NCBI GenBank assembly: GCA_001816585.1
Contig: MHCJ01000006.1
Coordinates: 40 to 64,039 of the forward strand
From: Candidatus Chisholmbacteria bacterium RIFCSPHIGHO2_01_FULL_52_32
Lineage (GTDB): Bacteria > Patescibacteriota > Microgenomatia > UBA1400 > Chisholmbacteraceae
Direction of reading: 5' to 3'
Length of the DNA stretch: 64,000 nt
Part shown: positions 1-64,000 of the stretch, in pieces
Numbering within the stretch: position 1 is the stretch's first letter
How the letters are laid out: each line of letters opens with the position of its first letter
Translations under genes and position numbers: made by a program
Notes under the pieces: model-generated
What the model was told of the DNA's origin: nothing
The model's input: only the letters and a program-made list of their open reading frames with translations
Databases searched by the model: none

Positions 1-980
1 TTCCCCTTGATAGTCCTTGATTTCCCTTGATACCCCTTGGCGGCGTCCAAGCCGCCCGCGCTCACCTGGAAGTACTTCAGGAACAATTCCAGCGTATCCG
101 GGTAGGGGACGAAGTCCGCATCAAACACGACGATGAATTCCGCTCTGGGGTCAGTGGCTTTGAGGGCTTCTTTGAGTGCTCCTCCCTTGAAGCCTGCCCG
201 GGTATCTCTATGGAGAAGCTTGATAAGGGGCGTAGAGCCTAGGGCATAGGGCGTAGCGTCTCCCTCTGTATTCTCTGCTCTCTGCTCTCTGCCCTCTGCC
301 CTTAGCCCTAAGCGCTTAGCATTCCATTCTTCGGCAAACTGCCGAACAATGGCCGTGGTCTCATCCGTACTGTCATCGCAGACGATCACTTCATACCGCT
401 CATAATCGAAGGAGCTGCAGGCTTTAAGGAGTCTCTCCACCACCCGCGGTTCGTTGTAGACGGGGAGATGGATGGAGATGAAGGGATACCGCTCAAGCTT
501 CACCTGGGAGACATCGGGCTCCAATCCTCCTCCCCTCTGCTCTTCGCTCTCTGCCATCCGCCCTCCACCCTCAACCCTCGACCCTAAACCCTCTCCTCTC
601 ATCATCCCTATCCCGAACAGCTTCCCCAACCATCCCGTTTTGAATTTGCCTGCCCTGAGCTTTGTCGAAGGGGAAGGTGAAATTTGAAGTGTATGTGGAA
701 CTTGTGATTGGTCATTGGTGATTTCTTCCGAAGCTTCTCTTGAAAAGCTCAACACGACTGCCAGGGTGAAGTAGTACTTGAGGGAATAAAGGAAGAAGAG
801 AGTGCCGGAAATAAGCGCCAGGGAGGCAAACACCCATCCCAGAGCTTGGATCGAGTTGGTGGCAGTTCCCAAGAGTCTTCCCCATGCGAAAAGCCCAAAG
901 AAGATAAAGATTGAGAGAAGGATAAACGTGGAGAAACGCCGAAGGAGGAGGACCGCTTGCCTCGCCGAAGTCCTGAGCAT
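1..980 (-). CDS. Family 2 glycosyltransferase, CesA/hyaluronan-synthase-like; partial, runs off the window start. N-terminal TM helix after Met at 978-980, then a low-complexity G/E/R linker.
   Basis: Manual minus-strand translation gives ...YPFISIHLPVYNEPRVVERLLKACSSFDYERYEVIVCDDSTDETTAIVRQFAEEW...EFIVVFDADFVPYPDTLELF..., a GT2 DXD-type catalytic region. The frame stays open to position 1. It is missing from the ORF track because there is no stop inside the window. Confidence 0.6.
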   Translation of the reverse strand, partial: MLRTSARQAVLLLRRFSTFILLSIFIFFGLFAWGRLLGTATNSIQALGWVFASLALISGTLFFLYSLKYYFTLAVVLSFSREASEEITNDQSQVPHTLQISPSPSTKLRAGKFKTGWLGKLFGIGMMRGEGLGSRVEGGGRMAESEEQRGGGLEPDVSQVKLERYPFISIHLPVYNEPRVVERLLKACSSFDYERYEVIVCDDSTDETTAIVRQFAEEWNAKRLGLRAEGREQRAENTEGDATPYALGSTPLIKLLHRDTRAGFKGGALKEALKATDPRAEFIVVFDADFVPYPDTLELFLKYFQVSAGGLDAAKGYQGKSRTIKG

Positions 981-1937
981 ATCGAAGGACGGAGGCGGGG
1001 CGGGAGCCCGCGTCGGCACGAACTGCTCCCATACTTGCTTGAGCCGATCTTGCCAGGATAGTGCAGGCCGTACCGCCAATGTTACTGGCGTGTGCGCCTG
1101 GGCGTAAGCTAATCGCCTTTCAAATGTATTCAAACTATATCGTAACAATATATTCTGTATCGCATGATGACCTATATCCGGTATCTGCGCCTTTAGTCGA
1201 TGTACGGAAAGCCGGGGTTCCGCAACCACCGCCTCCAGCACTCGCGAAACGACGATTGGAGGCGTCCAGCGCCGATGCAGATCACCAACCGCATACCGAT
1301 CACCCAAGGATTCAATAAGGAAAGCCTCGCGCAGCTTTGCCTCTTCGTATCGCTGTTTCCAAAAATAGAAAGTCTTCCGACTCACCCGAAATTCCCGACA
1401 AGCCTCACCCACGCGCTTTCCTTCTAAGAGCACAGCTTCAATCAACCGCTTTCGACTATTAGGTAAAAGGCGAAAAGCCCGACGCCCCAAAACATCCGTA
1501 ACCCCCTTCACGGTCTGATGAAGCCGGCTGAACTCCTCACGCTGCGAAGCCGTAGAAAGATCAAGTTCTTTGAGTAAAGTGTGGATGGCGTGATGGCCAA
1601 TTTCCTTTCCGCAGTTGCGTAGCGCTTGACAGATCTGTCTGCTACTCCACTCGGGGTGGGAAACCACAAAACGAAGGACAAATCGCCGGAACTTGCTCCG
1701 ACGCTCCCGTGGGTGTTCGGAGCCCATAGGGTAGCGAAACTGAAGGGCCAAGCGACTCCCCCGCCCCCGACGTCCCTCCCACAACCGCTTCCAGCAGTAG
1801 AAGGTTTTTCGCGAAATGCCATTCTCCCGGCAAACAAGCGAAACCGGCTTCTTTTCCTCAAGTACAAGCCTCAAGATTCGCTCACGAACATGCGCAGGAA
1901 AACGTTTGAAGCGGTGCAATTTGAATGGGGCAGACAT
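981..1937 (-). CDS. Two tandem copies of an IS481-family-transposase-like N-terminal DNA-binding module (HTH plus integrase N-terminal HTH). No DDE catalytic domain. Same frame as the downstream GT2 with no intervening stop.
   Basis: Translated codon by codon from Met 1935-1937. Rep1 is RERILRLVLEEKKPVSLVCRENGISRKTFYCWKRL...VVSHPEWSSRQICQALRNCGKEIGHHAIHTLLKEL and rep2 is RKRLIEAVLLEGKRVGEACREFRVSRKTFYFWKQRY...RRWTPPIVVSRVLEAVVAEPRLSVHRLKAQIPDIGHHAIQNILLRY. There is no stop until 1974-1976 (TAG) upstream of the Met. Confidence 0.4.
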
Positions 1938-2410
1938 CCAAATTCGTCCAATCTTTAACCGATTGAGCTGAGTCTAATGGGCAGTGTTGTTCTCAGGCCT
2001 ATGTTAAGTGTTACCAACCATGGGTACTCTTGTCAAGTAGCCGAGGGGTTAAAATTCCATGATTTTTCACGGCCGAAAAAAAGTGCAAATTACGGCCAAA
2101 AAACCAGACGGAAATATACAGGAGAAGAAAAGCTATAAGCCAGTATAGAATTCAATGCTATAGAGTCTTAGAGAATATAATATAGTGTCTATGAGTGAAG
2201 TATCTCCACAACCCGAGAGAAGTCAATTCCAGAGGAAAAGCAAAGCCTAAAGAAGGCTAACTCCCTTCCCTCTTCCACTCAACAACCCCAAGAATCCAAA
2301 ACAGTCTCCGAATCCAACCAAACAGAGAAAAAATCAAAAAACCAGCTGAATTGAGGAAAGAATGTCCTTCTTTTCAGAAGAGAACACGCTCCAGTCCCCC
2401 TAAAACGCCT

Positions 2411-2740
2411 TCAAGAGAGCTGGGGATACTTTTCTAACTCCTGGGAACGGCAAATAAAGCAGTGCGTCCGCGTGTACCGGAAGCTTACAGCCCGCACCAC
2501 CAGCTCATAGACAGAAGAAAGACAAAGTGATACTCCGGTAAAAAGAAAGCCAAGCCCGAGGATGTACGACAAAGGCGAAGGAAGCGTTTGGAGCAAATAG
2601 TAACCAAGGAGAGCCAACAGTAGAAAAGAACCAGACAGGATACTGTATTTGACGGCCCCAACGAAACCCACCAGAAGGTGATGCCACCAAACGTGATTCC
2701 CTGTCAAGAACGCCTTTTCCATCACTCCTATTATCCGCAA
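2411..2740 (-). CDS. Hypothetical small membrane protein.
   Basis: ORF-track entry with hydrophobic segments. An overlapping alternative frame (2505..2828) exists. AT-rich surroundings. Confidence 0.25.
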   Translation of the reverse strand: MRIIGVMEKAFLTGNHVWWHHLLVGFVGAVKYSILSGSFLLLALLGYYLLQTLPSPLSYILGLGFLFTGVSLCLSSVYELVVRAVSFRYTRTHCFICRSQELEKYPQLS

Positions 2741-2856
2741 GGTTGAATGATGCTGTCAACCAAAGACAACCTGGAAGCTTCAAACAATAAACGAACAAGA
2801 AATGTCTCCAAAACATTGGAAGAGGCAAGTATGATAAAACCCTGGATGAAAGAAAA

Positions 2857-3594
2857 CTACTGAAGTGCCTGGTCGATCATGCTTTTGAAGTTTGCAAACG
2901 GCATCGCCCCAACCAGAATCTTCCCGTTGATATAAAAGCCCGGTGTCCCCCCGATCCCAAGCTCCTGAGCTAAGGCAACATCCTTCAACACTTGATCTTG
3001 ATGGGTACCATCCTTAAGACAGGCCGAAAGCTCTCCGCCATTAAGCCCGAGCGAACTCCCAAAGCCAAGGAACGCATCCGTCGGATCTCCGGTCGACCAT
3101 TCCTCCTGTTTCCCAAACAGGAGATCATGCATTTCCCAATACTTTCCCTGATCCCCGGCGCATCGTGCAAGCTGGGCTGCCGAAGGGGCATTAGGATGAT
3201 TCGGTAGTGGAAAATCCCGAACGAGATATTTGACCTTGCCCGTCTGAATGTAGTCCTTCTCAATCTGCGGCAGCGTTTCATCGAAATGTCTCTTACAATA
3301 GGGACACTGATAATCGGTGAACTCAACGATCGTAACCCGCGCGCCATCTTTACCTTGGGAAACAGCTGACTCGGAGATAACCCTCTGCCACTGTTCTTCG
3401 GAAAGAGTCTCTGAAGCCTGTGGCTGTGCCGATCCGACTTGCTGATTTTGCGCTCCTGGTGTCTGTACGGAAGATCCCGCAGGGGATCCCCCCTTCTTAA
3501 GCAACTCCACTTGCCCTTGGTACCGTCCCAGCAAAAACACCACTACAATCAGAAGTCCAACAAGCAGAGGCAGAAGTTTTACAGGAATTTTCAT
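2857..3594 (-). CDS. DsbA-like thiol:disulfide oxidoreductase with thioredoxin fold and an N-terminal signal/TM.
   Basis: CPYC active-site motif (DYQCPYCKRHF) and an N-terminal hydrophobic segment. Confidence 0.75.
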   Translation of the reverse strand: MKIPVKLLPLLVGLLIVVVFLLGRYQGQVELLKKGGSPAGSSVQTPGAQNQQVGSAQPQASETLSEEQWQRVISESAVSQGKDGARVTIVEFTDYQCPYCKRHFDETLPQIEKDYIQTGKVKYLVRDFPLPNHPNAPSAAQLARCAGDQGKYWEMHDLLFGKQEEWSTGDPTDAFLGFGSSLGLNGGELSACLKDGTHQDQVLKDVALAQELGIGGTPGFYINGKILVGAMPFANFKSMIDQALQ

Positions 3595-3661
3595 AACAGA
3601 GTCCCCACTATACGCGACAAGAAAAACCCTGTCAATAAGCGTGAAGAGGAGCGTGTAGGGT

Positions 3662-4978
3662 TTAGAAATTCCCTTTGCCCTCTGCCCTATGCCCCCTTAG
3701 CATCATTGCATCCGCCACCCGTTGCACCGCTAGGATGTACGCCGCCGTGTGGAGGTCAACCTTCTTTTCCTGGGCCAATTCCCAAACAGCCGCAAAGGCA
3801 GCCTCCATGATCTCTCCTAATCGTTCAAACACCAATGTTTTTGTCCAATAGTATCCGGACAGATTCTGGACCCATTCAAAATAGGAGGCCGTCACTCCTC
3901 CGGCATTCGCGAGGATGTCGGGAACCAGGACGACGCCTTTCTTTCGAAGCACCACGGCAGCGGCTTCCGTCACAGGTCCATTAGCCATCTCAATGATCGC
4001 CTTGGCTCGAACCGACTGAACGTTATGGATGCCAATTACTCCCTCCATCGCTGCCGGTACCAGCACATCGACATCAAGTGTCAATAGCTCGTCGTCCGAT
4101 ATCGCCTTTCCATGACGAAGATCACAAACGGACCCGACGCAATAACAGCTGGCGATCTTCCCTTTCTCTTCCTTACAAGCCAGGGTTAGCTGTGGATTCA
4201 ATCCCTTGGGCACGGATACGGCTCCTTTGCTATCTCCTGCAGCCACAACGGTAAACCCTGCCTTATCCGCAAAGTGGGCAAACCAGTATCCGACATTCCC
4301 GAAACCCTGGATTGCGATGGTCGCGTGTCGCTTTTTCAGACCGAGTTTCGCGGCCAGGAGCTTAAGGATAATCGACCCGCCAAATCCGGTTGCCTCTTCT
4401 CTCCCTAACGAACCGCCCAATGCTACCGGCTTCCCCGTAATAACTGCGTAAGGGCTTTCATCATTTTGACTTTTGACTTTTGACTTTTGACTTTGAATTT
4501 TTTGGTACTCATCCACCATCCAAGCCATAATCTGGGCATTCGTATTCAGATCCGGCGCCGGGACATCCTTCCATGCCCCAAAATAGGGCGCAAACACCCG
4601 CATGTAGGCTCGGGAAAGGCGTTCAAGCTCGCCCGATGAAAGGGTCTTGGGATCAACCACAACACCACCCTTCGCCCCGCCGAAAGGGATACCGACCACG
4701 GCGCACTTCCAGGTCATCCACAGGGAAAGCGCCTTCATCTCTGCCTCATTCACTTGAGGGTGATAGCGGATCCCTCCCTTAAACGGGCCCCTGGCATCGT
4801 TGTGTTGGCTGCGAAATGCGGGGAACTTCCGTATCTTCCCGTCATCCATCTTCACGGATAGCAACTTCCTAATAAATCTTTTCGGAAACTTAAGTTGCTC
4901 AACCATGTCCGCCGGAGCATCCAGATACGGCCTCGCTTCCTCAAGCTGTTTGATAGCATCCTGGTATGGATTCTCCAT
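3662..4978 (-). CDS. gdhA: Glutamate dehydrogenase, NAD(P)+ dependent.
   Basis: Full-length GDH signatures: KGGIRYHP, the GIPFGGAKGG glycine-rich region, and an NAD-binding GFGNVG. It carries an in-frame repeat insert, QKSKVKSQ. Confidence 0.9.
   Translation of the reverse strand: MENPYQDAIKQLEEARPYLDAPADMVEQLKFPKRFIRKLLSVKMDDGKIRKFPAFRSQHNDARGPFKGGIRYHPQVNEAEMKALSLWMTWKCAVVGIPFGGAKGGVVVDPKTLSSGELERLSRAYMRVFAPYFGAWKDVPAPDLNTNAQIMAWMVDEYQKIQSQKSKVKSQNDESPYAVITGKPVALGGSLGREEATGFGGSIILKLLAAKLGLKKRHATIAIQGFGNVGYWFAHFADKAGFTVVAAGDSKGAVSVPKGLNPQLTLACKEEKGKIASCYCVGSVCDLRHGKAISDDELLTLDVDVLVPAAMEGVIGIHNVQSVRAKAIIEMANGPVTEAAAVVLRKKGVVLVPDILANAGGVTASYFEWVQNLSGYYWTKTLVFERLGEIMEAAFAAVWELAQEKKVDLHTAAYILAVQRVADAMMLRGHRAEGKGNF
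4464..4503. repeat. Tandem heptamer repeat (TTTTGAC)x4 plus degenerate units, inside gdhA and in frame. Encodes SQKSKVKSQN.
   Basis: Direct reading: ttttgacttttgacttttgacttttgactttgaattttttg. Confidence 0.85.
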
Positions 4979-5019
4979 TTATCTCCTAATCTTTGCTAAT
5001 TTTGAACTTTAAGCTGTCT

Positions 5020-6012
5020 TCACCAACTCTGCATACTACCCGTCAGGTACTTCTCGACATCAAGTGCAGCCATACACCCCATTCCCGCCGCGGTCACTGC
5101 CTGCCGGTATCGAAAATCAACCACATCCCCGGCCCCGAAAACACCCTGAACTGAAGTCATGGTCGGATAGTCCTCAAGCCACGTTTTTTGGGGTATATCG
5201 CTCCAGGAAGAAGTCAGTTTGGTCACCAAATAGCCCTTTTGATCAAGTTCGACCTGTCCGTCAAAGATGGATGTCTCCGGAACATGACCAATGGAAATAA
5301 ATAGTCCGTCAGTCGCAAGTTCCTCCTTTTTACCGGTCTTTGTATCCTCAACGGTAATCGCCTCAAGTTTCTTTTCTCCCGTCACCCCAACCACTTGACT
5401 GTTCCAACGTGACTTGACGCGATCTTTATGGCCTTCAAGGACCCGCTCTTGCATGATTTTGGAGGCGCGTAGCGTATCTCTTCGATGAATCAAGGTCACC
5501 GACCGGGCATACCGGACAAGAGCTAAAACCTCTTCCATCGCGGCATCCCCGCCGCCAACCACAAAGGTCACCTTATCCTTGAAGAATGCGGCATCGCAAA
5601 CCGCGCAGGTCGAGACCCCCCGCCCCAAGAGCCGCTCTTCACCGACTCCGAGTAGCCGTGCCCTTGCCCCCGTCGCGATGATAACTGCCTTCCCAAGGTA
5701 TTCCTTACGCTCATTTCCCTGATCAGTCCAAATCCGAAATGGCTGTTTGGAAAAATCAACGCCTGAAGCGGTCACATCGAAGATTTCTGCCCCAAACCGC
5801 TTCGCCTGCTCCCGCATCGAAGCCATGAGTTCAGGTCCTAAAATCCCCCGCTGGAAGCCGGGGTAATTTTCAACCTCGGTCGTCAACATTAATTGGCCTC
5901 CGTGCTTTTCCCCTGCAAGCACCACAGGCGAAAGCTTCGCCCGAGCCAGATAGAGACCTGCAGTATATCCTGCCGGGCCCGAACCGATGATGACAACATC
6001 GTAAATTCGCAT
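5020..6012 (-). CDS. trxB: Thioredoxin-disulfide reductase.
   Basis: Two-domain FAD/NAD(P) fold with GSGPAG and redox-active CAVCD. Confidence 0.85.
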   Translation of the reverse strand: MRIYDVVIIGSGPAGYTAGLYLARAKLSPVVLAGEKHGGQLMLTTEVENYPGFQRGILGPELMASMREQAKRFGAEIFDVTASGVDFSKQPFRIWTDQGNERKEYLGKAVIIATGARARLLGVGEERLLGRGVSTCAVCDAAFFKDKVTFVVGGGDAAMEEVLALVRYARSVTLIHRRDTLRASKIMQERVLEGHKDRVKSRWNSQVVGVTGEKKLEAITVEDTKTGKKEELATDGLFISIGHVPETSIFDGQVELDQKGYLVTKLTSSWSDIPQKTWLEDYPTMTSVQGVFGAGDVVDFRYRQAVTAAGMGCMAALDVEKYLTGSMQSW

Positions 6013-6031
6013 AGCGCGTAGAGCAAAGAGC

Positions 6032-6382
6032 TTAGCGAAGAGACCTCTTAAAAGAAACTAACTTACGCGACAACATATCTGCTTTTTCGTAAAGATGATG
6101 TCTTTCCCTCTCCTTTAAGTATCCTTGCTTTTCGGCAATAAGCAAATGAGATGCTGTTTCAAACAAGCTCTTACGAGCATAATCTAAATAGTTCTTGTTG
6201 TCTTTTATCGTAGCTGCCGCTGAACCCTCTGCAATATTCGCAGGGATAGAAACAGCACTCCTCCATATCTGAGCGGTTAAACTGAAGAGCTCGCTTTTCG
6301 GCCATAACTTGGTCAAGAGATAAACTTCGCTGACAAAGTCGGCCGCCAGCCTCCAAACATCCAAAGTCTCAAACCGAAACAT
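6032..6382 (-). CDS. Four-helix-bundle protein (23S rRNA intervening-sequence-protein-like family).
   Basis: 116 aa. The motif content (WRLAADF..., ...IAEG...) resembles the family of proteins encoded within 23S rRNA intervening sequences. Recognised from memory, not searched. Confidence 0.55.
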   Translation of the reverse strand: MFRFETLDVWRLAADFVSEVYLLTKLWPKSELFSLTAQIWRSAVSIPANIAEGSAAATIKDNKNYLDYARKSLFETASHLLIAEKQGYLKERERHHLYEKADMLSRKLVSFKRSLR

Positions 6383-6412
6383 ACTCTTTCCCTACGCTCT
6401 CTGCCCTATGCC

Positions 6413-6739
6413 CTATGCCACTTTCTTGATCAATTCTTCGTACCCGGCCTTTCCACCGAACCCAATCTTCCGCTCCACCTCTTTCCCGTCCTTAAAAAGG
6501 ATAACGGTCGGAATACTCATCACTCCATGGACGACCGCCTGCCCATTGTTCTCATCCACATTAAGCTTCCCGATCTTAACCTTCCCGGCATACATTTGGG
6601 AAAGCTCATCGACAACCGGCGCGGCCATCCGACAGGGCCCGCACCACTCCGCCCAAAAATCCACCAATACAGGCAGAGGGCTCTTCAAAACCTCCTCCTC
6701 AAAGTTCTCATCAGTAATAGTGACAGTGGTAACCGCCAT
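6413..6739 (-). CDS. trxA: Thioredoxin.
   Basis: WCGPC active site, 108 aa. Confidence 0.9.
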   Translation of the reverse strand: MAVTTVTITDENFEEEVLKSPLPVLVDFWAEWCGPCRMAAPVVDELSQMYAGKVKIGKLNVDENNGQAVVHGVMSIPTVILFKDGKEVERKIGFGGKAGYEELIKKVA

Positions 6740-6787
6740 ATCGAACTTCCTTTCTCGCTCTGCTAACTCTAATCTTAAATCTTTCTC

Positions 6788-7027
6788 TCAGCTTATCCGA
6801 AACAACGTCTGGATCATCCGCGCAAACCGCTCATTTTCTTTCCCTGACCGCGCGCAGCGAATCGCTTCTCCCGAGAGAACCATTTTCCCAACCTCGGCCA
6901 AAGCAGACCGTACCGCTCCAATCTGCTGGGAAAGCTCCATACATTCTCGCCGCTCAAGGTACATCTTCCGGATACCGGCGATTTGCCCCTCAATCCTTCG
7001 TAGTCGTATCTCAATCGGGTCAGTCAT
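6788..7027 (-). CDS. CsoR/RcnR/FrmR-family metal-sensing transcriptional repressor.
   Basis: 79 aa with RLRRIEGQIAGIRKM and conserved Cys/His positions typical of DUF156. Confidence 0.65.
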   Translation of the reverse strand: MTDPIEIRLRRIEGQIAGIRKMYLERRECMELSQQIGAVRSALAEVGKMVLSGEAIRCARSGKENERFARMIQTLFRIS

Positions 7028-7133
7028 ATTGAAAGTTAGTAACTTTTAACTTTTGACTTTAAACTTTTAACTGTTGAAATACTCCCCCCCAGTATATAGC
7101 CGAAGCTTCATCCTGTCAAGGAAGAAATAAACC

Positions 7134-7466
7134 CTATTTCAACCGCCGGTCTAAGGAAATAAACTTCCGCAGCACCCTGGTAAAAAACACATCCGCCCGG
7201 GCCATCTTCCTCCGTGCCGAGGAAACCGTCTGCGCGGTCACGTTTAAAGCGCGTATGACCTCCTCGTACTTCCCTTTCCCTTCTATGCGCTTGTAAAGCT
7301 CTAATCGCTTCGCAAGCATGGTGAGTTCCTGACGTGTAAAAAATTCCAAAAAAAATGCTTCAGCCTCCTGCCAATTCCCCAAAGATGAGAACGCTAAAAA
7401 AAGCTTCTCCAACAACCGTTGTTCCGAATCAAACGAAAGTGGCCTCTTTACACTCACCCTCGCCAT
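7134..7466 (-). CDS. YerC/YecD-family, TrpR-like DNA-binding protein.
   Basis: 110 aa. The pattern LEKLFLAFSSL...EAEAFFLEFFTRQELTMLAKRLELYK matches this family. Confidence 0.55.
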   Translation of the reverse strand: MARVSVKRPLSFDSEQRLLEKLFLAFSSLGNWQEAEAFFLEFFTRQELTMLAKRLELYKRIEGKGKYEEVIRALNVTAQTVSSARRKMARADVFFTRVLRKFISLDRRLK

Positions 7467-7520
7467 AACTCCTCCCGCACATCTAATATATCAGACCACA
7501 GAAGTCTGGAGTAAGATCCA

Positions 7521-7620
7521 ATGCGAATTGGCGGGACCGTTCACGGGGCAGGTTTTCTTGGTTACTTCTTTGCCTGAACAAAGAAGTAACTGTCATTCTT
7601 GTGTAAAAAAATAAAAGAAA
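7521..7620. repeat. Partial copy (3' portion) of the roughly 190-bp repeat family (C4).
   Basis: ...ccgttcacggggcaggttttcttggttacttctttgcctgaacaaagaagtaactgtcattcttg matches the 3' ends of the copies at 11497, 12476 and 37735. Confidence 0.5.
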
Positions 7621-7627
7621 GAATCGT

Positions 7628-8356
7628 TTAAGAAAGAAGTAACCACGAAGCCAATAACACCAACACCACCCCCAAAGACAGCTTCATCCATTTCTCCGCC
7701 CGGTGTTCCCACTCCTTAATCTCAACGATCCGCCTTCCCTTCCACACCACGATGAGGATCACGATAAGGGGAAGGACAAAAAGGAGGTTGTAGTAGAGAA
7801 AATAGGCAATAACCAACGGCAAGGAAAAACCGGACTGGGCCAAAATCGTCGCCGTGCCAACATAGAGAGGCAGCGAGCATGGCGTTTCAAGCACGGTCAC
7901 CAAAACCCCCAGGACGACCACCGCGGGCAACGAAGCCTTCTCAACCAAACTCATAAGCTTCGCTTTGCTTGCCGTGGGAATCCGAAGGTGAATCGGCAAA
8001 TGCGGCCAAAAGAAGTCTTTGATCTGTATCAGGCCGGCGATCAGCAGCGCCGCCCCGATAGTTTTGTTGAGGGCTGACGAGGCCAAGCTTAAATTGAGCC
8101 TTGAAATCGTTTCGTAGAATGCAAGACCAATGACAAGGTACGTCGCAAAAATCGAACCAATGTAAACAGCTCCCGTGATAAGCACCTTCTCCGGTTTCTT
8201 GGCAAACACTAAAAGGTACCCCAAAAGCATCACCATCATCCCGATGGCACAAGGGTTAATCCCATCCACCAACCCCGCAATCGTTACCAAGGGAAAGCTT
8301 ACCAACCCACCTTGGCGTTCAAGGTAACACCCAACCGCCGTGCAATCTCCAATCAT
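7628..8356 (-). CDS. CcdA/DsbD-family cytochrome-c-biogenesis and disulfide-transfer transmembrane protein.
   Basis: Polytopic membrane protein, 242 aa, with conserved Cys in TM segments (GINPCAIG... and ETPCSLP). Confidence 0.65.
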   Translation of the reverse strand: MIGDCTAVGCYLERQGGLVSFPLVTIAGLVDGINPCAIGMMVMLLGYLLVFAKKPEKVLITGAVYIGSIFATYLVIGLAFYETISRLNLSLASSALNKTIGAALLIAGLIQIKDFFWPHLPIHLRIPTASKAKLMSLVEKASLPAVVVLGVLVTVLETPCSLPLYVGTATILAQSGFSLPLVIAYFLYYNLLFVLPLIVILIVVWKGRRIVEIKEWEHRAEKWMKLSLGVVLVLLASWLLLS

Positions 8357-8468
8357 GATCCCCCTCGTAAACTACAATCTCTGCATGATAACACATCAGC
8401 AGTATTTTTGAGCACCATAGAAACAGTACCCTTGGAATATCGCGTGAAACCCGCCGTAGTCCCGAGCA

Positions 8469-9416
8469 ATGTCGAGGGGCGAAGAAGGGTATCCCTTCAT
8501 TGATCCCTTGCCAAGAACGGCTTACAATGAACTCGTGAAGAAACCACCCGTGGTATCACAACCCCTTGCTTTTAAAACCCCTCCCGACGACCAACCCTCA
8601 GAAGATTTCTTCGAAGAAGCCGCCCTTTCCGGCGAGATAAAACCGCCGAAGAGGAAAATACATAAAGCCGATCTTCTCATTTGGCTTGGGATCGGTATCA
8701 TGTTTATCCTGTTTCTTGCCACCCGATATTATCGTATGGCCAGGCTGAGTAAGTCCCTATCAATACCACCCTTCTTCCAAGCCACCCCCACTCCCAATCC
8801 AACCGCCGACTGGAAAACACATCGAAGTGAAAAGTTTATGGTAGAGCTGAAATACCCTCCCGATTGGGAATTGCACGACAGTACAAATCAAGAAAATCCA
8901 TATTTACAAATTATAAAACGTGGTCCTTCAGGCTCCGAGCTTGATTGGACCGATGGTTCAGTGCTTAGCATCTCTATGACTGACTCTATTGAAGTCAATC
9001 TTGAAAAAGAATTTGTCTTACCTCATGATATCGTCGAAAAAATGAACCCAAAAGTATTTAGCTTCAATGGTTGGCAAGGATATAGACATAGTAAGTTCTT
9101 TGATTCTCCTGAAAATCGTCCCGAAAACTATTTTGAAGAGATTATCGCAACAAACACATCGCAGTCTGGAAAGATATTCAGAATCACTTGGTCCCAGATG
9201 AATGCCAATAACGGACTGACAGCAGAAAAATATCTTTTCCCGATCCTCTCCAGCTTCAAATTTCTAGACGAAAAGGCTGAAAATGCGAAGTGTGCTCAAG
9301 ACTCCGATTGTCAGAGCATCTGTGACGTATGCAGAGAAGGAGTCTGTAAGTACCAACTCGGCTGCCATCCGCTGCCCGATGAACTACGTTACGAAGAGAC
9401 ACCAACGATCGAATAG
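8469..9416 (+). CDS. Hypothetical single-pass membrane protein with a C-terminal Cys-rich module.
   Basis: One of the few plus-strand genes. One TM helix (LLIWLGIGIMFILFLA). The C-terminus reads CAQDSDCQSICDVCREGVCKYQLGC. Confidence 0.45.
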   Translation: MSRGEEGYPFIDPLPRTAYNELVKKPPVVSQPLAFKTPPDDQPSEDFFEEAALSGEIKPPKRKIHKADLLIWLGIGIMFILFLATRYYRMARLSKSLSIPPFFQATPTPNPTADWKTHRSEKFMVELKYPPDWELHDSTNQENPYLQIIKRGPSGSELDWTDGSVLSISMTDSIEVNLEKEFVLPHDIVEKMNPKVFSFNGWQGYRHSKFFDSPENRPENYFEEIIATNTSQSGKIFRITWSQMNANNGLTAEKYLFPILSSFKFLDEKAENAKCAQDSDCQSICDVCREGVCKYQLGCHPLPDELRYEETPTIE

Positions 9417-9432
9417 AAACTCTCAGTAGAAC

Positions 9433-9903
9433 CTACTCTCCCTCGAGAACCACCGGATCCCCAAGCTTCACCCCATGCCGCTCGGCCCAACCGCTGTTGA
9501 CCTCAAGCACCCACGTGGCCGGCAACCAGGTTGAGACCCGGGTCTCCGTACCATCCTCCCCTTCCCCCGGCGCTGGCACTTTGTGGGCAATATCAACCAC
9601 CTTCCCCTGATTGATAAACAGCATATCCAAAGGAAAGCGCATACCCTTCATCCAAAACGTCCGCCGCACCGACTCATCGGAGACAAATAACATCCCCTCT
9701 TCTTCTAAAAGACTCTCCCGACCGGAAAGCCCCTGACTCCATTCCTCCGGCGTCTTCGCCATTTCAACCGCAACCACATTCTCCCCAATCCGCAAACGGC
9801 CCATTTCAACAGGCACAATCCTCTCAAACTTACCGAAGCGTATAACTCCGGCTATAATGATCACTATAAAGAGAAGAAGGATAAATAATTTAGTTCCTCT
9901 CAT
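9433..9903 (-). CDS. DUF192-family protein.
   Basis: 156 aa with an N-terminal TM/signal. The motif content (GLSGR...LEEEGMLFV, ...MKGMRFPLDMLFI...) is DUF192-like. Confidence 0.5.
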   Translation of the reverse strand: MRGTKLFILLLFIVIIIAGVIRFGKFERIVPVEMGRLRIGENVVAVEMAKTPEEWSQGLSGRESLLEEEGMLFVSDESVRRTFWMKGMRFPLDMLFINQGKVVDIAHKVPAPGEGEDGTETRVSTWLPATWVLEVNSGWAERHGVKLGDPVVLEGE

Positions 9904-10840
9904 ACGACCTTTTTCTATTCAATGAGTATAATAATAACCCACCAAGAACAATCGATAAAACACCCATCCCCTGGGCAACATTAATCCCAAAAATAGCCCA
10001 CTGACTAATCCGTAACACCTCAAGCCCAAATCGACCCGCCCCATACAGTATAAGATACACGAAAAAATAGCTCCCTGCATGCAAGCGGAACCTCTTCCTC
10101 CAAATCAAAAACAGAACACCGAAAACGCCAAGCGAATACAGCGATTCGTAGAGGAAAAGGGGATGAAAATGGGTAAAATCCTCAAAACCGGCCATCCGAA
10201 ACTCGGGCGGGATAAAAAGACCCCAGGGAAGATCAGTCGGTTTCCCGTAGAGCTCCCGATTAAAAAAGTTTCCCCACCTCCCGATCGCCTGCCCAATCGG
10301 CAAGCCGAACGCCGCCAGATCAGAAAAAGCTAAAAATCGGTTCCTTACGCATTCAGAAAAGAGCGCGGACGTCTTTTCGTGCAGCGAACTACGGCCAGGC
10401 TGAAAGCCTGCCAGGCTTAACAACGAAGAAAGCTTCTCTAACCAAACCTTAGGAAACAAACGAAAAGTATGTCCGCGCTCACGACGGCATAACCACCAGC
10501 AAAACATCCACAATCCAAAGATCCCTCCGGCAATCGCCCCAAAAATCCCAAGCCCCCCCGTCCAAAGAGCGGGAATCAGGGCGAGGTGTTCCCGATAGTA
10601 CTCCCACAGATCGACTACATGATAGATACGCGCCCCAACAATCCCAGGTACCACCACCCACCACAACGATCCCCAAACATCGTTTGGGGATAATTCGAAT
10701 TTCGAATTTCGAATTTCGAATTTTCGCGCGAAGCGCGAGGCCACCCAAAATCCGACCAGAATCCCCAGTCCTACGAGAAGACCATAGGGGTGAATCATCA
10801 GTGAGAAAGTTTCCATTCTGCTTCCTCTATTGTAGCCCAA
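9890..10840 (-). CDS. lgt: Prolipoprotein diacylglyceryl transferase.
   Basis: Polytopic, with the Lgt signature region (...GRWGNFFNRELYGKPTDLPWGL...). An in-frame repeat insert, ARKFEIRNSKFEL, sits near the N-terminus. Confidence 0.8.
   Translation of the reverse strand: MGYNRGSRMETFSLMIHPYGLLVGLGILVGFWVASRFARKFEIRNSKFELSPNDVWGSLWWVVVPGIVGARIYHVVDLWEYYREHLALIPALWTGGLGIFGAIAGGIFGLWMFCWWLCRRERGHTFRLFPKVWLEKLSSLLSLAGFQPGRSSLHEKTSALFSECVRNRFLAFSDLAAFGLPIGQAIGRWGNFFNRELYGKPTDLPWGLFIPPEFRMAGFEDFTHFHPLFLYESLYSLGVFGVLFLIWRKRFRLHAGSYFFVYLILYGAGRFGLEVLRISQWAIFGINVAQGMGVLSIVLGGLLLYSLNRKRSYERN
10693..10726. repeat. Tandem heptamer repeat (ATTCGAA)x4, inside lgt and in frame.
   Basis: taattcgaatttcgaatttcgaatttcgaattttcg. 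Confidence 0.85.
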
Positions 10841-10854
10841 TCAAAAAAAAGGAA

Positions 10855-11433
10855 TCACAAAAGAAGGAGGTTGAGCAGCCCAAATCCACCAGTGAGGATC
10901 CACACAAACGTCCGTTGTTCTTCGGGTGAAACCTCTCGGGAAACCATCCAAAACAACCAGGAATTGAGGTGCTGCGGCCGCGTGAGCTGATCGCGCCAGA
11001 TATCGTAGACGAGGTGAACCATCAACCCGAGCGCAATCCCTTTCCCAAACAATCCCGAGGTTGAGGTGATCGCAAAGAACAGCACGGGAATAAAAACCAA
11101 CGCAAATACACCATTGCGAAAAGCCAGGTGGTACTGCTCTCCTCGACGAAGGAGAAGAGTTTGGAGTGCTTCCCGAAGTTTCCTTTGTCCCACCAACGAG
11201 GAAACCTGTTGCGAAAGCTGCTCGTGCGGCCGAGTGGCGTATACATGGATCACTCGGTCAAGGCCTAGAAGCGCCATTCCGATTGCGCCCCCGACCCAAA
11301 GTCCTACAAGATCAAACATCCCCCGAACGCTCCCGGGCCACTCCCACCGAAGAAGCATAAAGACAATCAAATAGACAACTAGCACACGGACATGCTCAGA
11401 AATCAACTTACGCATACTATTACTGTAGCACAA
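10855..11433 (-). CDS. Hypothetical polytopic membrane protein.
   Basis: 192-aa ORF with several hydrophobic helices. No recognised motif. Confidence 0.4.
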   Translation of the reverse strand: MCYSNSMRKLISEHVRVLVVYLIVFMLLRWEWPGSVRGMFDLVGLWVGGAIGMALLGLDRVIHVYATRPHEQLSQQVSSLVGQRKLREALQTLLLRRGEQYHLAFRNGVFALVFIPVLFFAITSTSGLFGKGIALGLMVHLVYDIWRDQLTRPQHLNSWLFWMVSREVSPEEQRTFVWILTGGFGLLNLLLL

Positions 11434-11496
11434 CTAAACTCCACGCAACAAGAAACCCCGGCAACAAACCAAGTACCCTTTGAGCGGCTTCTTTGT

Positions 11497-11700
11497 TCTT
11501 CATTCCCCTTTGAACGCAGCAATTCAAGACGAGCCGAGCGAAGACCATTAAAAAAGCGACCACTGTTCGACGAGCCTTTAGAGCGAGAAGTTTGGTCGCA
11601 TAGTCTAAAGGGAGGCGAAGTCCTGAATGACCGTTCAAGGGGCACCCTTTCTTGGTTCCTTCTTTGGGTGAGCAAAGAAGGAACTGCCATTCTTGGGCAC
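11497..11700. repeat. Copy C1 of a repeat family of about 190 bp. The 5' end ccctttgaacgcagc... is complementary to the internal ...cgttcaagggg, and a stem-loop closes the 3' end.
   Basis: Aligns along its whole length with the copies at 12476-12665 and 37735-37920. Confidence 0.55.
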
Positions 11701-11752
11701 ACAAAGAAAGTGGCTTTTTTTGGACAAGAGAAGAAACGGCCAGCCATCCCCT

Positions 11753-12037
11753 TTACCGCCGGACCTCAAAACCCCGAAGTGCCTCTGGTTTCTCCCAAGA
11801 AACATCAACCTTGCTCACCTTGGCAGACGGGCTCCCCTCCCAACACCAAGCGATCATTTCGTTGACCGCCGTCTTCTCCCCCTCAAACGCCGCCTCCACC
11901 CTTCCATCCGGAAGATTCCGGACCCATCCGGATAGCCCCAATGCCTGTGCCTCCTTCTGGGTATAGGCGCGAAAGAACACGCCTTGAACGAGGCCGGAAA
12001 TAACAACCTGTGCGCGAACCCGCATAATAATTACCAA
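11753..12037 (-). CDS. acyP: Acylphosphatase.
   Basis: 94 aa with VQGVFFR and GWVRNLPDGRVE motifs. Confidence 0.8.
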   Translation of the reverse strand: MVIIMRVRAQVVISGLVQGVFFRAYTQKEAQALGLSGWVRNLPDGRVEAAFEGEKTAVNEMIAWCWEGSPSAKVSKVDVSWEKPEALRGFEVRR

Positions 12038-12128
12038 TAATACAAATCCGACAAATAGTACAAATCAATCTTTATCTATATTCAATTTTTTTCTTTGGCA
12101 GAAATAATGATGCTCGACACGATTTTCG

Positions 12129-12458
12129 CTATTTCTTTCCCTTCTTGGCGGAGTTATTCCACAGACATCTCCCCAAATCCACATGCATCTCATCTCGAAA
12201 ACTCACTCCCTCAGCCTGCAACCTCCTTCGCTGCTCCGTCGCTCCGTCAAAGACAAAATTCGGCGCCAGTCTGCCGTTTCGGTCCACCACCCGGTGACAT
12301 GGCACCTTTGGATCGTTATTCGCATGCATTGCATGCCCGACCCTCCGCGCATCCCGTGTACCTAATGCCCTCGCGACCTCGCCATACGTTGTCACTCGGC
12401 CTCGCGGAATCTTCTTCACAACCCTGTAAACATCCTTAAAAAAACTCATAGATTCCAA
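12129..12458 (-). CDS. MGMT-family (O6-alkylguanine-DNA alkyltransferase DNA-binding domain) protein.
   Basis: 109 aa with the PCHRVV active-site motif and a HTH (TYGEVARALG). Confidence 0.7.
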   Translation of the reverse strand: MESMSFFKDVYRVVKKIPRGRVTTYGEVARALGTRDARRVGHAMHANNDPKVPCHRVVDRNGRLAPNFVFDGATEQRRRLQAEGVSFRDEMHVDLGRCLWNNSAKKGKK

Positions 12459-12475
12459 ATAAGTGTGTTTATGTT

Positions 12476-12665
12476 ACCCCTTTGAACGCAGCTACTCAAG
12501 ATGAGACGAGCGAATTCTAATAAGAAGTCATCGACTGTTCGACGAAGTGTTTACCACGAGGAGTTTGATGACATTGATGAGCGAGGCGAAATCCTGAGAG
12601 AACGTTCAGTGGGGTGCGCTTCTTTGGTTACTTTCTTGCGCAAACAAGAAAGTAACTTAATCCGC
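12476..12665. repeat. Copy C2 of the roughly 190-bp repeat family. Its 3' hairpin overlaps the stop of the CvpA-CAP gene.
   Basis: cccctttgaacgcagctactcaagatgagacgagcgaat...cgttcagtggggtgcgcttctttggttactttcttgcgcaaacaagaaagtaac. Confidence 0.55.
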
Positions 12666-13631
12666 AAACACCTGCACAAACATCTTCCCGTACGTCCCGC
12701 CATCAATGACCCCGATTCCGATCCGCTGAAATTCTGGGTCCAGGATATTCCGCCGGTGTCCCTCACTCTGCATCAATCCTTCATGCGCCATCTCAAGGGT
12801 CGGTGCGAGTGCCAGATTCTCCCCTGCCACAAGATACATCAGCCCTGCCTCACGCAGACGGTTTCCCACATCTTTCCCTTCTGGACTGACGTGGGAAAAG
12901 TACCCCCGCTCAAACATATCCGTAGCGTGGGCTCGGGCGACACCAACGATCGCCGGATCCCACAAGAGAGCCTTGACACCCCGCTCTTCCCGCTCACGAT
13001 TCACCAACCCAAACATCGCAAGCTCCGTCTTCTCATCAATGCGAAGCGAAGGTTTTGTAACTTCAAACCCGAGTTTAATCCGCTCCGTCCCTTTCGGCTC
13101 AACAGTCAGGAAGGAGAGGGTTTCTTGGATCGCCTCGCCGAATACGGCATCGAGCTGTCGCTCAAGCGTACTTGTCCGTCGGACTAGAAAACCCCCGATT
13201 CTACTTTCAAAGATCGTCTGTTTAACCTCCGGACGCAGTGGAAGGGAAGTCGCAAGTGTCAACAGTACAGCGCTCACAATCAACCCATTGATGAGCGACG
13301 GGAAAAGACCGAGAAGATTCCGCCAAAGTCGGGAGAGCTTCTTTGTAGGAAGTTCCTTGAGAGCCCCAACGAGAACAACGGTGAGGGTTGCGTGGGAGAG
13401 AAGATAAACAAACAGAAATCCGATGACGTTTGCGATGCCGCGGGATAACAGAAAAAGCTGGGAAAAGAGCTCGGCAGACCTCGGATAAAAACGGAGAGCG
13501 AACACAAATGCCCCGAGAAAGGCGATAAGATCGGCGACCAAAATAAAAAAACCCTCATCCCACGCATCGACAATCCAGATAAAAAGAATAAGCAGAATGA
13601 GAAGGTCAACAATATTTCCCTGAAACAGCAT
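12657..13631 (-). CDS. CvpA-family membrane domain fused to a C-terminal CAP/SCP (PR-1-like) domain.
   Basis: N-terminal MLFQGNIVDLLILLILFIWIVDAW... is CvpA-like with 4 TM helices. The C-terminal GYFSHVSPEG...GENLA...HR is CAP-like. Confidence 0.55.
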   Translation of the reverse strand: MLFQGNIVDLLILLILFIWIVDAWDEGFFILVADLIAFLGAFVFALRFYPRSAELFSQLFLLSRGIANVIGFLFVYLLSHATLTVVLVGALKELPTKKLSRLWRNLLGLFPSLINGLIVSAVLLTLATSLPLRPEVKQTIFESRIGGFLVRRTSTLERQLDAVFGEAIQETLSFLTVEPKGTERIKLGFEVTKPSLRIDEKTELAMFGLVNREREERGVKALLWDPAIVGVARAHATDMFERGYFSHVSPEGKDVGNRLREAGLMYLVAGENLALAPTLEMAHEGLMQSEGHRRNILDPEFQRIGIGVIDGGTYGKMFVQVFAD

Positions 13632-13723
13632 AAGGAATAATTGCTATATTGCAAAATGGTTAAATTGTTAAAAAACAATTCAACAATGAGCGAACTGATG
13701 TGAGCGGTAACAATATAACAATT

Positions 13724-14029
13724 TCATTTGTTCTCCTCATACAACGGCTCCCCTTTCTTCAACTTGGTCAATGCCCACATAAAGAGCTTTGCTTTGGAAC
13801 GCACGTTCCGAGCGTCCTTCACAAACGTCCGCGCCTGCTCGAGGTGGGCACGATTGGATACTTTGGCCAATTTGATGTAGAGGCTCTTATTCCGCTCATC
13901 GGAAAGCTCCATCGCTAAGCGATACCCATAATCCTGGAACTCCTGGGTAATATACTTCTTTTTATCCCAGTCGTATTCAAGGAGAAGTTTACCGATTGAT
14001 TGGAATTTCGCGTCCCGCTTCCTGCCCAT
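13724..14029 (-). CDS. Hypothetical protein.
   Basis: 101-aa ORF-track entry, basic, no recognised motif. Confidence 0.3.
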   Translation of the reverse strand: MGRKRDAKFQSIGKLLLEYDWDKKKYITQEFQDYGYRLAMELSDERNKSLYIKLAKVSNRAHLEQARTFVKDARNVRSKAKLFMWALTKLKKGEPLYEENK

Positions 14030-14060
14030 ATCTGCTCCCGGTGGTATAACTCAGGCAACG

Positions 14061-14606
14061 TCATTCGCTTACCAACCCGAGAATTCCACCAAACTCCAGA
14101 ACTACCTGATCAGTCACCTGTTGTATAAGCGCCTGTTCTTCTTCCGTAAACCGCTGCAGGACATACGCCTCTCCGGTCGTCCTCTGCTCTTCCATGCCCT
14201 TCGCCCTATGCTCTATGCCGATACGAATATGCCAGAATCCCTCCGAACCCAATTCTCTATAGATCGATTGAAGTCCCTGATGTACTTTCGGCCCTTTCCC
14301 AAATTGAATCTTGTACTTCCCAAGCGGAATATCTAAATCATCATGCACGACATAAAGATTAGACTTGGAAACCTTGTAAAACCGAACCAACTTCCCGACA
14401 GCCACTCCAGATCGATTCATAAACGTCTGTGGTTTCGCCAATAAAACATCATCTACCTGGAACACCAAGCTCATATACTTTTCATTGATTTTGAATTTTG
14501 AATTTTGAAGCGTTGCTGCTAGCTCCTCCACCACCAAAAATCCGACATTGTGTCTGGTGCCAACATATTTCCCTCCCGGATTCCCCAAACCAACGACAAG
14601 TTTCAT
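14061..14606 (-). CDS. pth: Peptidyl-tRNA hydrolase.
   Basis: MKLVVGLGNPG...GTRHNVGF...HDDLD signatures. Contains two in-frame repeat inserts, QNSKFKIN and an AKGMEEQR-type segment. Confidence 0.85.
   Translation of the reverse strand: MKLVVGLGNPGGKYVGTRHNVGFLVVEELAATLQNSKFKINEKYMSLVFQVDDVLLAKPQTFMNRSGVAVGKLVRFYKVSKSNLYVVHDDLDIPLGKYKIQFGKGPKVHQGLQSIYRELGSEGFWHIRIGIEHRAKGMEEQRTTGEAYVLQRFTEEEQALIQQVTDQVVLEFGGILGLVSE
14486..14510. repeat. Tandem heptamer repeat (TTTTGAA-like), inside pth and in frame.
   Basis: tgattttgaattttgaattttgaag. Confidence 0.8.
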
Positions 14607-14607
14607 A

Positions 14608-15243
14608 TCACGAAGCAGAAAGTATCCGCTTCACCTCCTCATCGGTCACCTGCCCAAATTCACGATAGAATTGTCCGACGGCAGAAAACCACTCCGGTTT
14701 ATCAAGACATATCGTGCGATCGGCTAACCGTTCAAGTCTGGTCATGGAATCCCGCGCTCCCGTCGGAACAGCCAGAATGATCTCTTTTGGGCGCTGGGTC
14801 CGAAGCCAGGAAAGCGCCGCTTCAAGTGTTGCGCCGGTCGCAACGCCGTCATCAACAACAATCACCACTTTCTCCTTGAGCACTAGGGATCGCCCCTCTC
14901 GAAATATCCGAATGTACTCCTGAATTGTCCGGGAAACCCGTCTCATCTCCCTCGGAAGATCTTCCTTCTCGATCCCAAGCTTGGAAAGAAGTTCCTCTTC
15001 AAAAATCGGCTTCCCGTCTTCAGCCATCGCCCCTATTGCCAATTCCGCATTGGAAGGTGCCCCAATTTTCTTGGTTACAATAACATCCAAAGGAAGATGA
15101 AGTGTTCGGGAAACCTCATATCCGACCACAACTCCCCCACGGGGTACGGCCAATACCAATGCATTCGGATGGTTGGAGTAGGAGAAAAGCTCCCTGGAAA
15201 GAAGTCGTCCAGCTTCTTTCCGGTCGCTAAAGACCTTTGCCAT
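14608..15243 (-). CDS. Phosphoribosyltransferase-family protein.
   Basis: PRPP-binding motif VVIVVDDGVATGATL. 211 aa. Confidence 0.65.
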   Translation of the reverse strand: MAKVFSDRKEAGRLLSRELFSYSNHPNALVLAVPRGGVVVGYEVSRTLHLPLDVIVTKKIGAPSNAELAIGAMAEDGKPIFEEELLSKLGIEKEDLPREMRRVSRTIQEYIRIFREGRSLVLKEKVVIVVDDGVATGATLEAALSWLRTQRPKEIILAVPTGARDSMTRLERLADRTICLDKPEWFSAVGQFYREFGQVTDEEVKRILSAS

Positions 15244-15248
15244 GTCGT

Positions 15249-15590
15249 TTACAGTCCGAATTGCTTTCCCAAACGCTGAATATGCGGACCTAAAACAGGC
15301 AGTTCAAACCGCTCGCCTTGATATGCCTTGACAATACAAACCAGCCAAAACACAAACATCAAAAGGCCCCAAAAGGGTAAGACAATCCATCCGACAATCG
15401 GAATGACCGTGAGGACAATCCACCCCACTACCCACACCAGCGACAGCCCAATCGATTGCACCGCATGGAAATGGACAAACTCGTCACCCTTACGCATTGC
15501 CAACATCACAATCCCGGTGATAAGACCAAGGACATAGGAAAGTGCTGCAGCGGTATTCCTTGGCAGGGTAACGTCTTCTTTTTCCGCCAT
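15249..15590 (-). CDS. DUF4870-like small membrane protein.
   Basis: 113 aa with hydrophobic helices and a ...HFHAVQS... motif. Confidence 0.5.
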   Translation of the reverse strand: MAEKEDVTLPRNTAAALSYVLGLITGIVMLAMRKGDEFVHFHAVQSIGLSLVWVVGWIVLTVIPIVGWIVLPFWGLLMFVFWLVCIVKAYQGERFELPVLGPHIQRLGKQFGL

Positions 15591-15824
15591 AATCTCGTCT
15601 CACCACCTTTCTAGCACCATAATATATTTCGATAGTCGCAGCCCCGTACTGGAGCCTGATTTTTGAAACGGCTGGACTCGCCTCGATTCGAGTCGAAGCG
15701 GGTAAGCGGTTTTCAAAAATTCAAGCGACTAGTTCTGGGGCAAGCACCGTAAAAAATCACAAAGAGTATATTGCTCCAACTCTACCATTCGTCCCTCTGA
15801 ACATCAAGGTTTGCCCCCGACCCT

Positions 15825-15935
15825 TACTCCCTATTTATCCTGAGCGGACTTGTCCTGAGTGACCTGTGGAGAGCCAAGCTGAACCAAATCGAAGGAGTCG
15901 AAGGACTCCATATTTATGCTGAGCGGAGTCGAAGG
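15825..15935. repeat. Interspersed element, copy A: ...atcctgagcggacttgtcctgagtgacctgtggagagccaagctgaaccaaatcgaaggagtcgaaggactcc... plus a duplicated tail.
   Basis: About 85% identical over roughly 75 bp to 33157-33235. Shares its core with segments inside nnr (26583-26628) and nrdJ (46312-46340). Confidence 0.65.
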
Positions 15936-15939
15936 ACTC

Positions 15940-17331
15940 CTAAAACAACGACATCTGAGTATCGGGCTCCGAAGCTTCTTCTCCAAAGATCTCAACCTTC
16001 CCAAAAACTCCATCGTAGCCAGGGCGGATTGAAATATTACCGTTTCGTACTTTTCGAATCGCCTCCCCTAAACGCTCTCCTTTAAACCGGGCTAATTCCT
16101 CAAGGGAAATCTGAAGCAGCACTGCAAACTCGCTTCCGAACTTTGTAACCAAAGAATGGTACTCACTAAGTACAGTATTACTTGATACACCAGAATGATA
16201 AACTTCACTTAATATCTCCAGCAGGGGAACAAGCATGACAAAAGGCGGCCGCGTTTCGTCTGACGGATGAGAAAGAGAAGTCACACCAACTGTATCCGAC
16301 TTCCGCGCGGTCGTTAAAGCGAATAACTCGTGATCGCTTAACTGGTCAACCCTGTACATCACCCCGACCGTCAGCGGTCTCCCGCAGACATGGCAGATAA
16401 CCCCTCGCTTTCGTGTCTCCTCCGGCGATTGAATAACCCCACAACTGCGATGTCCATCATAATGGTACTTCCCCTCCTCCGGATAGAATTCGATTGTAGA
16501 GGCAATCTGAAGCTTCCCCTCGTTCCTCCCCAAAAAACGTTCCGCAATCGCCCAATAAATATCGTTGTATTCAAAATTTGTCATTTGTAATTTGTCATTT
16601 GTCATTCCGTTTTTCTCCTGAAAAACGGTGGCCTCTCTTCCCAATTTCGGCCCGGAGTGGGCATCAGAGAATGACACGATCGCCCGCCTTTGAAGCTCGC
16701 TGATCCTCCAGTTCATAAGGGGGTCCGAAGAAAGACCGGTTTCCACCGCAAAAATCGATCCCGCCAAGTCCCCGAAACAGTCATCAATGGAGTCAAAGCC
16801 ACTTTTCGAGCCGTACAGACTAAACCACGGCGTCCACGCATGAGCCGGAATCACAAGACATCGCTGACTGACGGAAAACGCGATTTCTGCAATATCTCTT
16901 GCGGAAAGCCCGACAATGGGCCGGCCATCGGAGGCAAGATTACACCCCCGCTTCAAAAGCTCTGCGTTGATCCGCTCTGCTATCGCAAAGTCGGGAGCAA
17001 ACACAAGGGTATGAACCCTATGCGACTTTCCTCCCTGCGTGTAGATACTCGATATCTCCGCCGAAAGCAAAAACTTCACCTCACCCTGATCTCCTGGTCC
17101 CACCGCAACTTTTGACTTTTGACTTTCAACTTTTAACTGATAGATGCCCTCGCTCACCTCCTCAAGTTGACTTTGGATCTCCCGAAACCAAAGCGTATGC
17201 ATCCAATCTCCAGTGGCAACCAGATCAATACCCTTTCTCCTCGCCCATGACACAATTTCCGAAAGATCCATATTTTTTGAAACTGCCCGGGAATATTTTG
17301 AGTGAAGTTGAAGATCGGCGATAAGTTCCAC
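15940..17331 (-). CDS. PHP-domain (polymerase/histidinol-phosphatase-like) metal-dependent phosphoesterase.
   Basis: The N-terminal ADLQLHSKYSRA...DLVATGDWMH is a PHP signature. Two in-frame heptamer inserts: LKVESQKSKV and MTNDKLQMTNFE. Confidence 0.6.
   Translation of the reverse strand: MELIADLQLHSKYSRAVSKNMDLSEIVSWARRKGIDLVATGDWMHTLWFREIQSQLEEVSEGIYQLKVESQKSKVAVGPGDQGEVKFLLSAEISSIYTQGGKSHRVHTLVFAPDFAIAERINAELLKRGCNLASDGRPIVGLSARDIAEIAFSVSQRCLVIPAHAWTPWFSLYGSKSGFDSIDDCFGDLAGSIFAVETGLSSDPLMNWRISELQRRAIVSFSDAHSGPKLGREATVFQEKNGMTNDKLQMTNFEYNDIYWAIAERFLGRNEGKLQIASTIEFYPEEGKYHYDGHRSCGVIQSPEETRKRGVICHVCGRPLTVGVMYRVDQLSDHELFALTTARKSDTVGVTSLSHPSDETRPPFVMLVPLLEILSEVYHSGVSSNTVLSEYHSLVTKFGSEFAVLLQISLEELARFKGERLGEAIRKVRNGNISIRPGYDGVFGKVEIFGEEASEPDTQMSLF
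16576..16607. repeat. Tandem heptamer repeat (ATTTGTC/ATTTGTA), inside the PHP gene and in frame.
   Basis: atttgtcatttgtaatttgtcatttgtcattc. Confidence 0.8.
17108..17138. repeat. Tandem heptamer repeat (ACTTTTG/ACTTTCA/ACTTTTA), inside the PHP gene and in frame.
   Basis: acttttgacttttgactttcaacttttaact. Confidence 0.8.
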
Positions 17332-17382
17332 ACGTCCTCCAAACGCTGTCTATAGTATCATACAGAAGGAGGCTGGACGATC

Positions 17383-18261
17383 ATGGAAAATAAACCGTTT
17401 TTCTCAATCATCATTCCTACCTTAAACGAGGCGACCACCCTCCCGGTCCTCCTAAAAGACCTTACTAATCAGACCTGGAAGGACGTTGAAATCCTGATCG
17501 TTGATGCCAACTCGGAAGACAAAACCAACCAGAAAGCGGAATCCTTCCGAAAATATTTCGCTGGCCTCAAAATCATCATCAGCCAACAGCGAAACGTCGC
17601 CTACCAACGGAACTTAGGCGCCAAAAACGCGAAAGCAGATTGGATCATCTTCATGGACGCAGACAATCGGATTCCCCCATACTTTCTTCAAGGGGTGAAG
17701 TACCGACTTGAGGCTTTAAATCCTGACATCTTGTCAACTTGGATCCAAGCGGAAACAAGCGACACCAAAGACCAAGCGATCGCCACGATCGTGAATCTCT
17801 ATATTGAGATGCAGAAAACCACGAACAAACCCTCCGTCCTTGAGGCAATGATGTGTTTTAAAAAAGACGTGTTCCTTCGTCTTGGAGGATTTGAAACTTC
17901 AAGAAACTGGGGAGAAGGGGGTGAAATCCTCGAGAGGGCACTCCGAAAAAAGTTCCGCTTTGAAGTCGTCAGGGACCCAAAATTCACCTACTCGCTCAGA
18001 CGCTTACGCGCGCAAGGAACCTTGAAGAGCACCCGTACTGTTGCCAGACTTGAGCTTGCCCGGCTCCTATCAAAAAGGCTTCCGAAACAGAAGTTAAAAT
18101 TTCTCTACCCAATGGAAGGCGGCGCGTATTTTAAACAGCCCACCGAAAAGCAGGTCTCAAGGTTAAGAAGACTTGTCCAACGACTCTATCGCGGGACACC
18201 AGACGATAGAGAGCAGCCAAAGCACTGGTTCCTTGACCGTCTGTTTGGCAAGAAAGCATAA
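17383..18261 (+). CDS. Family 2 glycosyltransferase.
   Basis: FSIIIPTLNE...ILIVDANSED...DAD motifs (GT-A fold). Confidence 0.8.
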   Translation: MENKPFFSIIIPTLNEATTLPVLLKDLTNQTWKDVEILIVDANSEDKTNQKAESFRKYFAGLKIIISQQRNVAYQRNLGAKNAKADWIIFMDADNRIPPYFLQGVKYRLEALNPDILSTWIQAETSDTKDQAIATIVNLYIEMQKTTNKPSVLEAMMCFKKDVFLRLGGFETSRNWGEGGEILERALRKKFRFEVVRDPKFTYSLRRLRAQGTLKSTRTVARLELARLLSKRLPKQKLKFLYPMEGGAYFKQPTEKQVSRLRRLVQRLYRGTPDDREQPKHWFLDRLFGKKA

Positions 18262-18290
18262 CAGTCCTTGAAGAAAAAAAGACGATCCCT

Positions 18291-19316
18291 CTACAACAGA
18301 GTAACGATGTTGGAGAAGAACCGAGACAGGGAAAAACCGCTGATTTTGAAGAATTCAAAGAACACAAATAGGACATAGATTAACAAAAGCAAGACTCCTT
18401 CCCATCGCTCAAGCTGGTGCTTCGTGGAAGCAAGCATCCAAAACACCCCGAACACCACGACGAAGGCAACGGTCGCCAGAAGATACGGATGGAAACCCCC
18501 GTCAAGCACAATCGGATGGATGAGAGCAGTAATACCGAGAATGACGGTTGAATTAGCCACTACACTCCCCAGGAGATTCCCGTAGACCATCGCGGCTTGA
18601 TGATTTCTGACGGCTTCAACTTCAAAGGCAAATTCCGGCAATGTTGTCCCGATGGCTAAGAAAACGATGCCCATAAGAATAACAGGAATGCCTAACAACT
18701 CTGCAAGGTTGGTAGACGTCCGAACCAAAAGATCCCCGGAAAGCATGAGAATAAAAAGCCAAAAGACAAGCCAAACAAGATGCTTCCTGGTCCGCTTTTG
18801 GTTGAGCTTAAGAAGAATCCGATGCCAGAAAGGGCCCAAAGCATCCTGGTGTGATGCAAGATGCTCCGTCTTGCCGCGGAGGATCGTCATCGAATACCAA
18901 AGATAGACAACAAGTAAGATCAGCGCGTCGATTCGGGAGAGCGAGTTATCGACTAACAGAAGTAAAGGCAGGCTACCGGCCAGAAAAACCAGGAGCAGCT
19001 CGCGCCGTAAAAAATCGCCAACCACACGGATGGAGCCCCCCAGAACCGCCGCACCCCCCACGACCAATGAAATATTCGAAATGTTACTCCCCAACACGTT
19101 CCCCAGGGAAAGGGACGGTCTTCCCTCGATAGCAGAGGCAATACCGACCACAAGCTCCGGGAGGCTCGTTGCAAACGCCACGAGGAATGCCGTAAGTCCA
19201 AAAGCGCTTAGCTTGGTCATCTGTGAGAGTACCCGAAGTTCGGAAACAAGGTGGTCTGTCGCCCGAACAAGAAGGTAACCAAACAAAGCAATCAAAAGAA
19301 AATAAAGAAGAATCAC
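18291..19316 (-). CDS. Ca2+/Na+ antiporter, CaCA (YrbG-like) family.
   Basis: Two internal repeats of hydrophobic alpha-repeat motifs (GNVLGSNISNISLVVG and GTTLPEFAFEV). Confidence 0.7.
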   Translation of the reverse strand: MILLYFLLIALFGYLLVRATDHLVSELRVLSQMTKLSAFGLTAFLVAFATSLPELVVGIASAIEGRPSLSLGNVLGSNISNISLVVGGAAVLGGSIRVVGDFLRRELLLVFLAGSLPLLLLVDNSLSRIDALILLVVYLWYSMTILRGKTEHLASHQDALGPFWHRILLKLNQKRTRKHLVWLVFWLFILMLSGDLLVRTSTNLAELLGIPVILMGIVFLAIGTTLPEFAFEVEAVRNHQAAMVYGNLLGSVVANSTVILGITALIHPIVLDGGFHPYLLATVAFVVVFGVFWMLASTKHQLERWEGVLLLLIYVLFVFFEFFKISGFSLSRFFSNIVTLL

Positions 19317-19329
19317 GATCCTCCATGAA

Positions 19330-21900
19330 TTACGTAATCCGCTCTGTCAAGGGAGTTGTAAGCCGCCTTTTTGAGAAAATCCATTTCGTACATTCAATAA
19401 TCACAATAACTATCAACGCCTCAAGGAAAACCCACAGCCATTCGAAAGGAGTGAGTGGCCTAGTCATCAGCAAACTCTGGAAAAACGGAATATAGAGCGC
19501 CGTGAGTTGGAAGAGGAACCCTCCGAGAACAGCAAGAAGAAGCCATGGGTTTGAGAAAAATTTGGTCTGCCAAATGGGCGATCGCAAAGAACGTGCAGAA
19601 AATACATAGATTAATGAGTTTGCTCCGAGCATCGAGAATGCAACAGTGCGGGCGGAATAAACATCTCCAGAGGTTCGCCAGAACCAGTAAAAAGCGATAA
19701 GCGTAACAACACCGGTAACTGCAGAAATGAGGAGGATGAGAAGCTTGATTTCCGAGTTGACCAACGGTTCACGCGGGTCTCTGGGCCTCTGCCGCATCAA
19801 ATCTCCTTCCCTCGGCTCGACGGTCAAAGCTAAGTTAGGAAAGCCATCACTGATAAGGTTTATCCAAAGAATCTGTGCCGCAGTCAAAGGCAAAGGGATT
19901 CGCAGAAGGAGTGATCCCATCACGAGCGTCACCTCTGAAAAGCTGTCGGAAAGAAGGTAAAGAATCACCTTCCGCAGATTCTCAAATATCCCTCTCCCCT
20001 CCTCGACCGCAGCGGCGATTGTCGAAAAGTTGTTGTCTAAAAGAACCATATCCGCGGTCTCCTTTGCCACGTCAGTTGCCCCGGAAACCACAATCCCCAC
20101 ATCGGCACGTTTGAGCGCAGGCGCATCGTTTACTCCGTCACCGGTCATCGCAACTACCTCCCCATTCGCCTGTAAGGCCTCAACGATTGAAAGTTTCTGC
20201 ACGGGATCAATACGAGAAAATAGGACGATATCCCGAACACGACCTCGAAGTTCGTCCAAAGACAGCGTTTCAAGCTCCGATCCCTCCATAACCAAAGGAA
20301 AACGCGCTCGAAGCTTGTCTTTTTGAGTAAGCAGTCCGAGCTGCTCTAAAACCGCCTCCGCCGTAGCCCGATGATCACCAGTGATGACTTTAACCGTAAT
20401 ACCGGCTTTCTTGGCCTCAGCAAACGCTTCGCTCACCCCTGCCCGTATCGGATCCTCATGAACAACAATACCAACCCAGGTTAAGCCGCTCCGGACACTC
20501 TTCTTCGTCAACTTCCGCTCTCCATCTTTTCTCGGACGGACGGCAAAACCAACGATCCTTAGACCCTTCAAGCCGTACTGTTCAAACTTACGCATCCACC
20601 GGTGTTTGGTCGATCCCGGCATGCTGCAGAAAGACAACACCACTTCCGGTGCACCCATCACAAACACACGCCCGTCATAGAGTTTCGCCGTAAATTTCTC
20701 CGTTGGCGAAAACGGAATGGCATCAACCCGCTCAGAAGCCTCAGCAATATGGGAAGGATCGACATTTTTCCGTTCTCGCACCCAATCCCAAATTGCAATT
20801 TCCAAAGGATCACGCTGGTCATTTGCCAAAACCGCAGCCTGAATCCCTACCTCCTCATCGACGAACTCAGCCTTCGTCACTCGCATCACGCCTTCGGTCA
20901 AAGTTCCGGTTTTATCGACACAAATGACGGTCACACTTCCCAAGGTTTCTGCTGCCATGAGCTTTCGAACCAAGGCCTTACGTCGTAAGATCCGTTGCAT
21001 CCCGATTGCAAGGATGGCCGTCAGAGAAACAGCCATTCCTTCAGGAATCGCTGCAACGGCAATTGCAACAGAAGTGGTAAATATGGAAAGGAAAGATTCG
21101 CCGACCAGGAGACCGGTCGCAAAGATCACAAAAGCGGTAATCCCGACAAAGACAGCCAGTTGATTGGAAAAGCGATCAATGCGTTTCTGAAGCGGAGTTG
21201 GCTCCTGAACCGTTTCCTCCAAAGACCGAGCAATCTTTCCGACCTCCGTTTTGTTACCGGTAACCACAACCAAGATTGTTGCCGTTCCGGAAGAAACAAT
21301 GGTTCCGGCAAAAACCCTCTCCTCACGCACCAACCCCTTCCACCGCTCCTGCAAATCCTCCACATCCTCCCCATCAAAATCTTTCAACCGCGTTCTCCTC
21401 TTTAAAACAGGCACCGATTCCCCCGTGAGGATCGCCTCCGTAACGGTAAAGTCATCCTCTTCGGCAACAACGCCGTCTGCAGGAATCCGATCGCCCAGCC
21501 CGACAAAACAAATATCCCCCGGGACGATGTCGGGAGCTTCAACCGTCTGCCGTCTTCCCTCTCGTATCACGATCGCTTTCGGGGTCAGGATCGCACGCAG
21601 AGCAGCGAGTGCCCGTTGAGCCTTCCGTTCCTGATAGAACCCGAGGATTGTATTCACCCCGACCGCAAGGCTTATCACCCCGGTATCCACGAAATCACCA
21701 AGAAGAGAAGTAATAAACGCGGCAAAAATGAGGATGTAGATGAGCGGAGAACGGAACTGTGACCAAAGCAGGGTAAGTTCCCCGACCTCCTTGTGGTGGT
21801 CGATCATGTTAGGACCAAACCGACTCAGACGCTGGCGAACCTCAACTTCCCGCAGTCCCTGTTTGAAAAACAGCCCGAAGCCTTTCTTATCCTTCACCAT
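19330..21900 (-). CDS. Cation-transporting P-type ATPase (type II, Ca/Mg-like).
   Basis: DKTGTLT phosphorylation motif, TGES actuator motif, and the MTGDGVNDAPAL and GDGVNDA hinge. Confidence 0.85.
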   Translation of the reverse strand: MVKDKKGFGLFFKQGLREVEVRQRLSRFGPNMIDHHKEVGELTLLWSQFRSPLIYILIFAAFITSLLGDFVDTGVISLAVGVNTILGFYQERKAQRALAALRAILTPKAIVIREGRRQTVEAPDIVPGDICFVGLGDRIPADGVVAEEDDFTVTEAILTGESVPVLKRRTRLKDFDGEDVEDLQERWKGLVREERVFAGTIVSSGTATILVVVTGNKTEVGKIARSLEETVQEPTPLQKRIDRFSNQLAVFVGITAFVIFATGLLVGESFLSIFTTSVAIAVAAIPEGMAVSLTAILAIGMQRILRRKALVRKLMAAETLGSVTVICVDKTGTLTEGVMRVTKAEFVDEEVGIQAAVLANDQRDPLEIAIWDWVRERKNVDPSHIAEASERVDAIPFSPTEKFTAKLYDGRVFVMGAPEVVLSFCSMPGSTKHRWMRKFEQYGLKGLRIVGFAVRPRKDGERKLTKKSVRSGLTWVGIVVHEDPIRAGVSEAFAEAKKAGITVKVITGDHRATAEAVLEQLGLLTQKDKLRARFPLVMEGSELETLSLDELRGRVRDIVLFSRIDPVQKLSIVEALQANGEVVAMTGDGVNDAPALKRADVGIVVSGATDVAKETADMVLLDNNFSTIAAAVEEGRGIFENLRKVILYLLSDSFSEVTLVMGSLLLRIPLPLTAAQILWINLISDGFPNLALTVEPREGDLMRQRPRDPREPLVNSEIKLLILLISAVTGVVTLIAFYWFWRTSGDVYSARTVAFSMLGANSLIYVFSARSLRSPIWQTKFFSNPWLLLAVLGGFLFQLTALYIPFFQSLLMTRPLTPFEWLWVFLEALIVIVIIECTKWIFSKRRLTTPLTERIT

Positions 21901-21954
21901 AATTCTCCCCGCCCACTTCTCTCTTTTCTATTCATTACGAATCTCACACCTACA

Positions 21955-22095
21955 AACTTCCAAAGGAGAGCGCGGAACAAATTTCGCAGGTCGCATCGGC
22001 CAGTCCGCCAGCTGGCGGACTGGCTAGCATCCCGAACACGAAAAGCCGACCAAAACCGAACCTTGTGCGACCAAGAAATTTCCGTTAAACGATCT
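21955..22095. repeat. Intergenic element R1 of about 140 bp, with a perfect 10-bp-stem palindrome ccagtccgccagctggcggactgg.
   Basis: Shares aaaggagagcgcggaacaaatttcgc...ggccagtccgccagctggcggactgg...gcgaccaagaaatttccgtt with the copy at 63535-63675. Confidence 0.6.
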
Positions 22096-22113
22096 CCGCA
22101 AACACCCCAATCC

Positions 22114-23880
22114 CTACTTGCCCTGCAACTGGTAAAGCGTGCTCACTTCTGCCATTGTCGTTGCCTGCCCGGGACCTTTATCATCGCGGAAGCGTACGAG
22201 CCTTGGAAACCGCAAAGCGAGCCCGGCGGAGTGTACCGGAGAGCGAGTGATGTTATCAGCCGCAATCTCAACCACAAGTGAAGGACGGGTCCAAATATCT
22301 GGCGCAAGAGTCTTCCCGATGTCTCCGTACTCCTTCGGCTTATCCGAAACAGCCAAACGATCAGCCCGAAGCCTCAGCTCTTTCCATTGTTCATCCGAAA
22401 GTCCGGTACCGATTTTGGAAATGGTGACAAAGTGCCCGCCTTTCGGAATCCCAACCAAAAAACCTCCGATGCCAAAACTCGCCCTTTTCCCCCGACCGCG
22501 ATAATAGCCCATCACGACGCAATCTAACGTATCGGAAAGCCCGGCAGTTCTCTCCTCAGCTTCCTTGTACTTCACCCAACTCCACCCACGTCTGCCCGGA
22601 GAGTATGGGGCGTTCCACTTTTTAACCACCGCTCCTTCTAGCCCCGCCGTAAGTTGCTTGGCATGAAACTGACGAAGCACGTTCGGATCTTCGGTCACGA
22701 TGCGCTCGGTCTTCATTAACACTTTCCCTCCAGCAAGAGTCTGCTCAAGAAGGGCGGCCCGATTGGAAAGAGGCAGATGAAGGAGGCTCCTTCCGTCCTT
22801 ATAAAGAATGTCAAAAACGAAAAACCGCAAAGGGACTTTCGCTGCTGCTTCGAGAATCGCGTGCTTCCGCTTTCTGGTGATGATCTCTTGAAACGGGAGA
22901 ATTTTACCGGAAGAAGTATCATACGAAACGGCCTCACTATCCAAAATAACTTCACGGGCAGACAGATCAGCGGTAATCCTCCCAAGCTCCGGAAACATAA
23001 ACGACACTTCCTCCAAATTCCGCGTAAACGCCCTCAAGAACACTCCCTTCGCTTTGCCCTTTGCGCTTTGCCCTTTGCGCTTTGCCCAGTGTATCTGCAC
23101 CCGCTGTCCGTCGTATTTTGGTTCCACCGCCACCCTGCCCATTTTCGCAATCATTTCTTGAGGAGATTTTAGCCGCTGGCAGAGTGCCGGCATAACGGGA
23201 ACACCGAGCTTCGCCGCAATACCCGAAAGGCCTGAAACGCCCTTTTTCTTAAAAAGCGCCGCAATCGCTCCGATATCAGCCCGCACGAAATAGGCCTGCT
23301 CAAGCCGCGGCCGCAAAGTTTTCGTTCCCGTCTTCATCCACGAAAGCGCGTCCAAAATAGTCACATCCGAAAACCCCAGTCGAAGTCGACCCAACACCAT
23401 CCGGACAACATATTTGCAGCTTACTGAATCGAGTTCATGAAGAAGCAAAACAAGTCCTTCTATCTTCCGCTGTTGACTCCCCTCCCCGTTTTCTTCCGCA
23501 ATCTTCCGCAATCTCCCATAGACCTCTAACATGGACAGTTTTGAGCTTCGAGTTGTAGCTATAACTTTTAACTTTTCACTTTTAACTTTTAACTTTTCTG
23601 CCACTTCCCCCAAATCCCCGACCTCCTTATACGTTTCCCTGACCCGATCTTCAGAAACGTTAAAAGCCTGCCCGATCACCCGAATGATCATCTTTTCTGC
23701 CAGCTGAAATTCTAATGGCTCGTAAAGCGGCGCCAATCTTCCCAAGGAAAGATAACAGAGAATAGCAATTTCCGTACTGGAAGCAGAGGAAAATAAATCA
23801 GCCAGAACCTCAGTGATTGCAAGTCGTGAGGTTATCCCTTCGAGTTTGGCAAAAAAGGAAGACAGTGTTGCAAAAGTCAT
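22114..23880 (-). CDS. ATP-dependent DNA ligase.
   Basis: Motif I KYDGQR (adenylation lysine) and an OB-fold C-terminus. Contains two in-frame repeat inserts: SAKGKAKG and KLKVKSEKLKV. Confidence 0.85.
   Translation of the reverse strand: MTFATLSSFFAKLEGITSRLAITEVLADLFSSASSTEIAILCYLSLGRLAPLYEPLEFQLAEKMIIRVIGQAFNVSEDRVRETYKEVGDLGEVAEKLKVKSEKLKVIATTRSSKLSMLEVYGRLRKIAEENGEGSQQRKIEGLVLLLHELDSVSCKYVVRMVLGRLRLGFSDVTILDALSWMKTGTKTLRPRLEQAYFVRADIGAIAALFKKKGVSGLSGIAAKLGVPVMPALCQRLKSPQEMIAKMGRVAVEPKYDGQRVQIHWAKRKGQSAKGKAKGVFLRAFTRNLEEVSFMFPELGRITADLSAREVILDSEAVSYDTSSGKILPFQEIITRKRKHAILEAAAKVPLRFFVFDILYKDGRSLLHLPLSNRAALLEQTLAGGKVLMKTERIVTEDPNVLRQFHAKQLTAGLEGAVVKKWNAPYSPGRRGWSWVKYKEAEERTAGLSDTLDCVVMGYYRGRGKRASFGIGGFLVGIPKGGHFVTISKIGTGLSDEQWKELRLRADRLAVSDKPKEYGDIGKTLAPDIWTRPSLVVEIAADNITRSPVHSAGLALRFPRLVRFRDDKGPGQATTMAEVSTLYQLQGK
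23052..23086. repeat. Tandem heptamer repeat (CTTTGCC/CTTTGCG)x5, inside the ligase gene and in frame. Encodes an AKGKAKG-type peptide.
   Basis: ctttgccctttgcgctttgccctttgcgctttgcc. Confidence 0.85.
23563..23598. repeat. Tandem heptamer repeat (AACTTTT/CACTTTT), inside the ligase gene and in frame.
   Basis: aacttttaacttttcacttttaacttttaacttttc. Confidence 0.85.
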
Positions 23881-24144
23881 GACCCTAAACCCTCTACCCT
23901 AAACCCTCTACCCTCATTCAATTTAAATCTGCCGCAAAACGATATACGCGAGAATAACAACAACGATAAACAGGGACCCAAATATCAAGCTTAACCATCC
24001 TCCTAAATCACTCTTAACAAGTTTGTGCAAGCCCTCCCCGATAAGGGTAAACCCAAACAGGCTTGGAATAATAAGGACCATATAAAGTAACTGAGGATCA
24101 GAAAAATCAATCATCCGCCTCCGCTGTTTATGGACGCCTTCGTG

Positions 24145-25314
24145 CTACGCTGCCAACACGTAGAACGAACCCTTCGTTACCCCACGCCTTTTAATGACTC
24201 TTTTTCGAATGAGATCGTTAAAATCACGAATGAGGGTATCTCTCGAAACCTTCGGCAAAAGCCGGCGAGCGATCCCTACGGTTAACCGTCCTTCGTTGGC
24301 TTGCATCGCTTCCAAAAGGGCAATTTGGCGCTCGGAAAGCGCCACCTGCCTTCCCCCAAGCTCTCCCTTTAAACGCAAGTCCTGCGAAAGCTTGAGAACC
24401 TGAGTTTTTACGCGCGAAAGCTCTGCGGCCAACCCCAGTGTGAAGTATTCAAGCCAAGGGGTCAAGTCATACCCCCCGCGTGCGACGTGCTGCAAAGCGG
24501 TGTAGTATTCACTGCTTTGGCGATCAAAATATTCCTCAATCGAAAAAAACCGCTTGACATCGTAGCCTTCTCGCAAAAGAACCAAAAGAGCAAAGGCACG
24601 CGCCGTACGACCGTTACCATCGGTGAATGGATGAATCCGCACGAGTTCATAATGAACCACGCCTGCCTTAAGAACCGCATGGTGTCCCTTTGTTTCCGCG
24701 CTATTGAGCCAGGAAAAAAGGTCCGCCATCTGATACGGGACTTCCACGGCCGGGGGTGGTCGAAAGGTTACCGCGAGCGTTGCAGCATCCTTCACCACCA
24801 CCTGAACCGTACGGTACGCCCCCCCTACTTCGGGCGGAAGAATCCGATCAACGGTCGTCGCATGGATCTTCTTAAGGATAGCTTCCGTGTATGTAGTAAA
24901 AGAAGTATCCTCTGAGATCGAGTCAAGATAACCCATCACATTTCGATAATTAATGACTTCTTGGATATCACGGTCGCGTGCCACGATCTCTGCTTTTGAG
25001 GCAGCCATCCAAGGCTCGTCTACCGGAGAGTACACGGCAACCAAACGTTCTGCCTCCGCCCGCGACAATGGATTTCCTTCAAGATGCGTTCCGTGGTGAA
25101 CTGTTCTAACCAGTGCATCGGTGCGGAATCTTGCTTCCCATGCCGGAACCAATGCAGCGTTCTCAATGACTTCCCTCGCCGCCTCGATGTGTCCGATGTT
25201 GGAAAGAATCGCCGTTGTTATGGTATAGTTTGGGGAGAACATCGCCGTAATTGTTGCATATACTGCATCAATTGACAATACCAAGAAAAGCTCCGGGATC
25301 ACAACCCATGGCAA
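24145..25314 (-). CDS. Fic-family protein (AMPylation/Fido domain).
   Basis: Canonical Fic motif HPFTDGNGRTAR. 389 aa with a C-terminal wHTH-like region. Confidence 0.75.
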   Translation of the reverse strand: MPWVVIPELFLVLSIDAVYATITAMFSPNYTITTAILSNIGHIEAAREVIENAALVPAWEARFRTDALVRTVHHGTHLEGNPLSRAEAERLVAVYSPVDEPWMAASKAEIVARDRDIQEVINYRNVMGYLDSISEDTSFTTYTEAILKKIHATTVDRILPPEVGGAYRTVQVVVKDAATLAVTFRPPPAVEVPYQMADLFSWLNSAETKGHHAVLKAGVVHYELVRIHPFTDGNGRTARAFALLVLLREGYDVKRFFSIEEYFDRQSSEYYTALQHVARGGYDLTPWLEYFTLGLAAELSRVKTQVLKLSQDLRLKGELGGRQVALSERQIALLEAMQANEGRLTVGIARRLLPKVSRDTLIRDFNDLIRKRVIKRRGVTKGSFYVLAA

Positions 25315-25607
25315 TAAACCAAAAATTCACTCGCGACACTAAAAATCTCCCCCAAGAAATCGTGAAGCAGATGTTAACGCTCGCAACTTCTGGATTTGGC
25401 CTCGTTGCAGCGTTAGCATGGAACGAATTCATCAAAGAGGCGATACAAGTCTACATCAAGCCCTACGTCCCGAAAGGATCAACGGTTGTGTCGCTTTTTA
25501 TCTACGCCATGATTGTAACAAGCCTTGCTGTTATGGTGACACTTCAATTAACTAAATTAAAAGCAAGACTTGAACGGGATGAAGGCTTGACGAAAAAGAA
25601 AGTCTAA
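25308..25607 (+). CDS. Hypothetical small membrane protein.
   Basis: The plus ORF from MAINQKF... has two hydrophobic helices. Start chosen to avoid overlapping fic. Confidence 0.4.
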   Translation: MAINQKFTRDTKNLPQEIVKQMLTLATSGFGLVAALAWNEFIKEAIQVYIKPYVPKGSTVVSLFIYAMIVTSLAVMVTLQLTKLKARLERDEGLTKKKV

Positions 25608-25635
25608 ACTTGGGCAGACGTTACCGATGCCGTCT

Positions 25636-26208
25636 TCAGGAAAGCGGAACTTCTGAAATCTTTTGGTATTCCGATCCTTGAGGATGAAGAATGCTTTGAT
25701 AGATAACCACCCGATCGATCAAAGAAAGTTCGGAGAACGCACCAACATCAAGCTTCTGAAGTTGTCTTCCAAGTTCCTTCTGGGCTCGAAACCGAACATC
25801 CGTCTGCATCCTCCCAATCGTCAAGTGGGGCGCCCAACCCCGTTTTTCATCGGGAAATCCTCTACTTACTAACGCTCCTGCAACTTGTCTCCGCAATCGA
25901 ACCAACTCCTGCTGATCCCCCTTAATACCCAACCAAACAACCCGAGGCTTAAGGTAATCCGGAAACACTCCAAGATAACCCAAGCGAATCGAAAAGGGCA
26001 CAATACTCTTCGCCCCCTCCGTAACCGCCTCAACAACCCGCGAAACCATGTCTTCTTCAGTCCACCCCACAAAGAAAAGCGTAAGATGAAGTTTTTCCGG
26101 TTTCTCCCATCGAACCAACCACCGCTTTGAGGAGAGCTTCTGAATCAAACGTTCAAGCTCCCTCCTCGCTCTCTCGCCCAAATCAACCGCCACAAACACT
26201 CGAATCAT
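25636..26208 (-). CDS. RNA 2',3'-cyclic phosphodiesterase / 2'-5' RNA ligase (LigT/ThpR, 2H family).
   Basis: Two H-x-T/S-x motifs: KLHLTLFFVG and PHLTIGR. Confidence 0.75.
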   Translation of the reverse strand: MIRVFVAVDLGERARRELERLIQKLSSKRWLVRWEKPEKLHLTLFFVGWTEEDMVSRVVEAVTEGAKSIVPFSIRLGYLGVFPDYLKPRVVWLGIKGDQQELVRLRRQVAGALVSRGFPDEKRGWAPHLTIGRMQTDVRFRAQKELGRQLQKLDVGAFSELSLIDRVVIYQSILHPQGSEYQKISEVPLS

Positions 26209-26211
26209 AAA

Positions 26212-27237
26212 TCAATACGCCAACACTTCCTTCATCACCGCTGGAACTTCCGCCACTAAATCACCCGCATTAAAGTACGGTCCGACACGCCGAAACAACC
26301 GATCCCCCGCTTGCTTGTTGATAAAGCTCCCCGCCTTCGCCGCCAAAAACGCCTCGTCCTTACAATACAGCGCACCGACCAGTCCCGCCAACACATCTCC
26401 CGTTCCTCCTTTCGTCATCCCCTCATTCCCCCCTTCCACTACCACACACTCCTCTCCCCAACAAATAATATCTTTTTTCCCCTTCAACAACACCGTCACT
26501 CCCCCAAGATATTTGGAAACCTCCCCAACCAAATGGGCCAACTGTCCATCGTTAATTTTTAATTTTGAACTGTAATTTTGCTTGCCCTGAGCGAACTTGT
26601 CCTGAGCCTCGTCGAAGGAGTCGAAGGGAACTTTAAATATTAAACTTTTAATTTTACTCAGCAGTCTCCGAAACTCTCCCCCATGCGGCGTAACGATCAT
26701 GTTATCATTGAAAAGTCCCGGATCAACTTCCTGCAATGCCCCTCCGTCAATCACCCACCGCTTACCGGGAAACTTCTGCAAAAGCCCGTTTACGATCTCC
26801 TCCGTAGGTTGCTCCCCTACCTCCAATCCCTCCCTTCGCGGCATCCCCGGCCCGATCACCACACAATCATCTTCCAAAATATATTCTTCAACCCTCTCCC
26901 ACGGCACCACAATCCCGTTCCAAAACTTCTCCTTCGTTCTCTTCCGCACAAGGTCATTATTTTCCATTGCCGGCGAAGAGAAATGAACCAAGTCAACAAT
27001 CCGACTTGCCACATCCGCGGTCCAAAAGATCGAAGAATGAAAAAGCTTGCTCCCTCCGATAACCAGAAGCCTCCCATTCTGACCCTTATGGGAATCTGCT
27101 GGAGGACGGTAAAGTCCCTGAAGATCTGCTGGTCCAATAGTTTTCATGACAACTTCAAAAAAACCGCTTCTCCCCCCATTATACCCCAAGGCCATTCTCT
27201 GGCCGCCTTTGGTATAATTCACGCCATGCATCGCCAA
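26212..27237 (-). CDS. ADP-dependent (S)-NAD(P)H-hydrate dehydratase domain protein (Nnr C-terminal / carbohydrate-kinase-like).
   Basis: ...LLVIGGS... and GGTGDVLAG motifs. Contains a composite insert of about 110 bp in frame, KIKSLIFKVPFDSFDEAQDKFAQGKQNYSSKLKIN. Confidence 0.65.
   Translation of the reverse strand: MAMHGVNYTKGGQRMALGYNGGRSGFFEVVMKTIGPADLQGLYRPPADSHKGQNGRLLVIGGSKLFHSSIFWTADVASRIVDLVHFSSPAMENNDLVRKRTKEKFWNGIVVPWERVEEYILEDDCVVIGPGMPRREGLEVGEQPTEEIVNGLLQKFPGKRWVIDGGALQEVDPGLFNDNMIVTPHGGEFRRLLSKIKSLIFKVPFDSFDEAQDKFAQGKQNYSSKLKINDGQLAHLVGEVSKYLGGVTVLLKGKKDIICWGEECVVVEGGNEGMTKGGTGDVLAGLVGALYCKDEAFLAAKAGSFINKQAGDRLFRRVGPYFNAGDLVAEVPAVMKEVLAY
26553..26662. repeat. Composite insert inside nnr: AT-rich heptamer repeats flanking a copy of the cctgagcgaa...gtcgaaggagtcgaagg element core.
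   Basis: gttaattttttaattttgaactgtaattttg, then cttgccctgagcgaacttgtcctgagcctcgtcgaaggagtcgaagggaac, then tttaaatattaaacttttaattttac. Read in frame on the minus strand. Confidence 0.75.
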
Positions 27238-28254
27238 GAAGCGCCGGAAACATCATTCTCACCCCTTGAGGCGTTTAGCGACACCCTCTCCCGCTATGCG
27301 CAACTCATTGGTCACACCGACCCGCTTTCCCCTTCCGAGGCAGCAACTCTCATCGCAAAACATTCGGGAACGTCAAGCTTGCCAGAAAAAACCACGGTCT
27401 CGAATAATATGAAACATCTCCTCCACGTTCTTCATGAGGAGGATGCGCAGATTCCCCCGGATGTTGTCATGTTCGCGCTTGACAGAGAAATGGACAAAGC
27501 AGAAATGCGAAGTCGCTTCGGATGGAAAGAAGTCACACTCCCCCAAGCCGCACGGGTTCTGGCAGTTCTTGGCGAACCGGTTGATCCGGGTCCTGCCTCC
27601 CAAATGGAAGCCAGACTGAAAGCGGCGTACCCTACCATATCCCAGTTGTTTCGCAGAAAGGCAAATAACACGGAACCGTCCATCCCGGCTCGATTCTTTC
27701 TCGAATTATTCGCGACCATTCTTCCGGACGAACAAGAACGAGCCCTCGTTGAGGCTGGGATAAGAAAATACGGTTTTAGCCCAACAGAATATGCCTGCCT
27801 CTACCTTACCGCTCGAGGAAAAACGAATGAAGAAATCACTGAAATCCTAGAATTCAAGTGGCAAAACGTAAAAAATCATGAACACAACCTGCTTGAAAAA
27901 ATTTGGGAAACAGGAAACACCGCCGTATACGACAGAACTCAACTCAGCCAGGTCGCCGTCCAAGAAGGCCTCGTCCCGTATTCCCTGCTGGTCAATTTGC
28001 CTGAGGCCGGAAAAACCGGAAATCTTGGGTTGCTCTCACCCAGAGAAGCAGAAGTGCTCCAGTTCATCACCATCGGTTTAGCCAACAAACAAATCGCTCA
28101 ACAATTGGTAATCTCGTCCCAAACCGTTAAAAATCATGTCACTGCAATCCTCGACAAACTCGAATGCCAAAACCGCACCGCCGCATCGCTTATCTGGCAC
28201 ATCGCCGCGCGTACCGGGCAACCAGAATTGAGGAAAAACAATGGAAGACCCTAG
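27226..28254 (+). CDS. LuxR-family transcriptional regulator with two tandem LuxR-type HTH domains.
   Basis: The C-terminal LSPREAEVLQFITIGLANKQIAQQLVISSQTVKNHVTAILDKL and the upstream TEYACLYLTARGKTNEEITEILEFKWQNVKNHEHNLLEKI are both HTH-like. The annotated plus ORF's 5' part is antisense to nnr, so the start was trimmed to Met 27226. Confidence 0.5.
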   Translation: MHRQEAPETSFSPLEAFSDTLSRYAQLIGHTDPLSPSEAATLIAKHSGTSSLPEKTTVSNNMKHLLHVLHEEDAQIPPDVVMFALDREMDKAEMRSRFGWKEVTLPQAARVLAVLGEPVDPGPASQMEARLKAAYPTISQLFRRKANNTEPSIPARFFLELFATILPDEQERALVEAGIRKYGFSPTEYACLYLTARGKTNEEITEILEFKWQNVKNHEHNLLEKIWETGNTAVYDRTQLSQVAVQEGLVPYSLLVNLPEAGKTGNLGLLSPREAEVLQFITIGLANKQIAQQLVISSQTVKNHVTAILDKLECQNRTAASLIWHIAARTGQPELRKNNGRP

Positions 28255-29384
28255 TCTTTCTGGCTTTGGTGAAGCTCCACAACCTCAATCCCCTTTGTCT
28301 GTCCAACCAGGTGAAGATCGGTCGTGGTCATAATCGTCTGCTGATGCGGAAGAATTCTTAACACCAAGGCCCGATGGTCATGATCAAGCTCCGACAGGAT
28401 ATCATCTAAAAGAAGTACCGGCCGTTCCCCGATTGTCTGTGACACATAGGAAAGCTCCGCAAGCTTCAACCACAGTACTGCCAATCGCTGCTCTCCTCTT
28501 GAACCATACAGCGCAAGATCCCGACCTCTACTTGTTACTTGTCTCTTGTCACTTGTTACTATCTGAAAGTCATCTTTATGCGGCCCAACCAAGGTATATC
28601 CGACCGCCACTTCCTGCTCAGCGTACTGCAAAAGTCTACTCGCAGAAACAACGGAGCTGTCGTAGGTCACCCGAAAGGAATCAATCTCTGCATCAAAACG
28701 GTTGATCGCTTCAACAAATGCCATTCGCTTTTGCGTCAAGACTTGGCCGTGTTTGATAATCAGCTGGTCCCAGAAGGCAAGGTGGGTTCGCGCAGTCCCT
28801 TCCTCCCGAATGGCATCGAGTAGCCTATTGCGTCGCACCAATGCCTTCTCGTAGGAAACCAAGCTCCGCCGATACTCGCGATCAATCTGCGATAAAACCA
28901 CATCCAAGAAAGCCCGTCGTACGGATGGACTGCCGAGGATAAGCTCCAAATCTTCAGGCCGGAATACCACGACGACCAACCGCCCGACATAATCGGAATA
29001 ACGCTTGGGAACTTCATCGATGCGATAGCGTCGTTTTGCAACCCGTTTTCCCTGAAGTTCCCCTCTTGTCAAAAGCACCTCAAGCTCAACCGAAGGGCCG
29101 GTATCGCCATCAGTCGCGGGTAATAATTGCTCAACCTTGCCTGTCACACGCGCCAACTCCTTGGTAAAAAGGATCATCTCCTCGGTCTTCTGTGCCCGAA
29201 AACTCCGCCCCGTGGCTAAAAGAGAGATTGCCTCCAAAACATTGGTCTTCCCCATGGCATTATTCCCTACAAGAAGGGTAGTGTTCGTTCCGAAACGAAA
29301 GGTCTTCCTTTCGTAACTGCGGAAGTTTTCTAAGGTAAGCGACAAGAGCTGCATAGTGGAGAAATATAGGAAACGGAAAGCCAA
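28251..29384 (-). CDS. recF: DNA replication and repair protein RecF.
   Basis: Walker A GNNAMGKTN, an SMC-like signature region, and Walker B LLLDD. An in-frame insert VTSDKRQVTSRG is encoded by a heptamer repeat. Confidence 0.85.
   Translation of the reverse strand: MAFRFLYFSTMQLLSLTLENFRSYERKTFRFGTNTTLLVGNNAMGKTNVLEAISLLATGRSFRAQKTEEMILFTKELARVTGKVEQLLPATDGDTGPSVELEVLLTRGELQGKRVAKRRYRIDEVPKRYSDYVGRLVVVVFRPEDLELILGSPSVRRAFLDVVLSQIDREYRRSLVSYEKALVRRNRLLDAIREEGTARTHLAFWDQLIIKHGQVLTQKRMAFVEAINRFDAEIDSFRVTYDSSVVSASRLLQYAEQEVAVGYTLVGPHKDDFQIVTSDKRQVTSRGRDLALYGSRGEQRLAVLWLKLAELSYVSQTIGERPVLLLDDILSELDHDHRALVLRILPHQQTIMTTTDLHLVGQTKGIEVVELHQSQKD
28529..28560. repeat. Tandem heptamer repeat (ACTTGTT/ACTTGTC-like), inside recF and in frame.
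   Basis: tacttgttacttgtctcttgtcacttgttact. Confidence 0.8.
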
Positions 29385-29412
29385 AAACTGTTAAAAGCCT
29401 TGAAATGATGAG

Positions 29413-29468
29413 GTGTAATTTTGAATTTTTAACTGCAATTTTTAACTTTTAATTTTGAATTTTAAACT
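29413..29468. repeat. Intergenic AT-rich heptamer tandem repeat between recF and mutM.
   Basis: gtaattttgaatttttaactgcaatttttaacttttaattttgaattttaaac. Confidence 0.8.
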
Positions 29469-30316
29469 TATCTCTGGCACGTTGTGCAGAAGTACGTCCC
29501 TCTCCCTCCCATCATCGTTTTCTTGATAGTGCCGGAGCAGCCTTCCCGTAGGCATCGCTTCCCTTCCCGATCATACACCATATAGTGCTCCTGATATTGT
29601 CCTTTTCGGCCCAACACATCCCGGTACGCATTCGTACTCGATCCCCCATACTTCATTCCCTCCTCAAAAACCCTAAGGGTACACTCAAAAAGCACCTTTG
29701 CCTCTGAAGAAGCAAGCTGACGAGCTTTTCTGTCCGGCCGGATCTTCGCGCAAAACAGTGATTCATTCGCGTAAATGTTCCCCACGCCGGAAATCCGTTC
29801 CTGATCCATCAAAAGAAGTTTTACCGGCCGACCGATTTTGCGCAATATCGCCTCAAACTGCTGCGCATTGAGGGTCTTGCCCGGCTCAGGTCCTAATTTG
29901 GCCACAAACGGAAGCCTGTTAACCTCCGAAGTCTTGACCGCCTGTACCCATCCGAATCGCCGAATATCATTGAAATAGAGCTTATCGCCGCCCCGGAAAG
30001 TAAATACCACATGGGTATGCTTGCCTGGAAGTGTAGTTAAATCCTCGTCAACCTTAAGATGCGCCGGCTGTTTCTTCCCTCGATAAATAAGCCTGCCAGT
30101 CATCTTAAGGTGAATAGCCAAACTAAAAGCGTTCGAAAGATCGATACAAAGCATCTTGCCAAACCGCCGTACACCAAGAACCCTCCCGCCGATCACCCGC
30201 TTTAAGTCCGATCGGGTGACCTTTGGGGTGATCACTTCAACAGCAGTAATGGTTGAATCTGAAATGTAACGGGAGAGTCCACGACCAAGGAGTTCAACCT
30301 CCGGGAGTTCAGGCAT
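29468..30316 (-). CDS. mutM: Formamidopyrimidine-DNA glycosylase.
   Basis: N-terminal MPELPEVE (catalytic Pro2/Glu3), an H2TH region, and a C-terminal zinc finger CxxC...CxxC. Confidence 0.85.
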   Translation of the reverse strand: MPELPEVELLGRGLSRYISDSTITAVEVITPKVTRSDLKRVIGGRVLGVRRFGKMLCIDLSNAFSLAIHLKMTGRLIYRGKKQPAHLKVDEDLTTLPGKHTHVVFTFRGGDKLYFNDIRRFGWVQAVKTSEVNRLPFVAKLGPEPGKTLNAQQFEAILRKIGRPVKLLLMDQERISGVGNIYANESLFCAKIRPDRKARQLASSEAKVLFECTLRVFEEGMKYGGSSTNAYRDVLGRKGQYQEHYMVYDREGKRCLREGCSGTIKKTMMGGRGTYFCTTCQR

Positions 30317-30770
30317 AGGGGGAAAGTCGGGCCAAACGTGCGTGCCGTTTTGCTTGAATCATTCGCCAACTCTGGAGGGTCCCAATCCAAATAGGCAGCC
30401 AAGAAAAATTCTTCTTCATGCGGTAGTTATGGAACGCATCGGTCGAAAGATGCGTCCAGTACCCAAATGCCCACACCCACGTCAGCGGTGTGTAATAGAC
30501 CAAAACGGTGAAGATAATCCCGAATTCCAAAGTATGGAAAAGGTAAAACCGCTGCCTTCGGTTATCCCAATCTTTTCTGACAAGCTTCGAGACCTTTCTG
30601 TAAGAAAGGGTCCGTTCCATAAAGATATGGTAGAGAAAGTGATCTGCGTCGATGAGAAAGCTTGCAATGACCGCAGGGGAAAGTGTTGAAAAAAGAACCG
30701 GAAGACCGGCAATCTTCAGAGCTGCAACGCCTAAGATCGTATTCGCCACCGCATGCCGTCTGTAATGCAT
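30309..30770 (-). CDS. Membrane-bound metal-dependent hydrolase-like protein (YdjM/DUF457-like).
   Basis: 153 aa, hydrophobic, with DADH and H..D motifs. Confidence 0.4.
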   Translation of the reverse strand: MHYRRHAVANTILGVAALKIAGLPVLFSTLSPAVIASFLIDADHFLYHIFMERTLSYRKVSKLVRKDWDNRRQRFYLFHTLEFGIIFTVLVYYTPLTWVWAFGYWTHLSTDAFHNYRMKKNFSWLPIWIGTLQSWRMIQAKRHARLARLSPYA

Positions 30771-30926
30771 AAATTGAAGCCTCCCCGGCTTAAAAGGCCA
30801 ATGTTTCCTTCAATGGTTAGGCTGAAACCCCGTACCGACCAGTCTGATCCAGTCTGACTGGGCAACCACGTTTGACGCGGCTGGTCTGGTACTGGGGTAA
30901 AGTATACCAGTTATAGAGGAAAGCGA

Positions 30927-32069
30927 CTACACGACCTTCCCTTTCGTCACGCACTGCTCCACAAATTCCCTCATCTCCCGCTTGAAGCGCTCCTTAGAAA
31001 ACCTCTGCGCCTCTTTCTGTATCTCTTCAACTTTAAACTTTTCACTTTGAACTTTGAACTTTCTTATCGCCCCAACCAACCCCTCAACGGTATAGTCATC
31101 GAAAAAGACACCGGTCTTACCCTCGACAACCGACTCAACGTACCCTCCGCCGCGATAGGCCACCACCGGCGTCCCGTAGGCCATCGCTTCAACCGGCGTA
31201 ATTCCAAAATCCTCGTCCTCTGCCGTGGCAAGAAATGCCCGAGCTCCGGCGTACAGCTCGGCCAAACGCTCATCGGCTACTTCCCCGAGAAACTCAATAG
31301 TATCCCCTGCCATCTGCCGTAAACGCCTTCCCGCCGACCCCCACCCTGCCGGTTTGCCGACGATCTTCAGGGATATACGCATCCGGTTCGCGGCTTCGAC
31401 GGCAAGCTCCAGCCCCTTCCCACCCACAATCCTCGAAACAACCAGATAATAGTCTCTACCATCTTGTTTCTTGTTTCTTGTTACATGTTTCTGTATCTCA
31501 ACCGGCGGATAAATCACCGTTGCCTCTTTGCGGTAGAACTTCTCAATCCGCTTCGCAACATTCTTCGAATTCGCTACAAAAAAATCCACTCGTTGGGCCG
31601 CCCGAAAATCGTACATTCTCAGGAAATGTCCGACAATCATCCCGTACACCCGCACCGGCCAATATCGGCGCCACTCAACCGAAGTTTGATACCCGTAGAG
31701 GTACCTTGGTGGCGTGTGGCAGTAACAAACCTCAACCGTATTCGGCCCCCTTCGAAATCCTTTCGTGATATACCAGTTTGCACTTGAGATCACAACATCA
31801 TAGTTTGAATAATTAAACTGCCTCCATACCAAAGGGGAAAGAAACCGTAAAGGGCTGGCAAGTCGCGAGGCAAAGGGAATCCAATGGAACCAAGAAACTC
31901 GAATATCTTTATCTCGGAAGCGCTCCCAAGCGGAAGAGTTTCGTAAGTAGTACGCCGTATAAATCGGCGCTTCCTGCCAGATTTCACTCAAGGCCAGAAG
32001 TACCCGCTCCGCCCCACCAAATTCATGAAGATAGTCATGAACCAGTGCAACACGCAACGTATCTCTCAT
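30927..32069 (-). CDS. Glycosyltransferase, GT-B fold (GT4-like).
   Basis: The C-terminal E-x7-E region (EDEDFGITPVEAMAYGTPVV) is typical of GT4. Two in-frame heptamer inserts: KFKVQSEKFKV and TRNKKQD. Confidence 0.8.
   Translation of the reverse strand: MRDTLRVALVHDYLHEFGGAERVLLALSEIWQEAPIYTAYYLRNSSAWERFRDKDIRVSWFHWIPFASRLASPLRFLSPLVWRQFNYSNYDVVISSANWYITKGFRRGPNTVEVCYCHTPPRYLYGYQTSVEWRRYWPVRVYGMIVGHFLRMYDFRAAQRVDFFVANSKNVAKRIEKFYRKEATVIYPPVEIQKHVTRNKKQDGRDYYLVVSRIVGGKGLELAVEAANRMRISLKIVGKPAGWGSAGRRLRQMAGDTIEFLGEVADERLAELYAGARAFLATAEDEDFGITPVEAMAYGTPVVAYRGGGYVESVVEGKTGVFFDDYTVEGLVGAIRKFKVQSEKFKVEEIQKEAQRFSKERFKREMREFVEQCVTKGKVV
31030..31064. repeat. Tandem heptamer repeat (ACTTTRA/ACTTTTC-like), inside the GT4 gene and in frame.
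   Basis: actttaaacttttcactttgaactttgaactttc. Confidence 0.8.
31462..31492. repeat. Tandem heptamer repeat (TCTTGTT), inside the GT4 gene and in frame.
   Basis: tcttgtttcttgtttcttgttacatgtttc. Confidence 0.8.
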
Positions 32070-32092
32070 TACTCCTTACTCCTTACACCTCC

Positions 32093-33061
32093 CTAAAACA
32101 TCTCCTCCTGCACCATCTGCTCAAACGAATCGTCAGGAAGACGGGGGATTAAGGTGGTAAATTCGAGCGCTCGGAACTTCTCGACAGCCTTTTCCTTATC
32201 GTAATCCGAAACAACACACTTCCCAAGATCAAGCACGATGGGAGCATCGGTCGCAATCGTAGCAAGCTTCATGGAAAGATGAGCAGACTCCTTTCCATCG
32301 GCCAATTTCTGAAACACCGCTTCACCAAATTTCGTTTTGATTTCTTTAAGGTGGTGATAAACCCTGCCCAAGTCACCGTAGGTTTGAATAAGCGTTGTTG
32401 CTGTCTTTGGTCCGATGCCCTTTACCCCGGGAATTTCATCTGATGAATCTCCGGCAAGTGCTTTAAAATCGGTCAGCTGCTGCGGAGTCAGCCCATACCG
32501 CTCCATCACGACATCGACATCCCAAAGCGTTGCTGCCTGTTTTCCCCTTCCGGGAGTGTAGACCACCACGCGTTTCCCCTCCACGAGTTGCAGAGCATCG
32601 CGATCCCCTGTTACAATCACAACTTCAATATCATTTTTTTTCCCTCTGCCTTTCACCCTTTGCCCTTTGCCGTGAGCCGCTTGTTTCACGAGCGTTGCAA
32701 TCACATCATCCGCTTCATACCCTTCCAGCGAAAAAATTGGGATATTGAGGATCGACACGATCTCCCAAACCCGTTCCTGTTGACTCGCAAGGTCGGCCGG
32801 CATCTCTGGCCGATGGGCCTTATAGCCCTTGTACTCCACATGGCGAAAGGTCGGTTTGTCCCGATCGAAGCAAACCACAAGGTGGGAAGGCGAAAGCTCG
32901 CGAATGACAGAAAGAAGAATGTTGGTAAATCCATAGACGGCGTTAATCAATTCCCCTTTTCTCGTCGTCAGGGGCGGGTACGCATGAAAGGCCCGGAATA
33001 GCACCGAATGTCCATCAATCAGAACCAGTCGCTTTTGTTGATCGGATTTTCCTCGATTCAT
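32093..33061 (-). CDS. Stand-alone 5'-3' exonuclease (DNA polymerase I N-terminal-domain-like, FEN family).
   Basis: ...LVLIDGHSVLFRAFHA... plus an H3TH region (GIGPKTA). An in-frame insert HGKGQRVKGRGKK is encoded by a CTTTGCC-type repeat at 32648-32672. Confidence 0.8.
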   Translation of the reverse strand: MNRGKSDQQKRLVLIDGHSVLFRAFHAYPPLTTRKGELINAVYGFTNILLSVIRELSPSHLVVCFDRDKPTFRHVEYKGYKAHRPEMPADLASQQERVWEIVSILNIPIFSLEGYEADDVIATLVKQAAHGKGQRVKGRGKKNDIEVVIVTGDRDALQLVEGKRVVVYTPGRGKQAATLWDVDVVMERYGLTPQQLTDFKALAGDSSDEIPGVKGIGPKTATTLIQTYGDLGRVYHHLKEIKTKFGEAVFQKLADGKESAHLSMKLATIATDAPIVLDLGKCVVSDYDKEKAVEKFRALEFTTLIPRLPDDSFEQMVQEEMF

Positions 33062-33097
33062 AAAGGTAATTCTATCACAAGCCCCCAGAGGAAAAAG

Positions 33098-33122
33098 AAA
33101 ACCTCCGCTTCTCTCGGAGGCT
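33098..33122 (-). terminator. Rho-independent terminator downstream of ftsH.
   Basis: On the minus strand, a hairpin cctccgagagaagcggagg followed by a U-rich tract. Confidence 0.4.
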
Positions 33123-33156
33123 CAAGTATTGCCGAAAATCTCCATTTCTTATTTAA

Positions 33157-33235
33157 TCCTGAGCGAACGCGTCTTGAGTGACCTGTGGTGAGCGAAGTCG
33201 AACCAAATCGAAGGAGTCGAAGGACTATTCACCCT
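33157..33235. repeat. Interspersed element, copy B: aatcctgagcgaacgcgtcttgagtgacctgtggtgagcgaagtcgaaccaaatcgaaggagtcgaaggact.
   Basis: About 85% identical to 15838-15912. Confidence 0.65.
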
Positions 33236-33291
33236 GATCCGCCAACCCTGTTACCGTCTGGTACAGGGCCAGCTGGCGCACGAAGGACTTC

Positions 33292-35208
33292 CTAGTCTCT
33301 ACCCTTTTCTCCCGAAGGCGGTTGCGCCTTTGGCATCCCCATGATCTTCTCAAACTCTTCTCCGTCTAAAGATTCCTTCTTCACAAGCTCTGCAGCAACA
33401 GCATCAAGTTGCTCTCGATATTTGGTCAAAATCTTTACAGCTTCTTTGTAAGCTACATCAACGATTTTCTTGATCTCCACATCAACCTTCGCCTGCATCT
33501 CCTGAGAAAGCTGGCTTGGTTCAACGATCGCTCGCCCCCATTCGGAGGCATCCCATTGCGGTCCCAAGTTGACGGGTCCGATATCGCTCATCCCGTAATC
33601 CTCAACCATACTTCGCGCAATCCGGGTCACTTTATCGATATCGCTTGCCGCGCCCCCCGTCAATTCCGAAAATACCAGCTCCTCAGCCGCCCGTCCTCCC
33701 AAAAGAGTCTTGATCGTATCCAAAAGCTCACTCCTTGTTTGGGTATACTTATCCTTCTCCGGAGGCATGAGGGTAAATCCAAGCGCGAGTCCCCGCGAAA
33801 CGATGCTAACCCGATGCACGCGATCGGAATACGAGGAAAGATGCCCGACCACGGCGTGTCCACCCTCATGATATGCCGTCATTCGCCGTTCATAATCGCC
33901 CTGGAGTCTCTTCTTTTCCGGTCCCAACTTCACCTTGGTTGCCGCCTCCTCGATATCGCTCGTATCCACGGAGTGTTTATCAACCCGCGCCGCCAAAATT
34001 GCCGCTTCGTTGAGCATATTCTCAAGGTCAGCTCCAGAAAACCCAACCGTCCGTTTGGCAACTTTATCCCAATCAACATCTCGGGAAATCGGCTTCCCCT
34101 TCGCATGAATGAGAAGCACGCGCTTTCGCTCTTCGATATCGGGAAGGTCAAGGGTGACTCGTCGATCGAACCGCCCGGGCCGTAAAAGCGCAGGATCCAA
34201 AAGATCCCCGCGATTCGTCGCTGCAAGCACAATCACATTGTCATTCGGAGTAAATCCATCCATTTCAACTAAAATTTGATTTAAGGTCTGCTCGCGTTCA
34301 TCATGGCCTCCGGCAACTCCCAATCCGCGGACCCGACCAATCGCATCAATCTCATCGATAAAAATGATGGCGGGAGATGACCGCTTTGCAGTATCAAACA
34401 GATCCCGCACCCTGGATGCCCCAACGCCGACAAGCATTTCCATAAACTCTGACCCTGCCATGGAGAAAAAGGGGACCCCCGCCTCCCCCGCGACCGCCCG
34501 CGCGAGTAAGGTCTTCCCGGTTCCGCTTGGTCCAACCAAAAGAACGCCTTTGGGAGTCCGCGCACCCAATCGGCTGTATTTCCGAGGATGCTTAAGGAAA
34601 TCCACCACCTCTTCAAGCTCCTTCTTTGCTTCGGCCACCCCACCGACATCGGCAAAGGTCACCGTCTGTCGGCCCTTTGAAAAGAGTTTGGCTTTGCTCC
34701 GACCGAAGGTAAACAGACTGTCTTGGGCTCCCCTCGCTTGCCTGATCAAAAAGAGGAAAAATAATCCCATGAAGAGAAGGGGTAAAACCGTTCCCGCGAT
34801 GTCCCACCAAACCCGTCCCATGCTCTGATCATGTACCTCAATCGTCACGGACTGGGGATCGACATCTGAGTTCTTCAAAATCTCTACCAACGTCTCGTTT
34901 CCTTCCTTCCGCGAGGTTCGCTGTTCTCCCCCTCGATAGGTCAAAATGAGACGCTCCCCGTCCACCCCAACCTTCTCCACCCGCGAGTTACCGATGTCCG
35001 AGATTGCTTGAGATAATGGAATCTCCTCAGTTACAGACTTCGCCGCGAGGAATGAAAGAATAAACGGGGTAAAAAGAAAGAGCAGAATCACCCACAGAAA
35101 AATCCGCTTCGGGTTGAAATGAAGCCGCAGTTCCATCCGCCGCATCTTCCGGGGCATTTGGGGTGGTTGGGGTGGTTGAGGTGGAGGGACAGTTTGTTGG
35201 TCTTCCAT
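33292..35208 (-). CDS. ftsH: ATP-dependent zinc metalloprotease FtsH.
   Basis: AAA Walker A GPSGTGKT, the second region of homology, and zinc-binding HEGGH. The ORF-track start (35289) overlaps the upstream gene, so Met 35208 is the more likely start. A PPQ-encoding 9-nt tandem repeat lies at the 5' end. Confidence 0.9.
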
Positions 35209-35212
35209 AACT

Positions 35213-35575
35213 TTATCGAATGGTTGTTCCTGGGACAACCTCCTCTTGAGGGCTGATGAGGATCGGCTTTTCTTCACAGTCCGCTGCAAGCAGCATCCCG
35301 GAAGAAGTTAGCCCTCGAATCTCTTTCTCCTCTAAATTAACCACAACAACAATCTGCTTTCCCACTAGATCCGAGGTCGTATGGCTTTTTCGAAGCCCTG
35401 CTATCAACTGCCGCTTCCCGACTTCACCTAAATCAACAGTAATCTTTAAAAGGTTATCCGCACCCTCAACAGGATCCGCGGTTTGTATGGTACCAACCCG
35501 CAGATCAAGCCTGGAAAAATCGGAAAACGGGATTGTGGCCTTCACTGTGGAAGTATACCACAGCGAAACGGACAA
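35213..35575 (-). CDS. tRNA-binding-domain protein (CsaA/EMAP/Myf-like OB fold).
   Basis: 120 aa with ...LDLRVG.I......P.ADKL......DLGE... and ...LLAAD.... Matches tRNA-binding proteins. Confidence 0.6.
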   Translation of the reverse strand: MSVSLWYTSTVKATIPFSDFSRLDLRVGTIQTADPVEGADNLLKITVDLGEVGKRQLIAGLRKSHTTSDLVGKQIVVVVNLEEKEIRGLTSSGMLLAADCEEKPILISPQEEVVPGTTIR

Positions 35576-35609
35576 CGGAATCGAAATTCCATAAAAGAAA
35601 CAGAAAAAA

Positions 35610-36599
35610 TCATCCTAAACCAACCTTCCCCCGCACTCTATCAAGTGTCTCCCTGGCAATACGCCGGGCTTTTTCGGAACCCTCACGAAGCACCCGATCA
35701 ACATACGGCTGATCCTCCGTAAGCAAGTTCCGACGGCGCTGGAACGGCTCAAGCTCCCGGTGAATCGCCTCAGAAAGCTCATCCTTCAAAGCTTGATACC
35801 GAATCCCCTCCGACCGATACTGCGCTTCACACGTCCGCCTCCGATCCTCTCCCATAAACAACCCAACCAACACCAGAAGGTTCGCCACCCCTCCTTTCTC
35901 AGGGACTTTCTCTCCCTTCCCTGAATCGGTCGGGACCGTAGCCAGCCGCTTGCGAATCGTAGAAAGGTCATCGGTGAGCGTGATATAACTCCCCGAAACA
36001 GACTTGCTCATTTTACCCTCCCCAACCAGGCTCGGAACATATCCCCCCGACGTCTCAAACCGCTGCGGCTCGGGAAAATCCGTGCCGTAGGTTTGGTTCA
36101 TCTTACGGGCAATCTCCCTGGCAATCTCAAGGTGCGGCTCCTGATCAACCCCAACCGGCACCAGCTCCGCCTTGTAAGCAAGGATATCTGCCGCCATCAG
36201 AATTGGATAGTTCAAAAGTGCCATCGTCACGGCTTTGGGGTATTGCTTGACCTTATCCTTAAATGTTGGCAAGTGCTGCATGCGGGCAACGGAAACAACC
36301 GTAGCAAAATAGAAGGCAAGCTCCGTATGCTCCGGCACATCCGATTGAGCAAAGATGATGCTGCGTTTTGGATCCAACCCGGCTGCCAGATAATCCATGA
36401 CAACTTCCCGTCGGTTGACCCGCAGCTCCTCGGGATCGTACGGGGTTGTCATCGTATGCAAATCCGCAATCATGTACAGGGTTTCGTAGTCGGGATTATC
36501 CTGCAAGGAAAGCATACCTTTCACAGCCCCAAGGTAATTCCCGAGGTGTAATCGTCCGGTTGCGCGGATACCTGATAATACCCGTTTCTTCCCGCTCAT
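35610..36599 (-). CDS. trpS: Tryptophan--tRNA ligase.
   Basis: Class I HIGH (GRLHLGNY) and KMSKS motifs. 329 aa. Confidence 0.9.
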   Translation of the reverse strand: MSGKKRVLSGIRATGRLHLGNYLGAVKGMLSLQDNPDYETLYMIADLHTMTTPYDPEELRVNRREVVMDYLAAGLDPKRSIIFAQSDVPEHTELAFYFATVVSVARMQHLPTFKDKVKQYPKAVTMALLNYPILMAADILAYKAELVPVGVDQEPHLEIAREIARKMNQTYGTDFPEPQRFETSGGYVPSLVGEGKMSKSVSGSYITLTDDLSTIRKRLATVPTDSGKGEKVPEKGGVANLLVLVGLFMGEDRRRTCEAQYRSEGIRYQALKDELSEAIHRELEPFQRRRNLLTEDQPYVDRVLREGSEKARRIARETLDRVRGKVGLG

Positions 36600-36635
36600 A
36601 GTGCTCCTACTTTATCATAATATGAGCCCCAGTCT

Positions 36636-36839
36636 TCAATACTGTCCTGGAGCATCTCCACTAATGCGATGGATTTCTTCTCGGACATCGGCTAACCTCT
36701 GCGCCACCGCTTTAACGGTATCATGGTCGTTGTTCTCAACAGCCTGAAACAGTGCCGCATCAAGCACAACAAGCTGTTGTCCGAGAACGTCAGGGGCCTG
36801 AGTTTCTTCCACACCTCTCCGTCCGCTTTCCATTACCAT
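36636..36839 (-). CDS. Hypothetical small protein between the candidate T-box leader and trpS.
   Basis: 67-aa ORF with non-repetitive composition. Confidence 0.25.
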   Translation of the reverse strand: MVMESGRRGVEETQAPDVLGQQLVVLDAALFQAVENNDHDTVKAVAQRLADVREEIHRISGDAPGQY

Positions 36840-36871
36840 ATTTTCTCACCTCCTTTCAAGCAATTGGCCAT

Positions 36872-37170
36872 AAAAAAACCCTTACGGATTTCCAAACGAT
36901 TATTGGAAACCTGCAAGGGCCCTTCAATTCCGCTTTAGGGCGGTGCCACCTCGCTTTTCCCTGTGAGATAAGCAAGCTATCTCACGGGACTCATTCATGA
37001 CGTGCTCCGCGAGTATACCCCGAGTTTATCGAGGGGCGACACACGCTGCAGTCTTTCTACGGTTTCGCCTCCGTCCCGCTATTTTGGCGGACAGCTCCCC
37101 GGTCCCAACCTTACCGGATCATCGCTTTTGTTCACTTATGGTAACGATCTTATTGTACAAAACTTGTCAA
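36872..37170 (-). promoter_or_regulatory. Candidate T-box riboswitch leader, Trp-type, ending in an intrinsic terminator, upstream of trpS.
   Basis: The minus-strand RNA contains AAAAGCGAGGUGGCACCGCCC, which matches the T-box core GGUGGNACCGC. The UGGC segment would pair with the tRNA-Trp 3' end GCCA. A long hairpin plus U7 terminator follows (cccuugcagg...ccguaaggguuuuuuu). A GAUGA K-turn-like motif lies upstream. Stem I and the specifier were not rigorously folded. Confidence 0.4.
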
Positions 37171-37176
37171 GCTCTG

Positions 37177-37249
37177 TGCTAGGGGTGGGATTCGAACCCA
37201 CGACCTATCGCTTATGAAACGACCGCTCTGCCACTGAGCTACCCTAGCA
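37177..37249 (-). tRNA. tRNA with anticodon CAU, either elongator Met or Ile2/lysidine. They cannot be distinguished by eye.
   Basis: Minus-strand cloverleaf: GCUAGGG / UA / GCUC-AGUGGCAGA-GAGC / GUCGU-UUCAUAA-GCGAU / AGGUC / GUGGG-UUCGAAU-CCCAC / CCCUAGC-A. Confidence 0.85.
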
Positions 37250-37261
37250 ACACCTCAAAAT

Positions 37262-37295
37262 TGTACCAAAAAGAAAGCCCCGAAAGAAATCAGGG
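37262..37295 (-). terminator. Intrinsic terminator immediately downstream of tRNA-fMet.
   Basis: Minus strand: aagccc-ugauuucuuuc-ggggcuu followed by ucuuuuugg. Confidence 0.45.
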
Positions 37296-37578
37296 CTTGA
37301 GTGTTGCGGGGCCAGGAGTTGAACCTGGTCTGCGAGATTATGCGTGTTGTTTTCTCCAGTTTCCTGGAGTACCGGACTATGTCTTAACCCGTTAGATAAT
37401 CATAATCACATATCTAATGGGTTCCTGGCGTATAGTCTCTACGGATTCCCATTCAAGGTCTTTCCTCGGCGTTGCCGTACTCAGTTCATGAGGGTAGGTT
37501 TCGCCGATATAGCCAGGTGCACTCCATCAATTACTCGATAGAGGGCCCATCATTGAGCCTCACGTGCTACCGTACACT
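37296..37578 (-). tRNA. Initiator tRNA-fMet (CAU) interrupted by a group I intron in the anticodon loop.
   Basis: 5' exon CGCGGGGUAGUGUACGGUAGCACGUGAGGCU. 3' exon CAUAAUCUCGCAGACCAGGUUCAACUCCUGGCCCCGCAA. The C1 x A72 mismatch and the CGCGGGG...CCCCGCAA acceptor are initiator hallmarks (compare E. coli tRNAfMet CGCGGGG...CCCCCGCAACCA). The spliced anticodon loop is CUCAUAA. Confidence 0.7.
37335..37547 (-). ncRNA. Group I intron of about 213 nt inserted between U33 and C34 of tRNA-fMet.
   Basis: The 5' exon ends in U (the P1 U-G pair) and the intron ends in G. The core elements resemble the R and S elements as I recall them from group I introns such as Tetrahymena's (written from memory): GUAGAGACUAUACG against an R-like ucAGAGACUAnA, and UAAGACAUAGUCCGG against an S-like AAGAUAUAGUCC. 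An IGS-like GGGCCCUC can pair with the exon end GAGGCU. Confidence 0.65.
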
Positions 37579-37734
37579 ACCCCGCGCGTTGTCAAAACGA
37601 GCCAATTTTACCAAATTCCTCTGGAAAAATCAACCTAAAAAAACGTCTCTCTCTAAACGCATTTCAATTGGACCAAGAAGCATGAAGTATTGAGTAAGAA
37701 GGAAATAAACTCGCTTTGGGGATCTCTTCTTGAA

Positions 37735-37920
37735 TACCCTTTGAACGCAGCTACTCGAGAACGACGTGAGCGAATACCATTAAGATGTCATCGACTGTCC
37801 GACGAAGGGTTTATCCCGAGAAGTTTGATGACAAAGGATGAGCGAACGAGCTCCCGAGAGACCGTTCACTGGGGCGTCATTCTTTGGTTACTTTCTTAGA
37901 CGAGTAAGAAAGTAATAAAT
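37735..37920. repeat. Copy C3 of the roughly 190-bp repeat family.
   Basis: accctttgaacgcagctactcgagaacgacgtgagcgaat...cgttcactggggcgtcattctttggttactttcttagacgagtaagaaagtaat. Confidence 0.55.
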
Positions 37921-38036
37921 CTGCTTGGGAAAAAGAATAAAAACTAATTTGGGAAACTAAACAAGAGACAGCATCCCTTAAGAACAACAATCTCGCCCTC
38001 CAGCAGTCAGAGTCAAACTCACGACGAGTTTGGGTG

Positions 38037-38417
38037 TTATCTGAAGAAACCGAACACTTGAGCCCACTTCTCCCAATTCGCCAAGTCCTCTTTCGCACTG
38101 TTTTGGTCTTTGTCGGAAGTAGGCCCCGCCTGTCCTGTCTGATCGTTATCAGGCGGAAGAAGCATGACGACCTCTCCGGGTTTTCCCATCAAGAGCTTCT
38201 CCCTCGCCTCCTTCTCAACGAATTCATCGCCCGAAACATACTGGAGCTTCTCCGCCAAGTCCCGTTGCTCCTGCTCAAGTTTTGCTACCTCGGCCTCCTC
38301 CTGAATGATCCGCTCCCGCTTAGATAGAAGATCCAGAAGATCCCTTGAGAGGGCAACGATGAAATAGATCCCAAGAAGCAGTGCCAAAATACTAAAGGCT
38401 TGTCGGCGCATTGACAC
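38037..38417 (-). CDS. FtsB/DivIC-like septum-formation initiator.
   Basis: N-terminal TM, a coiled coil, and ...YVSGDEFVEKEAREKLLMGKPGEVVM..., the family signature. Confidence 0.6.
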   Translation of the reverse strand: MSMRRQAFSILALLLGIYFIVALSRDLLDLLSKRERIIQEEAEVAKLEQEQRDLAEKLQYVSGDEFVEKEAREKLLMGKPGEVVMLLPPDNDQTGQAGPTSDKDQNSAKEDLANWEKWAQVFGFFR

Positions 38418-38476
38418 ACATCCTCGTCAATGGTATTATAAGATAGTTTATTACAGGATAATAAGGCGTAAACGGT

Positions 38477-39355
38477 ATGAATGGGTCCAATTCCCTATCC
38501 CTTAAGCAGTCACGCGAAGAATTCATTGCAGACCTCCGCGCAAAAAAGCGTGCAACCGCTACCATTCTAGCATATGGGAAAGATATCGAGCAGCTTGCCG
38601 AGTTTCTCGAAAAAACCGAGATCACCTCAACAGAAGCAATCACCCCGGAGCACATCAAAGCCTTTACGCTCAACTTAGGGAAACTCAACTACACTGCCAA
38701 ATCCATCTCTAGAAAAATTAATTCTATCAAGTCCTTCTTTCGATTTCTAAAGGCTAAAGAGTATATCGAAACAAATCCCACCACCGCGATCGTTCATCCG
38801 CGTTACGACGTCAAGCCACCAAGAGTTCTTTCAAAGATGGAATACCGGGCCCTTCGCGATGCCTGTCGTTCGGACACGAGAATCTCTTCAATTGTAGAGA
38901 TGCTCCTGCAAACCGGAATACGGATCGGCGAACTCGCCAACCTGAGAATTGAGGACCTTGATCTTGAAAAAAGCGCCATGACCATCCAACCATACGAATC
39001 GCACGGGCTCCGAACCGTACCCCTCACAAGAGCCGCCCACAAAGCCCTCGAAGACTATATCGAAGAACGTCCGAAAACACGGGAGAAAACACTCTTTGTC
39101 ACCAAAACCGGCCGCCCATTCCTCGTCCGGAACATCAGAGCAGCCATTGATCGCTACTTCAAGCTGGCAGGGATAAAAGATGCGAAAGTCAATGACCTCC
39201 GCCACACCTTCATTGCCCAACAGTTGATCGCCGGAACGCCGTTGGTATATATTTCAAAGCTCGTTGGCCACAAACGGCTCTCCACTACCGAAAAATACCT
39301 CAAGGTCATCAGCGAAAAAGTGGAAAAAGACGAAGTGAAACTGGAAGAGCTCTAA
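38477..39355 (+). CDS. Tyrosine site-specific recombinase, XerC/XerD-like.
   Basis: 292 aa with an N-terminal core-binding domain and a catalytic R...HxxR...Y (LRHTF...TEKYLKV). Confidence 0.75.
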   Translation: MNGSNSLSLKQSREEFIADLRAKKRATATILAYGKDIEQLAEFLEKTEITSTEAITPEHIKAFTLNLGKLNYTAKSISRKINSIKSFFRFLKAKEYIETNPTTAIVHPRYDVKPPRVLSKMEYRALRDACRSDTRISSIVEMLLQTGIRIGELANLRIEDLDLEKSAMTIQPYESHGLRTVPLTRAAHKALEDYIEERPKTREKTLFVTKTGRPFLVRNIRAAIDRYFKLAGIKDAKVNDLRHTFIAQQLIAGTPLVYISKLVGHKRLSTTEKYLKVISEKVEKDEVKLEEL

Positions 39356-39356
39356 T

Positions 39357-39593
39357 CTACCAATCCCGAAGCTTCTTCATCGCCCGATATCGCAGCCGCA
39401 CATGCTCAAGCACCCGTTCTTCTCCGGTCTCTTCATTACGAACGGTTATCGTCACCAAGGGCGTATCTTCGTTCATTGAAGCTTCCTGTGTCCAAAATTC
39501 ATCCCAGAAGGCCTGATCAGCTGGATCGCTTGTCAAAAAAAACTCCTCTTCCTCGGAAAACGTCAGATCGCTGAACCTCCGCTTCGCCATGTT
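39357..39593 (-). CDS. Hypothetical small acidic protein.
   Basis: ORF-track entry. Likely start MAKRRF. Confidence 0.3.
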   Translation of the reverse strand, partial: NMAKRRFSDLTFSEEEEFFLTSDPADQAFWDEFWTQEASMNEDTPLVTITVRNEETGEERVLEHVRLRYRAMKKLRDW

Positions 39594-39651
39594 CCTCACT
39601 ATAACACACAATCAAAGCGAGCAAAAGAAGGAAAAGAAATAAACACGATTG

Positions 39652-39723
39652 TGCGCCCGCTTGGATTCGAACCAAGGACATCTACTTTATAAGAGTAGCG
39701 CTCTGCCGCTGAGCTACGGGCGC
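39652..39723 (-). tRNA. tRNA-Ile with anticodon UAU (reads AUA).
   Basis: Minus-strand cloverleaf: GCGCCCG / UA / GCUC-AGCGGCAGA-GC / CUACU-CUUAUAA-AGUAG / AUGUC / CUUGG-UUCGAAU-CCAAG / CGGGCGC-A. Positions 34-36 are UAU. Confidence 0.75.
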
Positions 39724-39865
39724 TCGCTGCCGGAGGAATTATACCACCGACCCCTCTACCCTACTTGCCCGACGAAGCATCCAGAATGGAGTCTTGACTA
39801 ATGATCAAGACGGAATCTCTGGAGCAGAGGCGGGAACCCTATACGCTAAACGCTAGACGCTATTC

Positions 39866-42193
39866 CTACAGCCTGGACCTCTTCGCCACATCCGCCTCAA
39901 TCTCAGTCCGGTCCTTCCCGTACTTAAGCCTTGAAAGCTGACGGATCATCTCTCCGACTTTGGGATTCCGCAGTCTTCGCTCCTCTTCCACATCCTTGGT
40001 TAAATCCATCGAAAACGGCGGCATGGGCTCGTTATTCACCACGGTTTTTATGTAGACGTTGAACCGTTCGACATTCACCAAATCCCCTTCGGTAAAGGTC
40101 GGGGTAAACTCATGTTGAAGGAAATTTGCGTCCGACACACCAACCCGGAAGGTAACCAAACTTCCCACATTTCCGAACACAGCCTGTTTCACCTCTTCCT
40201 CAACCTGCCCAATGAATTGGTTGGCAACCGTCAGGTTCAGTTTATACTTCCTCGCTTCGGAAAGAATGACCGCAAAATCCGGTGTCGCAAAGTTCTGGAA
40301 CTCATCAACATAGAGGTAAAAATCGCGTCGTTGTTCCTCCGGAACATCCTGACGGCTCATCGCCGCAATAAGGATCTTCGGCACCAGGATAAGCCCCAAG
40401 AAGTTGCTGTTTTCTTCCCCGATCTTCCCCTTCGCAAGGTTTATAAGAAGTATTTTTCCCTCATCCATCACGTTTCGGAAATTGAATGCGCTCGCAGATT
40501 GCCCGATGATATTTCGCATCATCTTGTCTGTGACAAACCGCCCGAATTTCGAGACGATGTAGTCCAACACCTCGGATTTATGGAAGTCTGCCGTCTGGGC
40601 AATCTGGTCCGTCCAATAACGCCTGACGATCGGATCGCGGACCTTGGGAAGCAATTCCTGAACATACTTAGAATCGGTGAGCACCCGCACCACCTCAACA
40701 AACGTGTTGCCCGGTTCGCTCATTACGGTAAGCATCGCATTGCGGATCGCGTGCTCAAACCGCGGTCCGATAATCCCCGTCTTATGGGGATCGTAGAGCT
40801 TGTACATGAGGCCAATGAGCGAGGAAACCACGAAATGCTTCTGTTCTTCGGTTTCTGCTTCAAGCATGTTAAGCCCCATCGGCCGTTCGGTGTCGGAAGG
40901 ATCAAAGTAGATTACATCCTCCGCCCGCTCGGGAGGAATAAGCTCCAAGATCTGCTCAACCATGTCATGGGGATCAATAAAACACACCCCTTTCCCCGCC
41001 CGGATGTCTTGCATAATCATGTCTTTTAAGAATTCCGACTTCCCCGTCCCCGTTTTCCCGATGATGTACATGTGCCGCCTGCGGTCATCATCGGCGATGT
41101 AGACCTTCCGTGTCACCCCCCGGTAGGCGCTCTTCCCAAGGTAAAGTCCCTCTAAAGGAATCTGTGCCGGTGCCGGTGCCCTTTTCGCCATCAGCCAAAA
41201 GATGTGGGGGGTTTCCACCTGCTTGTTGGGAAAATGCATGATGGTTGCCAACTCTTCACTCGAGAGGACCGACCGCTTCCCAAAAAACGGCTGGTACCGG
41301 TAAATAAAATCAATCATGAATAAACGCCGAAGCCAAATCCGCGCCTTCTCGAAGCCGTTCTGATCCGAGGAAAACTGGGAAAATGCCCCGATGATGTTCC
41401 GAAGATGAGCCTCCGCCGACTGCTGCGATGTGGATGAAACGACGATGCGAATAGTTGTTTCAAAGCCTGGTTTTGCAACCTTATTCTCAATGGCTTCCAA
41501 GGTTTTTGCATCCACCATATATCTGGCTTTCTCGGGATCCGCCTCCTGAGCCTTAGTTTTAGCAACATAAGAAGCTCCCGCACTCTGCCAGGATTTTGAA
41601 GCGGGACTGATAAGGATTTGCAGCACCGCTCCTTCATCATCACCCATCTTCGCCAGTGCCGAGGTAACCGAACTCAACGGATCAGTGGGAAGTTCCTTAT
41701 ACACCTTCAGCGGTAAGTGAGAAGACGAACGAATTTTAAGCTGAGCATAAGCAACTTTCCCGGTTTCTGAAAAAATATTGTACTCATCAACTTCCTTAAC
41801 TTCTGCTCCGGGATATGCCCCATGGATCTGCTTTTCAACCAAATCGCGGAGCTCCATCGGACAGACAACCATGAAACGGATATCCTCTTTCCGGGCTACA
41901 ATCTCAAAGGAGAAGTGATCCTCAGGTTTAAACCAGGAAAAGAAACCGACTTTTTTAACGGAGAACAAACTGGCGAGCATCTGCTCAGCAACATCGATCT
42001 TGAGTTCGTTATCCCTCGGCACCGCAACCTGCAAAACCACCGATCCGAGCGAGTACTCTTCCCTCCTCCGGTAACGGATCCATTGAAACAGAAGATAGAA
42101 AAGGGCAACCAACCCCACGATCCCAACGGCCGCAATAATCATCAGGGTAACAAAGAAGAATGCTGTTCCGACCGGATCACTCACTCTCGGCAT
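39866..42193 (-). CDS. Membrane-anchored P-loop ATPase of the FtsK/HerA-TraD/VirD4 superfamily (AAA-like, DUF87 / type-IV coupling-protein-like).
   Basis: 775 aa with an N-terminal TM helix. Walker A IIGKTGTGKSEF near the middle and Walker B LYVDEFQNF. The family assignment is from architecture only. Confidence 0.45.
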   Translation of the reverse strand: MPRVSDPVGTAFFFVTLMIIAAVGIVGLVALFYLLFQWIRYRRREEYSLGSVVLQVAVPRDNELKIDVAEQMLASLFSVKKVGFFSWFKPEDHFSFEIVARKEDIRFMVVCPMELRDLVEKQIHGAYPGAEVKEVDEYNIFSETGKVAYAQLKIRSSSHLPLKVYKELPTDPLSSVTSALAKMGDDEGAVLQILISPASKSWQSAGASYVAKTKAQEADPEKARYMVDAKTLEAIENKVAKPGFETTIRIVVSSTSQQSAEAHLRNIIGAFSQFSSDQNGFEKARIWLRRLFMIDFIYRYQPFFGKRSVLSSEELATIMHFPNKQVETPHIFWLMAKRAPAPAQIPLEGLYLGKSAYRGVTRKVYIADDDRRRHMYIIGKTGTGKSEFLKDMIMQDIRAGKGVCFIDPHDMVEQILELIPPERAEDVIYFDPSDTERPMGLNMLEAETEEQKHFVVSSLIGLMYKLYDPHKTGIIGPRFEHAIRNAMLTVMSEPGNTFVEVVRVLTDSKYVQELLPKVRDPIVRRYWTDQIAQTADFHKSEVLDYIVSKFGRFVTDKMMRNIIGQSASAFNFRNVMDEGKILLINLAKGKIGEENSNFLGLILVPKILIAAMSRQDVPEEQRRDFYLYVDEFQNFATPDFAVILSEARKYKLNLTVANQFIGQVEEEVKQAVFGNVGSLVTFRVGVSDANFLQHEFTPTFTEGDLVNVERFNVYIKTVVNNEPMPPFSMDLTKDVEEERRLRNPKVGEMIRQLSRLKYGKDRTEIEADVAKRSRL

Positions 42194-42326
42194 ATCTGAT
42201 AACCTTCCCTCTCTTTGCTCTCCCAGTGAAGTAACGCTCCGCGTACTTCACGGGATCCCGTGAGATATAAAAGTTATCTCACTGGGATCTGCTCTACGCC
42301 CTATGCTCTATGCTCTAAGCTCTCTG

Positions 42327-42827
42327 CTATTTCTTCCCAAGAGCATATTTCTTTGCCATCCGAATGCACCACTCCGCCAGCCAGCGAATGCTGTCAAACA
42401 GCTTGTAATGAAGTCCCTTCTTAATGCCCGTATCGTCAAGCGGCAACGTGACACTCACTGCCTGCGGCGCTGCCGGGGAAACAATCGGCTTCCCCTTATG
42501 AACGATAACCGGCGGTTCCGCCACCTCATCCTTTTCCACCCGCTCAAGCCATCCCTCCACATCCGGAGGAAGCTCCTTGGGAGGACCAATTTCAACAATC
42601 GGATGTGTTTCCGTCGGACTCACTCCTGTACTTGGTTCCTTCTCTTTTGCGGCCGTCGGTTGACCTGCCTGTGGTTGAGAGCCTGACGGCGCCTCAATCA
42701 CCTTCCCCGCCTCTTGCGGTACCACCCCGGCTTGATCTGTTTGTGACGAAGGCGGCCCAACGGAAGAAGGCTGTGCACTTGAAGGTAATCCGCCCTCAGC
42801 ATTCCCTTGCCCACCAGGTGTATCCAT
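42327..42827 (-). CDS. Hypothetical Pro/Gln-rich protein.
   Basis: 166-aa ORF with low-complexity P/Q/S-rich N-terminal two thirds. Confidence 0.35.
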   Translation of the reverse strand: MDTPGGQGNAEGGLPSSAQPSSVGPPSSQTDQAGVVPQEAGKVIEAPSGSQPQAGQPTAAKEKEPSTGVSPTETHPIVEIGPPKELPPDVEGWLERVEKDEVAEPPVIVHKGKPIVSPAAPQAVSVTLPLDDTGIKKGLHYKLFDSIRWLAEWCIRMAKKYALGKK

Positions 42828-42921
42828 ACCCCTCCATCATAGCACACCAAAAGAGGGCTCTCGAAATGATCACGCTTGAAAAAGACTACCCGAAGAGAAA
42901 GGTTAATATTCGAAGTTATCC

Positions 42922-43401
42922 TTAAGGTTGCCGCGCAAGCTCCAGCTCCAACCAATTGAAAAACGTATTGTCAAGCTCGGCAATGGACTCCCACGTATCA
43001 TCTTCAATATCACCAGCATTGGCACCCACCCTACCGATCGTCCTCCAGCTTTTCTCGGGTTCCGATTCGAGGTTATAACACGCATGAATTCCTTGAGATT
43101 CAACGGTTACCTTAATAGCCGAAGACGGAGACAAAACCTTAGCATGTGGACTTCTGGGATCTGTCTCAATTTCCACATTGGTTCGAACTGAACTATAGCG
43201 ACCCACATTGCGCATCTTATCAACAGATAATTTCCAATACGAAGAGGACTGAGTTTGTCCCAATATCCGATCGGCAATTCCAATCCGTTGCTGTTCTCCC
43301 TGCTCCCGAAGCAAGGTAACCAGTCGTTCTCGAATAGGTTGTACTACCCGAAGTGCTTGATCCCTTTGGCCTTCGATCGCTTCAAGTTTGTTAAACACCA
43401 T
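42922..43401 (-). CDS. Hypothetical protein.
   Basis: 159-aa ORF with no recognised motif. Confidence 0.35.
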   Translation of the reverse strand: MVFNKLEAIEGQRDQALRVVQPIRERLVTLLREQGEQQRIGIADRILGQTQSSSYWKLSVDKMRNVGRYSSVRTNVEIETDPRSPHAKVLSPSSAIKVTVESQGIHACYNLESEPEKSWRTIGRVGANAGDIEDDTWESIAELDNTFFNWLELELARQP

Positions 43402-43425
43402 AGTCGCATAAGTTTATCATATCGG

Positions 43426-44025
43426 TCAAAAATCCAAGCCCTTCACGGCTTTCCTGCCCCGATCATACGGATGCTTGATTTTTCGCATCTCGGTCACCAG
43501 ATCCGCAAGCTCCACAATTTTTGGATGTGCACCTCTTCCTGTCAACACCAAATGTGTCTTCTCCCTATCAGAAATTAGGTCAATTAGAGCACTTAGGTCA
43601 ATTAAGCCGTCAGAGACGGCGTTATTAACCTCATCCAAAATCAGCATATCAACCTGTCCTACCAGCTCCTTTGCTTTCCGAAGTGCCGCCTTCGCCGCTT
43701 TCTTATGCTCATTCTCCCCCGCCCGATCCACAACCACCCCACCGCCAGCAATCGGAGCGGTTTTGATCTGCCTTCCTCTCTGATTCATAATTCCTGATTC
43801 ATAATTCGTGATTCTAAAACCCACACCCATTGGAAATACCTTGAAGTTAGGAAATTGATCCGCTAATCGATACTCGGAAACATCCCAGTCTCTGCTCTTG
43901 TACCAACAAACCATCACAACCGTCATTCCGGAGAGTGCCGCCCGCACCCCTACTCCCAACGCAGCAGAAGTTTTCCCCTTTCCGTTCCCTGTGAATACGT
44001 AAACAAGTCCTTTTTGAATAGTCAT
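43426..44025 (-). CDS. Cob(I)yrinic acid a,c-diamide (corrinoid) adenosyltransferase, CobA/BtuR type.
   Basis: P-loop GNGKGKTSAALG... and a CobA-type N-terminus. Contains an in-frame 14-nt x2 tandem duplication (RITNYESGIMNQ). Confidence 0.7.
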   Translation of the reverse strand: MTIQKGLVYVFTGNGKGKTSAALGVGVRAALSGMTVVMVCWYKSRDWDVSEYRLADQFPNFKVFPMGVGFRITNYESGIMNQRGRQIKTAPIAGGGVVVDRAGENEHKKAAKAALRKAKELVGQVDMLILDEVNNAVSDGLIDLSALIDLISDREKTHLVLTGRGAHPKIVELADLVTEMRKIKHPYDRGRKAVKGLDF

Positions 44026-44112
44026 TCTAAACCCTAGACGCTAAACCCTAAACGCTACTGACAATTGTTGCATTTTTCTCCACTTATCGTTGCATCCAGA
44101 CGAAAAGTGCTT

Positions 44113-44517
44113 CTATTTGTCCCTCAACCGTCTCTGGGCCAGCCGAAGGATGGCTCCGATTCGGACATCTCCGCCATCGAAAAACCGCCGCACGTCATCG
44201 CTGTACTTGGTAATCCAATCCGACAATGCCTCAGGCGTTTCCTTTGCTAAATATTCCACAACCTGTTGACAGGAGATGACCGTTTTTTTCGTTAATGGCG
44301 TACCATCGTTAGGTCGTACTATTCCCATGGCATCAAGTCCCTGCGACATAAGGACTTGTTCAACCGCTCTCCGTCGTGCATCCTCAATACCTCGCCGTGG
44401 TCCTTCCCGCTCCCCGAAGTAGTGATTCACCAATCCGGAAAAGAGCTCTTCGGGAGATAATGGCTCTTGGACAGTTCGGTCTCGACTTATAGAAAGCTCA
44501 TCTCTTGCTTCTGTCAT
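44113..44517 (-). CDS. Hypothetical protein.
   Basis: 134-aa ORF. Confidence 0.35.
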   Translation of the reverse strand: MTEARDELSISRDRTVQEPLSPEELFSGLVNHYFGEREGPRRGIEDARRRAVEQVLMSQGLDAMGIVRPNDGTPLTKKTVISCQQVVEYLAKETPEALSDWITKYSDDVRRFFDGGDVRIGAILRLAQRRLRDK

Positions 44518-44567
44518 CGTTGTTGATTATATCGTTTATAAGTAGACAAACCTTTCGATGTCCCTCG

Positions 44568-45182
44568 TTAACTCAAATATCCCGTCTTCTCAAACACAAT
44601 CCTCGGAACATCACGTTTAAGCGTAAATCCATGTTTCCGTAGCAATGTTTGAAGAACCACAAGCGGCAGTCCCACGACATTCGTAAAGCTTCCGCGAACG
44701 TCAGAAACAAATCCCTTTGCCCCCATCTGGATCGCATACCCTCCCCCTTTATCAAGCGGTTCACCCGTTGCCACGTAATCGTTGATCTCCTCATCAGACA
44801 AAGTTCGGAACGTGACAGCCGTTTCCTCCGCCGCCGACACGCTCTTTTTTGTCAAGGCATCAACCACCGCTATCCCGGTGTACACCGCATGTGTCTTCCC
44901 GGAAAGCTTTTTTAAAATCCGCACCGCATCCCTTTCATCCTTCGGCTTCCCAATAGTTTCCCCACCAACAGAAACAACGGTATCCGCTCCAATAACGAGT
45001 CCCTCCGAACGCATCTCAGCAACGAAACGGGCTTTCAAAAGCGAAAGTTTGAAAACGAGCTTTCGGGGATCTCTCAGGGAAATTTTCCGCTCGTCAAAAT
45101 AGGAAGGGACGACAGCAAATGGAACTCCCAGCCAAGATAAAAGCTCGCGCCGACGTTCTGATGACGAAGCTAAAATAAGCAT
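44568..45182 (-). CDS. maf: Maf-family nucleoside-triphosphate pyrophosphatase.
   Basis: MLILASSSERRRELL...GADTVV...GKP motifs. Confidence 0.8.
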   Translation of the reverse strand: MLILASSSERRRELLSWLGVPFAVVPSYFDERKISLRDPRKLVFKLSLLKARFVAEMRSEGLVIGADTVVSVGGETIGKPKDERDAVRILKKLSGKTHAVYTGIAVVDALTKKSVSAAEETAVTFRTLSDEEINDYVATGEPLDKGGGYAIQMGAKGFVSDVRGSFTNVVGLPLVVLQTLLRKHGFTLKRDVPRIVFEKTGYLS

Positions 45183-45271
45183 AGTCGGTGGATAGTATTC
45201 GAGAGAAGTATAACAGGACCTAAGAAATCCGCAGGAAAGCTGCAGGAAGGAAAACCTCCGAAACAGCGACC

Positions 45272-47587
45272 CTACACTTCACAAACGCTGTACCCGCACA
45301 GCTGGCACTTTGAACAACCCTCGGTAAACGACATCGGTCCGCCGCATTCCGGACACTTGCCCCCTTCCGTCTCACCCACCCCAAAAGAGGCCGCCCGTAC
45401 CGCAAGCGGTGTGACAGAAAGTTTGCTCTGAATCCGAACACTCTTCGATTCCTTCTCAAGGATCTGCACCGACTTGCTTTTATCCCGATAGATCGTGATC
45501 CCTTTACACCCCATCTTCCAGGCTAACCGATAGGCCTTTTCGACATCCTCGATCACTGCCGATTCCGGAAAGTTGATCGTCTTGGAAACCGCATTATCGG
45601 TGTATTCCTGAAACGCCCCCTGCATTCGCACATGCCATTCTGGAGAAATATCATGGGCAGTCCGGAAAACATCCTTTATCCACTGTGGAATACCCAAAAC
45701 GGAGGTAACGCTCCCCGTTTTTGAGACTTCATGAAGGAGAGGTTCAATTGCGCTCCGCTCACCGTTTCCAACCGCACCAGCCAGCGCCTGTTCAAAAGAA
45801 GTGTTCATATACGTCAACCCTTCCTGATCTACAACGTTTTTCACAAATGAAAGAGCAAAGATCGGCTCGATCCCGGATGAGCAATCGGCAACCATGCTGA
45901 TCGTCCCTGTGGGGGCTATGGTCGTGACGGCAACATTCCGCACTTTCACTCGCTTCCCCAAATGCGGATGCTTTCGTGCAAAGTCGCTCTTCTCCCATAG
46001 CGGGAACGCACCCTTCTCCGCAGCAATCCTCGCGCTTTCATCCCATCCGATCCTCTGAATGAACTGCGCCACTTTCTTTGCCAAACGAACAGCTTCCTCG
46101 CTGTCGTATCGGACACGAAGCGAAACTAATAAATCCGCCCATCCCATCACCCCGAGGCCAATCCGACGGACATTATGTGCCATGGCGCTGATTTGAGGAA
46201 TGGGATAAAAACTCGCATCAATCCCGTCATCCAAGAACCGTACCGCTATTCGCACGACCTCCTCCAACCGCTTCCAATCAATGAGGTCTTCTGTTTTACC
46301 CTTTGCCCTTTGCCCGCTTGTCCTGAGCGAAGTCGAAGGATTGCCCTTTGCCTTTTTAACAAACTTCCCCAAATTAACAGACCCTAAGTTGCACACGTCA
46401 AACGGATGAAGCGGTTGTTCCCCGCAAACATTGGTTGCCGTAATAGGCCCAAGAGCCTTAAGAAGCGGGTTATCTCGATTGATCGCATCAAGATAAATCA
46501 TTCCCGGATCGCCGGTTTTCCATGCCAAAGCAACAGCCTGGTCAAACACCGTCCGCGCCTTCGTTCGCCGTACGACCGCGCCCGTACGCGGATTCACCAA
46601 ATCCCAATGACCATCCTTCTCAACCGCTCCCATGAACGCATCACTCGCCCCCACCGAAATATTGAAGTTGCCAATTTCCCCTTCCTGCGTCTTGCAGGTG
46701 ATAAATTCAAAAATATCCGGGTGGTCGGCATTCAGGATGCCCATGTTAGCCCCGCGGTGGCGCCCTCCAAGCATCACGATCTCCGTCGCCGCATCAAACG
46801 CCTTCATAAACGAAACGGGCCCTGAGGCAAATCCGCCGCCACCGACCGCATCTCCGTTCGGTCGAAGCTTGGAAAAATTGTAACCAGTCCCCCCACCCGA
46901 CTGATGAATGAGTGCTGTCCACTTCACCGCATCAAAAATTGCCTCCATGTCATCCTCAACCGGTAACACGAAGCAATTTGCGAGTAGCCCCCGTTTTTGC
47001 CCGGCTCCCCGAAAGTAACAACCTGCCGGAACAAAAGAAAACGTGCTCATTATCTCGCTAAATTTTTGCTCCCAAGCCTTACGCTGACGCTTCTCGACTG
47101 CGGAAACACAAGCAGCCACTCGCTCCACCGCTTGTCGGGGCGTTTCAACCACATTCCCCCGTTCATCTTTGAGAAGATAACGCCTGGCCATTGCCTTGAG
47201 AGCATTGACGGACATCCCGAGGTCATCCTCAACGCCCAACACGTTCCGCACTGTCCGCAGCTCCGCTTGTCGTTGTCGGAAGAGGATGTACGCCTTCGCC
47301 GTACGGTAGTGAGACCCCGCCATCAATACCTGCTCTACGATATCCTGCACCTGCTCAACAGTCGGAATCACCTTTCTCGCCCCTCGAAGCCCTGGCGAAG
47401 TGGGGCCATTGGTTCGCCGGAGAAGTTCAATCACAATACTCGTCAGCCGCTTCGCTTCAATTTCCCCGAACTCGCCGGTTACAGCCGAAGATTTTAAGAT
47501 CGCAATGGTGATCTTGGCGGGATCAAACGCTACCACCCCTCCATCGCGCTTTCTGATCTGCTTAATGGCGAAAGCGTTATCTGCCAT
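45272..47587 (-). CDS. nrdJ: Class II (adenosylcobalamin-dependent) ribonucleotide reductase, paralog 1, with an N-terminal ATP-cone and C-terminal Zn-ribbon.
   Basis: ATP-cone (IRKRDGGVVAFDPAKI), a catalytic core with NLGSVNL, the PTGTIS motif, and a C-terminal CPECGG...C..C..C. An in-frame insert AKGNPSTSLRTSGQRAKGK matches the interspersed repeat core. Confidence 0.85.
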   Translation of the reverse strand: MADNAFAIKQIRKRDGGVVAFDPAKITIAILKSSAVTGEFGEIEAKRLTSIVIELLRRTNGPTSPGLRGARKVIPTVEQVQDIVEQVLMAGSHYRTAKAYILFRQRQAELRTVRNVLGVEDDLGMSVNALKAMARRYLLKDERGNVVETPRQAVERVAACVSAVEKRQRKAWEQKFSEIMSTFSFVPAGCYFRGAGQKRGLLANCFVLPVEDDMEAIFDAVKWTALIHQSGGGTGYNFSKLRPNGDAVGGGGFASGPVSFMKAFDAATEIVMLGGRHRGANMGILNADHPDIFEFITCKTQEGEIGNFNISVGASDAFMGAVEKDGHWDLVNPRTGAVVRRTKARTVFDQAVALAWKTGDPGMIYLDAINRDNPLLKALGPITATNVCGEQPLHPFDVCNLGSVNLGKFVKKAKGNPSTSLRTSGQRAKGKTEDLIDWKRLEEVVRIAVRFLDDGIDASFYPIPQISAMAHNVRRIGLGVMGWADLLVSLRVRYDSEEAVRLAKKVAQFIQRIGWDESARIAAEKGAFPLWEKSDFARKHPHLGKRVKVRNVAVTTIAPTGTISMVADCSSGIEPIFALSFVKNVVDQEGLTYMNTSFEQALAGAVGNGERSAIEPLLHEVSKTGSVTSVLGIPQWIKDVFRTAHDISPEWHVRMQGAFQEYTDNAVSKTINFPESAVIEDVEKAYRLAWKMGCKGITIYRDKSKSVQILEKESKSVRIQSKLSVTPLAVRAASFGVGETEGGKCPECGGPMSFTEGCSKCQLCGYSVCEV
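46297..46352. repeat. In-frame insert inside nrdJ paralog 1: CTTTGCC heptamers flanking the cctgagcgaagtcgaagga element core.
   Basis: ccctttgccctttgcccgcttgtcctgagcgaagtcgaaggattgccctttgcc. Confidence 0.75.
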
Positions 47588-47622
47588 AATCGCTGGAAAT
47601 GAATTTGGATAGTAGAAATTGG

Positions 47623-48051
47623 TTATTTGTCATTCTCGCCCTCAGCGAGAGGATGTCCTCCTCTGTACTTTGCTTTAATCCGATAGTAGTGCCGCCAACG
47701 CTCCGCTTCGGACGCGTCGCTTGCAAAGATTTTTTCAGGATACTTCTCCTCATTCTTCCTCATCTTCATCTCAAACGCGTGGGCTAAATCGATATGTAAA
47801 CTCTCCGCCATGACGAGCACCCACCAGAGAACATCCGCCAATTCATCGCAGATGGGCCCATAAAGCCTGGCTTCCTTTCTTACTTCATCTCCCGTTTTCC
47901 ATTGAAAATGTTCCAAAAGCTCGGTTGCCTCCAGAACCACGCTCAACGCGATGTCTTTTGGATCCTCACCGGTCCACTTCCTTCGTTGACGAAACTGAAG
48001 GACCTGCTTCTTAAGCTCTTCAACCTTCGTCTTTTCATCATTCATCGACAT
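47623..48051 (-). CDS. MazG-like nucleotide pyrophosphohydrolase.
   Basis: EATELLEHF...ELADVLWWV is the MazG EExxE motif region. Confidence 0.7.
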   Translation of the reverse strand: MSMNDEKTKVEELKKQVLQFRQRRKWTGEDPKDIALSVVLEATELLEHFQWKTGDEVRKEARLYGPICDELADVLWWVLVMAESLHIDLAHAFEMKMRKNEEKYPEKIFASDASEAERWRHYYRIKAKYRGGHPLAEGENDK

Positions 48052-48063
48052 ATTCCTCCTTTC

Positions 48064-48513
48064 TTAGTCCTTACTCCCGACTCGTAAATAATCCTCCACA
48101 ATCCTGTTATGATCAAAGGCGAGGCGTGGGAGTTCATCCAAAGCGAACCACTTCGCCTCCAATGCATCATCACCGAATTGTAGCACCCCACCAATAATCA
48201 ATACCTCATACACAACGGTCACCCGCTGCAACGTATCACGGCGTGGATCGGAATAGACACCAAGAAACTTCCCCACTCGTCCGCTCAGTCCGGCTTCCTC
48301 AGAAAACTCCCTCAAAACCGCCTCCTCCGCATCCTCATCCCAATCCAAGAGTCCGCCCGGCAATGCCCACTTTCCCCGGTCCGGTTCGTTCCCGCGTTTG
48401 ATGAGAAGTACCTTTCCATCGGAAACCGCCAAGCCGTCCACTGCAATATTACGTAAATATCTGTTCCCGCAAACCCCGCACTTCTCCCCTCGCTGCAATC
48501 GAACGGTTCCCAT
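48064..48513 (-). CDS. NUDIX hydrolase.
   Basis: Nudix box GGLLDWDEDAEEAVLREFSEEAG. Confidence 0.8.
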   Translation of the reverse strand: MGTVRLQRGEKCGVCGNRYLRNIAVDGLAVSDGKVLLIKRGNEPDRGKWALPGGLLDWDEDAEEAVLREFSEEAGLSGRVGKFLGVYSDPRRDTLQRVTVVYEVLIIGGVLQFGDDALEAKWFALDELPRLAFDHNRIVEDYLRVGSKD

Positions 48514-48516
48514 ATC

Positions 48517-48553
48517 TCTAACTTTTAACTTTTCACTTTAAACTTTAAACTTT
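48517..48553. repeat. AT-rich heptamer tandem repeat, intergenic and overlapping the nrdJ paralog 2 stop.
   Basis: aacttttaacttttcactttaaactttaaactttaca. Confidence 0.8.
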
Positions 48554-50821
48554 ACAGTAGCTATATCCGCAATTCGCGCACGTCGCACACCCTTCGCTAT
48601 ACGTGAGTTCGCTACCGCACTCCGGACAAGCTGTCCCTTCCCTTGACGCCTTCTCTCCCATCGACCGGGGTACTTTCGCTTCCGCAAGGTTCAACACTTG
48701 ATCCGTCTTGCTTCCGTCCCGATAAATAGTAATACCCTTGCACCCGAGCCTCCAGGCCAAAAGGTAGGCCTCTCGGACATCCCGGGCACTTGCTCCTTGA
48801 CGAAAGTTGATCGTTTTTGAAACCGAGTTATCGCAGTGTTTCTGCCACGCAGCTTGAATCTTCACATGCCAAGGCCAGTCGATGTCGTGGGTCGTAACGA
48901 ATACGTCCCGCATCCGCTTCGGCAGTCCCCGAAGACCGAGAAGATGGCCAAACTTGCTGAGGTGCTTGAACACATCCTCCCTGGTAACAGAAAGGGGGCG
49001 ACTCGCAATCTGCGCCTCCAGTACTTCCGAGAATACCGGATCAACGATGGTTAACGACTTCGTTGGACGATTCTTGCGATCGTCCTCATAGAAGGTACGC
49101 CGGGTAGTGAGGAGGGAAAACACCGGTTCAATTCCCGAAGAGCAATTGGCAAAAAGACTGATAGTTCCCGTAGGAGCTATGGTCAGCATCGTGGCATTCC
49201 GATAGCGCTCCGACGTCCCCGAATAAAAGCTCATGTCAAAATTGGGGAACACCCCGCGCTTCTTCGCCAACTCCAAAGAGGCGGCTTCCGCCTCCTTCTG
49301 AATGAACTTTCCCAAATGATCGGCCATCTGAACAGCCAAAGAAGAGTTATAAGGGATTCCCATACGGTACAAAAGATGGGCAAATCCCATGACCCCCAAC
49401 CCGATCTTCCGATTCCCAAACCGTACGATCCGCTCAATTTCAGGCAGAACGTAGGTATTCGCCTCAATCATGTCATCCAAAAAGCGAATCACCGTCCGAA
49501 CCGTCCTCCCCAACTCATCCCAATCAACTTCCCACCCAAATGGGTCATCGGCTTTCTTTCTCCGAAGGTGCGAGGAGAGGACGATGGAGGAAAGATTACA
49601 GCTTTCAAAGGGTAATAGCGGCTGTTCCCCGCAGGGATTTGTCGCATCAAGCTTCCCCAGTGTCGGTGTCGGATTGTCCTGCTCTAGTCGATCCAAAAAG
49701 ATCATCCCCGGATCCCCGGTTTTGTGGGCAAATTCGACAATTGCCCAAAAAAGCTCTGAGGCCTTCATGGTTTTTTGCACTTCTCCCGTTCGCGGATTCG
49801 TAAGATTCCACGGCTTTCCCTTCACCACCGCCTCCATAAATGCATCCGGCGCGCCCACGGAAATGTTGAAATTTTTGATGTTTCCGTCCGTCGCTTTAAT
49901 CTTGACGAATTCCAAAAGGTCAGGATGATCGGCATTGAGAATGGCCATGTTCCCCCCCTGTCGCTTTGCTCCCTGAAGAATCTTAGACAGTGCCGCCGAA
50001 TAGGCCTGCAGAAAGTCAACCGGACCGCTGGCTGCCCCCGGAACGTTTTTGACCTTATCGCCCCGCGGCCGGATCTTCGAGAAGTTGAATCCCGTACCGC
50101 CGTTGTTCTTATGGACTAAAGCCGCCTCCCCCAACGTCTTAAAAATCGCCGCAATACTATCCTCAATCCCCAACACAAAACAGGCAGACAGCTGTCCCGT
50201 TCCCCCGTCGTTACCCGCCTCAAACATCGCCTTTCCCGAACAAATAAAGCGGAAGTTGACCATGCGGTCAAAAAACTCCCGTGCCGTCCGCTCCACATCC
50301 CGTTCATCCCCCCAGGCAATCTCTGCCTTGGCGATAGATCGTGCCACCCGCCAAAGCATCTGCCCCGCAGACTCGACCGGCCGTCCCTTCATGTCGGTAC
50401 GGACATACCGTTTTGTCACAACCGCAAGAGAGTGATCCGCCAAAACGGGTTCCCGGATCTGCCAAGTGTCTTTCCTTTGCCCCTTATGAGTCCCGTACAA
50501 AATATAGTACTTGGCTGTCGCAAAATACCCGGCTTTGGCTATCGCAGGTTCAACGAGGTTTCGTATCTCAAGAACGGTAACCAGTCGCCGATCCCGAAGA
50601 TCGCTACGGAGCACGTTGATAACTCCATCGATGATCCCCTGAGCCCCGGCCTCTGAATACTCACCGGTGTCCGATCCGGCTGCCACCACACTCGCCTCAA
50701 TCTTCGAAAGTAAAAATGGCTCAATCCGTCCGTCTTTCTTGCGAACCTGCAAAGATTTTGGGAAAGGTTGTTTGCGAAAACCGAAAGGTTGAACGGGTTT
50801 TCGAGGGTAAAGTAGCTGCAT
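48545..50821 (-). CDS. nrdJ: Class II ribonucleotide reductase, paralog 2, with an ATP-cone and C-terminal Zn-ribbon.
   Basis: ATP-cone (VRKKDGRIEPF), NLSSIVL, PTGTIS and CPECGS...C..C..C. Confidence 0.85.
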   Translation of the reverse strand: MQLLYPRKPVQPFGFRKQPFPKSLQVRKKDGRIEPFLLSKIEASVVAAGSDTGEYSEAGAQGIIDGVINVLRSDLRDRRLVTVLEIRNLVEPAIAKAGYFATAKYYILYGTHKGQRKDTWQIREPVLADHSLAVVTKRYVRTDMKGRPVESAGQMLWRVARSIAKAEIAWGDERDVERTAREFFDRMVNFRFICSGKAMFEAGNDGGTGQLSACFVLGIEDSIAAIFKTLGEAALVHKNNGGTGFNFSKIRPRGDKVKNVPGAASGPVDFLQAYSAALSKILQGAKRQGGNMAILNADHPDLLEFVKIKATDGNIKNFNISVGAPDAFMEAVVKGKPWNLTNPRTGEVQKTMKASELFWAIVEFAHKTGDPGMIFLDRLEQDNPTPTLGKLDATNPCGEQPLLPFESCNLSSIVLSSHLRRKKADDPFGWEVDWDELGRTVRTVIRFLDDMIEANTYVLPEIERIVRFGNRKIGLGVMGFAHLLYRMGIPYNSSLAVQMADHLGKFIQKEAEAASLELAKKRGVFPNFDMSFYSGTSERYRNATMLTIAPTGTISLFANCSSGIEPVFSLLTTRRTFYEDDRKNRPTKSLTIVDPVFSEVLEAQIASRPLSVTREDVFKHLSKFGHLLGLRGLPKRMRDVFVTTHDIDWPWHVKIQAAWQKHCDNSVSKTINFRQGASARDVREAYLLAWRLGCKGITIYRDGSKTDQVLNLAEAKVPRSMGEKASREGTACPECGSELTYSEGCATCANCGYSYCKV

Positions 50822-50881
50822 AGGCGATGAAGAATGGAAGCAAAAATAGCTTTATTAAATAACAAAGAACAAAGAGCCAAA

Positions 50882-52852
50882 CTAGGTCGAGCTGCAAAAA
50901 CTATAGGAGCAGTTTGGGCAAGTCGCACAGCCTTCATGAAAGACCATCGGCGTTTTACACTCCGGGCAAAGACCGCTATCTCCATTGGTCACCACGTAGT
51001 GATGGGAAACACCCCCATTCCCTCCCTCTCGATGCCCATTTCCGGAAGGGAAAGAATCTGCCGCTGCGACCATGGCTTTGGAGGCGGCAACGGTATCAAC
51101 GGTTTCCGACGCCGCAGTCCCTTGCCCCAAATGCAGCACCTGCTGATCCCGACTCCGATCCCGATAAATCGTAATCCCCATGCATCCGCTCTCGTAAGCG
51201 GAAAGGTAGGCCTGGTAAACATCCTCAACCGTTGCCGATGAGGGCAAATTGATGGTCTTTGAAACCGCACTATCCACATGGTGTTGCCACGCCGCTTGCA
51301 TCCGGACATGCCACCCATAGGAAATGTCATGGCTGGTAACGAAAACCTTTGCTAAATCCAAAGGAACGCCGGAAACACCTTGGCAGCCTCCCGTCCTTGA
51401 GACTTCATCCAAAATGCGATTAAAGACGGGTCGCTGCCGAACGCGCCGCGACAATGCCCGCGAAAACGCGGCGTTGAACTCAACCATCTCGGTCTTTCCG
51501 ATTTCAAGGATGTTGCGGCGGGTGTATGACAAGGCAAACAGGGGCTCAATGCCCGACGAACAGGAAGCTAAGATACTGATCGTCCCCGTCGGAGCAATCG
51601 TGGTAATGGTCGAATTCCGGATTGCTTGGTATCCTTCCTTCTCCCATCGGCTGCCGCGAAATGCCGGGAAAGAACCTCGTGATCGGCCCAGGACAACCGA
51701 TTCTTCACGAGCCACCCGTTCGATGAACCTGGCCAACCTCTCGGCCAAAACCAACCCGCGCGTCGAGTTATAAGGAATACCAAGGTCAACGAGAAGATCC
51801 GCAAAACCCATGACCCCCAACCCGATCTTGCGGGTCTTGAGAGACATCTCCGTAATCTCGGAAAGGGGATAATCACAAACGTCAATCACGTTATCCAAAA
51901 ACTTAACGGCCAGCCGTACGGTCCGCTCCAGTTTTCTGAAATCGACGCTCCTCTTTCCCCCTGCCACGCGGACGAACTTTGCCAGATTCACCGACCCTAA
52001 GTTGCAGCTCTGATAGGGCAAAAGGGGCTGCTCCCCACAAGGATTCGTCGCCTCAATCTCCCCAAGGTGGCGGATAGGGCAGGCTGCATTCATGCGGTCC
52101 AAAAAGACCAAGCCAGGATCCGCCACCTTCCATGCATTCTCACTGATAAGGTCAAGAATCGTCCGGGCAGCCACCTCACGAACAACTTTCCCGTCGTGAG
52201 GATCAATGAGGCTATACGTAGTGCCCTCGGAGACAGCCTCCATGAAGCGATCGGTAATCCCAACCGATACGTTGAAGTTCGTCAACCTCCCCCCATCCCT
52301 CTTTGCAGCAATGAATTCCTCGATATCGGGGTGATCAACGCGCAAAATTCCCATCATCGCCACCCGTCGACTCGAACCCTCGTTAATGACTTGTGCCATA
52401 TGATCAAAGAGGTCCATAAACGAAACCGGACCCGATGCCACCCCGCCGGTGGTCGAAACCGGAGATCCCCGCGGACGTAATTTGGAAAAAGAATACCCGA
52501 CACCCCCGCCGGTCCTAAGGACCAAGGCAGCATCATGGAGTGTCTTAAAAATACTCTCCAAGGTATCCTCAATCGGCAGGACAAAACACGCTGACAGTTG
52601 CCGAAAGCCATTGCGTCCCGCATGCATCAAGGTCGGCGAATTCGGCAAAAACTGAAAATCCGTCATGATTTCATAGAACGCGTGCGCATCCAGGGAAACG
52701 TCCTCTCCATAGGTTCCGCTTGCAGAAGCGACGCCATTGGCAACCCGCTTAAACATCTGTTCAGGGGTTTCAACGACATTCCCCGCCTGATCGCGACGCA
52801 GGTAATCGCGCTTCTTTAGAACGGTAATGGCATTCTCCGACAAACGAATCAT
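50882..52852 (-). CDS. nrdJ: Class II ribonucleotide reductase, paralog 3, with no ATP-cone and a C-terminal Zn-ribbon.
   Basis: Starts directly in the catalytic domain. NLGSVNL, PTGTIS and CPECKT...C..C..C. Confidence 0.8.
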   Translation of the reverse strand: MIRLSENAITVLKKRDYLRRDQAGNVVETPEQMFKRVANGVASASGTYGEDVSLDAHAFYEIMTDFQFLPNSPTLMHAGRNGFRQLSACFVLPIEDTLESIFKTLHDAALVLRTGGGVGYSFSKLRPRGSPVSTTGGVASGPVSFMDLFDHMAQVINEGSSRRVAMMGILRVDHPDIEEFIAAKRDGGRLTNFNVSVGITDRFMEAVSEGTTYSLIDPHDGKVVREVAARTILDLISENAWKVADPGLVFLDRMNAACPIRHLGEIEATNPCGEQPLLPYQSCNLGSVNLAKFVRVAGGKRSVDFRKLERTVRLAVKFLDNVIDVCDYPLSEITEMSLKTRKIGLGVMGFADLLVDLGIPYNSTRGLVLAERLARFIERVAREESVVLGRSRGSFPAFRGSRWEKEGYQAIRNSTITTIAPTGTISILASCSSGIEPLFALSYTRRNILEIGKTEMVEFNAAFSRALSRRVRQRPVFNRILDEVSRTGGCQGVSGVPLDLAKVFVTSHDISYGWHVRMQAAWQHHVDSAVSKTINLPSSATVEDVYQAYLSAYESGCMGITIYRDRSRDQQVLHLGQGTAASETVDTVAASKAMVAAADSFPSGNGHREGGNGGVSHHYVVTNGDSGLCPECKTPMVFHEGCATCPNCSYSFCSST

Positions 52853-52864
52853 AACCCTCGCTTT

Positions 52865-53335
52865 TTATGTGACGTGTTTTCCTAAACGCTCTATCTCCCG
52901 CTTAAAATCATCAATATCCTGAAAGTCTCGGTAGACGCTCGCAAAAAGGATGTAACCAACCGGGTCCAATTTGCGAAGCCTGGTCACCACCAACTTCCCG
53001 ATTTCCCAGCTTTTCACTTCCTTATTTGCTCGAGCTCTCAGCTTCTGTTCAACCTCTTCAACCAAAGACTCAATCTGTTCGATCGTTACGGGCCGCTTCC
53101 ACGTCGCCTTCATCAAACCTTTCCGAAGCTTATCCCGGTCAAACGACTCCCTTCTCCCGTCTTTTTTGATCACCACTAAGTCGAGTCCCTCAACCCGCTC
53201 ATACGTTGTAAATCGCTTCGCACATCTCTCGCACTCTCGACGCCGACGGATGCTCTGCTCATCTTCCGAGATTCTGCTCTCAAGGACACTGCTTTCAGTA
53301 GTTCCACAGTAGGGACACTTCATGGAAAATCCCAA
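52865..53335 (-). CDS. nrdR: Transcriptional repressor NrdR.
   Basis: N-terminal Zn-ribbon MKCPYCG...C..C followed by an ATP-cone. 156 aa. Confidence 0.9.
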   Translation of the reverse strand: MGFSMKCPYCGTTESSVLESRISEDEQSIRRRRECERCAKRFTTYERVEGLDLVVIKKDGRRESFDRDKLRKGLMKATWKRPVTIEQIESLVEEVEQKLRARANKEVKSWEIGKLVVTRLRKLDPVGYILFASVYRDFQDIDDFKREIERLGKHVT

Positions 53336-53359
53336 AACTGAAAAACCAGAGTGAAAAAA

Positions 53360-53409
53360 ACACTAAATATAGTGCTCTAATTCAAGCTAGGACACTAACA
53401 CTAGACTGT
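53360..53409 (-). promoter_or_regulatory. Two candidate NrdR boxes upstream of nrdR, about 33 bp centre-to-centre.
   Basis: acactaaatatagtgc (53360-53375) against the NrdR-box consensus acaCwAtATaTwGtgt, and a weaker acactaacactagactgt at 53392-53409. Confidence 0.45.
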
Positions 53410-53575
53410 CAACCACCAATTAATACATCAAACTAGATCGTCTAGAGAAAAGAAGCTGAAACAATGGAATCCCCGTATCCCCCACCAAGTATTCACTACT
53501 CAATGAAAAAAGGAAAAAAATGCTTTCTCAACATTTTATACTCAAAACTTAAAAAAGTGATTGATAATAAAATTC

Positions 53576-54889
53576 TTAAGATTGTACCCTTTCGCACCGG
53601 GGACAACTATTTCCGGTGTATTCCTCCCGACATCGCTCACATCGCTTCTTCCCATTCTCACTCCCGCAAGCGTCTTCCCCCCCAATCCAGCTTTGCGTTA
53701 TCGGATCCCAATATTGACCCGTATCCTCACGGGTCGACGGGTGAAATCCGGCAATTTGGATCTCCCCTGAAAGCAGCGCGTCCATATAACGATCAACATC
53801 CCTACCCTTCTCCTTCGCCCACTGCCGTTGACCAAAAGAGAGCATGCCCCACAGCGTTTTTAAAAAAGCGCGCTTATCTTCCTTAAGCAGCAACCCTAAA
53901 AGCCCTTGAGCATTATCCCGGATCAGCGTACAAACCCGCTCCTCTTGCTCTCGCTCTCCTTCAGCATCAAATTCGAATAAATAGCGTCCGAACCGCTGTC
54001 GAAATAATCCGTCTAAAGCGGCAAGGTACGGCGCCAAGACCGAGTGAACGTGCACATACTCCCCAGCAGTCGAAGGTGATTTCGGCAACCGCTTAAGTTC
54101 CGCGACTTCGGCCGGAAAGCGAAAGGAGCGGGGCGTGCGAACGAGCCACTCGGGAAAAATTGGGCTCTCGACAATCACATCGTCCATGTCAGACAAACGG
54201 GTCATCATGGCATCTTGGGTATGGCTATCCAAAGCATCGATCCCAAAATCAACCCCAAGGGTATGGATGTTTAACAAAAAGGCTCGCTCCCGGTTTGACA
54301 ATCTCCTGTCAACAAACAGGAACCATCCGGCTACCTCAACTTCACAGTCACGCTTGTCGACGACAACCAACGGATTAATGACGTTCCCTTTGGAATCGTA
54401 CTTCGCATACAACTCCGTGGGACTAATAATCACAACTCCTTCACCCACTTCAGAATCAACTAAAGTTGAAAAAGCCTTTTTGAGCCCTTCCCCGACAGCT
54501 TCGGGGTATTGATCAAAATCAAGGTAGCTTTCCAGCTGCTCGCCATATTCATCCAATTGGTAGGCGTAAACACCCCAAGCACCATCAATGTTTCGCATCA
54601 CATACCGCGTTAGCGGCTGTACGGTAAGGGCCCGCTCTCCCACACCATACTCTGAGAGCAGCGCTCGCGACTTGGCGCGCAGGCTCTCTAAAACCGCGGG
54701 CACACCAATGGCTATTCCAACGCGATCAATCACCTCCTGCGTTCTCCGAAGCTCATGATCGAAGTTAAAGATCTTGCCGAACCACGGCTCACTTCCAAAT
54801 CCCGTCCTCGGCAATTCCGCTTGTGCAACTTGAGCCATAACCATCTCCAGTTGACCTTTATTAAACTTCACGCGAGGGAAAGACCCCAT
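53576..54889 (-). CDS. Hypothetical protein with a C-terminal Zn-ribbon.
   Basis: 437 aa, ending in CGSENGKKRCERCREEYTGNSCPRCE. No recognised catalytic motif. Confidence 0.4.
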   Translation of the reverse strand: MGSFPRVKFNKGQLEMVMAQVAQAELPRTGFGSEPWFGKIFNFDHELRRTQEVIDRVGIAIGVPAVLESLRAKSRALLSEYGVGERALTVQPLTRYVMRNIDGAWGVYAYQLDEYGEQLESYLDFDQYPEAVGEGLKKAFSTLVDSEVGEGVVIISPTELYAKYDSKGNVINPLVVVDKRDCEVEVAGWFLFVDRRLSNRERAFLLNIHTLGVDFGIDALDSHTQDAMMTRLSDMDDVIVESPIFPEWLVRTPRSFRFPAEVAELKRLPKSPSTAGEYVHVHSVLAPYLAALDGLFRQRFGRYLFEFDAEGEREQEERVCTLIRDNAQGLLGLLLKEDKRAFLKTLWGMLSFGQRQWAKEKGRDVDRYMDALLSGEIQIAGFHPSTREDTGQYWDPITQSWIGGEDACGSENGKKRCERCREEYTGNSCPRCERVQS

Positions 54890-54902
54890 CTCCGCCGAAA
54901 AG

Positions 54903-54930
54903 ACGACAAAAAACCTTCCCGAAGGAAGGT
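54903..54930 (-). terminator. Intrinsic terminator.
   Basis: Minus strand: aaccuuccuucgggaagguu followed by uuuug. Confidence 0.35.
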
Positions 54931-55291
54931 TTGTAACTTGAACGCTAGCCCCTAATCGCTAGTCGCTACTCTGACTCCTGCTCGGGAGAAACATTGCGCC
55001 CACGACGTTCCTGACTTCCCCGCCCTTCGCGAAGAGCGGGGTTACAGTTGCGGCACAGCCACCAAGTCAGACTTGGTGACCCTGAAGTGATCCGCCAACC
55101 GGCGGATCTCCTTCAGGGCTCCCGACTAGACCTCGCAGTTGCCAGAGGCAACTTAAAGGGAATTCACGGGATTCCGTCGCGGAAACAAAAAGGTTGTCAA
55201 ATGCTAAAACCTAAAGATACCAGCCAAGCTTAAGCGGTGTCAACATGAGAAAGTATCTGAAAATTATCGCCACGGAAAAACCATAAGCCCA

Positions 55292-56032
55292 TTACCCATT
55301 CCCCTCATCTTTTTCATCATCTTTCCCTTCATTGCCTTCTTGTAGCTCCTCACCTTCGCGATCTTCGCTATCCTCAACACCATCGATCTCCTGTTGAATC
55401 TCATCTTGGATCTCACCATCCAAAGATTCTCCCTGGTCATCCACTTTGCTTTCGATTTCTTTATGACTGCGTTCGTTGATCGCAAGTGCTGATTCCACTA
55501 CTGCTTGTGCCTCATCGGGAGTTCGGGACATCACACCCAAAAGCACCTTCTCATGCTGTTCAGTCGCCGCGAAAAGTTGGCGGTAAAAATCCTTTGTGTT
55601 GTCTCCTCGGGTCTCGGCGAGCTTAGCCGCATCAATTGCCTGCGTAAGATACTTCTCTGCCTTCGTTGCCGTGGAAACCGCAAGTCCCACTTTCCCTTTT
55701 TCCGCCAAGGCTAAGGAAGCGGAAATGCGTTTATCCGAATAGTGGAGAAGGAGCTTGGCTCGCGCCAGTGGCTGTCCGGTAAACCACAATTGGATCCGGT
55801 CCCGGGTCATCTTTAAAAAATAAAGGGGGTGATCAGGCAGAAATCCGGGGTAAGGCAACGGGTACTCTTCCGTTTCCGGTTTCATTTCGCTCACGATGAC
55901 CATCTCCTCCTCTGGGGAAGAAGAGGCATCAGCTGCAAGCGTCGCCATTGGAGCCCGTGAACGCCAGATGGAAACTCCGACAACCAAAAGACTAAAACCG
56001 AAAAGAAGGAAAGAAAAAAAAGATCGTTTCAT
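55292..56032 (-). CDS. Secreted or periplasmic hypothetical protein with an acidic, low-complexity C-terminus.
   Basis: N-terminal signal/TM (MKRSFFSFLLFGFSLLVVG) and a C-terminal E/D-rich tail. Confidence 0.45.
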   Translation of the reverse strand: MKRSFFSFLLFGFSLLVVGVSIWRSRAPMATLAADASSSPEEEMVIVSEMKPETEEYPLPYPGFLPDHPLYFLKMTRDRIQLWFTGQPLARAKLLLHYSDKRISASLALAEKGKVGLAVSTATKAEKYLTQAIDAAKLAETRGDNTKDFYRQLFAATEQHEKVLLGVMSRTPDEAQAVVESALAINERSHKEIESKVDDQGESLDGEIQDEIQQEIDGVEDSEDREGEELQEGNEGKDDEKDEGNG

Positions 56033-56103
56033 GCCTTTCTCACCTCCATTCCGAATCCCATTGAAATCGGATAAGAAAAATCTTTAAAAAACGCTCCGGC
56101 CCA

Positions 56104-57345
56104 TTAGACCTTACTCCGAGTACCCAAATAGTCAACAATCACTCGGGCGTAAATCTCCGTGACCTTCCGCAAGCTTTCAAGATCGATCCACTCATTCACC
56201 CCATGATACCCAGCCCCGTCAGGACCAAATCCGGAAACCGTCGGGATGTCATTGGTAACCAGCATCCACGCATCACACCACGGCCCGGACCCCTCGATCT
56301 TCGGAGAAAATCCAAACACTTCCCTAACATGCTTGGCCAAAACCTCCACAACCTCTTCCTTACGGTCGATCTCAACCGATGGGACAAACAAGAGATCGCT
56401 AAGCTCATAGCGAAGACCGGGTATGGAGGTGAGCTTCTCGCGAATCCAAATCTTCACCTGCTTATCGCTGTTTCCTGGCATCAAACGAACATCCCCATAG
56501 GCAACACATTTATCAGGAACCGAATTGATAGACAGACCACCGCTGATCTTCGTCGGAAAAGTGAAAACCGGAGAGCGTCCGATAAAGGCCCGTGCCGGTT
56601 TATAGGGAATCTCTAAGTTCTCTAAAGAAACAATTGCCTTCGCCATATCCAAAATAGCATTCCGTCCCGCTTCCTTCCTCTCCCATGCCCGAATTCCGGT
56701 ATGGATGGCCTCTCCGAACGTGGTGAGACGAAAACGATACCCTCCCCGATTGCCGATGGCAATCTTGGAAGTCCCGGGCTTTCCGATAATCGCCGCCTTC
56801 GCCCGAATCCCCTGCTTTAAAAGGTATGCCGTCCCAAATTCGCTGCAGCCACCGGGTTCTTCGTCAACCACGAATTCAAGGATGAGTCGCCCATCCAAGA
56901 CAACGCCACTATCGATGAGCGCCTTGACGGCGTAGACGTATGCGGAAAGCGTACCTTTCATGTCGGCCGCCCCCACTCCGTAAAGCCTTCCGTCTCGGAT
57001 TGCACCGGAGTGAGGATCAAGCGTATATCCTTCTCCTGCAGGAGTCGTGTCCATGTTACCGTTTAAAATGAGGCTTTTGCGGAACCGCCGCGAACCGACA
57101 TAGCAAAGCACATTCGGCCGTTTTTTCGTCATACCGATCTTCCGGGATTGAAGTCCGAAAGACTGTAGCCGCTTGACGATGAGTTCGGCCACTCCAAGTT
57201 CAATCGGCACCTTGGCACTCGATTGATCGGGAGTATACGGATTCTCGCTTTTCTCTCGCACCAATACCGAAGCAAAACTGGTTTGCTCGGGAAAGTTCTT
57301 AGTAACGGCAGAGGAAATGCGTTGCCAAAGCCGTGAAGAAGCCAT
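56104..57345 (-). CDS. M20-family metallopeptidase (ArgE/DapE/succinyl-diaminopimelate-desuccinylase-like).
   Basis: 413 aa with metal-binding His/Asp/Glu motifs (...GAADMKG... and ...EEPGG...). Confidence 0.7.
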   Translation of the reverse strand: MASSRLWQRISSAVTKNFPEQTSFASVLVREKSENPYTPDQSSAKVPIELGVAELIVKRLQSFGLQSRKIGMTKKRPNVLCYVGSRRFRKSLILNGNMDTTPAGEGYTLDPHSGAIRDGRLYGVGAADMKGTLSAYVYAVKALIDSGVVLDGRLILEFVVDEEPGGCSEFGTAYLLKQGIRAKAAIIGKPGTSKIAIGNRGGYRFRLTTFGEAIHTGIRAWERKEAGRNAILDMAKAIVSLENLEIPYKPARAFIGRSPVFTFPTKISGGLSINSVPDKCVAYGDVRLMPGNSDKQVKIWIREKLTSIPGLRYELSDLLFVPSVEIDRKEEVVEVLAKHVREVFGFSPKIEGSGPWCDAWMLVTNDIPTVSGFGPDGAGYHGVNEWIDLESLRKVTEIYARVIVDYLGTRSKV

Positions 57346-57407
57346 ACCGTGTCCTCCATTCTACCACCAAGAGGGGAAAACTCCAAATCTTCCAGAGGAA
57401 GTAACAC

Positions 57408-58196
57408 CTATGAGAATAGTCCGACCGCCACGGACCAAAACGTATGCGAAAGAATGGGAGCGACCAGGTTTCGAGTCCGAAGCATCAGAATGGCATTACC
57501 CATACCGACAAAAAAGAAGAGGATGAGCTGAATGACGATGAAGGATGCACTGGCATGAGACTCAAACCAAAGAATGGGAAAGTGAAGCAGGGTATAAAGA
57601 AATGCCGTGAGACCCACGCTCTCCCATTCATTTCCAAAAGAATGGTAGAACCGAGAAAGAAAAAATCCCGAAAAAACCATCTGCTCCCAAACCGCCGTCA
57701 TCAAAGATACGCCCAAAAGACTCAACCAAGAAACAGACGTAAAAGGGAGGATGCCGAGGCGCTCTCCTGAAGGAACATATCCTGCGAGCCGTACGGCAAG
57801 GAGGTAAACGACCCCAAGCGTCAAACCAAAATAGATGGACAAGGACAACCTCTCCCGCCGAAATCCAAAAGCTTCAAAGAGAGCCCTACCCCGCTTACCT
57901 TCCCCGACCAGGACGGACAAAACAGGGGGTAAAAAAACCAAAGGCTTAAATATCAACTCCTCAATGATCGTCGGAAATCGAAACAGCAGGCGGTATAAAC
58001 CCCACAGAACAAAAATAACCGCATAGACGGAAATAGTTCTCCGTAGAACCTCTATGCGGGATTCCGGACGGACCAAACCAACTCGTTCTGAAACCGAAAG
58101 GATCAATCTGCGAAACAGAGTGTGAGAGCGCATGGGACGGAAAAAATATTGGAAAATAGGACAACCTCCCGTTACGAATTCATTGTACAATAACAA
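57408..58196 (-). CDS. CPBP-family intramembrane glutamic endopeptidase (CAAX protease-like).
   Basis: Polytopic, with EExxFR-like and FxxxH motifs (...AVWEQMVFSGFF... and ...HFPIL...). Confidence 0.6.
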   Translation of the reverse strand: MLLYNEFVTGGCPIFQYFFRPMRSHTLFRRLILSVSERVGLVRPESRIEVLRRTISVYAVIFVLWGLYRLLFRFPTIIEELIFKPLVFLPPVLSVLVGEGKRGRALFEAFGFRRERLSLSIYFGLTLGVVYLLAVRLAGYVPSGERLGILPFTSVSWLSLLGVSLMTAVWEQMVFSGFFLSRFYHSFGNEWESVGLTAFLYTLLHFPILWFESHASASFIVIQLILFFFVGMGNAILMLRTRNLVAPILSHTFWSVAVGLFS

Positions 58197-58279
58197 AAGG
58201 AATAAACTAAAAATTGGAAAAGGAATGACACCTTACCCTCAAGGTGTATGATAGAAGCCCAAAGTCAAAAACCTGAGCG

Positions 58280-58951
58280 ATGAAAAGGTCAAAACTCCAA
58301 GAAATCAAAGAGTATAAATACAAAAACGTCACCATCTCCGGCATCCCCGGAGCCGGTTCCTCGACCTTAGGGAAAGCCCTGGCAAAAGCAATCGGATGGA
58401 AGTATTTCTCAGGAGGCGACTTTATGCGAGCCTACGCCATCAAAAAAGGATTCTTTAACAAACGGAACAAAGTCCACCATGACGCAACCATCTACGACGA
58501 GGATTTCGACCGAAAGGTTGATTTCGGAATGCGCGAGACCCTCAGTACCAAAAGCGGACAAGTCTTGGAATCCTGGCTTTCAAGCTTTATGGCACAAGGG
58601 ATTAAAGGGACGTTAAAAATCCTGGTCTATTGTTCGGTAGACTCGGTGAGGGTCGACCGCATCGTCAACCGCGACAATATCACCGTTGGTGAGGCAAAAA
58701 AACATATATTCGAGAGAGAGAAAAAGAACACCGAAAAATGGGGCAGGGTCTACAAACACCAATGGCAAGAGTGGGTGGTAGAAAAAGGGCGAGTCGACAA
58801 GACAAAACCAATTTGGTTCTGGTATCCGGAGCTGTATGATGTAGCGATCGACACCTATGGAAACAGCAAGGAAGAAACATTGAGGATCGCCCTCACAGCG
58901 CTCGGAGTAAAAAAACCGATCGATTACCAGAAACTCTTTGCCTCCGAATAA
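58280..58951 (+). CDS. Cytidylate-kinase-like P-loop NMP kinase.
   Basis: P-loop ISGIPGAGSSTLGKALA with a CMP/AAA_17-like fold. Confidence 0.55.
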   Translation: MKRSKLQEIKEYKYKNVTISGIPGAGSSTLGKALAKAIGWKYFSGGDFMRAYAIKKGFFNKRNKVHHDATIYDEDFDRKVDFGMRETLSTKSGQVLESWLSSFMAQGIKGTLKILVYCSVDSVRVDRIVNRDNITVGEAKKHIFEREKKNTEKWGRVYKHQWQEWVVEKGRVDKTKPIWFWYPELYDVAIDTYGNSKEETLRIALTALGVKKPIDYQKLFASE

Positions 58952-58957
58952 ACCTCC

Positions 58958-61429
58958 ATGCGGAAAGCTCAAACGGGTGAATACTCCCCCAAAACAAGGG
59001 ATAAACGAGGAAGATTTGTTCAATCAGAAACTCCCGGAACCGCAACCACGGTTTCGGGATCAGAACCGGAAACACCCCCCGAAAGCAGAAAGAAACCGGA
59101 GAAAACTCAAGCGTATTCATCCGCACCCCTAAACTTGAGCCACAAGGTTGCATGGGGAAAAGCCAAGCTCAGGGAATATTGGTATGTCCTTACCGCACTT
59201 ATACTCATCTGCCTGGCATCCTACCTGTTCATCTTTCGCGATCTGCCCTCCCCTCAAAGACTTCGTCAAGCCGATGCCTTTGCCGCCTCAACCAGAATCT
59301 TTGACCGGAACGGAAAATTGCTGTTTGAGATCTATACGGAACGCAACAGAACACCGGTAACCGTAAAGGAGCTCCCGGAGTATATCAGCTCCGCCCATAT
59401 CGCAATTGAGGATAAAAACTTCTACCACCACCATGGCTTTGCTTCCGAAGGATTGGTAAGAGCAACGGTAAATACCCTGTTTCGCAGAAAGCTCCAGGGC
59501 GGATCGACCATTACCCAACAGCTCGTCAAGACCGCGCTCCTCAGTCCCGAGCGGACCATTCAAAGAAAAATCCGCGAAGCGATCCTGACAATTCTCACCG
59601 AACTCATATACTCGAAAGACCAAATTCTCGAAATGTACTTAAACCATGTTCCGTACGGAGGGACGGCTTGGGGAGTTGAAGCCGCCGCCCAAACGTATTT
59701 CGGAAAACCGGCCAAGGACCTGACTTTAGGTGAAGCCGCCCTCCTCGCTGGCCTTCCCGCTGCTCCCACTCGCTATTCCCCGTTCGGGGCGAATCCCGAA
59801 CTGGCAAAAGAACGCCAAGAGTTGGTCCTCTCCCGCATGGTTGAAGATGGATATATTACGGAGAACGAGAGAGAAACCGCAAAACAAGAACCGGTCAAGC
59901 TCGTCCCTCCGAAGACCGATATCAGGGCCCCCCATTTTGTCCTTTGGGTGAAAGAGCTTCTGGTTGAAACGTACGGCGAGCAAGCGGTCGAAAAAGGCGG
60001 GCTTCACGTCACCACGACCCTCGACCTTGATCTTCAAGAATACGCCGAAGGCACGCTTGCCGCTGAAATAGCCGATCTTGAAAAACTTCGGGTCGGCAAC
60101 GGCGCCGCCCTCATTACGAATCCGAAAACCGGCGAAATTGTAGCCATGGTCGGTTCACGGGACTATTTCGACACCCAACACGACGGCAATGTAAACGTCA
60201 CCACCCGTCCCCGTCAACCCGGAAGCTCAATAAAACCGATAAACTACGCGACGGCCTTCGCGACCGGCCGGCTCACTCCCGCATCCCTGATCCTGGACAT
60301 CCCGACCTGTTTTGTCGTTTCTGGGCAACCACCCTACTGTCCCCGGAACTACGACAACACCTTCCACGGCCCCGTTCAAGTTCGCTTTGCCCTGGGGAAC
60401 TCGTACAACATCCCTGCGGTGAAGGCCCTGGCGGTGAACTCGGTTGAAAATATGATCGCGACGGCCAGTGCCATGGGCATCACCGGCTGGAAAGACCCGA
60501 GTTCCTACGGACTCTCCCTAACCTTGGGAGGGGGAGAGGTACGCATGGTTGATATGGCTGTAGCTTTTGGCGTTTTTGCAAACGAAGGTATCAAAGCCCC
60601 TCTCCATGCAATCCTCAAGGTTGAAGATCAACAGGGAAATATCTTGGAAGAATACAAACCAGAAGAGACTCTTGAGGAAGTCAACCGGCTCAATGAGGCT
60701 GACCAGAAAACAGAGACTGAAAACAGTGAAAAGCAATCGGTGCATCGGGTTCTCCCCCGAGAAATCGCCTACCTTATCTCCCATATCCTCTTAGATAACA
60801 ATGCGCGCGCCGGGGCTTTCGGAACGGATTCCCAACTGGTGATTCGAAACAAAGTCGTCTCCGTCAAAACTGGTACAACAAACGATCTTCGGGACAACTG
60901 GACGATCGGCTTTACTCCAGAAAGGCTTGTTTCCGTCTGGGTTGGGAACAACGATAATACCCCAATGAACCCCTATCTTGTCTCTGGAGTCACGGGCGCA
61001 GCCCCCATTTGGCACAAACTCATGGAGAAAGTGCTCGAGAACGAAAAAGCCCAGTGGCCGGAGAAACCCAAAGGAATCATCGGTTTGGATATCTGCACCA
61101 TCTCAGGGCTTCTTCCCAACCCGGAAAATCCTTGCCCGACCAGACACGAATTCTTTATGAAGGGCTTTGAACCTAAAGAGCTCGATCAATCCCGTCGTGG
61201 GATCCCGATCAAAAAGGACACGGGGCTCCCTCCGAAACAGGGGGATACCGAGAACATCGAGATTCAGGATCATTTCGTCGTTTCCGATCCGTTTCTCAAA
61301 GATTTCTGTTTGGACTGTCCTTGGCCGCAGGAGGTTGATGAAAATGGTCAGCCGACCGGAAAACCTGCCTATCCGCAAACAACGATCGACATAAAAACTG
61401 GAACAGGCACAATCTCCCAAAACCCCTAA
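58958..61429 (+). CDS. Bifunctional class A penicillin-binding protein (transglycosylase plus transpeptidase), PBP1A-like.
   Basis: GT51 motifs (EDKNFYHHHGF, GGSTITQQL) and transpeptidase SxxK (GSSIKP), SxN and KTGT. Confidence 0.85.
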   Translation: MRKAQTGEYSPKTRDKRGRFVQSETPGTATTVSGSEPETPPESRKKPEKTQAYSSAPLNLSHKVAWGKAKLREYWYVLTALILICLASYLFIFRDLPSPQRLRQADAFAASTRIFDRNGKLLFEIYTERNRTPVTVKELPEYISSAHIAIEDKNFYHHHGFASEGLVRATVNTLFRRKLQGGSTITQQLVKTALLSPERTIQRKIREAILTILTELIYSKDQILEMYLNHVPYGGTAWGVEAAAQTYFGKPAKDLTLGEAALLAGLPAAPTRYSPFGANPELAKERQELVLSRMVEDGYITENERETAKQEPVKLVPPKTDIRAPHFVLWVKELLVETYGEQAVEKGGLHVTTTLDLDLQEYAEGTLAAEIADLEKLRVGNGAALITNPKTGEIVAMVGSRDYFDTQHDGNVNVTTRPRQPGSSIKPINYATAFATGRLTPASLILDIPTCFVVSGQPPYCPRNYDNTFHGPVQVRFALGNSYNIPAVKALAVNSVENMIATASAMGITGWKDPSSYGLSLTLGGGEVRMVDMAVAFGVFANEGIKAPLHAILKVEDQQGNILEEYKPEETLEEVNRLNEADQKTETENSEKQSVHRVLPREIAYLISHILLDNNARAGAFGTDSQLVIRNKVVSVKTGTTNDLRDNWTIGFTPERLVSVWVGNNDNTPMNPYLVSGVTGAAPIWHKLMEKVLENEKAQWPEKPKGIIGLDICTISGLLPNPENPCPTRHEFFMKGFEPKELDQSRRGIPIKKDTGLPPKQGDTENIEIQDHFVVSDPFLKDFCLDCPWPQEVDENGQPTGKPAYPQTTIDIKTGTGTISQNP

Positions 61430-61453
61430 ATGGTGTAGTATGGATAAGGCGGT

Positions 61454-61771
61454 ATGGAGAAAAAAAACCTGCTCCAATTCCCATCAATGGCCATCTTCCT
61501 CGCTGAATCGGTGGCAATCCAAAACCCACGCTGCATCGACTTCACGAAAGAGCTCGAAAGTAGCCTCGGCCTCTTCCAACTCGGAGCCCTCGCGCGCTTT
61601 TTTCCCCAAATCGTTGCGGGAACAGCCGCCCTCTTCACATACCTCTTTTTTCTCAAGGCGTTTGCAAAACCCAAAACCCTCCTTGCCCTCGTAAGCCTTC
61701 CGATAACCTACGCTGCGCTCTCCACCCTCATTTCCTACCTTATCCGAGACGTCTTCAGTTACTGTTATTAG
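61454..61771 (+). CDS. Hypothetical small membrane protein, overlapping the PBP gene's 3' end. Possibly spurious.
   Basis: ORF-track entry with hydrophobic segments. Confidence 0.2.
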   Translation: MEKKNLLQFPSMAIFLAESVAIQNPRCIDFTKELESSLGLFQLGALARFFPQIVAGTAALFTYLFFLKAFAKPKTLLALVSLPITYAALSTLISYLIRDVFSYCY

Positions 61772-61802
61772 AAGGGGAAACAACCTTTGCTACAATAACC
61801 CT

Positions 61803-63503
61803 ATGCCAGCCAAAGCCGAAAAGAAAAAGAAAACGGAAAAGCACCGTGCTGCCCGAAAAGACTCCCCTCCCTCGATTCCGGTAGGCACCGCAGAGAAGAT
61901 TCAAGCCGAGACAATGCCGACCGAAAGTGCCACGAAGGAAAAAGGAAGCCCGGGTTTGCCGCCTGAAAACGAACCAGGAAGCACTCCCGAACCGCAAGAA
62001 CAGTTACCGCCGATCGATCTGTCAAGCACCCAAGCTGAACCTGAAACGGAAACGGGAGAAAACCCTCTGACTCAAGTCCAAAGCCTAGCCGAAGAAGCAA
62101 GTAAAGCCCCTCCTCCGATAGACGAAGAGCCAAAGCCTCCGGTAGCCCTGGATCTCCGAAAACCGCCGGCTTGGCACGCGGAATCGGAAACCCCAACGGA
62201 AACTCCGGAAGAGATTCCAAAAGAACAAGCGACGATCGGGGAAGAAGCACAAGAACAGGAAAAAGAACCGCAAGAACAGATAGCCAAGCAGCCGAAAAAA
62301 AAGCTAACCATTGGTTTCATCGCGCTCCTTGTGATCTTTCTTCTTCTGCTTATTGCTGTAATCGTTGCGATAAACCTCATGACGGCCAAACAGGAATTTA
62401 TCTCTCCGGTTCCCGAAGAAACCGGTGTCCTCTCCGTGCAAATCGAAGCCCGGGACACTCAAAAATCAAAGGAAGTGATTGGATTTCTGCCCTACTGGAA
62501 TATCAAAGAGGAAACAAACTTTCGCTACCAGCTTCTGACCCAAATTGCATTCTTCTCATTACAAATCGATGCGGACGGAAATATCAACAAACTCAAAGAA
62601 GATGGGACCGAAGAACCGGGATGGACTGCCTTTAAAGGGCCATCGTTTGGGACAATCTTCCGTAAAGCAAAAGAGTCGGGAGCAAAAGTTATTTTGACCA
62701 TTCAAGCCATGGATCAAGAAACCATCTCCGAAGTCGTCAACGATCCTCTGAAACGAAGCCGAGCGATCGCTCAAACGCTTGAAGCGATATTGACCAAAAA
62801 CCTCGACGGGGTAAACATTGACTTTGAATACGCCGGAGCGCCCAGCGTCAACACAGTCGATAACTTCACCGAGTTTGTTAAGGAATTTAATGGTGAGCTC
62901 CAGGCAAAGAAACCAAACGCCACACTGACCGTCGACGTCTTCGCCGACGCCGTAGCCAAAGTACGACTCTGGGACATACCGGAGTTTGTAGAGGATGTGG
63001 ACCATATCATCATTATGGCCTACGACTTCCATCGTGCCTCATCTTCGGTTGCCGCTCCCGTTGCGCCGATCCGAGGGGCACCAGAATATTGGGAATACGA
63101 CATCGGGAAAGCCCTTACGGAGTTCACAAAAATTGTCCCCATGGAAAAGATCATCCTCGGAGTCCCCTACTATGGGTACGAGTGGAGAACGACCACAGAT
63201 ACGCCATATGCCACAACCTATCCGAAATCCGGATCGCTCGCCACGTTTAAACGAATTCAAACGCTAATCGAAGAAAAAAATCCAAAACTCGATTGGGACG
63301 AAACCGCCCTCGCCCCACGGGTAACATACACCGAAAAAGGAGAAATCTACCAAATCTACTACGAGAATGAAACCTCGCTTGGACTAAAGTACGATTTAGT
63401 AAATCAAAGCGGAATCGCAGGAATTGGTATTTGGGCATTGGGATACGATGGGGAATATCCAAATCTTTGGAATCTCCTTGCAGAAAAATTACCCCGTAAC
63501 TGA
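61803..63503 (+). CDS. GH18-family chitinase-like glycoside hydrolase, with an N-terminal P/E-rich region and a TM anchor.
   Basis: Catalytic DGVNIDFEY (DxxDxDxE), a TM helix (LTIGFIALLVIFLLLLIAVIVAI), and a low-complexity E/P-rich N-terminus. Confidence 0.7.
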   Translation: MPAKAEKKKKTEKHRAARKDSPPSIPVGTAEKIQAETMPTESATKEKGSPGLPPENEPGSTPEPQEQLPPIDLSSTQAEPETETGENPLTQVQSLAEEASKAPPPIDEEPKPPVALDLRKPPAWHAESETPTETPEEIPKEQATIGEEAQEQEKEPQEQIAKQPKKKLTIGFIALLVIFLLLLIAVIVAINLMTAKQEFISPVPEETGVLSVQIEARDTQKSKEVIGFLPYWNIKEETNFRYQLLTQIAFFSLQIDADGNINKLKEDGTEEPGWTAFKGPSFGTIFRKAKESGAKVILTIQAMDQETISEVVNDPLKRSRAIAQTLEAILTKNLDGVNIDFEYAGAPSVNTVDNFTEFVKEFNGELQAKKPNATLTVDVFADAVAKVRLWDIPEFVEDVDHIIIMAYDFHRASSSVAAPVAPIRGAPEYWEYDIGKALTEFTKIVPMEKIILGVPYYGYEWRTTTDTPYATTYPKSGSLATFKRIQTLIEEKNPKLDWDETALAPRVTYTEKGEIYQIYYENETSLGLKYDLVNQSGIAGIGIWALGYDGEYPNLWNLLAEKLPRN

Positions 63504-63534
63504 CACGCATCTCCCAACGAAGAGACCCCCTCTA

Positions 63535-63675
63535 TATCAAAAGGAGAGCGCGGAACAAATTTCGCCGGTTGCTTAGGCCAGTCCGCCAGCTGGCGGACTG
63601 GTATGGAATACAACGAACGCCTGCAAATCGTGATTGCGCCGTTTGCGACCAAGAAATTTCCGTTGCAGGGGTCTC
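63535..63675. repeat. Intergenic element R2, the second copy of the palindrome-containing element.
   Basis: aaaggagagcgcggaacaaatttcgccggttgcttaggccagtccgccagctggcggactgg...gcgaccaagaaatttccgtt. Confidence 0.6.
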
Positions 63676-63742
63676 CGCAGTAAGCGGAACTCGAGCTATA
63701 AACTGCCAGAGTTGCCCATCTGAACTATAATATCCCCAAAAG

Positions 63743-64000
63743 ATGAAAGGAAACCCGTCAGAAACAAGGAAACGGTTGCCAATTGACGGACTGCTAATCA
63801 CCTTTGGTCAGCCATTTTTCCAAGGGATACTGATCGTGCTCTACGGCGCAATCATCGGAATTGCGCTGATCGCCAATGGGCTGGTTCAATTAATGAAACT
63901 GTCGAATGCGCTCACCGTACCAATACGAAAGACACTCTCATCGGTGAAGTCAAGAGTCGCGCGGATCTCAGAAGATCTTACGGCGAAAAGCTCCCTCCAA
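63743..64000 (+). CDS. Partial CDS running off the window end. Hypothetical membrane protein.
   Basis: MKGNPSETRKRLPIDGLLITFGQPFFQGILIVLYGAIIGIALIANG..., preceded by a tataat-like -10 at 63728. Confidence 0.3.
   Translation, partial: MKGNPSETRKRLPIDGLLITFGQPFFQGILIVLYGAIIGIALIANGLVQLMKLSNALTVPIRKTLSSVKSRVARISEDLTAKSSLQ

Follow-up and report, generated by a model that had tools for sequence, protein, structure and literature searches.

Heptanucleotide repeats lie both between and inside conserved genes in the 64,000-nt stretch of the Candidatus Chisholmbacteria bacterium RIFCSPHIGHO2_01_FULL_52_32 genome analyzed here (the window), which raises the question of how such arrays arise and persist in coding sequence. 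Using an X-drop scan with a relaxed threshold, 22 period-7 arrays were found compared to 0.23 expected from shuffles, while the strict threshold gave 19 compared to 0.04 in mononucleotide shuffles. The excess was specific to period 7, as periods 5, 6 and 8-12 gave 0-2 arrays each. In the output of Tandem Repeats Finder (TRF), about 30 period-7 rows coincided with, or lay close to, the coordinates of an earlier note on this DNA. All genic cases named there were present with their peptides (QKSKVKSQ in gdhA, KFEIRNSKFEL in lgt, NSKFKIN in pth), as were two arrays each in the "PHP" protein, the ligase and a GT4 transferase, those in recF, the FEN-like exonuclease and GT2, and six intergenic arrays. 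The exonuclease array was degenerate, with 66% matches in TRF. Two host labels had to be corrected: the "PHP protein" belongs to the endonuclease Q (EndoQ) family, and the "LigD-like" enzyme is an ATP-dependent ligase built of three domains (N, adenylation and OB). Thirteen of the 22 arrays were located within ORFs, one formed the gdhA C-terminus and eight occupied intergenic junctions (Table 1); 14 of the 22 are therefore translated. No array in the window had more than 4.7 perfect units, and beyond 48.6 kb none exceeded the scan thresholds, only weak period-7 TRF rows being present.

Independently assembled contigs of other samples contained the window arrays in identical form, and orthologous arrays were present in related species, indicating that they are not assembly artefacts, a possibility the earlier note had raised. 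Period 7 was also the top array period in 1.3 Mb from 80 other, unrelated loci (49 arrays; periods 6 and 9 had 23 and 18). Together with earlier reports, this means that the phenomenon is wider than this genome.

Table 1. Period-7 arrays of the window and their surroundings
Position	Strand	Unit and copies	Location	Encoded peptide	Detected by
228..256	+	(GGGCGTA)~4, degenerate	GT2-family ORF; sole array of opposite polarity, imperfect inverted pair with 265-320		TRF
265..320	-	(GCAGAGA/GCTAAGG), ~8	GT2-family ORF 3..1937	AKRLGLRAEGREQRAENTE	scan
546..592	-	(AGGGTTG)-type, ~6.7, G3N4 spacing	linker joining TM segment and GT2 catalytic domain	EGLGSRVEGGGRMAES	scan
3669..3694	-	(GGGCAnA)x3.7	final 9 codons of gdhA	GHRAEGKGN	scan
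4464..4494	-	(AAAAGTC)x4.4, perfect	gdhA loop	QSQKSKVKSQN	scan
6390..6419	-	(GGGCATA)-type	between divergent genes; ends 7 nt before ATG at 6382		TRF, scan
7037..7072	-	(AAAAGTT/C)	at/after stop of + strand ORF 6408..7049		scan
10692..10723	-	(AAATTCG)x4.6	lgt TM1-TM2 loop	KFEIRNSKFEL	scan
14195..14218	-	G-rich heptamer stretch, degenerate	pth C-terminal loop	HRAKGMEE region	under scan threshold
14485..14509	-	(TTCAAAA)x3.1-3.6	pth	LQNSKFKIN	scan
16576..16606	-	(AAATGAC)x4.4	endonuclease Q site 2	GMTNDKLQMTN	scan
17108..17138	-	(AAAAGTY)x4.4	endonuclease Q site 1	QLKVESQKSKV	scan
23048..23085	-	(GCAAAGC/GCAAAGG), perfect 14-nt higher-order repeat x2.7	adenylation domain of ATP-dependent DNA ligase	AKRKGQSAKGKAK	TRF, scan
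23557..23597	-	(AAAAGTT)x5	ligase N-terminal domain	EKLKVKSEKLKV	scan
23882..23915	-	(AGAGGGT/TTAGGGT), 14-nt repeat	ends 1 nt before ligase ATG		TRF, scan
28529..28560	-	(ACAAGTA)-type x4.6	recF	IVTSDKRQVTSR	scan
29416..29463	-	(AAAATTN), ~7	spacer upstream of recF		TRF, scan
31026..31062	-	(AAAGTTC)x5	GT4 C-terminal part	RKFKVQSEKFKVE	scan
31462..31489	-	(AACAAGA)x4	GT4 inter-domain linker	KHVTRNKKQD	scan
32061..32090	-	(TAAGGAG)-like	entire 5'-3' exonuclease / GT4 junction; contains Shine-Dalgarno-like AAGGAG copies and GT4 ATG		scan
32638..32671	-	(GGGCAAA)-type, degenerate	5'-3' exonuclease	HGKGQRVKGRGKK	TRF
39836..39862	-	(TAGCGTN)x3.9	immediately past stop of ORF 39866..42193		scan
42288..42323	-	(AGAGCAT)-type x5	spacer upstream of ORF 39866..42193		scan
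43780..43814	-	14-nt repeat x2.5, two heptamers alternating	within ORF 43426..44025		TRF
44027..44057	-	(GGTTTAG)-type x4.4	directly upstream of start at 44025		TRF
46295..46315	-	(GGGCAAA)x3	ribonucleotide reductase	GQRAKGK	scan
48514..48554	-	(TAAAGTT/AAAAGTT)x5	holds stop codon of ORF 48545..50821; ends at ATG of ORF 48064..48513		scan

As the earlier note had expected, the arrays coincided with regions that vary among homologues, namely in GdhA, RecF, the FEN-like exonuclease, EndoQ and the ligase. In the AlphaFold model of EndoQ, whose mean pLDDT was 87, internal stretches of low confidence were limited to residues 71-80 and 241-250, and these are the two arrays. The claim that the repeats are lineage-specific insertions was correct for some hosts: compared with Pyrococcus GDH, the gdhA loop array 4464..4494 added about 8 residues; the RecF array added 8 compared with solved RecF structures, the exonuclease array 12 compared with Pol I 5' nuclease domains, and the pth stretch 14195..14218 about 5 compared with M. 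tuberculosis Pth. It was not correct for the Pth array 14485..14509, Lgt and the GT4 linker, where the net change in length was 0-2 residues and existing residues were replaced. In other CPR lineages, too, period-7/14 DNA with lineage-specific units was found in a Pth helix of fixed length (five lineages). The array ending gdhA (3669..3694) contained four GGG tracts separated by 4-nt loops, and GdhA homologues terminate earlier.

The repeats were exact at the nucleotide level within intact, conserved genes and terminated at fractional units. Since array lengths (21-56 nt in the relaxed scan) were not multiples of 3 or 21, the description "frame-preserving" applies to the net state of the open ORFs and not to the arrays themselves. 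Translation nevertheless left a filter in the sequence. Perfect arrays occurred only where the unit was stop-free in every frame, and those that were perfect, or deviated only at an end, had stop-free units (AAAGTCA, AAATTCG, TTCAAAA). The majority unit of six arrays would have produced an in-frame stop, and in each of them the sequence present deviated at that very codon. For the arrays at 16576 and 23557 this was the sole internal difference from the unit: one T-for-G change abolished an in-frame TGA in endonuclease Q (16576..16606), and a single G variant abolished an in-frame TAA in the ligase (23557..23597).

The purine-rich strand was the minus (sense) strand in all 22 arrays, and the 7037..7072 array, next to a plus-strand ORF, had the polarity of the minus-strand transcripts. 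Genic (AAATTCG)n arrays in metagenomes were in the sense orientation in 51 of 62 cases (p = 3e-7), and other genic arrays were purine-rich on the sense strand in 21 of 26. The eight intergenic arrays had uniform polarity without a protein filter (p = 0.008). The non-coding 10.5% of the window held eight of the 22 arrays, an enrichment (p = 0.001). The genome-specific vocabulary was small (AAAAGTY, AAATTCG, AAAATTC, GGGCAnA, AGGGTTT), and perfect units reached a ceiling of about five. Secondary structure, including hairpins, was not predicted for most arrays, indicating that structure-promoted slippage is not general.

Arrays at orthologous sites were found in many related species, with units differing by 1-2 substitutions copied into every unit. 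In the GdhA loop, four species carried perfect arrays in a common register between conserved flanks: the window had (AAAAGTC)4.4, L236 (AAAATTC), L234 (AAATGGC)5.6 and L235 (AATGGAG)4.6. The same G/T difference between the window and L236 was repeated in every unit. At least three lag-7 identities in this loop were present in 22 of 79 GdhA homologues, and the lag-7 identity rate was 0.147 compared to 0.046-0.091 at other lags. Because different units share one register in the same loop, the GdhA arrays can be read as a product of in-place homogenisation, i.e. concerted evolution. The lgt array persisted in another Chisholmbacteria species, with an identical 24-nt core between flanks of about 80% identity. 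At the GT4 linker site the 98.4%-identical strain L091 had (AAATTCG)x4.6 in place of (AACAAGA)x4; as this site lies beside a recombination boundary, some replacements may arise by recombination and not by in-place turnover. Among strains the arrays were stable: unit number did not change in the arrays covered by 16 same-species contigs (98.4-100% identity), nor did copy number differ among 90%-identity cluster members, whose full-length members were equal in length.

Heptamer arrays as a class are already known in bacteria. Heptanucleotides are the most abundant long SSR in bacteria, with polymerase slippage as the proposed cause, and units that are not multiples of three are mostly non-coding, according to the accounts of Mrazek, Guo and Shah (2007) given in PMC4679880 and PMC4692102. 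As far as those accounts describe the SSRs, they resemble the present arrays in their tandem 7-nt units, over-representation of period 7 relative to neighbouring periods and genome-specific motifs, and differ from them in that most of the latter are translated. Geobacter metallireducens, from another phylum, has four-/five-heptamer elements of other motifs (GGACCGG at 49 sites, MTYCTGA at 15), some four-unit copies being intragenic, which were proposed to be regulatory RNA elements or binding sites; the portion of that account used here contains no reading-frame, loop-position or evolution analysis (PMC2700814). STRR heptamers of the cyanobacteria Calothrix and Nostoc are described as dispersed, tandem and built from few genome-specific units (PMC2858038). 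Unlike the arrays here, they are from a different phylum and, as portrayed there, mainly intergenic or in structural RNA. Vioque reportedly described in 1997 an STRR located in the gene for RNase P RNA, where it lies in a tolerated variable part. In that respect STRR heptamers, like the present arrays, can occupy an essential gene. E. coli K1 likewise has a coding heptanucleotide tract, the poly-psi tract (AAGACTC)n of NeuO; read in all three frames it gives RLKTQDS, a flexible, unresolved stretch whose heptads raise activity (PMC3046976). That tract, of 2-93 units, begins a phage-borne surface-modification gene at its 5' end and switches frequently (PMC3046976), whereas the present arrays, of 3-8 units, occupy internal loops of housekeeping genes and no length variation was found. 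Marine Beggiatoaceae and cyanobacteria have TAACTGA repeats (PMC4679880), and Xanthomonas and Nostoc have GGGNATC G-quadruplex repeats (PMC4692102); these too comprise 2-6 heptamers, often immediately upstream of start codons and sometimes in inverted pairs, and our G-rich family has the same G3N4 spacing as GGGNATC, as compared from sequence alone. However, nearly all of these are intergenic with one dominant motif per genome, while here several motifs occur and most arrays are genic. The informative addition is the in-frame behaviour recurring across CPR relatives, and this analysis adds the stop-codon filter and in-place unit replacement in translated arrays.

The arrays are probably short simple-sequence repeats of 3-8 units, made by misalignment, kept uniform in place and filtered by selection; the "unusually active slippage process" suggested earlier is the best reading. 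Out-of-register misalignment of strands by 7 nt in replication or repair would create the arrays and keep their units uniform. It would be blind to coding, and selection would afterwards determine the survivors: in genes, those in structurally permissive loops or linkers, in a net open frame and without a translated stop, stop-free units staying perfect and others being point-mutated at the would-be stop. Mostly the purine-rich strand is sense, giving K/S/E/Q/N/R-rich peptides. Once established, a loop array outlasts speciation, probably with repeated re-homogenisation; a substitution in one unit would spread through the array, so that orthologous loops of different species become perfect arrays of different units. 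Between genes, arrays fill short spacers, some providing a stop codon, a Shine-Dalgarno-like AAGGAG/GAGGG or an unstructured A-rich leader. It counts against slippage that a step of one unit would throw essential genes out of frame, and that unit number was the same in all closely related contigs compared. Lethal frameshifts might be escaped by steps of three units, by conversion that leaves the length unchanged or by a unit change offset by +/-1 in an adjacent A-run, the last being consistent with the 6 nt by which the window and L236 differ. The small genome-specific vocabulary, the uniform intergenic polarity and the ceiling on perfect units are not accounted for by plain slippage.

A rival reading takes the arrays for functional cis-elements on mRNA or DNA, with binding sites or leaders recognised per heptamer; intergenic copies would then serve to start translation or to control operon junctions, and genic copies would be tolerated by-products. 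Five of nine intergenic arrays included a start codon or ended within 7 nt of one, some contained AAGGAG or GAGGG, polarity was uniform even between genes, the vocabulary was genome-specific, the lgt array was conserved better than its flanks, and the elements of Geobacter and Beggiatoaceae were proposed as regulatory. We nevertheless consider this unlikely: unit sequence was not conserved at orthologous sites (four units in the GdhA loop), any array in the very short spacers of this genome necessarily abuts a start codon, no Rfam family matched, and most arrays lacked predicted structure. Selection at the protein level for seven-residue repeat linkers, with the DNA repeat as a side effect, would agree with the sense bias of 51 to 11, the hydrophilic peptides and the effect of heptads in NeuO. 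It is very improbable, as the same arrays are found intergenically, end at fractional units and are exact at the nucleotide level, synonymous differences between consecutive 21-nt blocks being generally absent; moreover, peptides of the same GdhA loop are wholly different between species (KSKVKSQ, KFKIQN, KWQMANG, WRMENEE), and the EndoQ arrays lie in low-confidence, unstructured model stretches.

The earlier note had also proposed a mobile repeat class and a hypermutable frameshift switch. Small MITE-like or enzyme-inserted copies landing in genes and tolerated in loops could account for the recurrence of few motifs at many loci, for three AAAAGTT arrays with variants in identical internal order, and for the presence of (AAATTCG)n not only in the lgt of this genome but also in L091's GT4, in the EndoQ gene of relatives and in at least 120 contigs from metagenomes; a second dispersed repeat class does insert at the same hot spots. 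We give this very little credence: the arrays had neither conserved flanks nor terminal repeats nor target duplications, and orthologous arrays differed by unit-wide point changes and not by presence or absence. The AAATTCG motif is also not special, since the control (AAATTGC)3 had 10 matches in viral contigs compared to 3 for (AAATTCG)3. Contingency loci, in which slippage toggles host genes by shifting the frame or, in steps of whole heptads, tunes them as in NeuO, are hardly to be expected either. A 7-nt unit does shift the frame unless three units change at once, the NeuO tract is both translated as heptads and able to switch its gene, and several arrays here are perfect and hence slippage-prone in principle; but the tracts are far shorter than those of NeuO, their hosts are housekeeping genes (pth, lgt, recF, ligase, RNR) of a small genome, in which they occupy internal loops, unit number was constant in the covered arrays of 16 same-species contigs, of a 98.4%-identical strain and of cluster members, and in the only split EndoQ gene found the break lies away from the arrays. 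Judged by these comparisons, the arrays did not colonise the genes recently, are not mobile elements and do not act as visible frameshift switches.

The predicted fold of 220-325, which spans the inverted pair in the GT2-family ORF, was no better than that of shuffles (z -0.96). The second repeat class is clearly dispersed and shares its hot spots with the heptamer arrays; one copy (FDFAQDK) immediately precedes the ribonucleotide reductase array at 46295..46315.

Heptanucleotide arrays in many conserved genes of the window, as claimed in an earlier note, were confirmed both by Tandem Repeats Finder (TRF), which gave about 30 period-7 rows, and by an X-drop scan against shuffled sequences. The strict scan found 19 period-7 arrays versus 0.04 in shuffles, with 0-2 at periods 5, 6 and 8-12, and the relaxed scan found 22 versus 0.23. 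These 22 arrays were 21-56 nt long, ran head-to-tail over at least three units and had a unit identity of 78-100%; the longest perfect tract in the window was 4.6 units. Some arrays were 14-nt higher-order repeats, and array ends fell at fractional units. The unit families AAAAGTY, AAATTCG, AAAATTC, GGGCAnA and AGGGTTT recurred in the window and its close relatives, and other lineages had other units. The minus strand (sense for the surrounding genes) was purine-rich in 22 of 22 arrays; the sole array of opposite polarity (228-256) was weak. Beyond 48.6 kb no array exceeded the scan thresholds, and TRF gave weak period-7 rows only. Since independently assembled contigs of other samples had the arrays in identical form and orthologous arrays were present in other species, the possibility of assembly artefacts raised in the earlier note can be dismissed.

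The window has a GC content of about 50% and a GC skew that is negative all along and falls monotonically, and almost every gene lies on the minus strand. Contig MHCM01000001.1 of GCA_001816955.1 was 100% identical to it, and public records list its proteins under Candidatus Chisholmbacteria bacterium (candidate phyla radiation, Microgenomates group). In a greedy ORF map, 89.5% of the window was ORFs and 10.5% was non-coding. Thirteen of the 22 arrays lay within ORFs, one formed the final nine gdhA codons and eight were in spacers or across gene boundaries. Arrays were about 5-fold denser between genes (8 of 22 in the non-coding 10.5%; p = 0.001), although 14 of 22 were still in ORFs. Pfam identified the array hosts as glutamate dehydrogenase (gdhA), Lgt, Pth, RecF, a GT4 glycosyltransferase and a 5'-3' exonuclease (FEN), in agreement with the names given before, and also ribonucleotide reductase (RNR), and the array-bearing DNA ligase as the three-domain ATP-dependent type. 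The protein previously labelled a PHP protein belongs instead to the endonuclease Q (EndoQ) family.

Frame-wise translation agreed with the earlier observation that genic arrays are translated within intact ORFs; an example of an array-spanning peptide is QSQKSKVKSQNDESPYAVITGK. Since array lengths (21-56 nt) were not multiples of 3 or 21, the term "frame-preserving" holds for the open host ORF and not for the array itself. For each genic array, a perfect array was built from the majority unit and translated in the frame of the host gene. In gdhA (AAAGTCA), lgt (AAATTCG) and pth (TTCAAAA), where the unit was stop-free in all three frames, the arrays were perfect or deviated at one end only, and (GGGCAAA)3 in RNR carried one internal change, which was synonymous. 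The perfect form of six genic arrays contained an in-frame stop, and in all six the real sequence deviated at exactly that codon. The would-be stop was the site of the sole internal deviation in EndoQ site 2 (16576-16606; AAATGAC to AAATTAC) and in the first ligase array (AAAAGTT to AAAAGTG). The sense-strand units of the intergenic arrays contained stops in 8 of 8 cases. This indicates that the repeat is made at the DNA level and that coding constraints act later.

The location of the arrays in loops was upheld by the structural comparison, whereas the claim that they are insertions held only in part. Compared with solved structures, the gdhA and recF arrays coincided with insertions of 8 residues each and the degenerate 5'-3' exonuclease array with an insertion of 12 residues; the two ligase arrays lengthened the protein by about 5 and 9-13 residues compared with relatives. 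In contrast, no net insertion was found for pth, where the array aligned with AKFKAHK of M. tuberculosis with a gap of one residue, for lgt, where the loop was 0-2 residues longer than its counterpart in relatives, or for the GT4 linker, where the array stands in for a linker of similar length. As no solved structure matched Lgt in sequence, its loop was assigned solely by alignment to two relatives. In a 27-sequence alignment the EndoQ arrays lay in the two hypervariable segments, and minimal homologues were 10-12 residues shorter there. An AlphaFold model built on this alignment had a mean pLDDT of 87, and its only internal low-confidence blocks, residues 71-80 (57) and 241-250 (49), were the two arrays. 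In other lineages of the candidate phyla radiation (CPR), a fixed-length Pth helix (FMNxSG..KKLTTxYxLLTTNLYVVHDD) was encoded without gaps by period-7 or period-14 DNA with lineage-specific units. Among 80 loci fetched via Pth, period-7 arrays were found within pth in 4 of the 16 MAGs with a Pth closest to CPR and in 0 of the 64 others (Fisher's p = 0.001, with the grouping being our own).

Among close relatives the array sites were always filled but the units had changed; distant homologues had no loop residues there. The (AAATTCG)4.6 array of lgt was also present in a second Chisholmbacteria species (62% protein identity), with an identical 24-nt core and flanks about 80% identical. At EndoQ site 1 (17108-17138) four related species had AAAAGTY arrays that differed at unit level, and at site 2 three species had the unit AAATGAC and two others had AAATTCK and CAATGAT, respectively. 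The gdhA loop consisted of (AAAAGTC)4.4 in the window, and of AAAATTC units, perfect (AAATGGC)5.6 and (AATGGAG)4.6 in the related species represented by L236, L234 and L235, respectively, all in one register between conserved flanks. The identical G/T difference between the window and L236 was repeated in each unit. Because these arrays are perfect while the GdhA proteins of the four species are only 60-74% identical, homogenisation is needed. Across 79 GdhA homologues, lag-7 identity in the loop was 0.147 versus 0.046-0.091 at other lags, and 22 of the 79 had at least three lag-7 identities. Non-triplet repeats within essential genes here give clean evidence of a translation filter and of concerted evolution in place, in several genes and related species and, widely, among GdhA homologues. 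A different event was suggested by the 98.4% identical strain (contig L091), which had (AAATTCG)4.6 at the GT4 site where the window has (AACAAGA)4. Its GT4 gene (317-1456, versus 30927-32069 in the window) had about 80% protein identity in the N-terminal half and an identical C-terminal half, with the switch at the heptamer array of the inter-domain linker. As the upstream half is divergent and the downstream half identical, this swap resembles a recombination whose breakpoint lay at the array or close by.

Two interpretations in the earlier note, a hypermutable frameshift switch and a mobile repeat class, were not supported, and neither was its insertion rule; what survived was that these are DNA-level repeats translated in variable loops. 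The tracts are short for a switch, and no unit-number change was found in any covered array among 16 same-species contigs of 98.4-100% identity. Full-length members of the 90% clusters were all equal in length, and unit number differed only between species. A contingency locus of the type of NeuO, the E. coli K1 gene in which a heptanucleotide tract is translated into heptads and switched by frameshift (PMC3046976), was rejected for tract length (4.6 perfect units), strain variation and host gene class: the hosts were gdhA, lgt, pth, EndoQ, ligase, recF, FEN, RNR and two glycosyltransferases, versus surface or host-interaction genes. EndoQ was the only split host gene found; cluster members of 70 and 373 aa had suggested a frameshift variant, but the break lay close to residue 373 and clear of both arrays. 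As for a mobile class, no conserved ends, inverted termini or target-site duplications were found, and the 24-nt flanks of all arrays were unrelated, which speaks against arrays as portions of a larger element.

The arrays are best read as products of 7-nt out-of-register misalignment during replication or repair, which would both make short arrays and keep them uniform, with selection acting afterwards as a filter for reading frame, stops, position in loops and the character of the peptide. This reading is preferred because the pattern is specific to period 7, with nucleotide-level identity, fractional ends, 14-nt higher-order repeats and unit-wide substitutions. Frameshift might be escaped by three-unit steps, by length-neutral conversion, or by a one-unit change with a compensating +/-1 in an adjacent A-run; a 6-nt difference in the gdhA loop between the window and L236 fits -7 +1. 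The slippage event itself and the avoidance of lethal frameshift by one-unit steps are proposals only, and plain slippage leaves three traits unaccounted for: the small set of units, the limit near five perfect units and the polarity shared by all intergenic arrays. Slippage driven by hairpins was rejected, as in folding predictions with canonical pairs only (AAATTCG)n folded (-10.5 kcal/mol, z -2.1) and A-rich or G-rich arrays gave 0 kcal/mol; the inverted pair in the GT2 glycosyltransferase gene folded no better than shuffles. A bolder possibility, which we regard as rather unlikely, is that a length-neutral templated process in register 7 (out-of-register conversion or polymerase realignment) ceaselessly rewrites and re-homogenises permissive loops of essential proteins as heptamer arrays. 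Such "microsatellite takeover" would drive the turnover of loop sequences generally in CPR and other small-genome lineages, in a manner hitherto undescribed, and intergenic copies would be exapted as stop, Shine-Dalgarno or leader modules. In that case the fixed sense-strand polarity would mirror a transcription- or replication-coupled mechanism and not selection alone; these two couplings are inseparable in the window because the GC skew is monotonic and nearly all genes are on the minus strand.

In 1.3 Mb from 80 loci of many phyla, period 7 was the commonest array period, with 49 arrays; periods 6 and 9 gave 23 and 18. The density in the window (0.30 per kb) was eight times the 80-locus average, and similar densities were found in one locus from Acidobacteria and in some from CPR (Berkelbacteria, Peribacteria). 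Metagenomes scanned for (AAATTCG)3 gave at least 120 matches, on contigs of 30-68% GC. Among the matches listed, long ORFs held 62, and 51 of these had the sense orientation that reads KFEIRNS (p = 3e-7); perfect arrays spanned 21-36 nt, apart from a single one of 45 nt. Judged by eye, peptides flanking several of the matches resemble housekeeping enzymes, for example aminoacyl-tRNA synthetases, MurG, UppS, GatA and Pol I. AAATTCG is not a universally preferred motif, since in viral contigs the control (AAATTGC)3 was at least as frequent (10 matches versus 3). For other arrays in low-GC matches, the sense strand was purine-rich in 21 of 26 genic cases. Seven loci labelled "uncultured Gammaproteobacteria" or "Bathyarchaeia archaeon" (L008, L010, L011, L014, L015, L017 and L032; GC 37-46%) had many heptamer arrays; their Pth was nearest to CPR Pth (37-46% identity to that of the window), and these labels may be wrong.

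The window arrays belong to the known heptanucleotide simple repeats. As summarised in PMC4679880 and PMC4692102, Mrazek 2007 reported that heptanucleotides are the most abundant long simple repeat (LSSR) in the majority of bacterial genomes, remarked that units whose length is no multiple of three seldom lie in coding DNA, and hypothesised polymerase-footprint slippage as their origin. Cyanobacterial STRR heptamers occur even in the gene for RNase P RNA, according to a title cited in PMC2858038. With LSSR and STRR the window arrays share tandem units, period-7 excess, genome-specific families and non-coding preference; no unit-number polymorphism between strains was found among the contigs of 98.4-100% identity. 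Inverted pairs have been reported for Xanthomonas heptamer repeats (PMC4692102), and closely spaced inverted array pairs were likewise frequent in one Acidobacteria and one Berkelbacteria locus (L031, L037) and present at 228-320 of the window. No relevant paper came up in literature searches that combined simple or tandem repeats with CPR or Patescibacteria. The window shows that essential genes can harbour a non-triplet simple repeat, given a permissive loop, a stop-free used frame and a purine-rich sense strand, and perfect arrays of different units in orthologous loops offer an unusually clean case of concerted evolution within single-copy housekeeping genes. For those who annotate genomes or check the quality of MAGs, stretches of CPR proteins that are rich in K/S/E/Q/N with a 7-residue period are real and not errors; they inflate apparent alignment divergence and mark loops tolerant of arbitrary sequence. 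For mutation research, arrays at fixed sites, with units that change and a limit near five units, could serve to test why bacteria favour a seven-base slippage register.

Several intergenic arrays filled whole gene junctions, and a role in translation initiation is plausible from their positions; closeness to start codons is expected anyway because the spacers are so short. At least four G3 tracts with short loops on one strand were found at the sequence level at 3669-3694, 546-592 and 23882-23915, which makes these three arrays candidates for G-quadruplex repeats of the GGGNATC type.

Arrays at gene boundaries and other features of the window
Position	Strand	Feature	Description
3-1937	-	GT2 ORF	645 open codons; two or three N-terminal transposase-type helix-turn-helix segments, then TM helices
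6390-6419		heptamer array	ends 7 nt short of a start
23882-23915; 44027-44057		heptamer arrays	both end 1 nt short of a start
32061-32090		(TAAGGAG)-like array	with Shine-Dalgarno-like copies and the GT4 start
48514-48554		heptamer array	includes one gene's stop codon and runs up to the next gene's ATG
648-669; 46316-46340; 15834-15907; 33153-33226; 26582-26619		second dispersed repeat class	cores like TTCGACAAAGCTCAGGGCAGGC and CCTGAGCGAAGTCGAAGGA
11494-11573; 12466-12655; 37727-37915		three kindred segments	80-190 nt, 76-86% identical; one adjoins the tRNA/intron region
21959-22023; 63537-63601		65-nt repeat	92% identical; closes with the palindrome CCAGTCCGCCAGCTGGCGGACTGG; downstream of genes
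37176-37248		second tRNA-Met(CAT)	without intron
37303-37586	-	tRNA-Met(CAT)	anticodon loop split by a 213-nt group I intron
37353-37565		Rfam Intron_gpI match	82.7 bits
39651-39723	-	tRNA-Ile	anticodon TAT; uncommon bacterial way to read AUA
45272-47587; 48545-50821; 50882-52852	-	RNR large-subunit paralogues	three in succession; 771, 758 and 656 aa

A second class of short dispersed repeats was observed. Copies were in frame in the GT2 gene (STKLRAGK) and in RNR (FDFAQDK), the latter adjoining a heptamer array; the intergenic 74-nt copies were 88% identical. In the relative L088 a copy (about 2700-2725; PIRQAQGL) lay within the EndoQ heptamer array. In the EndoQ homologue P0050, listed with P0026, the peptide EILRQSG..ARS.QDDS appeared in two separate loops, suggesting that other CPR lineages have one more dispersed repeat that is read in frame. 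The homologue P0004 matched the window protein fully for about 330 residues and then diverged strongly, suggesting a chimera or recombinant.

The L234 orthologue of the GT2 ORF was annotated HTH_Tnp_1 and Glycos_transf_2. The RNR paralogues shared DNA segments 70-76% identical and two of the three had ATP-cone domains; the barrel domain of the middle one was matched by Pfam as two pieces. The 65-nt repeat may be a terminator-like element. The intron-containing tRNA-Met(CAT) is probably of initiator type, since its 5' start is CGCGGGG.

What the first reader, a model, noticed from the sequence alone, without database searches (positions are those of the whole stretch)
1..1937. Continuous ORF of more than 645 codons fusing two IS481-transposase-like HTH modules to a membrane-anchored GT2 glycosyltransferase
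Manual translation shows no stop from Met 1935 to the window edge. The first 320 or so residues are two homologous copies of a transposase N-terminal DNA-binding module (HTH plus a second HTH with the IGHHAI motif) and there is no DDE domain. Then comes a TM helix and a GT2 catalytic domain. Random sequence at this GC content would be expected to hit a stop well within about 320 codons. So this is either a domesticated DNA-binding-glycosyltransferase fusion or a very recent IS remnant.
Basis: seen in the sequence. Interest (0 to 1): 0.55.

Follow-up and report, generated by a model that had tools for sequence, protein, structure and literature searches.

The report
DNA-binding polysaccharide synthase of CPR bacteria
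The open reading frame is real and is the first 645 codons of a conserved gene of uncultivated Patescibacteria in which two DNA-binding modules of transposase origin are permanently fused to a membrane polysaccharide synthase, probably so that the enzyme controls its own promoter.

Summary
A stop-free 645-codon frame runs on the minus strand from ATG 1937 to the window edge. It encodes two homologous IS481-like double-HTH modules and no DDE domain. Two (not one) transmembrane helices follow, then the N-terminal half of a GT2 domain.

It is not an IS remnant. The same collinear architecture is found in 106 ORFs from 103 public loci, and in 132 clusters at E<1e-30, at 30-60% identity. All named sources are Patescibacteria (Microgenomates group). 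The closest relatives share the window's gene order: TrxB, Glu dehydrogenase, DsbA, small membrane protein, then this gene.

Full-length relatives are 682-3587 aa, median 1557. They carry the processive-synthase motifs (DxD, TED, QxxRW), a BcsA/hyaluronan-synthase-like fold and a large extracellular part. 43 of 54 end in a VPE + helix + basic sorting signal, usually followed by an exosortase-family gene.

A family-specific promoter element, TTGACA-N-GTACCCAT-N-GGTAACA (window 2036-2008), precedes these genes and almost nothing else. Its two boxes co-vary with two HTH recognition helices, even between paralogs in one genome.

Best reading: a self-regulating, membrane-tethered synthase. The architecture is shown. 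DNA binding is inferred.

The parts
1..1937 (-). 5' part (645 codons) of the HTH-HTH-TM-GT2 gene; the 3' part lies beyond the left edge of the window
1488..1937 (-). DNA-binding module 1 (residues 1-150). First HTH about residues 11-57, recognition helix ISRKTFYCW (SRKTFY = nt 1797-1814). Second HTH about residues 76-135 with IGHHAI (nt 1584-1601). pI 11.2
1038..1487 (-). DNA-binding module 2 (residues 151-300), a duplicate of module 1. First HTH has VSRKTFYFW (SRKTFY = nt 1365-1382). Second HTH has IGHHAIQNIL (IGHHAI = nt 1158-1175). This is the better conserved module (invariant R187, P241, L269, R275). pI 10.9
933..1037 (-). Conserved linker (residues 301-335) with RLKxVxxxFxP..APAPPP (APAPPP = nt 990-1007)
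741..932 (-). Two transmembrane helices (about residues 336-358 and 363-387) followed by the family signature FFLYSLKYYFTLAVVLSFSR (FFLYSLKYY = nt 771-797)
528..740 (-). Variable low-complexity cytoplasmic loop (residues 400-470). It holds a heptanucleotide array (nt 561-593) that encodes GEGLGSRVEGGG
3..527 (-). N-terminal half of the GT2 catalytic domain (residues 471-645): YNEPRV, DDSTDE (nt 360-377), HRDTRAGFKGGAL, FDADF (the DxD motif, nt 111-125). It is interrupted by variable inserts that hold heptamer arrays at nt 228-256 and 272-299 and a 10-nt array at nt 4-39
2008..2036 (-). Family-specific promoter/operator element TTGACA-AGA-GTACCCAT-GGTT-GGTAACA-C: a -35 hexamer, a spacer box and a -10-proximal box. 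It occurs once in the 64 kb
2411..2722 (-). Upstream gene for a conserved small (103 aa) membrane protein ending in a CxxC-like motif. 46% identical to its counterpart in L004, and found next to family genes in 15 other loci
2857..6012 (-). Syntenic upstream genes: DsbA-like thioredoxin (2857-3594), Glu/Leu/Phe/Val dehydrogenase (3662-4978), thioredoxin-reductase-like Pyr_redox_2 (5020-6012). L002 and L004 have the same order

Best explanation
Shown.
- The ORF is the 5' part of a member of a conserved, uncharacterised protein family of Patescibacteria (Microgenomates group).
- The domain order is: two tandem bipartite HTH modules of transposase (IS481-like) origin without any DDE domain, a Pro-rich linker, two TM helices, then a GT2 domain.
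- In full-length relatives the GT2 domain has all motifs of processive membrane synthases (D, DxD, TED, QxxRW) and a BcsA/hyaluronan-synthase-like fold. It is followed by a TM bundle and a large variable extracellular region. The protein ends in a [VI]PEx + hydrophobic helix + Lys/Arg sorting signal. A gene of the exosortase/archaeosortase family usually lies directly downstream.
- Family genes carry a dedicated promoter element, TTGACA-N(1-6)-(G)TACCCAT-N(4-8)-G(G/T)TAACA.

Inferred.
- The enzyme makes and exports a beta-linked polysaccharide at the membrane.
- With two TM helices before the cytoplasmic GT2 domain, the very basic N-terminal modules also face the cytoplasm.
- The modules bind the spacer box and the -10-proximal box of the protein's own promoter. 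The membrane-tethered synthase thereby feeds back on its own transcription, most simply as a repressor sitting between -35 and -10.
- The pair of DNA site and DNA-binding domain may descend from an IS end plus the transposase N-terminus. Truncated transposase N-terminal proteins repress IS promoters in this way (own knowledge: IS1 InsA, IS911 OrfA).

Confidence by step: conserved functional fusion, not an IS remnant, >0.95; processive GT2 synthase, about 0.85; DNA binding to its own promoter, about 0.5.
For: Architecture and conservation.
- 37 word-indexed homologs, about 30 of them with the HTH + GT2 architecture, at 31-49% identity.
- The exhaustive search with residues 1-400 gave 442 hits, 132 clusters at E<1e-30, mostly collinear over residues 11-400 and up to 3509 aa long.
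- About 20 genome loci carry the architecture, and those with informative names are Woesebacteria, Chisholmbacteria, Curtissbacteria, CPR3 or Patescibacteria.
- 194 metagenome relatives were confirmed.
- 106 collinear ORFs against one internal split ORF.
- Synteny with L002 and L004.
- Intact ORFs of 1498 aa (L005) and 1295 aa (L010, in a complete Woesebacteria chromosome).

Selection on the modules.
- HTH subdomains show 29-37% mean pairwise identity, against 19-24% in the linkers and loops.
- Invariant residues sit in the recognition helices.
- pI is about 11 for both modules.
- The AF2 model is confident, with pLDDT >90 inside the four helical subdomains.
- The best structural and sequence matches are Pax paired domains, the Tc3 bipartite DNA-binding domain, CENP-B and the Sleeping Beauty RED subdomain.

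Synthase.
- Motifs SITEDF and QRMRW in orthologs.
- BcsA and chondroitin synthase by PDB profile search.
- Foldseek of the P0004 model: BcsA 9e-15, hyaluronan synthases 3e-11, Chs1.

Sorting system in relatives.
- 43 of 54 complete ORFs end in the signal.
- The roughly 190-aa neighbours pass the TIGR04178 cut-off in 4 of the 5 scanned (32.7-38.3 bits against 23; the fifth scores 22.7).
- Such a neighbour is present in 52 of 103 loci, mostly directly downstream.

Promoter element.
- Conserved across orthologs.
- TTGACA.{14,19}TAACA: 60 occurrences upstream of family genes against 17 elsewhere in 1.2 Mb. After dereplication there are 70 distinct occurrences; 54 were assigned to family starts automatically, and about 9 more coincide by coordinates with family starts that the ORF caller had placed upstream of the motif.
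- It occurs once in the window and once in 825 kb of HTH-less control loci.
- The canonical TTGACA-N16-18-TAnnAT shows the opposite distribution, 19 against 51.

Covariation.
- Spacer box xCCCA pairs with a module-2 second-HTH helix H[GA]x[QHY] in 38 of 39 cases. All 10 [WFY][TS]xW helices pair with TTAGGATGG-type boxes.
- GGTAACA pairs with a module-1 first-HTH helix of SRKT type in 32 of 34 cases. GTTAACA pairs with SR[VT][LV] in 11 of 18 and never with SRKT.
- Paralogs in one locus or genome carry different matched pairs: L005, L010, L117, L119, L121.
- Two HTH-less CPR paralogs (L021) lack the element.
Against: - No experiment exists and no cultured member is known.
- The covariation is structured by clade and may reflect only about 2-4 independent events. 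Promoter and N-terminal coding region are physically linked, so they are inherited together.
- The element contains the -35 and -10 hexamers themselves, so an unusual sigma factor or an unlinked regulator could explain part of its conservation.
- Foldseek support for the paired-like fold is statistically weak (E 0.6-2.7).
- Only about half of the distinct family upstream regions match the strict pattern (52 of 107).
- The window copy is cut at residue 645, so its integrity, its sorting signal and its exosortase partner are unverified. No exosortase homolog lies in the 64 kb.
- Several relatives carry frameshifts or premature stops (P0007, P0013, L085).
- The polymer made is unknown. Scores against the CelA and PgaC equivalog models are far below their cut-offs.
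Confidence: 0.55

Rival explanations
1. The HTH modules bind DNA, but not as gene-specific autoregulators. They would anchor the chromosome or other DNA (for example DNA taken up from outside) to the membrane at the synthase, or hold the template near the membrane to help co-translational insertion of a giant protein. The conserved promoter element would then be read by another factor, such as a special sigma factor or an unlinked regulator.
For: The modules are very basic (pI about 11). There are four HTH subdomains per protein. The products are very large, with a median of 1557 aa and a maximum of 3587. The element includes the -35 and -10 hexamers themselves.
Against: Recognition helices are conserved in subfamily-specific forms that track promoter-box variants. 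Paralogs in one genome have different matched pairs, which a shared trans factor or non-specific binding does not predict.
Confidence: 0.2
2. The modules no longer bind DNA. They would act as a cytoplasmic regulatory or interaction domain of the synthase, for example gating the active site as PilZ does in BcsA, binding acidic lipids or a nucleotide signal, or recruiting partner proteins.
For: Processive GT2 synthases often carry cytoplasmic regulatory domains, and BcsA-type enzymes are the top structural hits. HTH-less relatives with the same TM + GT2 core exist in Chloroflexota and Dormibacterota, so the core works without the modules. Module 1 is reduced in some members (P0026, P0028, P0031, P0015).
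Against: The conserved residues are the canonical recognition-helix positions (SRxTxYxW, HGVQN). The closest folds are DNA-bound paired, Tc3 and CENP-B domains. This rival does not explain the family-specific promoter element or its covariation with the helices.
Confidence: 0.15
3. The ORF is a recent IS481 remnant, an assembly chimera or a pseudogene whose open frame is accidental.
For: The N-terminus matches transposase profiles. The gene is cut by the window edge inside a repeat-rich stretch. Some relatives are broken.
Against: P(no stop) is 6e-13. 106 collinear ORFs occur in 103 independent loci at 30-60% identity. Synteny is conserved. There is no DDE domain and no second copy of the HTH modules in the window. 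None of the 150 best exhaustive hits looks like a transposase: they either extend into the linker/TM region or are short fragments.
Confidence: 0.02

Closest known systems
Processive membrane-integrated GT2 synthases (bacterial cellulose synthase BcsA, PgaC/IcaA, NodC/chitin synthases, hyaluronan synthases)
   Same: GT-A fold GT2 domain between TM helices. D, DxD, TED and QxxRW motifs. Top structural hits are BcsA at 9e-15, hyaluronan synthases at 3e-11 and Chs1. PDB profile hits are BcsA and chondroitin synthase.
   Different: Far below the equivalog cut-offs: CelA 36-85 bits against 699, PgaC 34-98 against 422. No PilZ domain. Instead it has N-terminal tandem HTH modules, a giant extracellular C-terminal region and a C-terminal sorting signal. 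The product is unknown.
PEP-CTERM/exosortase (EpsH) protein-sorting systems linked to exopolysaccharide loci (Haft et al. 2006, PMC1569441), and the NCBIfam families of XrtG- and XrtP-associated GT2 glycosyltransferases
   Same: In relatives, a tripartite C-terminal signal (short motif, TM helix, basic cluster) lies next to a small polytopic exosortase-family protein that passes TIGR04178, together with a GT2 enzyme. Haft et al. also report a conserved DNA motif upstream of PEP-CTERM genes.
   Different: The motif is [VI]PE[NKRYF], not PEP, and no NCBIfam CTERM model matches the tails. No specific exosortase subfamily model is reached. Here the sorted protein and the GT2 are one polypeptide. 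Scores against the XrtG/XrtP-associated GT models are far below their cut-offs (24 against 364, 49 against 520). Not verifiable for the window copy.
N-terminal DNA-binding regions of IS481/IS3/IS630 transposases and their truncated repressor forms (IS1 InsA, IS911 OrfA; own knowledge)
   Same: HTH_Tnp_1, HTH_28 and HTH_32 profile matches. The IS481 model matches at positions 2-114 (E 3e-21). The proposed action, binding a site that overlaps the element's own promoter, is how those repressors work.
   Different: No DDE/rve domain, no inverted repeats and no multiple copies. The module is duplicated in tandem and fused to a membrane enzyme, at a fixed chromosomal position.
Paired-type bipartite HTH domains derived from transposases (Pax paired domain, Tc3/Sleeping Beauty DNA-binding domain, CENP-B)
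   Same: Each module is two three-helix HTH subdomains joined by a linker. The top Foldseek hits are 6pax, 1k78, 1pdn, 1u78 and 1hlv. The Sleeping Beauty RED subdomain 5unk is found by profile search (E 0.006). The PAX Pfam model hits the ortholog weakly.
   Different: All these matches are statistically weak. This is a bacterial, tandemly duplicated, membrane-tethered version.
Enzymes and membrane proteins that double as transcription factors (PutA, BirA; ToxR/CadC/TcpP membrane-bound one-component regulators; own knowledge)
   Same: A cytoplasmic DNA-binding domain on the same chain as an enzyme or a membrane anchor, with proposed autoregulation.
   Different: The DNA-binding folds differ (RHH in PutA, winged helix in ToxR/CadC), and none is fused to a polysaccharide synthase. 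This is an analogy only; membership is not claimed.

Membership tests
IS481-family transposase (NCBIfam NF033577) | N-terminal HTH DNA-binding region | tested here: met
   Matches model positions 2-114 of 284, twice in the protein. Pfam finds HTH_Tnp_1, HTH_28 and HTH_32 twice each.
IS481-family transposase (NCBIfam NF033577) | DDE (rve) catalytic domain and a whole-protein score above the curated cut-off | tested here: not met
   No rve/DDE hit in the window protein or in full-length orthologs. Score is 76.3 bits against a cut-off of 224.
IS481-family transposase (NCBIfam NF033577) | Behaves as a mobile element: repeated copies, variable location | tested here: not met
   tblastn finds no second copy of the modules in the 64 kb. 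The chromosomal neighbourhood is the same in L002 and L004.
Processive membrane GT2 synthases (BcsA/PgaC/chitin synthase/HAS type) | GT2 (GT-A) catalytic domain with a UDP-binding D and the DxD motif | tested here: met
   PF00535 at E 1e-16. DDSTDE at 521-526 and FDADF at 605-609.
Processive membrane GT2 synthases (BcsA/PgaC/chitin synthase/HAS type) | TED catalytic motif and QxxRW motif | tested here: inconclusive
   The window copy is cut before these motifs. All orthologs that reach this region have SITEDF, and QRMRW is present in all but the truncated P0007.
Processive membrane GT2 synthases (BcsA/PgaC/chitin synthase/HAS type) | Catalytic domain embedded between TM helices that form a channel; overall fold | tested here: met
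   Two TM helices lie before the domain in the window copy. The ortholog P0004 model has a C-terminal TM bundle, and Foldseek gives BcsA 9e-15 and HAS 3e-11. This was tested on an ortholog, not on the truncated window copy.
Processive membrane GT2 synthases (BcsA/PgaC/chitin synthase/HAS type) | Makes and translocates a defined polymer | not testable with these tools
   Needs biochemistry. The CelA and PgaC equivalog cut-offs are not reached.
PEP-CTERM / exosortase sorting system | Adjacent exosortase/archaeosortase-family membrane protein | tested here: inconclusive
   Relatives: 52 of 103 loci have one, mostly directly downstream. Of 5 neighbours scanned, 4 pass TIGR04178 (32.7-38.3 bits against a cut-off of 23) and one scores 22.7. 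Window: the downstream side is off the edge, and none lies in the 64 kb.
PEP-CTERM / exosortase sorting system | C-terminal PEP motif + TM helix + basic cluster that matches a curated CTERM model | tested here: not met
   43 of 54 complete relatives have [VI]PEx + helix + K/R. The motif is not PEP, and no NCBIfam CTERM model matches 7 tails. The C-terminus of the window copy is not available.
XrtG- or XrtP-associated GT2 (TIGR03111, NF053846) | Whole-protein score above the curated cut-off | tested here: not met
   24 bits against 364 and 49 bits against 520 for full-length orthologs.
Paired-like bipartite HTH DNA-binding domain (Tc1/mariner, IS630, Pax) | Two three-helix HTH subdomains joined by a linker, structurally superposable on paired or Tc3 domains | tested here: inconclusive
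Paired-like bipartite HTH DNA-binding domain (Tc1/mariner, IS630, Pax) | Sequence-specific DNA binding | not testable with these tools
   Only indirect evidence: the family-specific promoter element and its covariation with the recognition helices.

The most novel reading that the evidence does not exclude
One polypeptide is at once a sequence-specific transcription factor for its own gene, a polysaccharide synthase and an exosortase-sorted surface protein. Its DNA-binding modules and their operator would be a co-domesticated pair, a transposase N-terminus plus an IS end that carries the promoter. After gene duplication, helix and box diverged together, so that each paralog in a genome reads only its own promoter. 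Binding would also hold the gene at the membrane where its giant product is inserted. This would be a bacterial counterpart of Pax/CENP-B-type transposase domestication, and a new class of membrane-tethered enzyme-regulator in the Candidate Phyla Radiation.
Probability: 0.4. Interest if true: 0.78.

Novelty: new variant of a known kind. Interest (0 to 1): 0.6.

Why it matters
**Regulation in Patescibacteria.** These bacteria have tiny genomes and few recognisable regulators, and no tested regulatory circuit for their surface structures is known to me. Here hundreds of their largest surface-related genes carry a built-in DNA-binding domain and a matching promoter element. That gives a concrete hypothesis, testable in vitro, for how they control envelope or polysaccharide production.

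**Transposase domestication.** This would be a clear prokaryotic case of a transposase DNA-binding domain turned into a host regulatory module, with specificity that diversified among paralogs.

**A new sorting cassette.** The family ties a processive GT2 synthase, a new exosortase subfamily and a new VPE-type sorting signal into one cassette in monoderm-like CPR cells. This is relevant to how these episymbionts build the surface they use to attach to hosts.

**Annotation.** Pipelines currently split or mislabel these genes as 'transposase', 'HTH domain-containing protein' or 'glycosyltransferase, partial'.

Tried and rejected
- **Extending the gene beyond the window edge.** An exact 40-mer search of metagenome contigs found nothing. 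The best genome contigs relative is only 43% identical, so the source contig is in neither collection.
- **An intact IS or second module copy.** tblastn of both modules against the 64 kb returned only self hits.
- **IS-like inverted or direct repeats in the 473-nt upstream region.** Only short, chance-level repeats were found.
- **Regulated intramembrane proteolysis that would release the HTH part.** The M50 peptidase gene near L005 has no counterpart in the other 102 loci.
- **Membership of the C-terminal tails in known CTERM sorting families.** No NCBIfam model matches.
- **Membership of the neighbour in a named exosortase subfamily.** Only the generic signature model is passed.
- **Function of the 460-720 aa conserved neighbour.** No Pfam or NCBIfam family was found. 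It is a polytopic membrane protein with a soluble C-terminal part.
- **Literature.** Searches combining transposase, HTH, glycosyltransferase, Patescibacteria and exosortase found no description of this architecture.
- **The apparently separate HTH-only gene in the closest relative (P0012/L085).** It results from a deletion plus frameshift between TM1 and TM2, not from a separate-gene design.
Full report
**1. The observation**

Translating window 1-1937 on the minus strand gives 645 codons without a stop, and the frame continues past the left edge.
- The other five frames of the stretch hold 17-32 stops. From base composition, the probability of an open frame this long is 6e-13.
- ATG 1937 is the first start codon after an in-frame TAG 13 codons upstream, and it aligns with the N-termini of homologs.
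- Pfam finds transposase-type HTH families (HTH_Tnp_1, HTH_28, HTH_23, HTH_32) twice each, a GT2 domain at 488-624, and no rve/DDE domain.
- NCBIfam's best model is the IS481 transposase, but only its N-terminal positions 2-114 of 284, at 76 bits against a cut-off of 224.
- Residues 1-150 and 151-310 are 35% identical (E 3e-17). Each contains SRKTFY and IGHHAI.

Two details of the finding need correction. There are two hydrophobic helices (about 336-358 and 363-387), not one. Only the first half of the GT2 domain is in the window: DDSTDE at 521-526 and FDADF at 605-609.

**2. Not an IS remnant: a conserved family at a conserved locus**

- A word-indexed search returned 37 homologs. About 30 have the same HTH + GT2 architecture at 31-49% identity. 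Their source names are only automatic ones, such as 'transposase-like protein', 'glycosyltransferase, partial' and 'Patescibacteria group bacterium'.
- The exhaustive search with residues 1-400 found 442 proteins, 132 clusters (at 50% identity) at E<1e-30. Most are collinear over residues 11-400 and up to 3509 aa long. None of the 150 best looks like a transposase.
- One-genome-per-species contigs gave about 20 loci with the full architecture. Those with informative names are Woesebacteria, Chisholmbacteria, Curtissbacteria, CPR3 or 'Patescibacteria group', that is, the Microgenomates group.
- Relatives that lack the modules and match only from residue about 355 onwards (TM + GT2) occur in Chloroflexota, Dormibacterota and others.
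- JGI metagenomes added 194 confirmed relatives.
- Across 103 loci I found 106 ORFs collinear from the HTH modules into GT2. Only one HTH-only ORF does not lie at a contig edge. That one, L085/P0012, the closest relative at 60% identity, results from a deletion plus frameshift between the two TM helices.
- The window's gene order is TrxB-like, Glu dehydrogenase, DsbA-like, small membrane protein, then this gene. The order is the same in L002 and L004.
- No second copy of the modules lies in the 64 kb.
- The HTH subdomains are kept at 29-37% mean pairwise identity, while linkers and loops drop to 19-24%. The invariant residues lie in the recognition helices.

The 'domesticated fusion' alternative is therefore supported, and the 'recent IS remnant' alternative is refuted.

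**3. What the whole protein looks like (from relatives)**

Complete ORFs range from 682 to 3587 aa, with a median of 1557. Examples are 1498 aa in L005 and 1295 aa in the complete Woesebacteria chromosome L010.
- After the part seen in the window come GYQWHVLNKSENW, SITEDF (TED) and QRMRW (QxxRW), then a TM bundle.
- A profile search of PDB sequences hits BcsA and chondroitin synthase.
- The AF2 model of the 891-aa homolog P0004 (mean pLDDT 70.5) matches BcsA at 9e-15, hyaluronan synthases at 3e-11 and yeast Chs1.

This is the signature of a processive, membrane-integrated beta-glycan synthase. The polymer cannot be named, because the CelA and PgaC equivalog scores are far below their cut-offs.

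Beyond the synthase lies a large, variable, presumably extracellular region.
- 43 of 54 complete ORFs end in [VI]PE[NKRYF] + hydrophobic helix + Lys/Arg cluster. This has the tripartite form of a PEP-CTERM-type sorting signal (PMC1569441), but no curated CTERM model matches it.
- A roughly 190-aa polytopic protein is present in 52 of 103 loci, mostly directly downstream on the same strand. Of 5 such neighbours scanned, 4 pass the generic exosortase/archaeosortase signature TIGR04178 (32.7-38.3 bits against a cut-off of 23), and none reaches a specific subfamily model.
- A 460-720 aa polytopic membrane protein of unknown family occurs in 41 loci.
- Tandem paralogs are common.

For the window copy none of this can be checked, because the 3' end and the downstream genes are off the edge. 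No exosortase homolog lies within the 64 kb.

**4. The DNA-binding modules**

- The AF2 model of residues 1-345 is confident, with mean pLDDT 83.6 and >90 inside the domains. It shows two modules, each made of two three-helix HTH subdomains joined by a linker.
- The Foldseek E-values are weak (0.6-2.7). Even so, the list is headed by Pax6, Pax5 and Prd paired domains on DNA, the Tc3 bipartite domain, CENP-B and transposase N-termini.
- The family profile finds the Sleeping Beauty RED subdomain (E 0.006).
- Both modules have pI about 11.
- With two TM helices before the cytoplasmic GT2 domain, the modules must also be cytoplasmic (inference from topology).

**5. A dedicated promoter element**

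Aligning the upstream regions of the window, L004, L002 and L005 revealed a conserved block, cTTGACAAGAGTACCCATGGTTGGTAACAC, at window 2036-2008. It has the form of a -35/-10 promoter with a conserved spacer. It occurs once in the window.

| Pattern | Upstream of family genes | Elsewhere | Sequence searched |
|---|---|---|---|
| TTGACA-N14-19-TAACA | 60 | 17 | 1.2 Mb, family loci |
| TTGACA-N1-6-ACCCA | 35 | 10 | 1.2 Mb, family loci |
| Canonical TTGACA-N16-18-TAnnAT | 19 | 51 | 1.2 Mb, family loci |
| TTGACA-N14-19-TAACA | n/a | 1 | 825 kb, HTH-less loci of other phyla |

- After dereplication, 54 of 70 distinct occurrences of the first pattern sit at family gene starts. About 9 more coincide by coordinates with family starts that my ORF caller had placed upstream of the motif.
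- One further copy precedes the 460-aa partner gene in L014.
- The two HTH-less CPR paralogs in L021 lack the element. One of them has a separate small excisionase-like HTH gene upstream.

**6. Covariation**

Among 63 distinct genes with the element:

| DNA box | Helix compared | Result |
|---|---|---|
| Spacer box xCCCA (e.g. GTACCCAT) | Module-2 second HTH | H[GA]x[QHY] (IGNHGVQNVL type) in 38 of 39 |
| Spacer box TTAGGATGG / TTAGCATGG type | Module-2 second HTH | Holds all 10 helices of the SSWTIWSIL type |
| Spacer box GTTCCCATGG (intermediate) | Module-2 second HTH | SSHG[VI]YNVL |
| -10-proximal box GGTAACA | Module-1 first HTH | [SA]RK[TAS] in 32 of 34; never SR[VT][LV] |
| -10-proximal box GTTAACA | Module-1 first HTH | SR[VT][LV]FYR in 11 of 18; never SRKT |

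The two features change semi-independently; three combinations are seen. Paralogs within one locus or genome (L005, L010, L117, L119, L121) carry different matched pairs. The window copy has the pair GTACCCAT/GGTAACA with HAIQ/SRKT.

A housekeeping sigma factor or any single shared regulator would not predict different conserved boxes for paralogs in one cell. Neutral drift would not keep each variant conserved within its subfamily. The simplest reading is that each protein reads its own promoter.

Caveat: the pattern is structured by clade and may rest on only a few independent events.

**7. Mechanism proposed**

Shown: the architecture, its conservation, the synthase signature, the sorting signal and exosortase in relatives, and the family-specific promoter element and its covariation.

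Inferred:
- The N-terminal modules bind the spacer box and the -10-proximal box of their own promoter. The membrane-tethered synthase thereby autoregulates, most simply as a repressor that occupies the -35/-10 spacer.
- The module and site pair plausibly descends from a transposase N-terminus and the IS end that carried its promoter. Truncated transposase N-terminal proteins such as IS1 InsA or IS911 OrfA repress their elements in this way (own knowledge).
- The synthase makes a beta-glycan. In relatives the extracellular part is processed by the neighbouring exosortase-like protein.

Rivals:
- Non-specific DNA or nucleoid tethering, with the element read by another factor (0.2).
- A non-DNA regulatory domain (0.15).
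- An IS remnant or artefact (0.02).

**8. Comparison with what is known, and novelty**

The protein works like a BcsA/PgaC/HAS-type synthase, but it fails the curated equivalog cut-offs and has a different accessory architecture. It resembles exosortase-linked EPS systems, but with an unrecognised signal and exosortase subfamily, and with synthase and cargo fused in one chain. Its modules are transposase-like, but it fails every defining feature of a transposase other than the HTH.

I found no paper that describes the architecture. Databases hold only automatic names. I rate it a new variant of known kinds. The autoregulatory, co-diversifying HTH and operator pair is the part that would be really new if confirmed.

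**9. Limits**

- The window copy is truncated at residue 645, inside a repeat-rich variable loop.
- Some relatives are frameshifted at similar loops (P0013, P0001 C-terminus) or stop early (P0007).
- All functional statements are computational.

Noticed in passing
window 37303-37586 (minus strand): Rfam calls a group I intron at 37353-37565 (82.7 bits). It sits in the anticodon loop of an initiator-type tRNA gene: 5' exon CGCGGGGTAGTGTACGGTAGCACGTGAGGCTCA, 3' exon ATAATCTCGCAGACCAGGTTCAACTCCTGGCCCCGCAACA. ARAGORN did not call this gene. An intron-split tRNA-fMet(CAT) is known from cyanobacteria (own knowledge). The elongator tRNA-Met at 37176-37248 follows it.
   Followed up: partly
whole window, e.g. 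4464-4494, 10694-10723, 23052-23087, 23562-23597, 42290-42328; inside the ORF at 228-256, 272-299, 561-593 and (period 10) 4-39: There are 22 short tandem arrays of heptanucleotides (3-7 copies, many different units), against 0 in 30 block shuffles. Some lie inside conserved genes (for example the Glu dehydrogenase ORF), and they encode the low-complexity loops of the HTH-GT2 protein. Similar repeat-encoded peptides (GEGLGSRVEGGG, KGYQGESRVIKG) occur in homologs, the second in a different loop. Such arrays are about 5 times denser in the CPR family loci than in loci of other phyla (1.49 against 0.27 per 10 kb). They resemble cyanobacterial STRR repeats (own knowledge). Because 7 is not a multiple of 3, copy-number change would shift the frame, so phase variation is possible.
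   Followed up: partly
window 2411-2722 (minus strand): A conserved small membrane protein (103 aa, two TM helices, C-terminal RTHCxxCR) lies directly upstream of the HTH-GT2 gene. It is 46% identical to L004 9218-9499, and homologs lie near family genes in 15 other loci. No family was assigned.
   Followed up: partly
relatives: L010 13872-14435, L003 5786-6418, L018 15411-15983 and 49 more loci; C-termini of 43 of 54 complete family ORFs: An unrecognised exosortase/archaeosortase subfamily (about 190 aa; the generic TIGR04178 signature is passed by 4 of 5 scanned, and no subfamily model is reached) is paired with a new [VI]PEx + TM helix + K/R C-terminal signal carried by the synthase itself. 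No paper in the searched library mentions exosortases in Patescibacteria.
   Followed up: yes
relatives: L010 8443-9825, L005 14616-16238, L002 7105-9234 and 38 more loci: A conserved 460-720 aa polytopic membrane protein (at least 8 TM helices plus a soluble C-terminal part, no Pfam or NCBIfam family) accompanies the family gene. In L014 it carries the same promoter element. There is no homolog in the window.
   Followed up: partly
L085 2290-2330; L002 about 12129-12181; L001 12226-12329; L003 1840-2123: Several relatives have broken copies: a deletion plus frameshift between TM1 and TM2 (L085), a frameshift in the variable GT2 loop (P0013/L002), a stop right after QRMRF (P0007/L001), and a first HTH split off (L003). 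Whether these are assembly errors, pseudogenes or repeat-driven on/off states is unresolved.
   Followed up: partly
L021 about 13830-14025: An HTH-less CPR paralog of the synthase is preceded by a separate small excisionase/MerR-like HTH ORF (MDPKELPILLNIRQVSKILGVHPDTLREWDNTGRLKAVRLGSRRDRRW...). This hints that a DNA-binding partner can be supplied in trans where it is not fused.
   Followed up: no
window 39651-39723 (minus strand): tRNA-Ile with anticodon TAT (UAU), which is uncommon in bacteria (own knowledge).
   Followed up: no
L005, L011, L013, L016, L018-L020, L026, L032 (record titles): TPA_asm MAG records titled 'uncultured Gammaproteobacteria bacterium' carry this CPR-type gene, and L005 partly shares the window's upstream gene set (the thioredoxin, TrxB-like and small membrane protein genes). 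The organism labels look like placeholders or mis-assignments.
   Followed up: no

Follow-up and report, generated by a model that had tools for sequence, protein, structure and literature searches.

How does a tandem array of a 7-nucleotide unit come to lie within the reading frame of a core metabolic gene, and what keeps its units perfect? Heptanucleotide repeats are the commonest class of long SSRs in bacteria; the mechanism behind them is unsettled, and they are regarded as essentially noncoding. The question is raised by the glutamate dehydrogenase (GDH) gene in the 64-kb stretch of Candidatus Chisholmbacteria DNA analyzed here (the window). Our findings support the model that the GDH array is a coding heptanucleotide microsatellite maintained by slippage, with selection only filtering the outcomes, and that it probably belongs to a genome- and clade-wide population of period-7 arrays in Chisholmbacteria (Microgenomates-type Patescibacteria).

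The array in the GDH gene and its product

The gene (positions 3662 to 4978, minus strand) encodes a 438-residue GDH of the hexameric archaeal/Thermotoga/Bacillus type. Both ELFV dehydrogenase Pfam domains were detected in its product (E values of 2e-71 and 6e-54), and a PDB search matched it to the GDHs of Pyrococcus and Thermococcus (E value of 1e-121) and of Thermotoga (also about 1e-120). The two domains, the KGGIR and GFGNVG motifs, and the GDH fold place it with the hexameric ELFV enzymes of ~420 residues. The identical 438-residue protein was present on 11 contigs and is represented by two NCBI MAG accessions (OGY17745.1 and OGY20713.1). Its closest full-length homolog among 5.8 billion clusters (P0001) was 74% identical, and the top matches were all from Patescibacteria (Pacebacteria, Woesebacteria, and others).

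A preliminary description of this DNA had reported four perfect TTTTGAC heptamers plus degenerate units, lying in frame just upstream of the conserved TGKP segment of an otherwise canonical GDH, and it was accurate in each of these respects. Read directly from the plus strand, TTTTGAC occurs four times between 4464 and 4491 and is followed by TTT up to 4494, forming a 31-nt period-7 run without a mismatch. Tandem Repeats Finder reported the same interval, 4464 to 4494 (period 7, 4.4 copies, 100% matches, score of 62), which reads as (GTCAAAA)4.4 in the sense of the gene, on the minus strand, and as (TTTTGAC)4.4 on the plus strand. Degenerate units, TTTGAAT and TTTTTGG on the plus strand, continue up to 4505; in the sense of the gene they form the 5' edge of the array as CCAAAAA ATTCAAA (4495 to 4505, minus strand). 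Directly 3' of the array is the sense hexamer TGATGA (4458 to 4463, minus strand), which is out of frame in the four-unit allele. Codons 162 to 172 are translated from the array as QSQKSKVKSQN, and ITGKP occupies residues 180 to 184. Head-to-tail copies numbering at least three, an occurrence beyond chance, and alleles differing by whole units characterize this array as a heptanucleotide SSR, and changes in the number of its non-triplet coding unit toggle the reading frame in silico, as they do in neuO.

Several other readings of the repeat were considered and set aside. The array strand had no hairpin potential (MFE of -0.3 kcal/mol, z of +1.1), and for want of folding potential we discarded the idea of a structured element in DNA or RNA. 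A G-quadruplex, as in the heptamers of Xanthomonas and Nostoc, was rejected on the grounds that the GDH unit has no G-tracts. A coiled-coil interpretation of the 7-residue period was dropped, the repeat stretch comprising only ~1.5 heptads (11 residues), the C-terminal half of which is low-confidence coil.

Alignment to known GDHs, proposed in the preliminary description as a check, bore out the insertion: Pyrococcus GDH (1gtm) and the other solved GDHs have an 8-residue gap exactly at the array peptide. The loop preceding TGKP has 22 residues in the window GDH versus 12 in relatives that do not have the insert. The earlier claim of an extra decapeptide loop was correct as to the peptide translated and too generous as to length, the net insertion being 8 to 10 residues, less than the decapeptide plus its flanks. 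An AlphaFold2 model of the monomer, based on an input alignment of 32 sequences, had a mean pLDDT of 92.3 and a pTM of 0.90 and matched the GDHs of Thermococcus, Pyrococcus, and Thermotoga with TM scores of 0.86 to 0.91 (Foldseek). The pLDDT fell below 50 only at residues 167 to 173, in the array peptide, and at residues 431 to 438, the C-terminal tail. The suggestion that modeling might show the insert to be a surface loop was borne out in part: in this monomer model, the start of the repeat peptide is taken up in an extended helix (148-165), and the low-confidence coil follows, an arrangement that fits a surface loop. Elsewhere in the protein, a lineage-specific insert, C278-x-C280-x4-C285, is conserved in sequence, unlike the array peptide.

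The orthologous site in relatives

To the window GDH we compared eight orthologous loci for which DNA was available (L081 to L083 and L085 to L089), giving a set of nine proteins. These loci share elements of a Trx-TrxR-GDH-DsbA neighborhood, with at least one of Trx, TrxR, and DsbA adjoining GDH in six of the eight, and in every one of the eight, a near-perfect heptamer array separates the DEY helix from TGKP. The orthologs bearing arrays at this site are 62 to 72% identical to the window GDH, and the nine proteins, with the loop removed, are 59 to 78% identical to one another. The unit is AGTCAAA in the window (four copies), L081 (three), and L082 (four); TGGCAAA in L083 (five); ATTCAAA in L085 (four); RCTCAAA in L086 (five, plus decayed units); TGGAGAA in L087 (four); AGTCAGG/AGTAAGG, that is, AGTMAGG, in L088 (five); and AGCGTTC/AGCGTCT, that is, AGCGTYY, in L089 (four). 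The three lineages with AGTCAAA are not sisters on the GDH tree, and unit identity does not track that tree. At this site, the periodicity of the DNA is conserved and the peptide is not.

Since neutral positions are saturated at 59 to 78% protein identity, passive inheritance cannot account for perfect arrays, and these must have been continually homogenized or rebuilt. One ATTCAAA unit, the homogeneous unit of L085, is left at the 5' edge of the AGTCAAA array of the window, and the 3' flank GATGATGAA is common to the window and L085 arrays. Judged by these sequences, the pair seems to have caught unit turnover, through mutation and homogenization, in progress.

A wider sample comprised the top 120 homologs; the loop was recognizable in 104, and in 19 of these it had a 7-residue periodicity. 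Its length is 12 residues in insert-less proteins, 18 to 19 in most Patescibacteria, and 20 to 41 in the array-bearing clade, some members of which, including the closest homolog, P0001, have a loop of similar length in which the periodicity has decayed. Distant GDHs from other Patescibacteria classes, cyanobacteria, Bacillus, and Devosia have a 12-residue loop without periodicity, and those of archaea and all of the solved structures are also short-looped, at 12 residues. In a search of genome contigs with the GDH alignment, the matches listed were to distant GDHs of no more than 53% identity, which served as negative controls. The preliminary description had held that conservation of the insert in distant GDHs would speak against its interpretation; the distant enzymes keep the short 12-residue loop and thus do not refute it. 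Its statement that typical GDHs lack the stretch is valid for those enzymes but not for the orthologs, which share the insert, usually built from another unit.

These comparisons bear on the possibility that the insert itself is selected, the lineage requiring, for the sake of solubility, regulation, or binding to a partner, a loop that is longer, hydrophilic, and rich in Lys, with the repeat as the route by which it was built. Across the nearest clade, loop length does stay fairly constant at 20 to 25 residues, including in members whose periodicity has decayed (P0001, P0008 to P0010, and P0018), and the peptides are hydrophilic throughout. However, the peptide is unconserved (SQKSKVK, WQMANGK, WRMENEE, SVQRLAS, and VRSKESG), whereas the 7-nt period of the DNA is conserved; four Patescibacteria orthologs (P0014, P0020, P0022, and P0024) have no insert; the AlphaFold2 model assigns the peptide no ordered structure; and the cysteine insert described above, which is truly conserved within the lineage, keeps its sequence. 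We consider a selected loop very unlikely.

Unit-wise length variation was shown directly in one case. The contig L090 is 97.9% identical to the window over 1,176 nt and lacks two of the four units through a clean deletion of 14 nt. With the frame thus shifted, translation runs from the array straight into the TGA of TGATGA, which splits GDH into 167 residues plus a second ORF. This two-unit allele comes solely from a single k141 MEGAHIT contig of another sample; its origin by assembler collapse seems unlikely, as a collapse of a 31-nt period-7 run at k=21 would remove 7 nt, not 14. Further length variation is suggested by assembly breaks: among records of the same population as the window, the scaffold L084 has an N-gap at the GDH array, the scaffold L091 ends within it in error-like bases, and the protein P0140 is an N-terminal GDH fragment ending at DEYQ. 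A scan of JGI metagenome contigs for the flanks of the array (with variable gaps and as an exact 30-mer) returned no match.

Such breaks and gaps, found in several assemblies, are what could be expected if the array were an artifact of assembly or sequencing. The identical full-length protein is nevertheless found on 11 contigs, under two MAG accessions and in one SRA-derived entry; the reading frame is kept through the array; and eight other organisms, known from independent studies, carry homologous arrays. An artifact is, on this evidence, vanishingly improbable.

A 7-nt unit is not a whole number of codons, and the GDH gene is therefore destroyed by every gain or loss except that of three units. 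When we simulated changes of -3 to +3 units, full-length protein was obtained only at -3, 0, and +3; all other changes truncated the protein at residues 167 to 189, and a change of -2 or +1 unit led to an immediate in-frame stop at TGATGA. This behavior suggests a further explanation, that the array is an adaptive contingency locus, kept because gains and losses of units allow the population to turn GDH off and back on. In its favor are the narrow set of frame-keeping changes, the natural OFF allele in the 97.9%-identical strain, the perfection of the array at this site across divergent orthologs, and two precedents, the coding heptamer of neuO (PMC13001214) and the 18-bp direct repeat of gudB (PMC4285742). 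Against it, the array has only 4 units, compared with 3 to 53 in neuO, and the ON (four-unit) allele is carried by 11 contigs and the OFF (two-unit) allele by one. The other arrays of the window bear on this explanation as well.

Period-7 arrays across the window

With strict thresholds, the window contained 12 period-7 arrays, whereas each other period from 4 to 12 yielded none or one, and 20 shuffles of the window yielded no period-7 array at the same threshold. The density was 0.19 per kb, versus 0.01 per kb in 1.31 Mb surrounding 80 unrelated GDH genes, where the few arrays were concentrated in cyanobacteria and one gammaproteobacterium. These results confirm that the observation is far beyond chance. 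In relatives with about 14 to 21 kb of sequence, there were one to two strict arrays each, always including that at the GDH site.

Most of the strict arrays (9 of 12) are intragenic. Seven lie within housekeeping genes confirmed by Pfam, namely those for GDH, Lgt, peptidyl-tRNA hydrolase (Pth), ATP-dependent DNA ligase (two arrays), and a GT4 glycosyltransferase (two arrays), and two lie in one long ORF without a Pfam match. Weaker period-7 arrays reported by Tandem Repeats Finder are also found in genes for a 5'-3' exonuclease, a RecF-like ATPase, and ribonucleotide reductase (RNR). The peptides encoded include KFEIRNSKFE in Lgt and LQNSKFKI in Pth. Relative to solved homologs, the GDH array and the second ligase array are net insertions of 8 and 10 residues, respectively; in Pth and at the first ligase array, a variable segment has been replaced with little change in length. 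Arrays between genes or at gene ends (12 of 31) are enriched relative to the noncoding space, which makes up ~11% of the sequence on a gene map drawn crudely from the longest ORFs, some of them spurious. A lack of mismatch repair by MutS and MutL might conceivably drive the arrays; neither was found among the window proteins scanned, a result that does not extend to the rest of the genome, and the literature searched gave no usable account of mismatch repair in Patescibacteria.

The relative positions of the intragenic arrays within their genes range from 0.12 to 0.88, without a bias toward the 5' end. An adaptive switch in GDH is disfavored because equivalent arrays, with no such 5' bias, are present in essential genes: those for Pth, Lgt, DNA ligase, and RNR are among their hosts, and in these, switching off should be lethal or pointless. 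We regard the contingency explanation as quite unlikely.

Evidence as to how coding arrays are tolerated came from the avoidance of stop codons. A heptamer array uses all three reading frames within each 21 nt. In five of the intragenic arrays the consensus unit would place an in-frame stop at every seventh codon, and in all five each of these potential stops is removed by a departure from the consensus, a few further departures being present as well. The changes that remove stops are TGA to TTA, TAA to CAA, TAA to GAA (twice), TAA to AGA, and TGA to AGA/GGA. The GDH array can be perfect because GTCAAAA has no stop codon in any frame. The pattern shows a process acting on DNA and blind to coding, followed by purifying selection that keeps the frame open.

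Two unit families, AAAGTNN and TAGSGYN on the sense strand, account for more than half of the 31 window arrays, all in gene-sense orientation. The first, class A, comprises the GDH array and those at 7040, 17107, 23562, 31029, and 48520. The second, class B (TAGSGYN/nAGGGnn), comprises those at 3671, 6390, 23882, 39835, 42290, 44027, and 54943; its arrays are intergenic, with a TAG in each unit, except that the listed member at 3671 to 3694 lies inside the GDH gene. Several class B arrays end 1 to 7 nt ahead of the ATG of the next gene, as at 23882 to 23915 (ligase ATG at 23880), 44027 to 44057 (ATG at 44025), and 6390 to 6419 (ATG at 6382). Units related to one another thus recur at many loci of one genome, as they do for STRRs, but the arrays are not predominantly intergenic (9 of 12 strict arrays being intragenic) and the host is not a cyanobacterium but a member of Candidatus Chisholmbacteria.

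Sharing between loci goes beyond the unit. The GDH unit GTCAAAA recurs in an array at 17107 to 17138 (minus strand), in the unrelated ORF 15940 to 17331, with 19 nt identical to the GDH array, and 20 nt, including the same variant unit, are common to the DNA ligase array and the array at the 3' end of the RNR gene. The 14 kb of L089 contain just two period-7 arrays, in Lgt and GDH, which are built of a class B unit and share an identical 27-nt sequence, AGCGTTCAGCGTCTAGCGTCTAGCGTT; the two are in the same reading phase, and their variant units lie exactly where TAG would be in frame. The Lgt site that holds this array in L089 has AAATTCG x4 in the window and no array in L083 or L088. The TAGCGTY family is common to the window and L089.

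These identities raise the possibility of copying between loci: besides being made in place, an array could be newly seeded or replaced by the sequence of another array of the genome, whether through template switching, microhomology-mediated conversion, or some mobile mechanism. Such a process would be compatible with slippage and would make the arrays a dispersed repeat family comparable to the cyanobacterial STRRs. The 27-mer of L089, the 19-nt and 20-nt identities in the window, the concentration of units in two families with TAGCGTY in both genomes, and the occurrence of AGTCAAA in non-sister lineages are all consistent with copying, and the identical two-base solution in both L089 arrays suggests it. 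Yet the L089 arrays share their phase and their avoidance of TAG, such that the identity could partly be the product of convergent selection; the Lgt array of the window looks grown in place from the AAATTC-CAAATTG proto-repeat, which is native and seen in L088; and these small samples revealed neither target-site duplications nor terminal repeats, and no enzyme emerged as a candidate. On balance, we regard copying between loci as unlikely, with an appreciable residual probability; if real, such copying would imply a DNA transaction not yet described.

Maintenance of the arrays and comparison with known systems

The model we consider probable is slippage with selection as a filter. Gain and loss of whole 7-nt units would generate the GDH array and keep its units homogeneous, most likely through replication slippage, given that alleles differ by whole units, that secondary structure is absent, and that the general SSR literature points the same way. 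Selection would filter the outcomes for a total length that keeps the frame, for the absence of in-frame stops, and for a site that tolerates an arbitrary hydrophilic peptide; in GDH, this site would be the coil that links helix 148-165 to the conserved AVITGKP strand. Under this model, the array would also be a mutational on/off hotspot. We infer slippage as the mechanism, a near-neutral peptide, and no adaptive role.

Arrays of only four units usually have modest slippage rates. That the arrays are perfect despite 30 to 40% protein divergence implies either a high rate of homogenization or another process. The mismatch between unit identity and the GDH tree, the 27-mer common to Lgt and GDH in L089, and the restriction of units to two families, which are not arbitrary, also count against this model, and the 27-mer is not predicted by slippage purely in situ. 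It is possible, and we propose it only tentatively, that Microgenomates-type Patescibacteria have an active process specific to sequence families of heptamer arrays, by templated copying between loci or through a 7-nt-register peculiarity of polymerase or repair, that would continually rewrite permissive loops of core proteins and the leaders ahead of start codons. Were this so, arrays at orthologous sites would persist for very long while their units turned over, identical arrays would appear in unrelated genes of one genome, and coding arrays would double as frameshift switches, the GDH loop being the best-preserved site.

Among repeats already on record are heptanucleotide SSRs, STRRs, and, in neuO, a heptamer switch that is translated. 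In the long SSRs of Mrazek et al. (2007), as summarized in PMC4679880 and PMC4692102, period 7 is dominant and polymerase slippage was proposed; these summaries describe the repeats as mostly noncoding, with triplet-multiple units expected in coding regions, and repeats with 5- to 11-nt units as most numerous in large genomes, such as those of Burkholderia spp., Cyanobacteria, Actinobacteria, and Xanthomonas. As far as these summaries go, the window resembles such long SSRs in its head-to-tail 7-nt units and dominant period 7 and differs in that its arrays are mostly in frame in the housekeeping genes of a reduced Patescibacteria genome. The cyanobacterial STRRs and GGGNATC-type heptamers of Calothrix and Nostoc form dispersed families, typically of about four units, and share with our arrays units common to many loci and length variation between close relatives (PMC4692102); they belong to another phylum, whereas the window units are different and have no G-quadruplex potential, and the GDH array is coding and translated. 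The TAACTGA direct repeats of Beggiatoaceae, stop-carrying heptamers a few nucleotides upstream of start codons (PMC4679880), resemble the intergenic class B arrays, not the GDH array, and their unit differs.

The GDH array can also be compared with neuO of Escherichia coli K1, where an AAGACTC heptamer is translated, full-length protein is made only at multiples of three units, and slippage gives rise to ON and OFF alleles (PMC13001214). Both are translated heptamers on whose frame the full-length protein depends. The neuO repeat, of 3 to 53 units, is at the 5' end of a phage-borne surface modification gene, and its switching has been measured (PMC13001214), whereas the GDH array consists of 4 units and is placed midway along a core metabolic gene. 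In the gudB(CR) allele of Bacillus subtilis 168, a perfect in-frame 18-bp direct repeat adds residues that make an inactive, unstable GDH (PMC4285742 and PMC3681913). The likeness is a loose one, GDH activity depending on the copy number of a short coding direct repeat; the window array is not an in-frame inactivating repeat, since its unit is of 7 nt and its peptide falls in a disordered, low-confidence loop outside the conserved motifs, the repeat allele is presumably active, and loss of a unit shifts the frame. Borg proteins also have fast-evolving intragenic tandem repeats that create new disordered segments (PMC9879509), but those repeats are longer, keep the frame by their unit length, and are borne on archaeal extrachromosomal elements.

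In the literature searched, we found no description of heptamer repeats in Patescibacteria, CPR, or Microgenomates, of dense in-frame heptamer arrays in the core genes of a reduced Patescibacteria genome, of an array lasting over long periods at a single orthologous coding site while its unit turned over, of stop-avoidance footprints, or of a natural out-of-frame GDH allele. The Chisholmbacteria lineage packs heptamers into the core-gene reading frames of a small genome. The GDH site provides a natural series of nine or more lineages in perfect, decayed, and out-of-frame states with differing units, which allows the birth, homogenization, unit turnover, and decay of a microsatellite to be measured directly. 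The arrays affect CPR annotation and assembly, through recurrent contig breaks and genes split at arrays, and they bear on the origin of disordered loops in conserved enzymes.

The GDH gene has a second, degenerate heptamer array near its 3' end (3671 to 3694, minus strand), reading GGGCATA GGGCAGA GGGCAAA GGG in the sense of the gene. It encodes the C-terminal GHRAEGKGNF, a tail lacking in homologs, of which R plus AEGKGNF make up residues 431 to 438.

A 27-nucleotide sequence shared by Lgt and GDH

The 14-kb locus L089, from the related MAG GCA_022564195.1, contains only two period-7 arrays, each in a different gene, one in Lgt (1411-1440) and one in the glutamate dehydrogenase (GDH) gene (10483-10509). 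An identical 27-mer, AGCGTTCAGCGTCTAGCGTCTAGCGTT, is found in both arrays and is translated as SVQRLASSV in both proteins; copying between the Lgt and GDH loci of L089 is possible.

In L082, a GDH-bearing locus from another relative, a second coding heptamer array of GDH, (AAAGCTT)x3.6 at 3181-3204, encodes KSLKLKAK in the linker that follows the GGSxGR motif, and the thioredoxin reductase gene carries (CAAAATT)x3 at 2288-2308. Next to the N-gap at the GDH array of scaffold L084 (820-850) stand 21 unrelated nucleotides, TCGGTGGTTGTGTGTAATAGT, which probably stem from a read end joined in error.

Array orientation and the intergenic class

All arrays of the window bar one (228-256) share a single orientation, in which the sense strand of the gene is the purine-rich one. 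Plus-strand GC skew stays between -0.09 and -0.19 across the whole window, and nearly all genes are carried on the minus strand, so that gene strand and replication strand are inseparable here.

A second class of heptamer arrays in the window, class B, is intergenic and has sense-strand units of TAGCGTN, TAGGGTN, or nAGGGnn, each unit containing a TAG (6390-6419, 23882-23915, 39835-39862, 42290-42328, 44027-44057, and 54943-54968). In several cases the array ends 1 to 7 nt upstream of the ATG of the next gene, as at 6382, 44025, and 23880, the last being the ATG of a ligase. Being rich in G, the units might also act as Shine-Dalgarno-like sequence. Class B arrays resemble the TAACTGA repeats of Beggiatoaceae, which have been proposed to serve as sites for post-transcriptional regulators (PMC4679880).

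Two further segments of GDH

A degenerate GGGCAnA heptamer array at 3665-3694 encodes a C-terminal extension of the window GDH, GHRAEGKGNF, that is absent from its homologs; the same unit family recurs at 6390-6419, where it overlaps the thioredoxin stop codon. Residues 276-284 (4126-4152) form a 9-residue insert that is common to patescibacterial GDHs and absent from Pyrococcus GDH. Its Cys278, Cys280, and Cys285 (IASCYCVGSVCD) are nearly invariant, and the insert may represent a metal or disulfide site. The Cys insert is conserved in sequence, whereas the GDH heptamer loop is not.

Other genes of the window

The minus strand carries three consecutive ribonucleotide reductase large-subunit paralogs (45272-47587, 48545-50821, and 50882-52852), two of them with ATP-cone domains; one paralog contains a GGGCAAA array (46295-46315), and an AAAGTTn array spans the stop codon of another (48520-48554). 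Lgt (9890-10840) exceeds its orthologs in length by about 60 residues. The extra length includes a 7-residue heptamer insert and an insertion of 44 residues, at roughly 121-164, which L089 and two other GDH-bearing loci, L083 and L088, all lack. The genes for thioredoxin and thioredoxin reductase flank a gene at 6032-6382 that encodes a four-helix bundle of the 23S rRNA intervening-sequence-protein type, and the same three-gene arrangement is found in the related locus L087.
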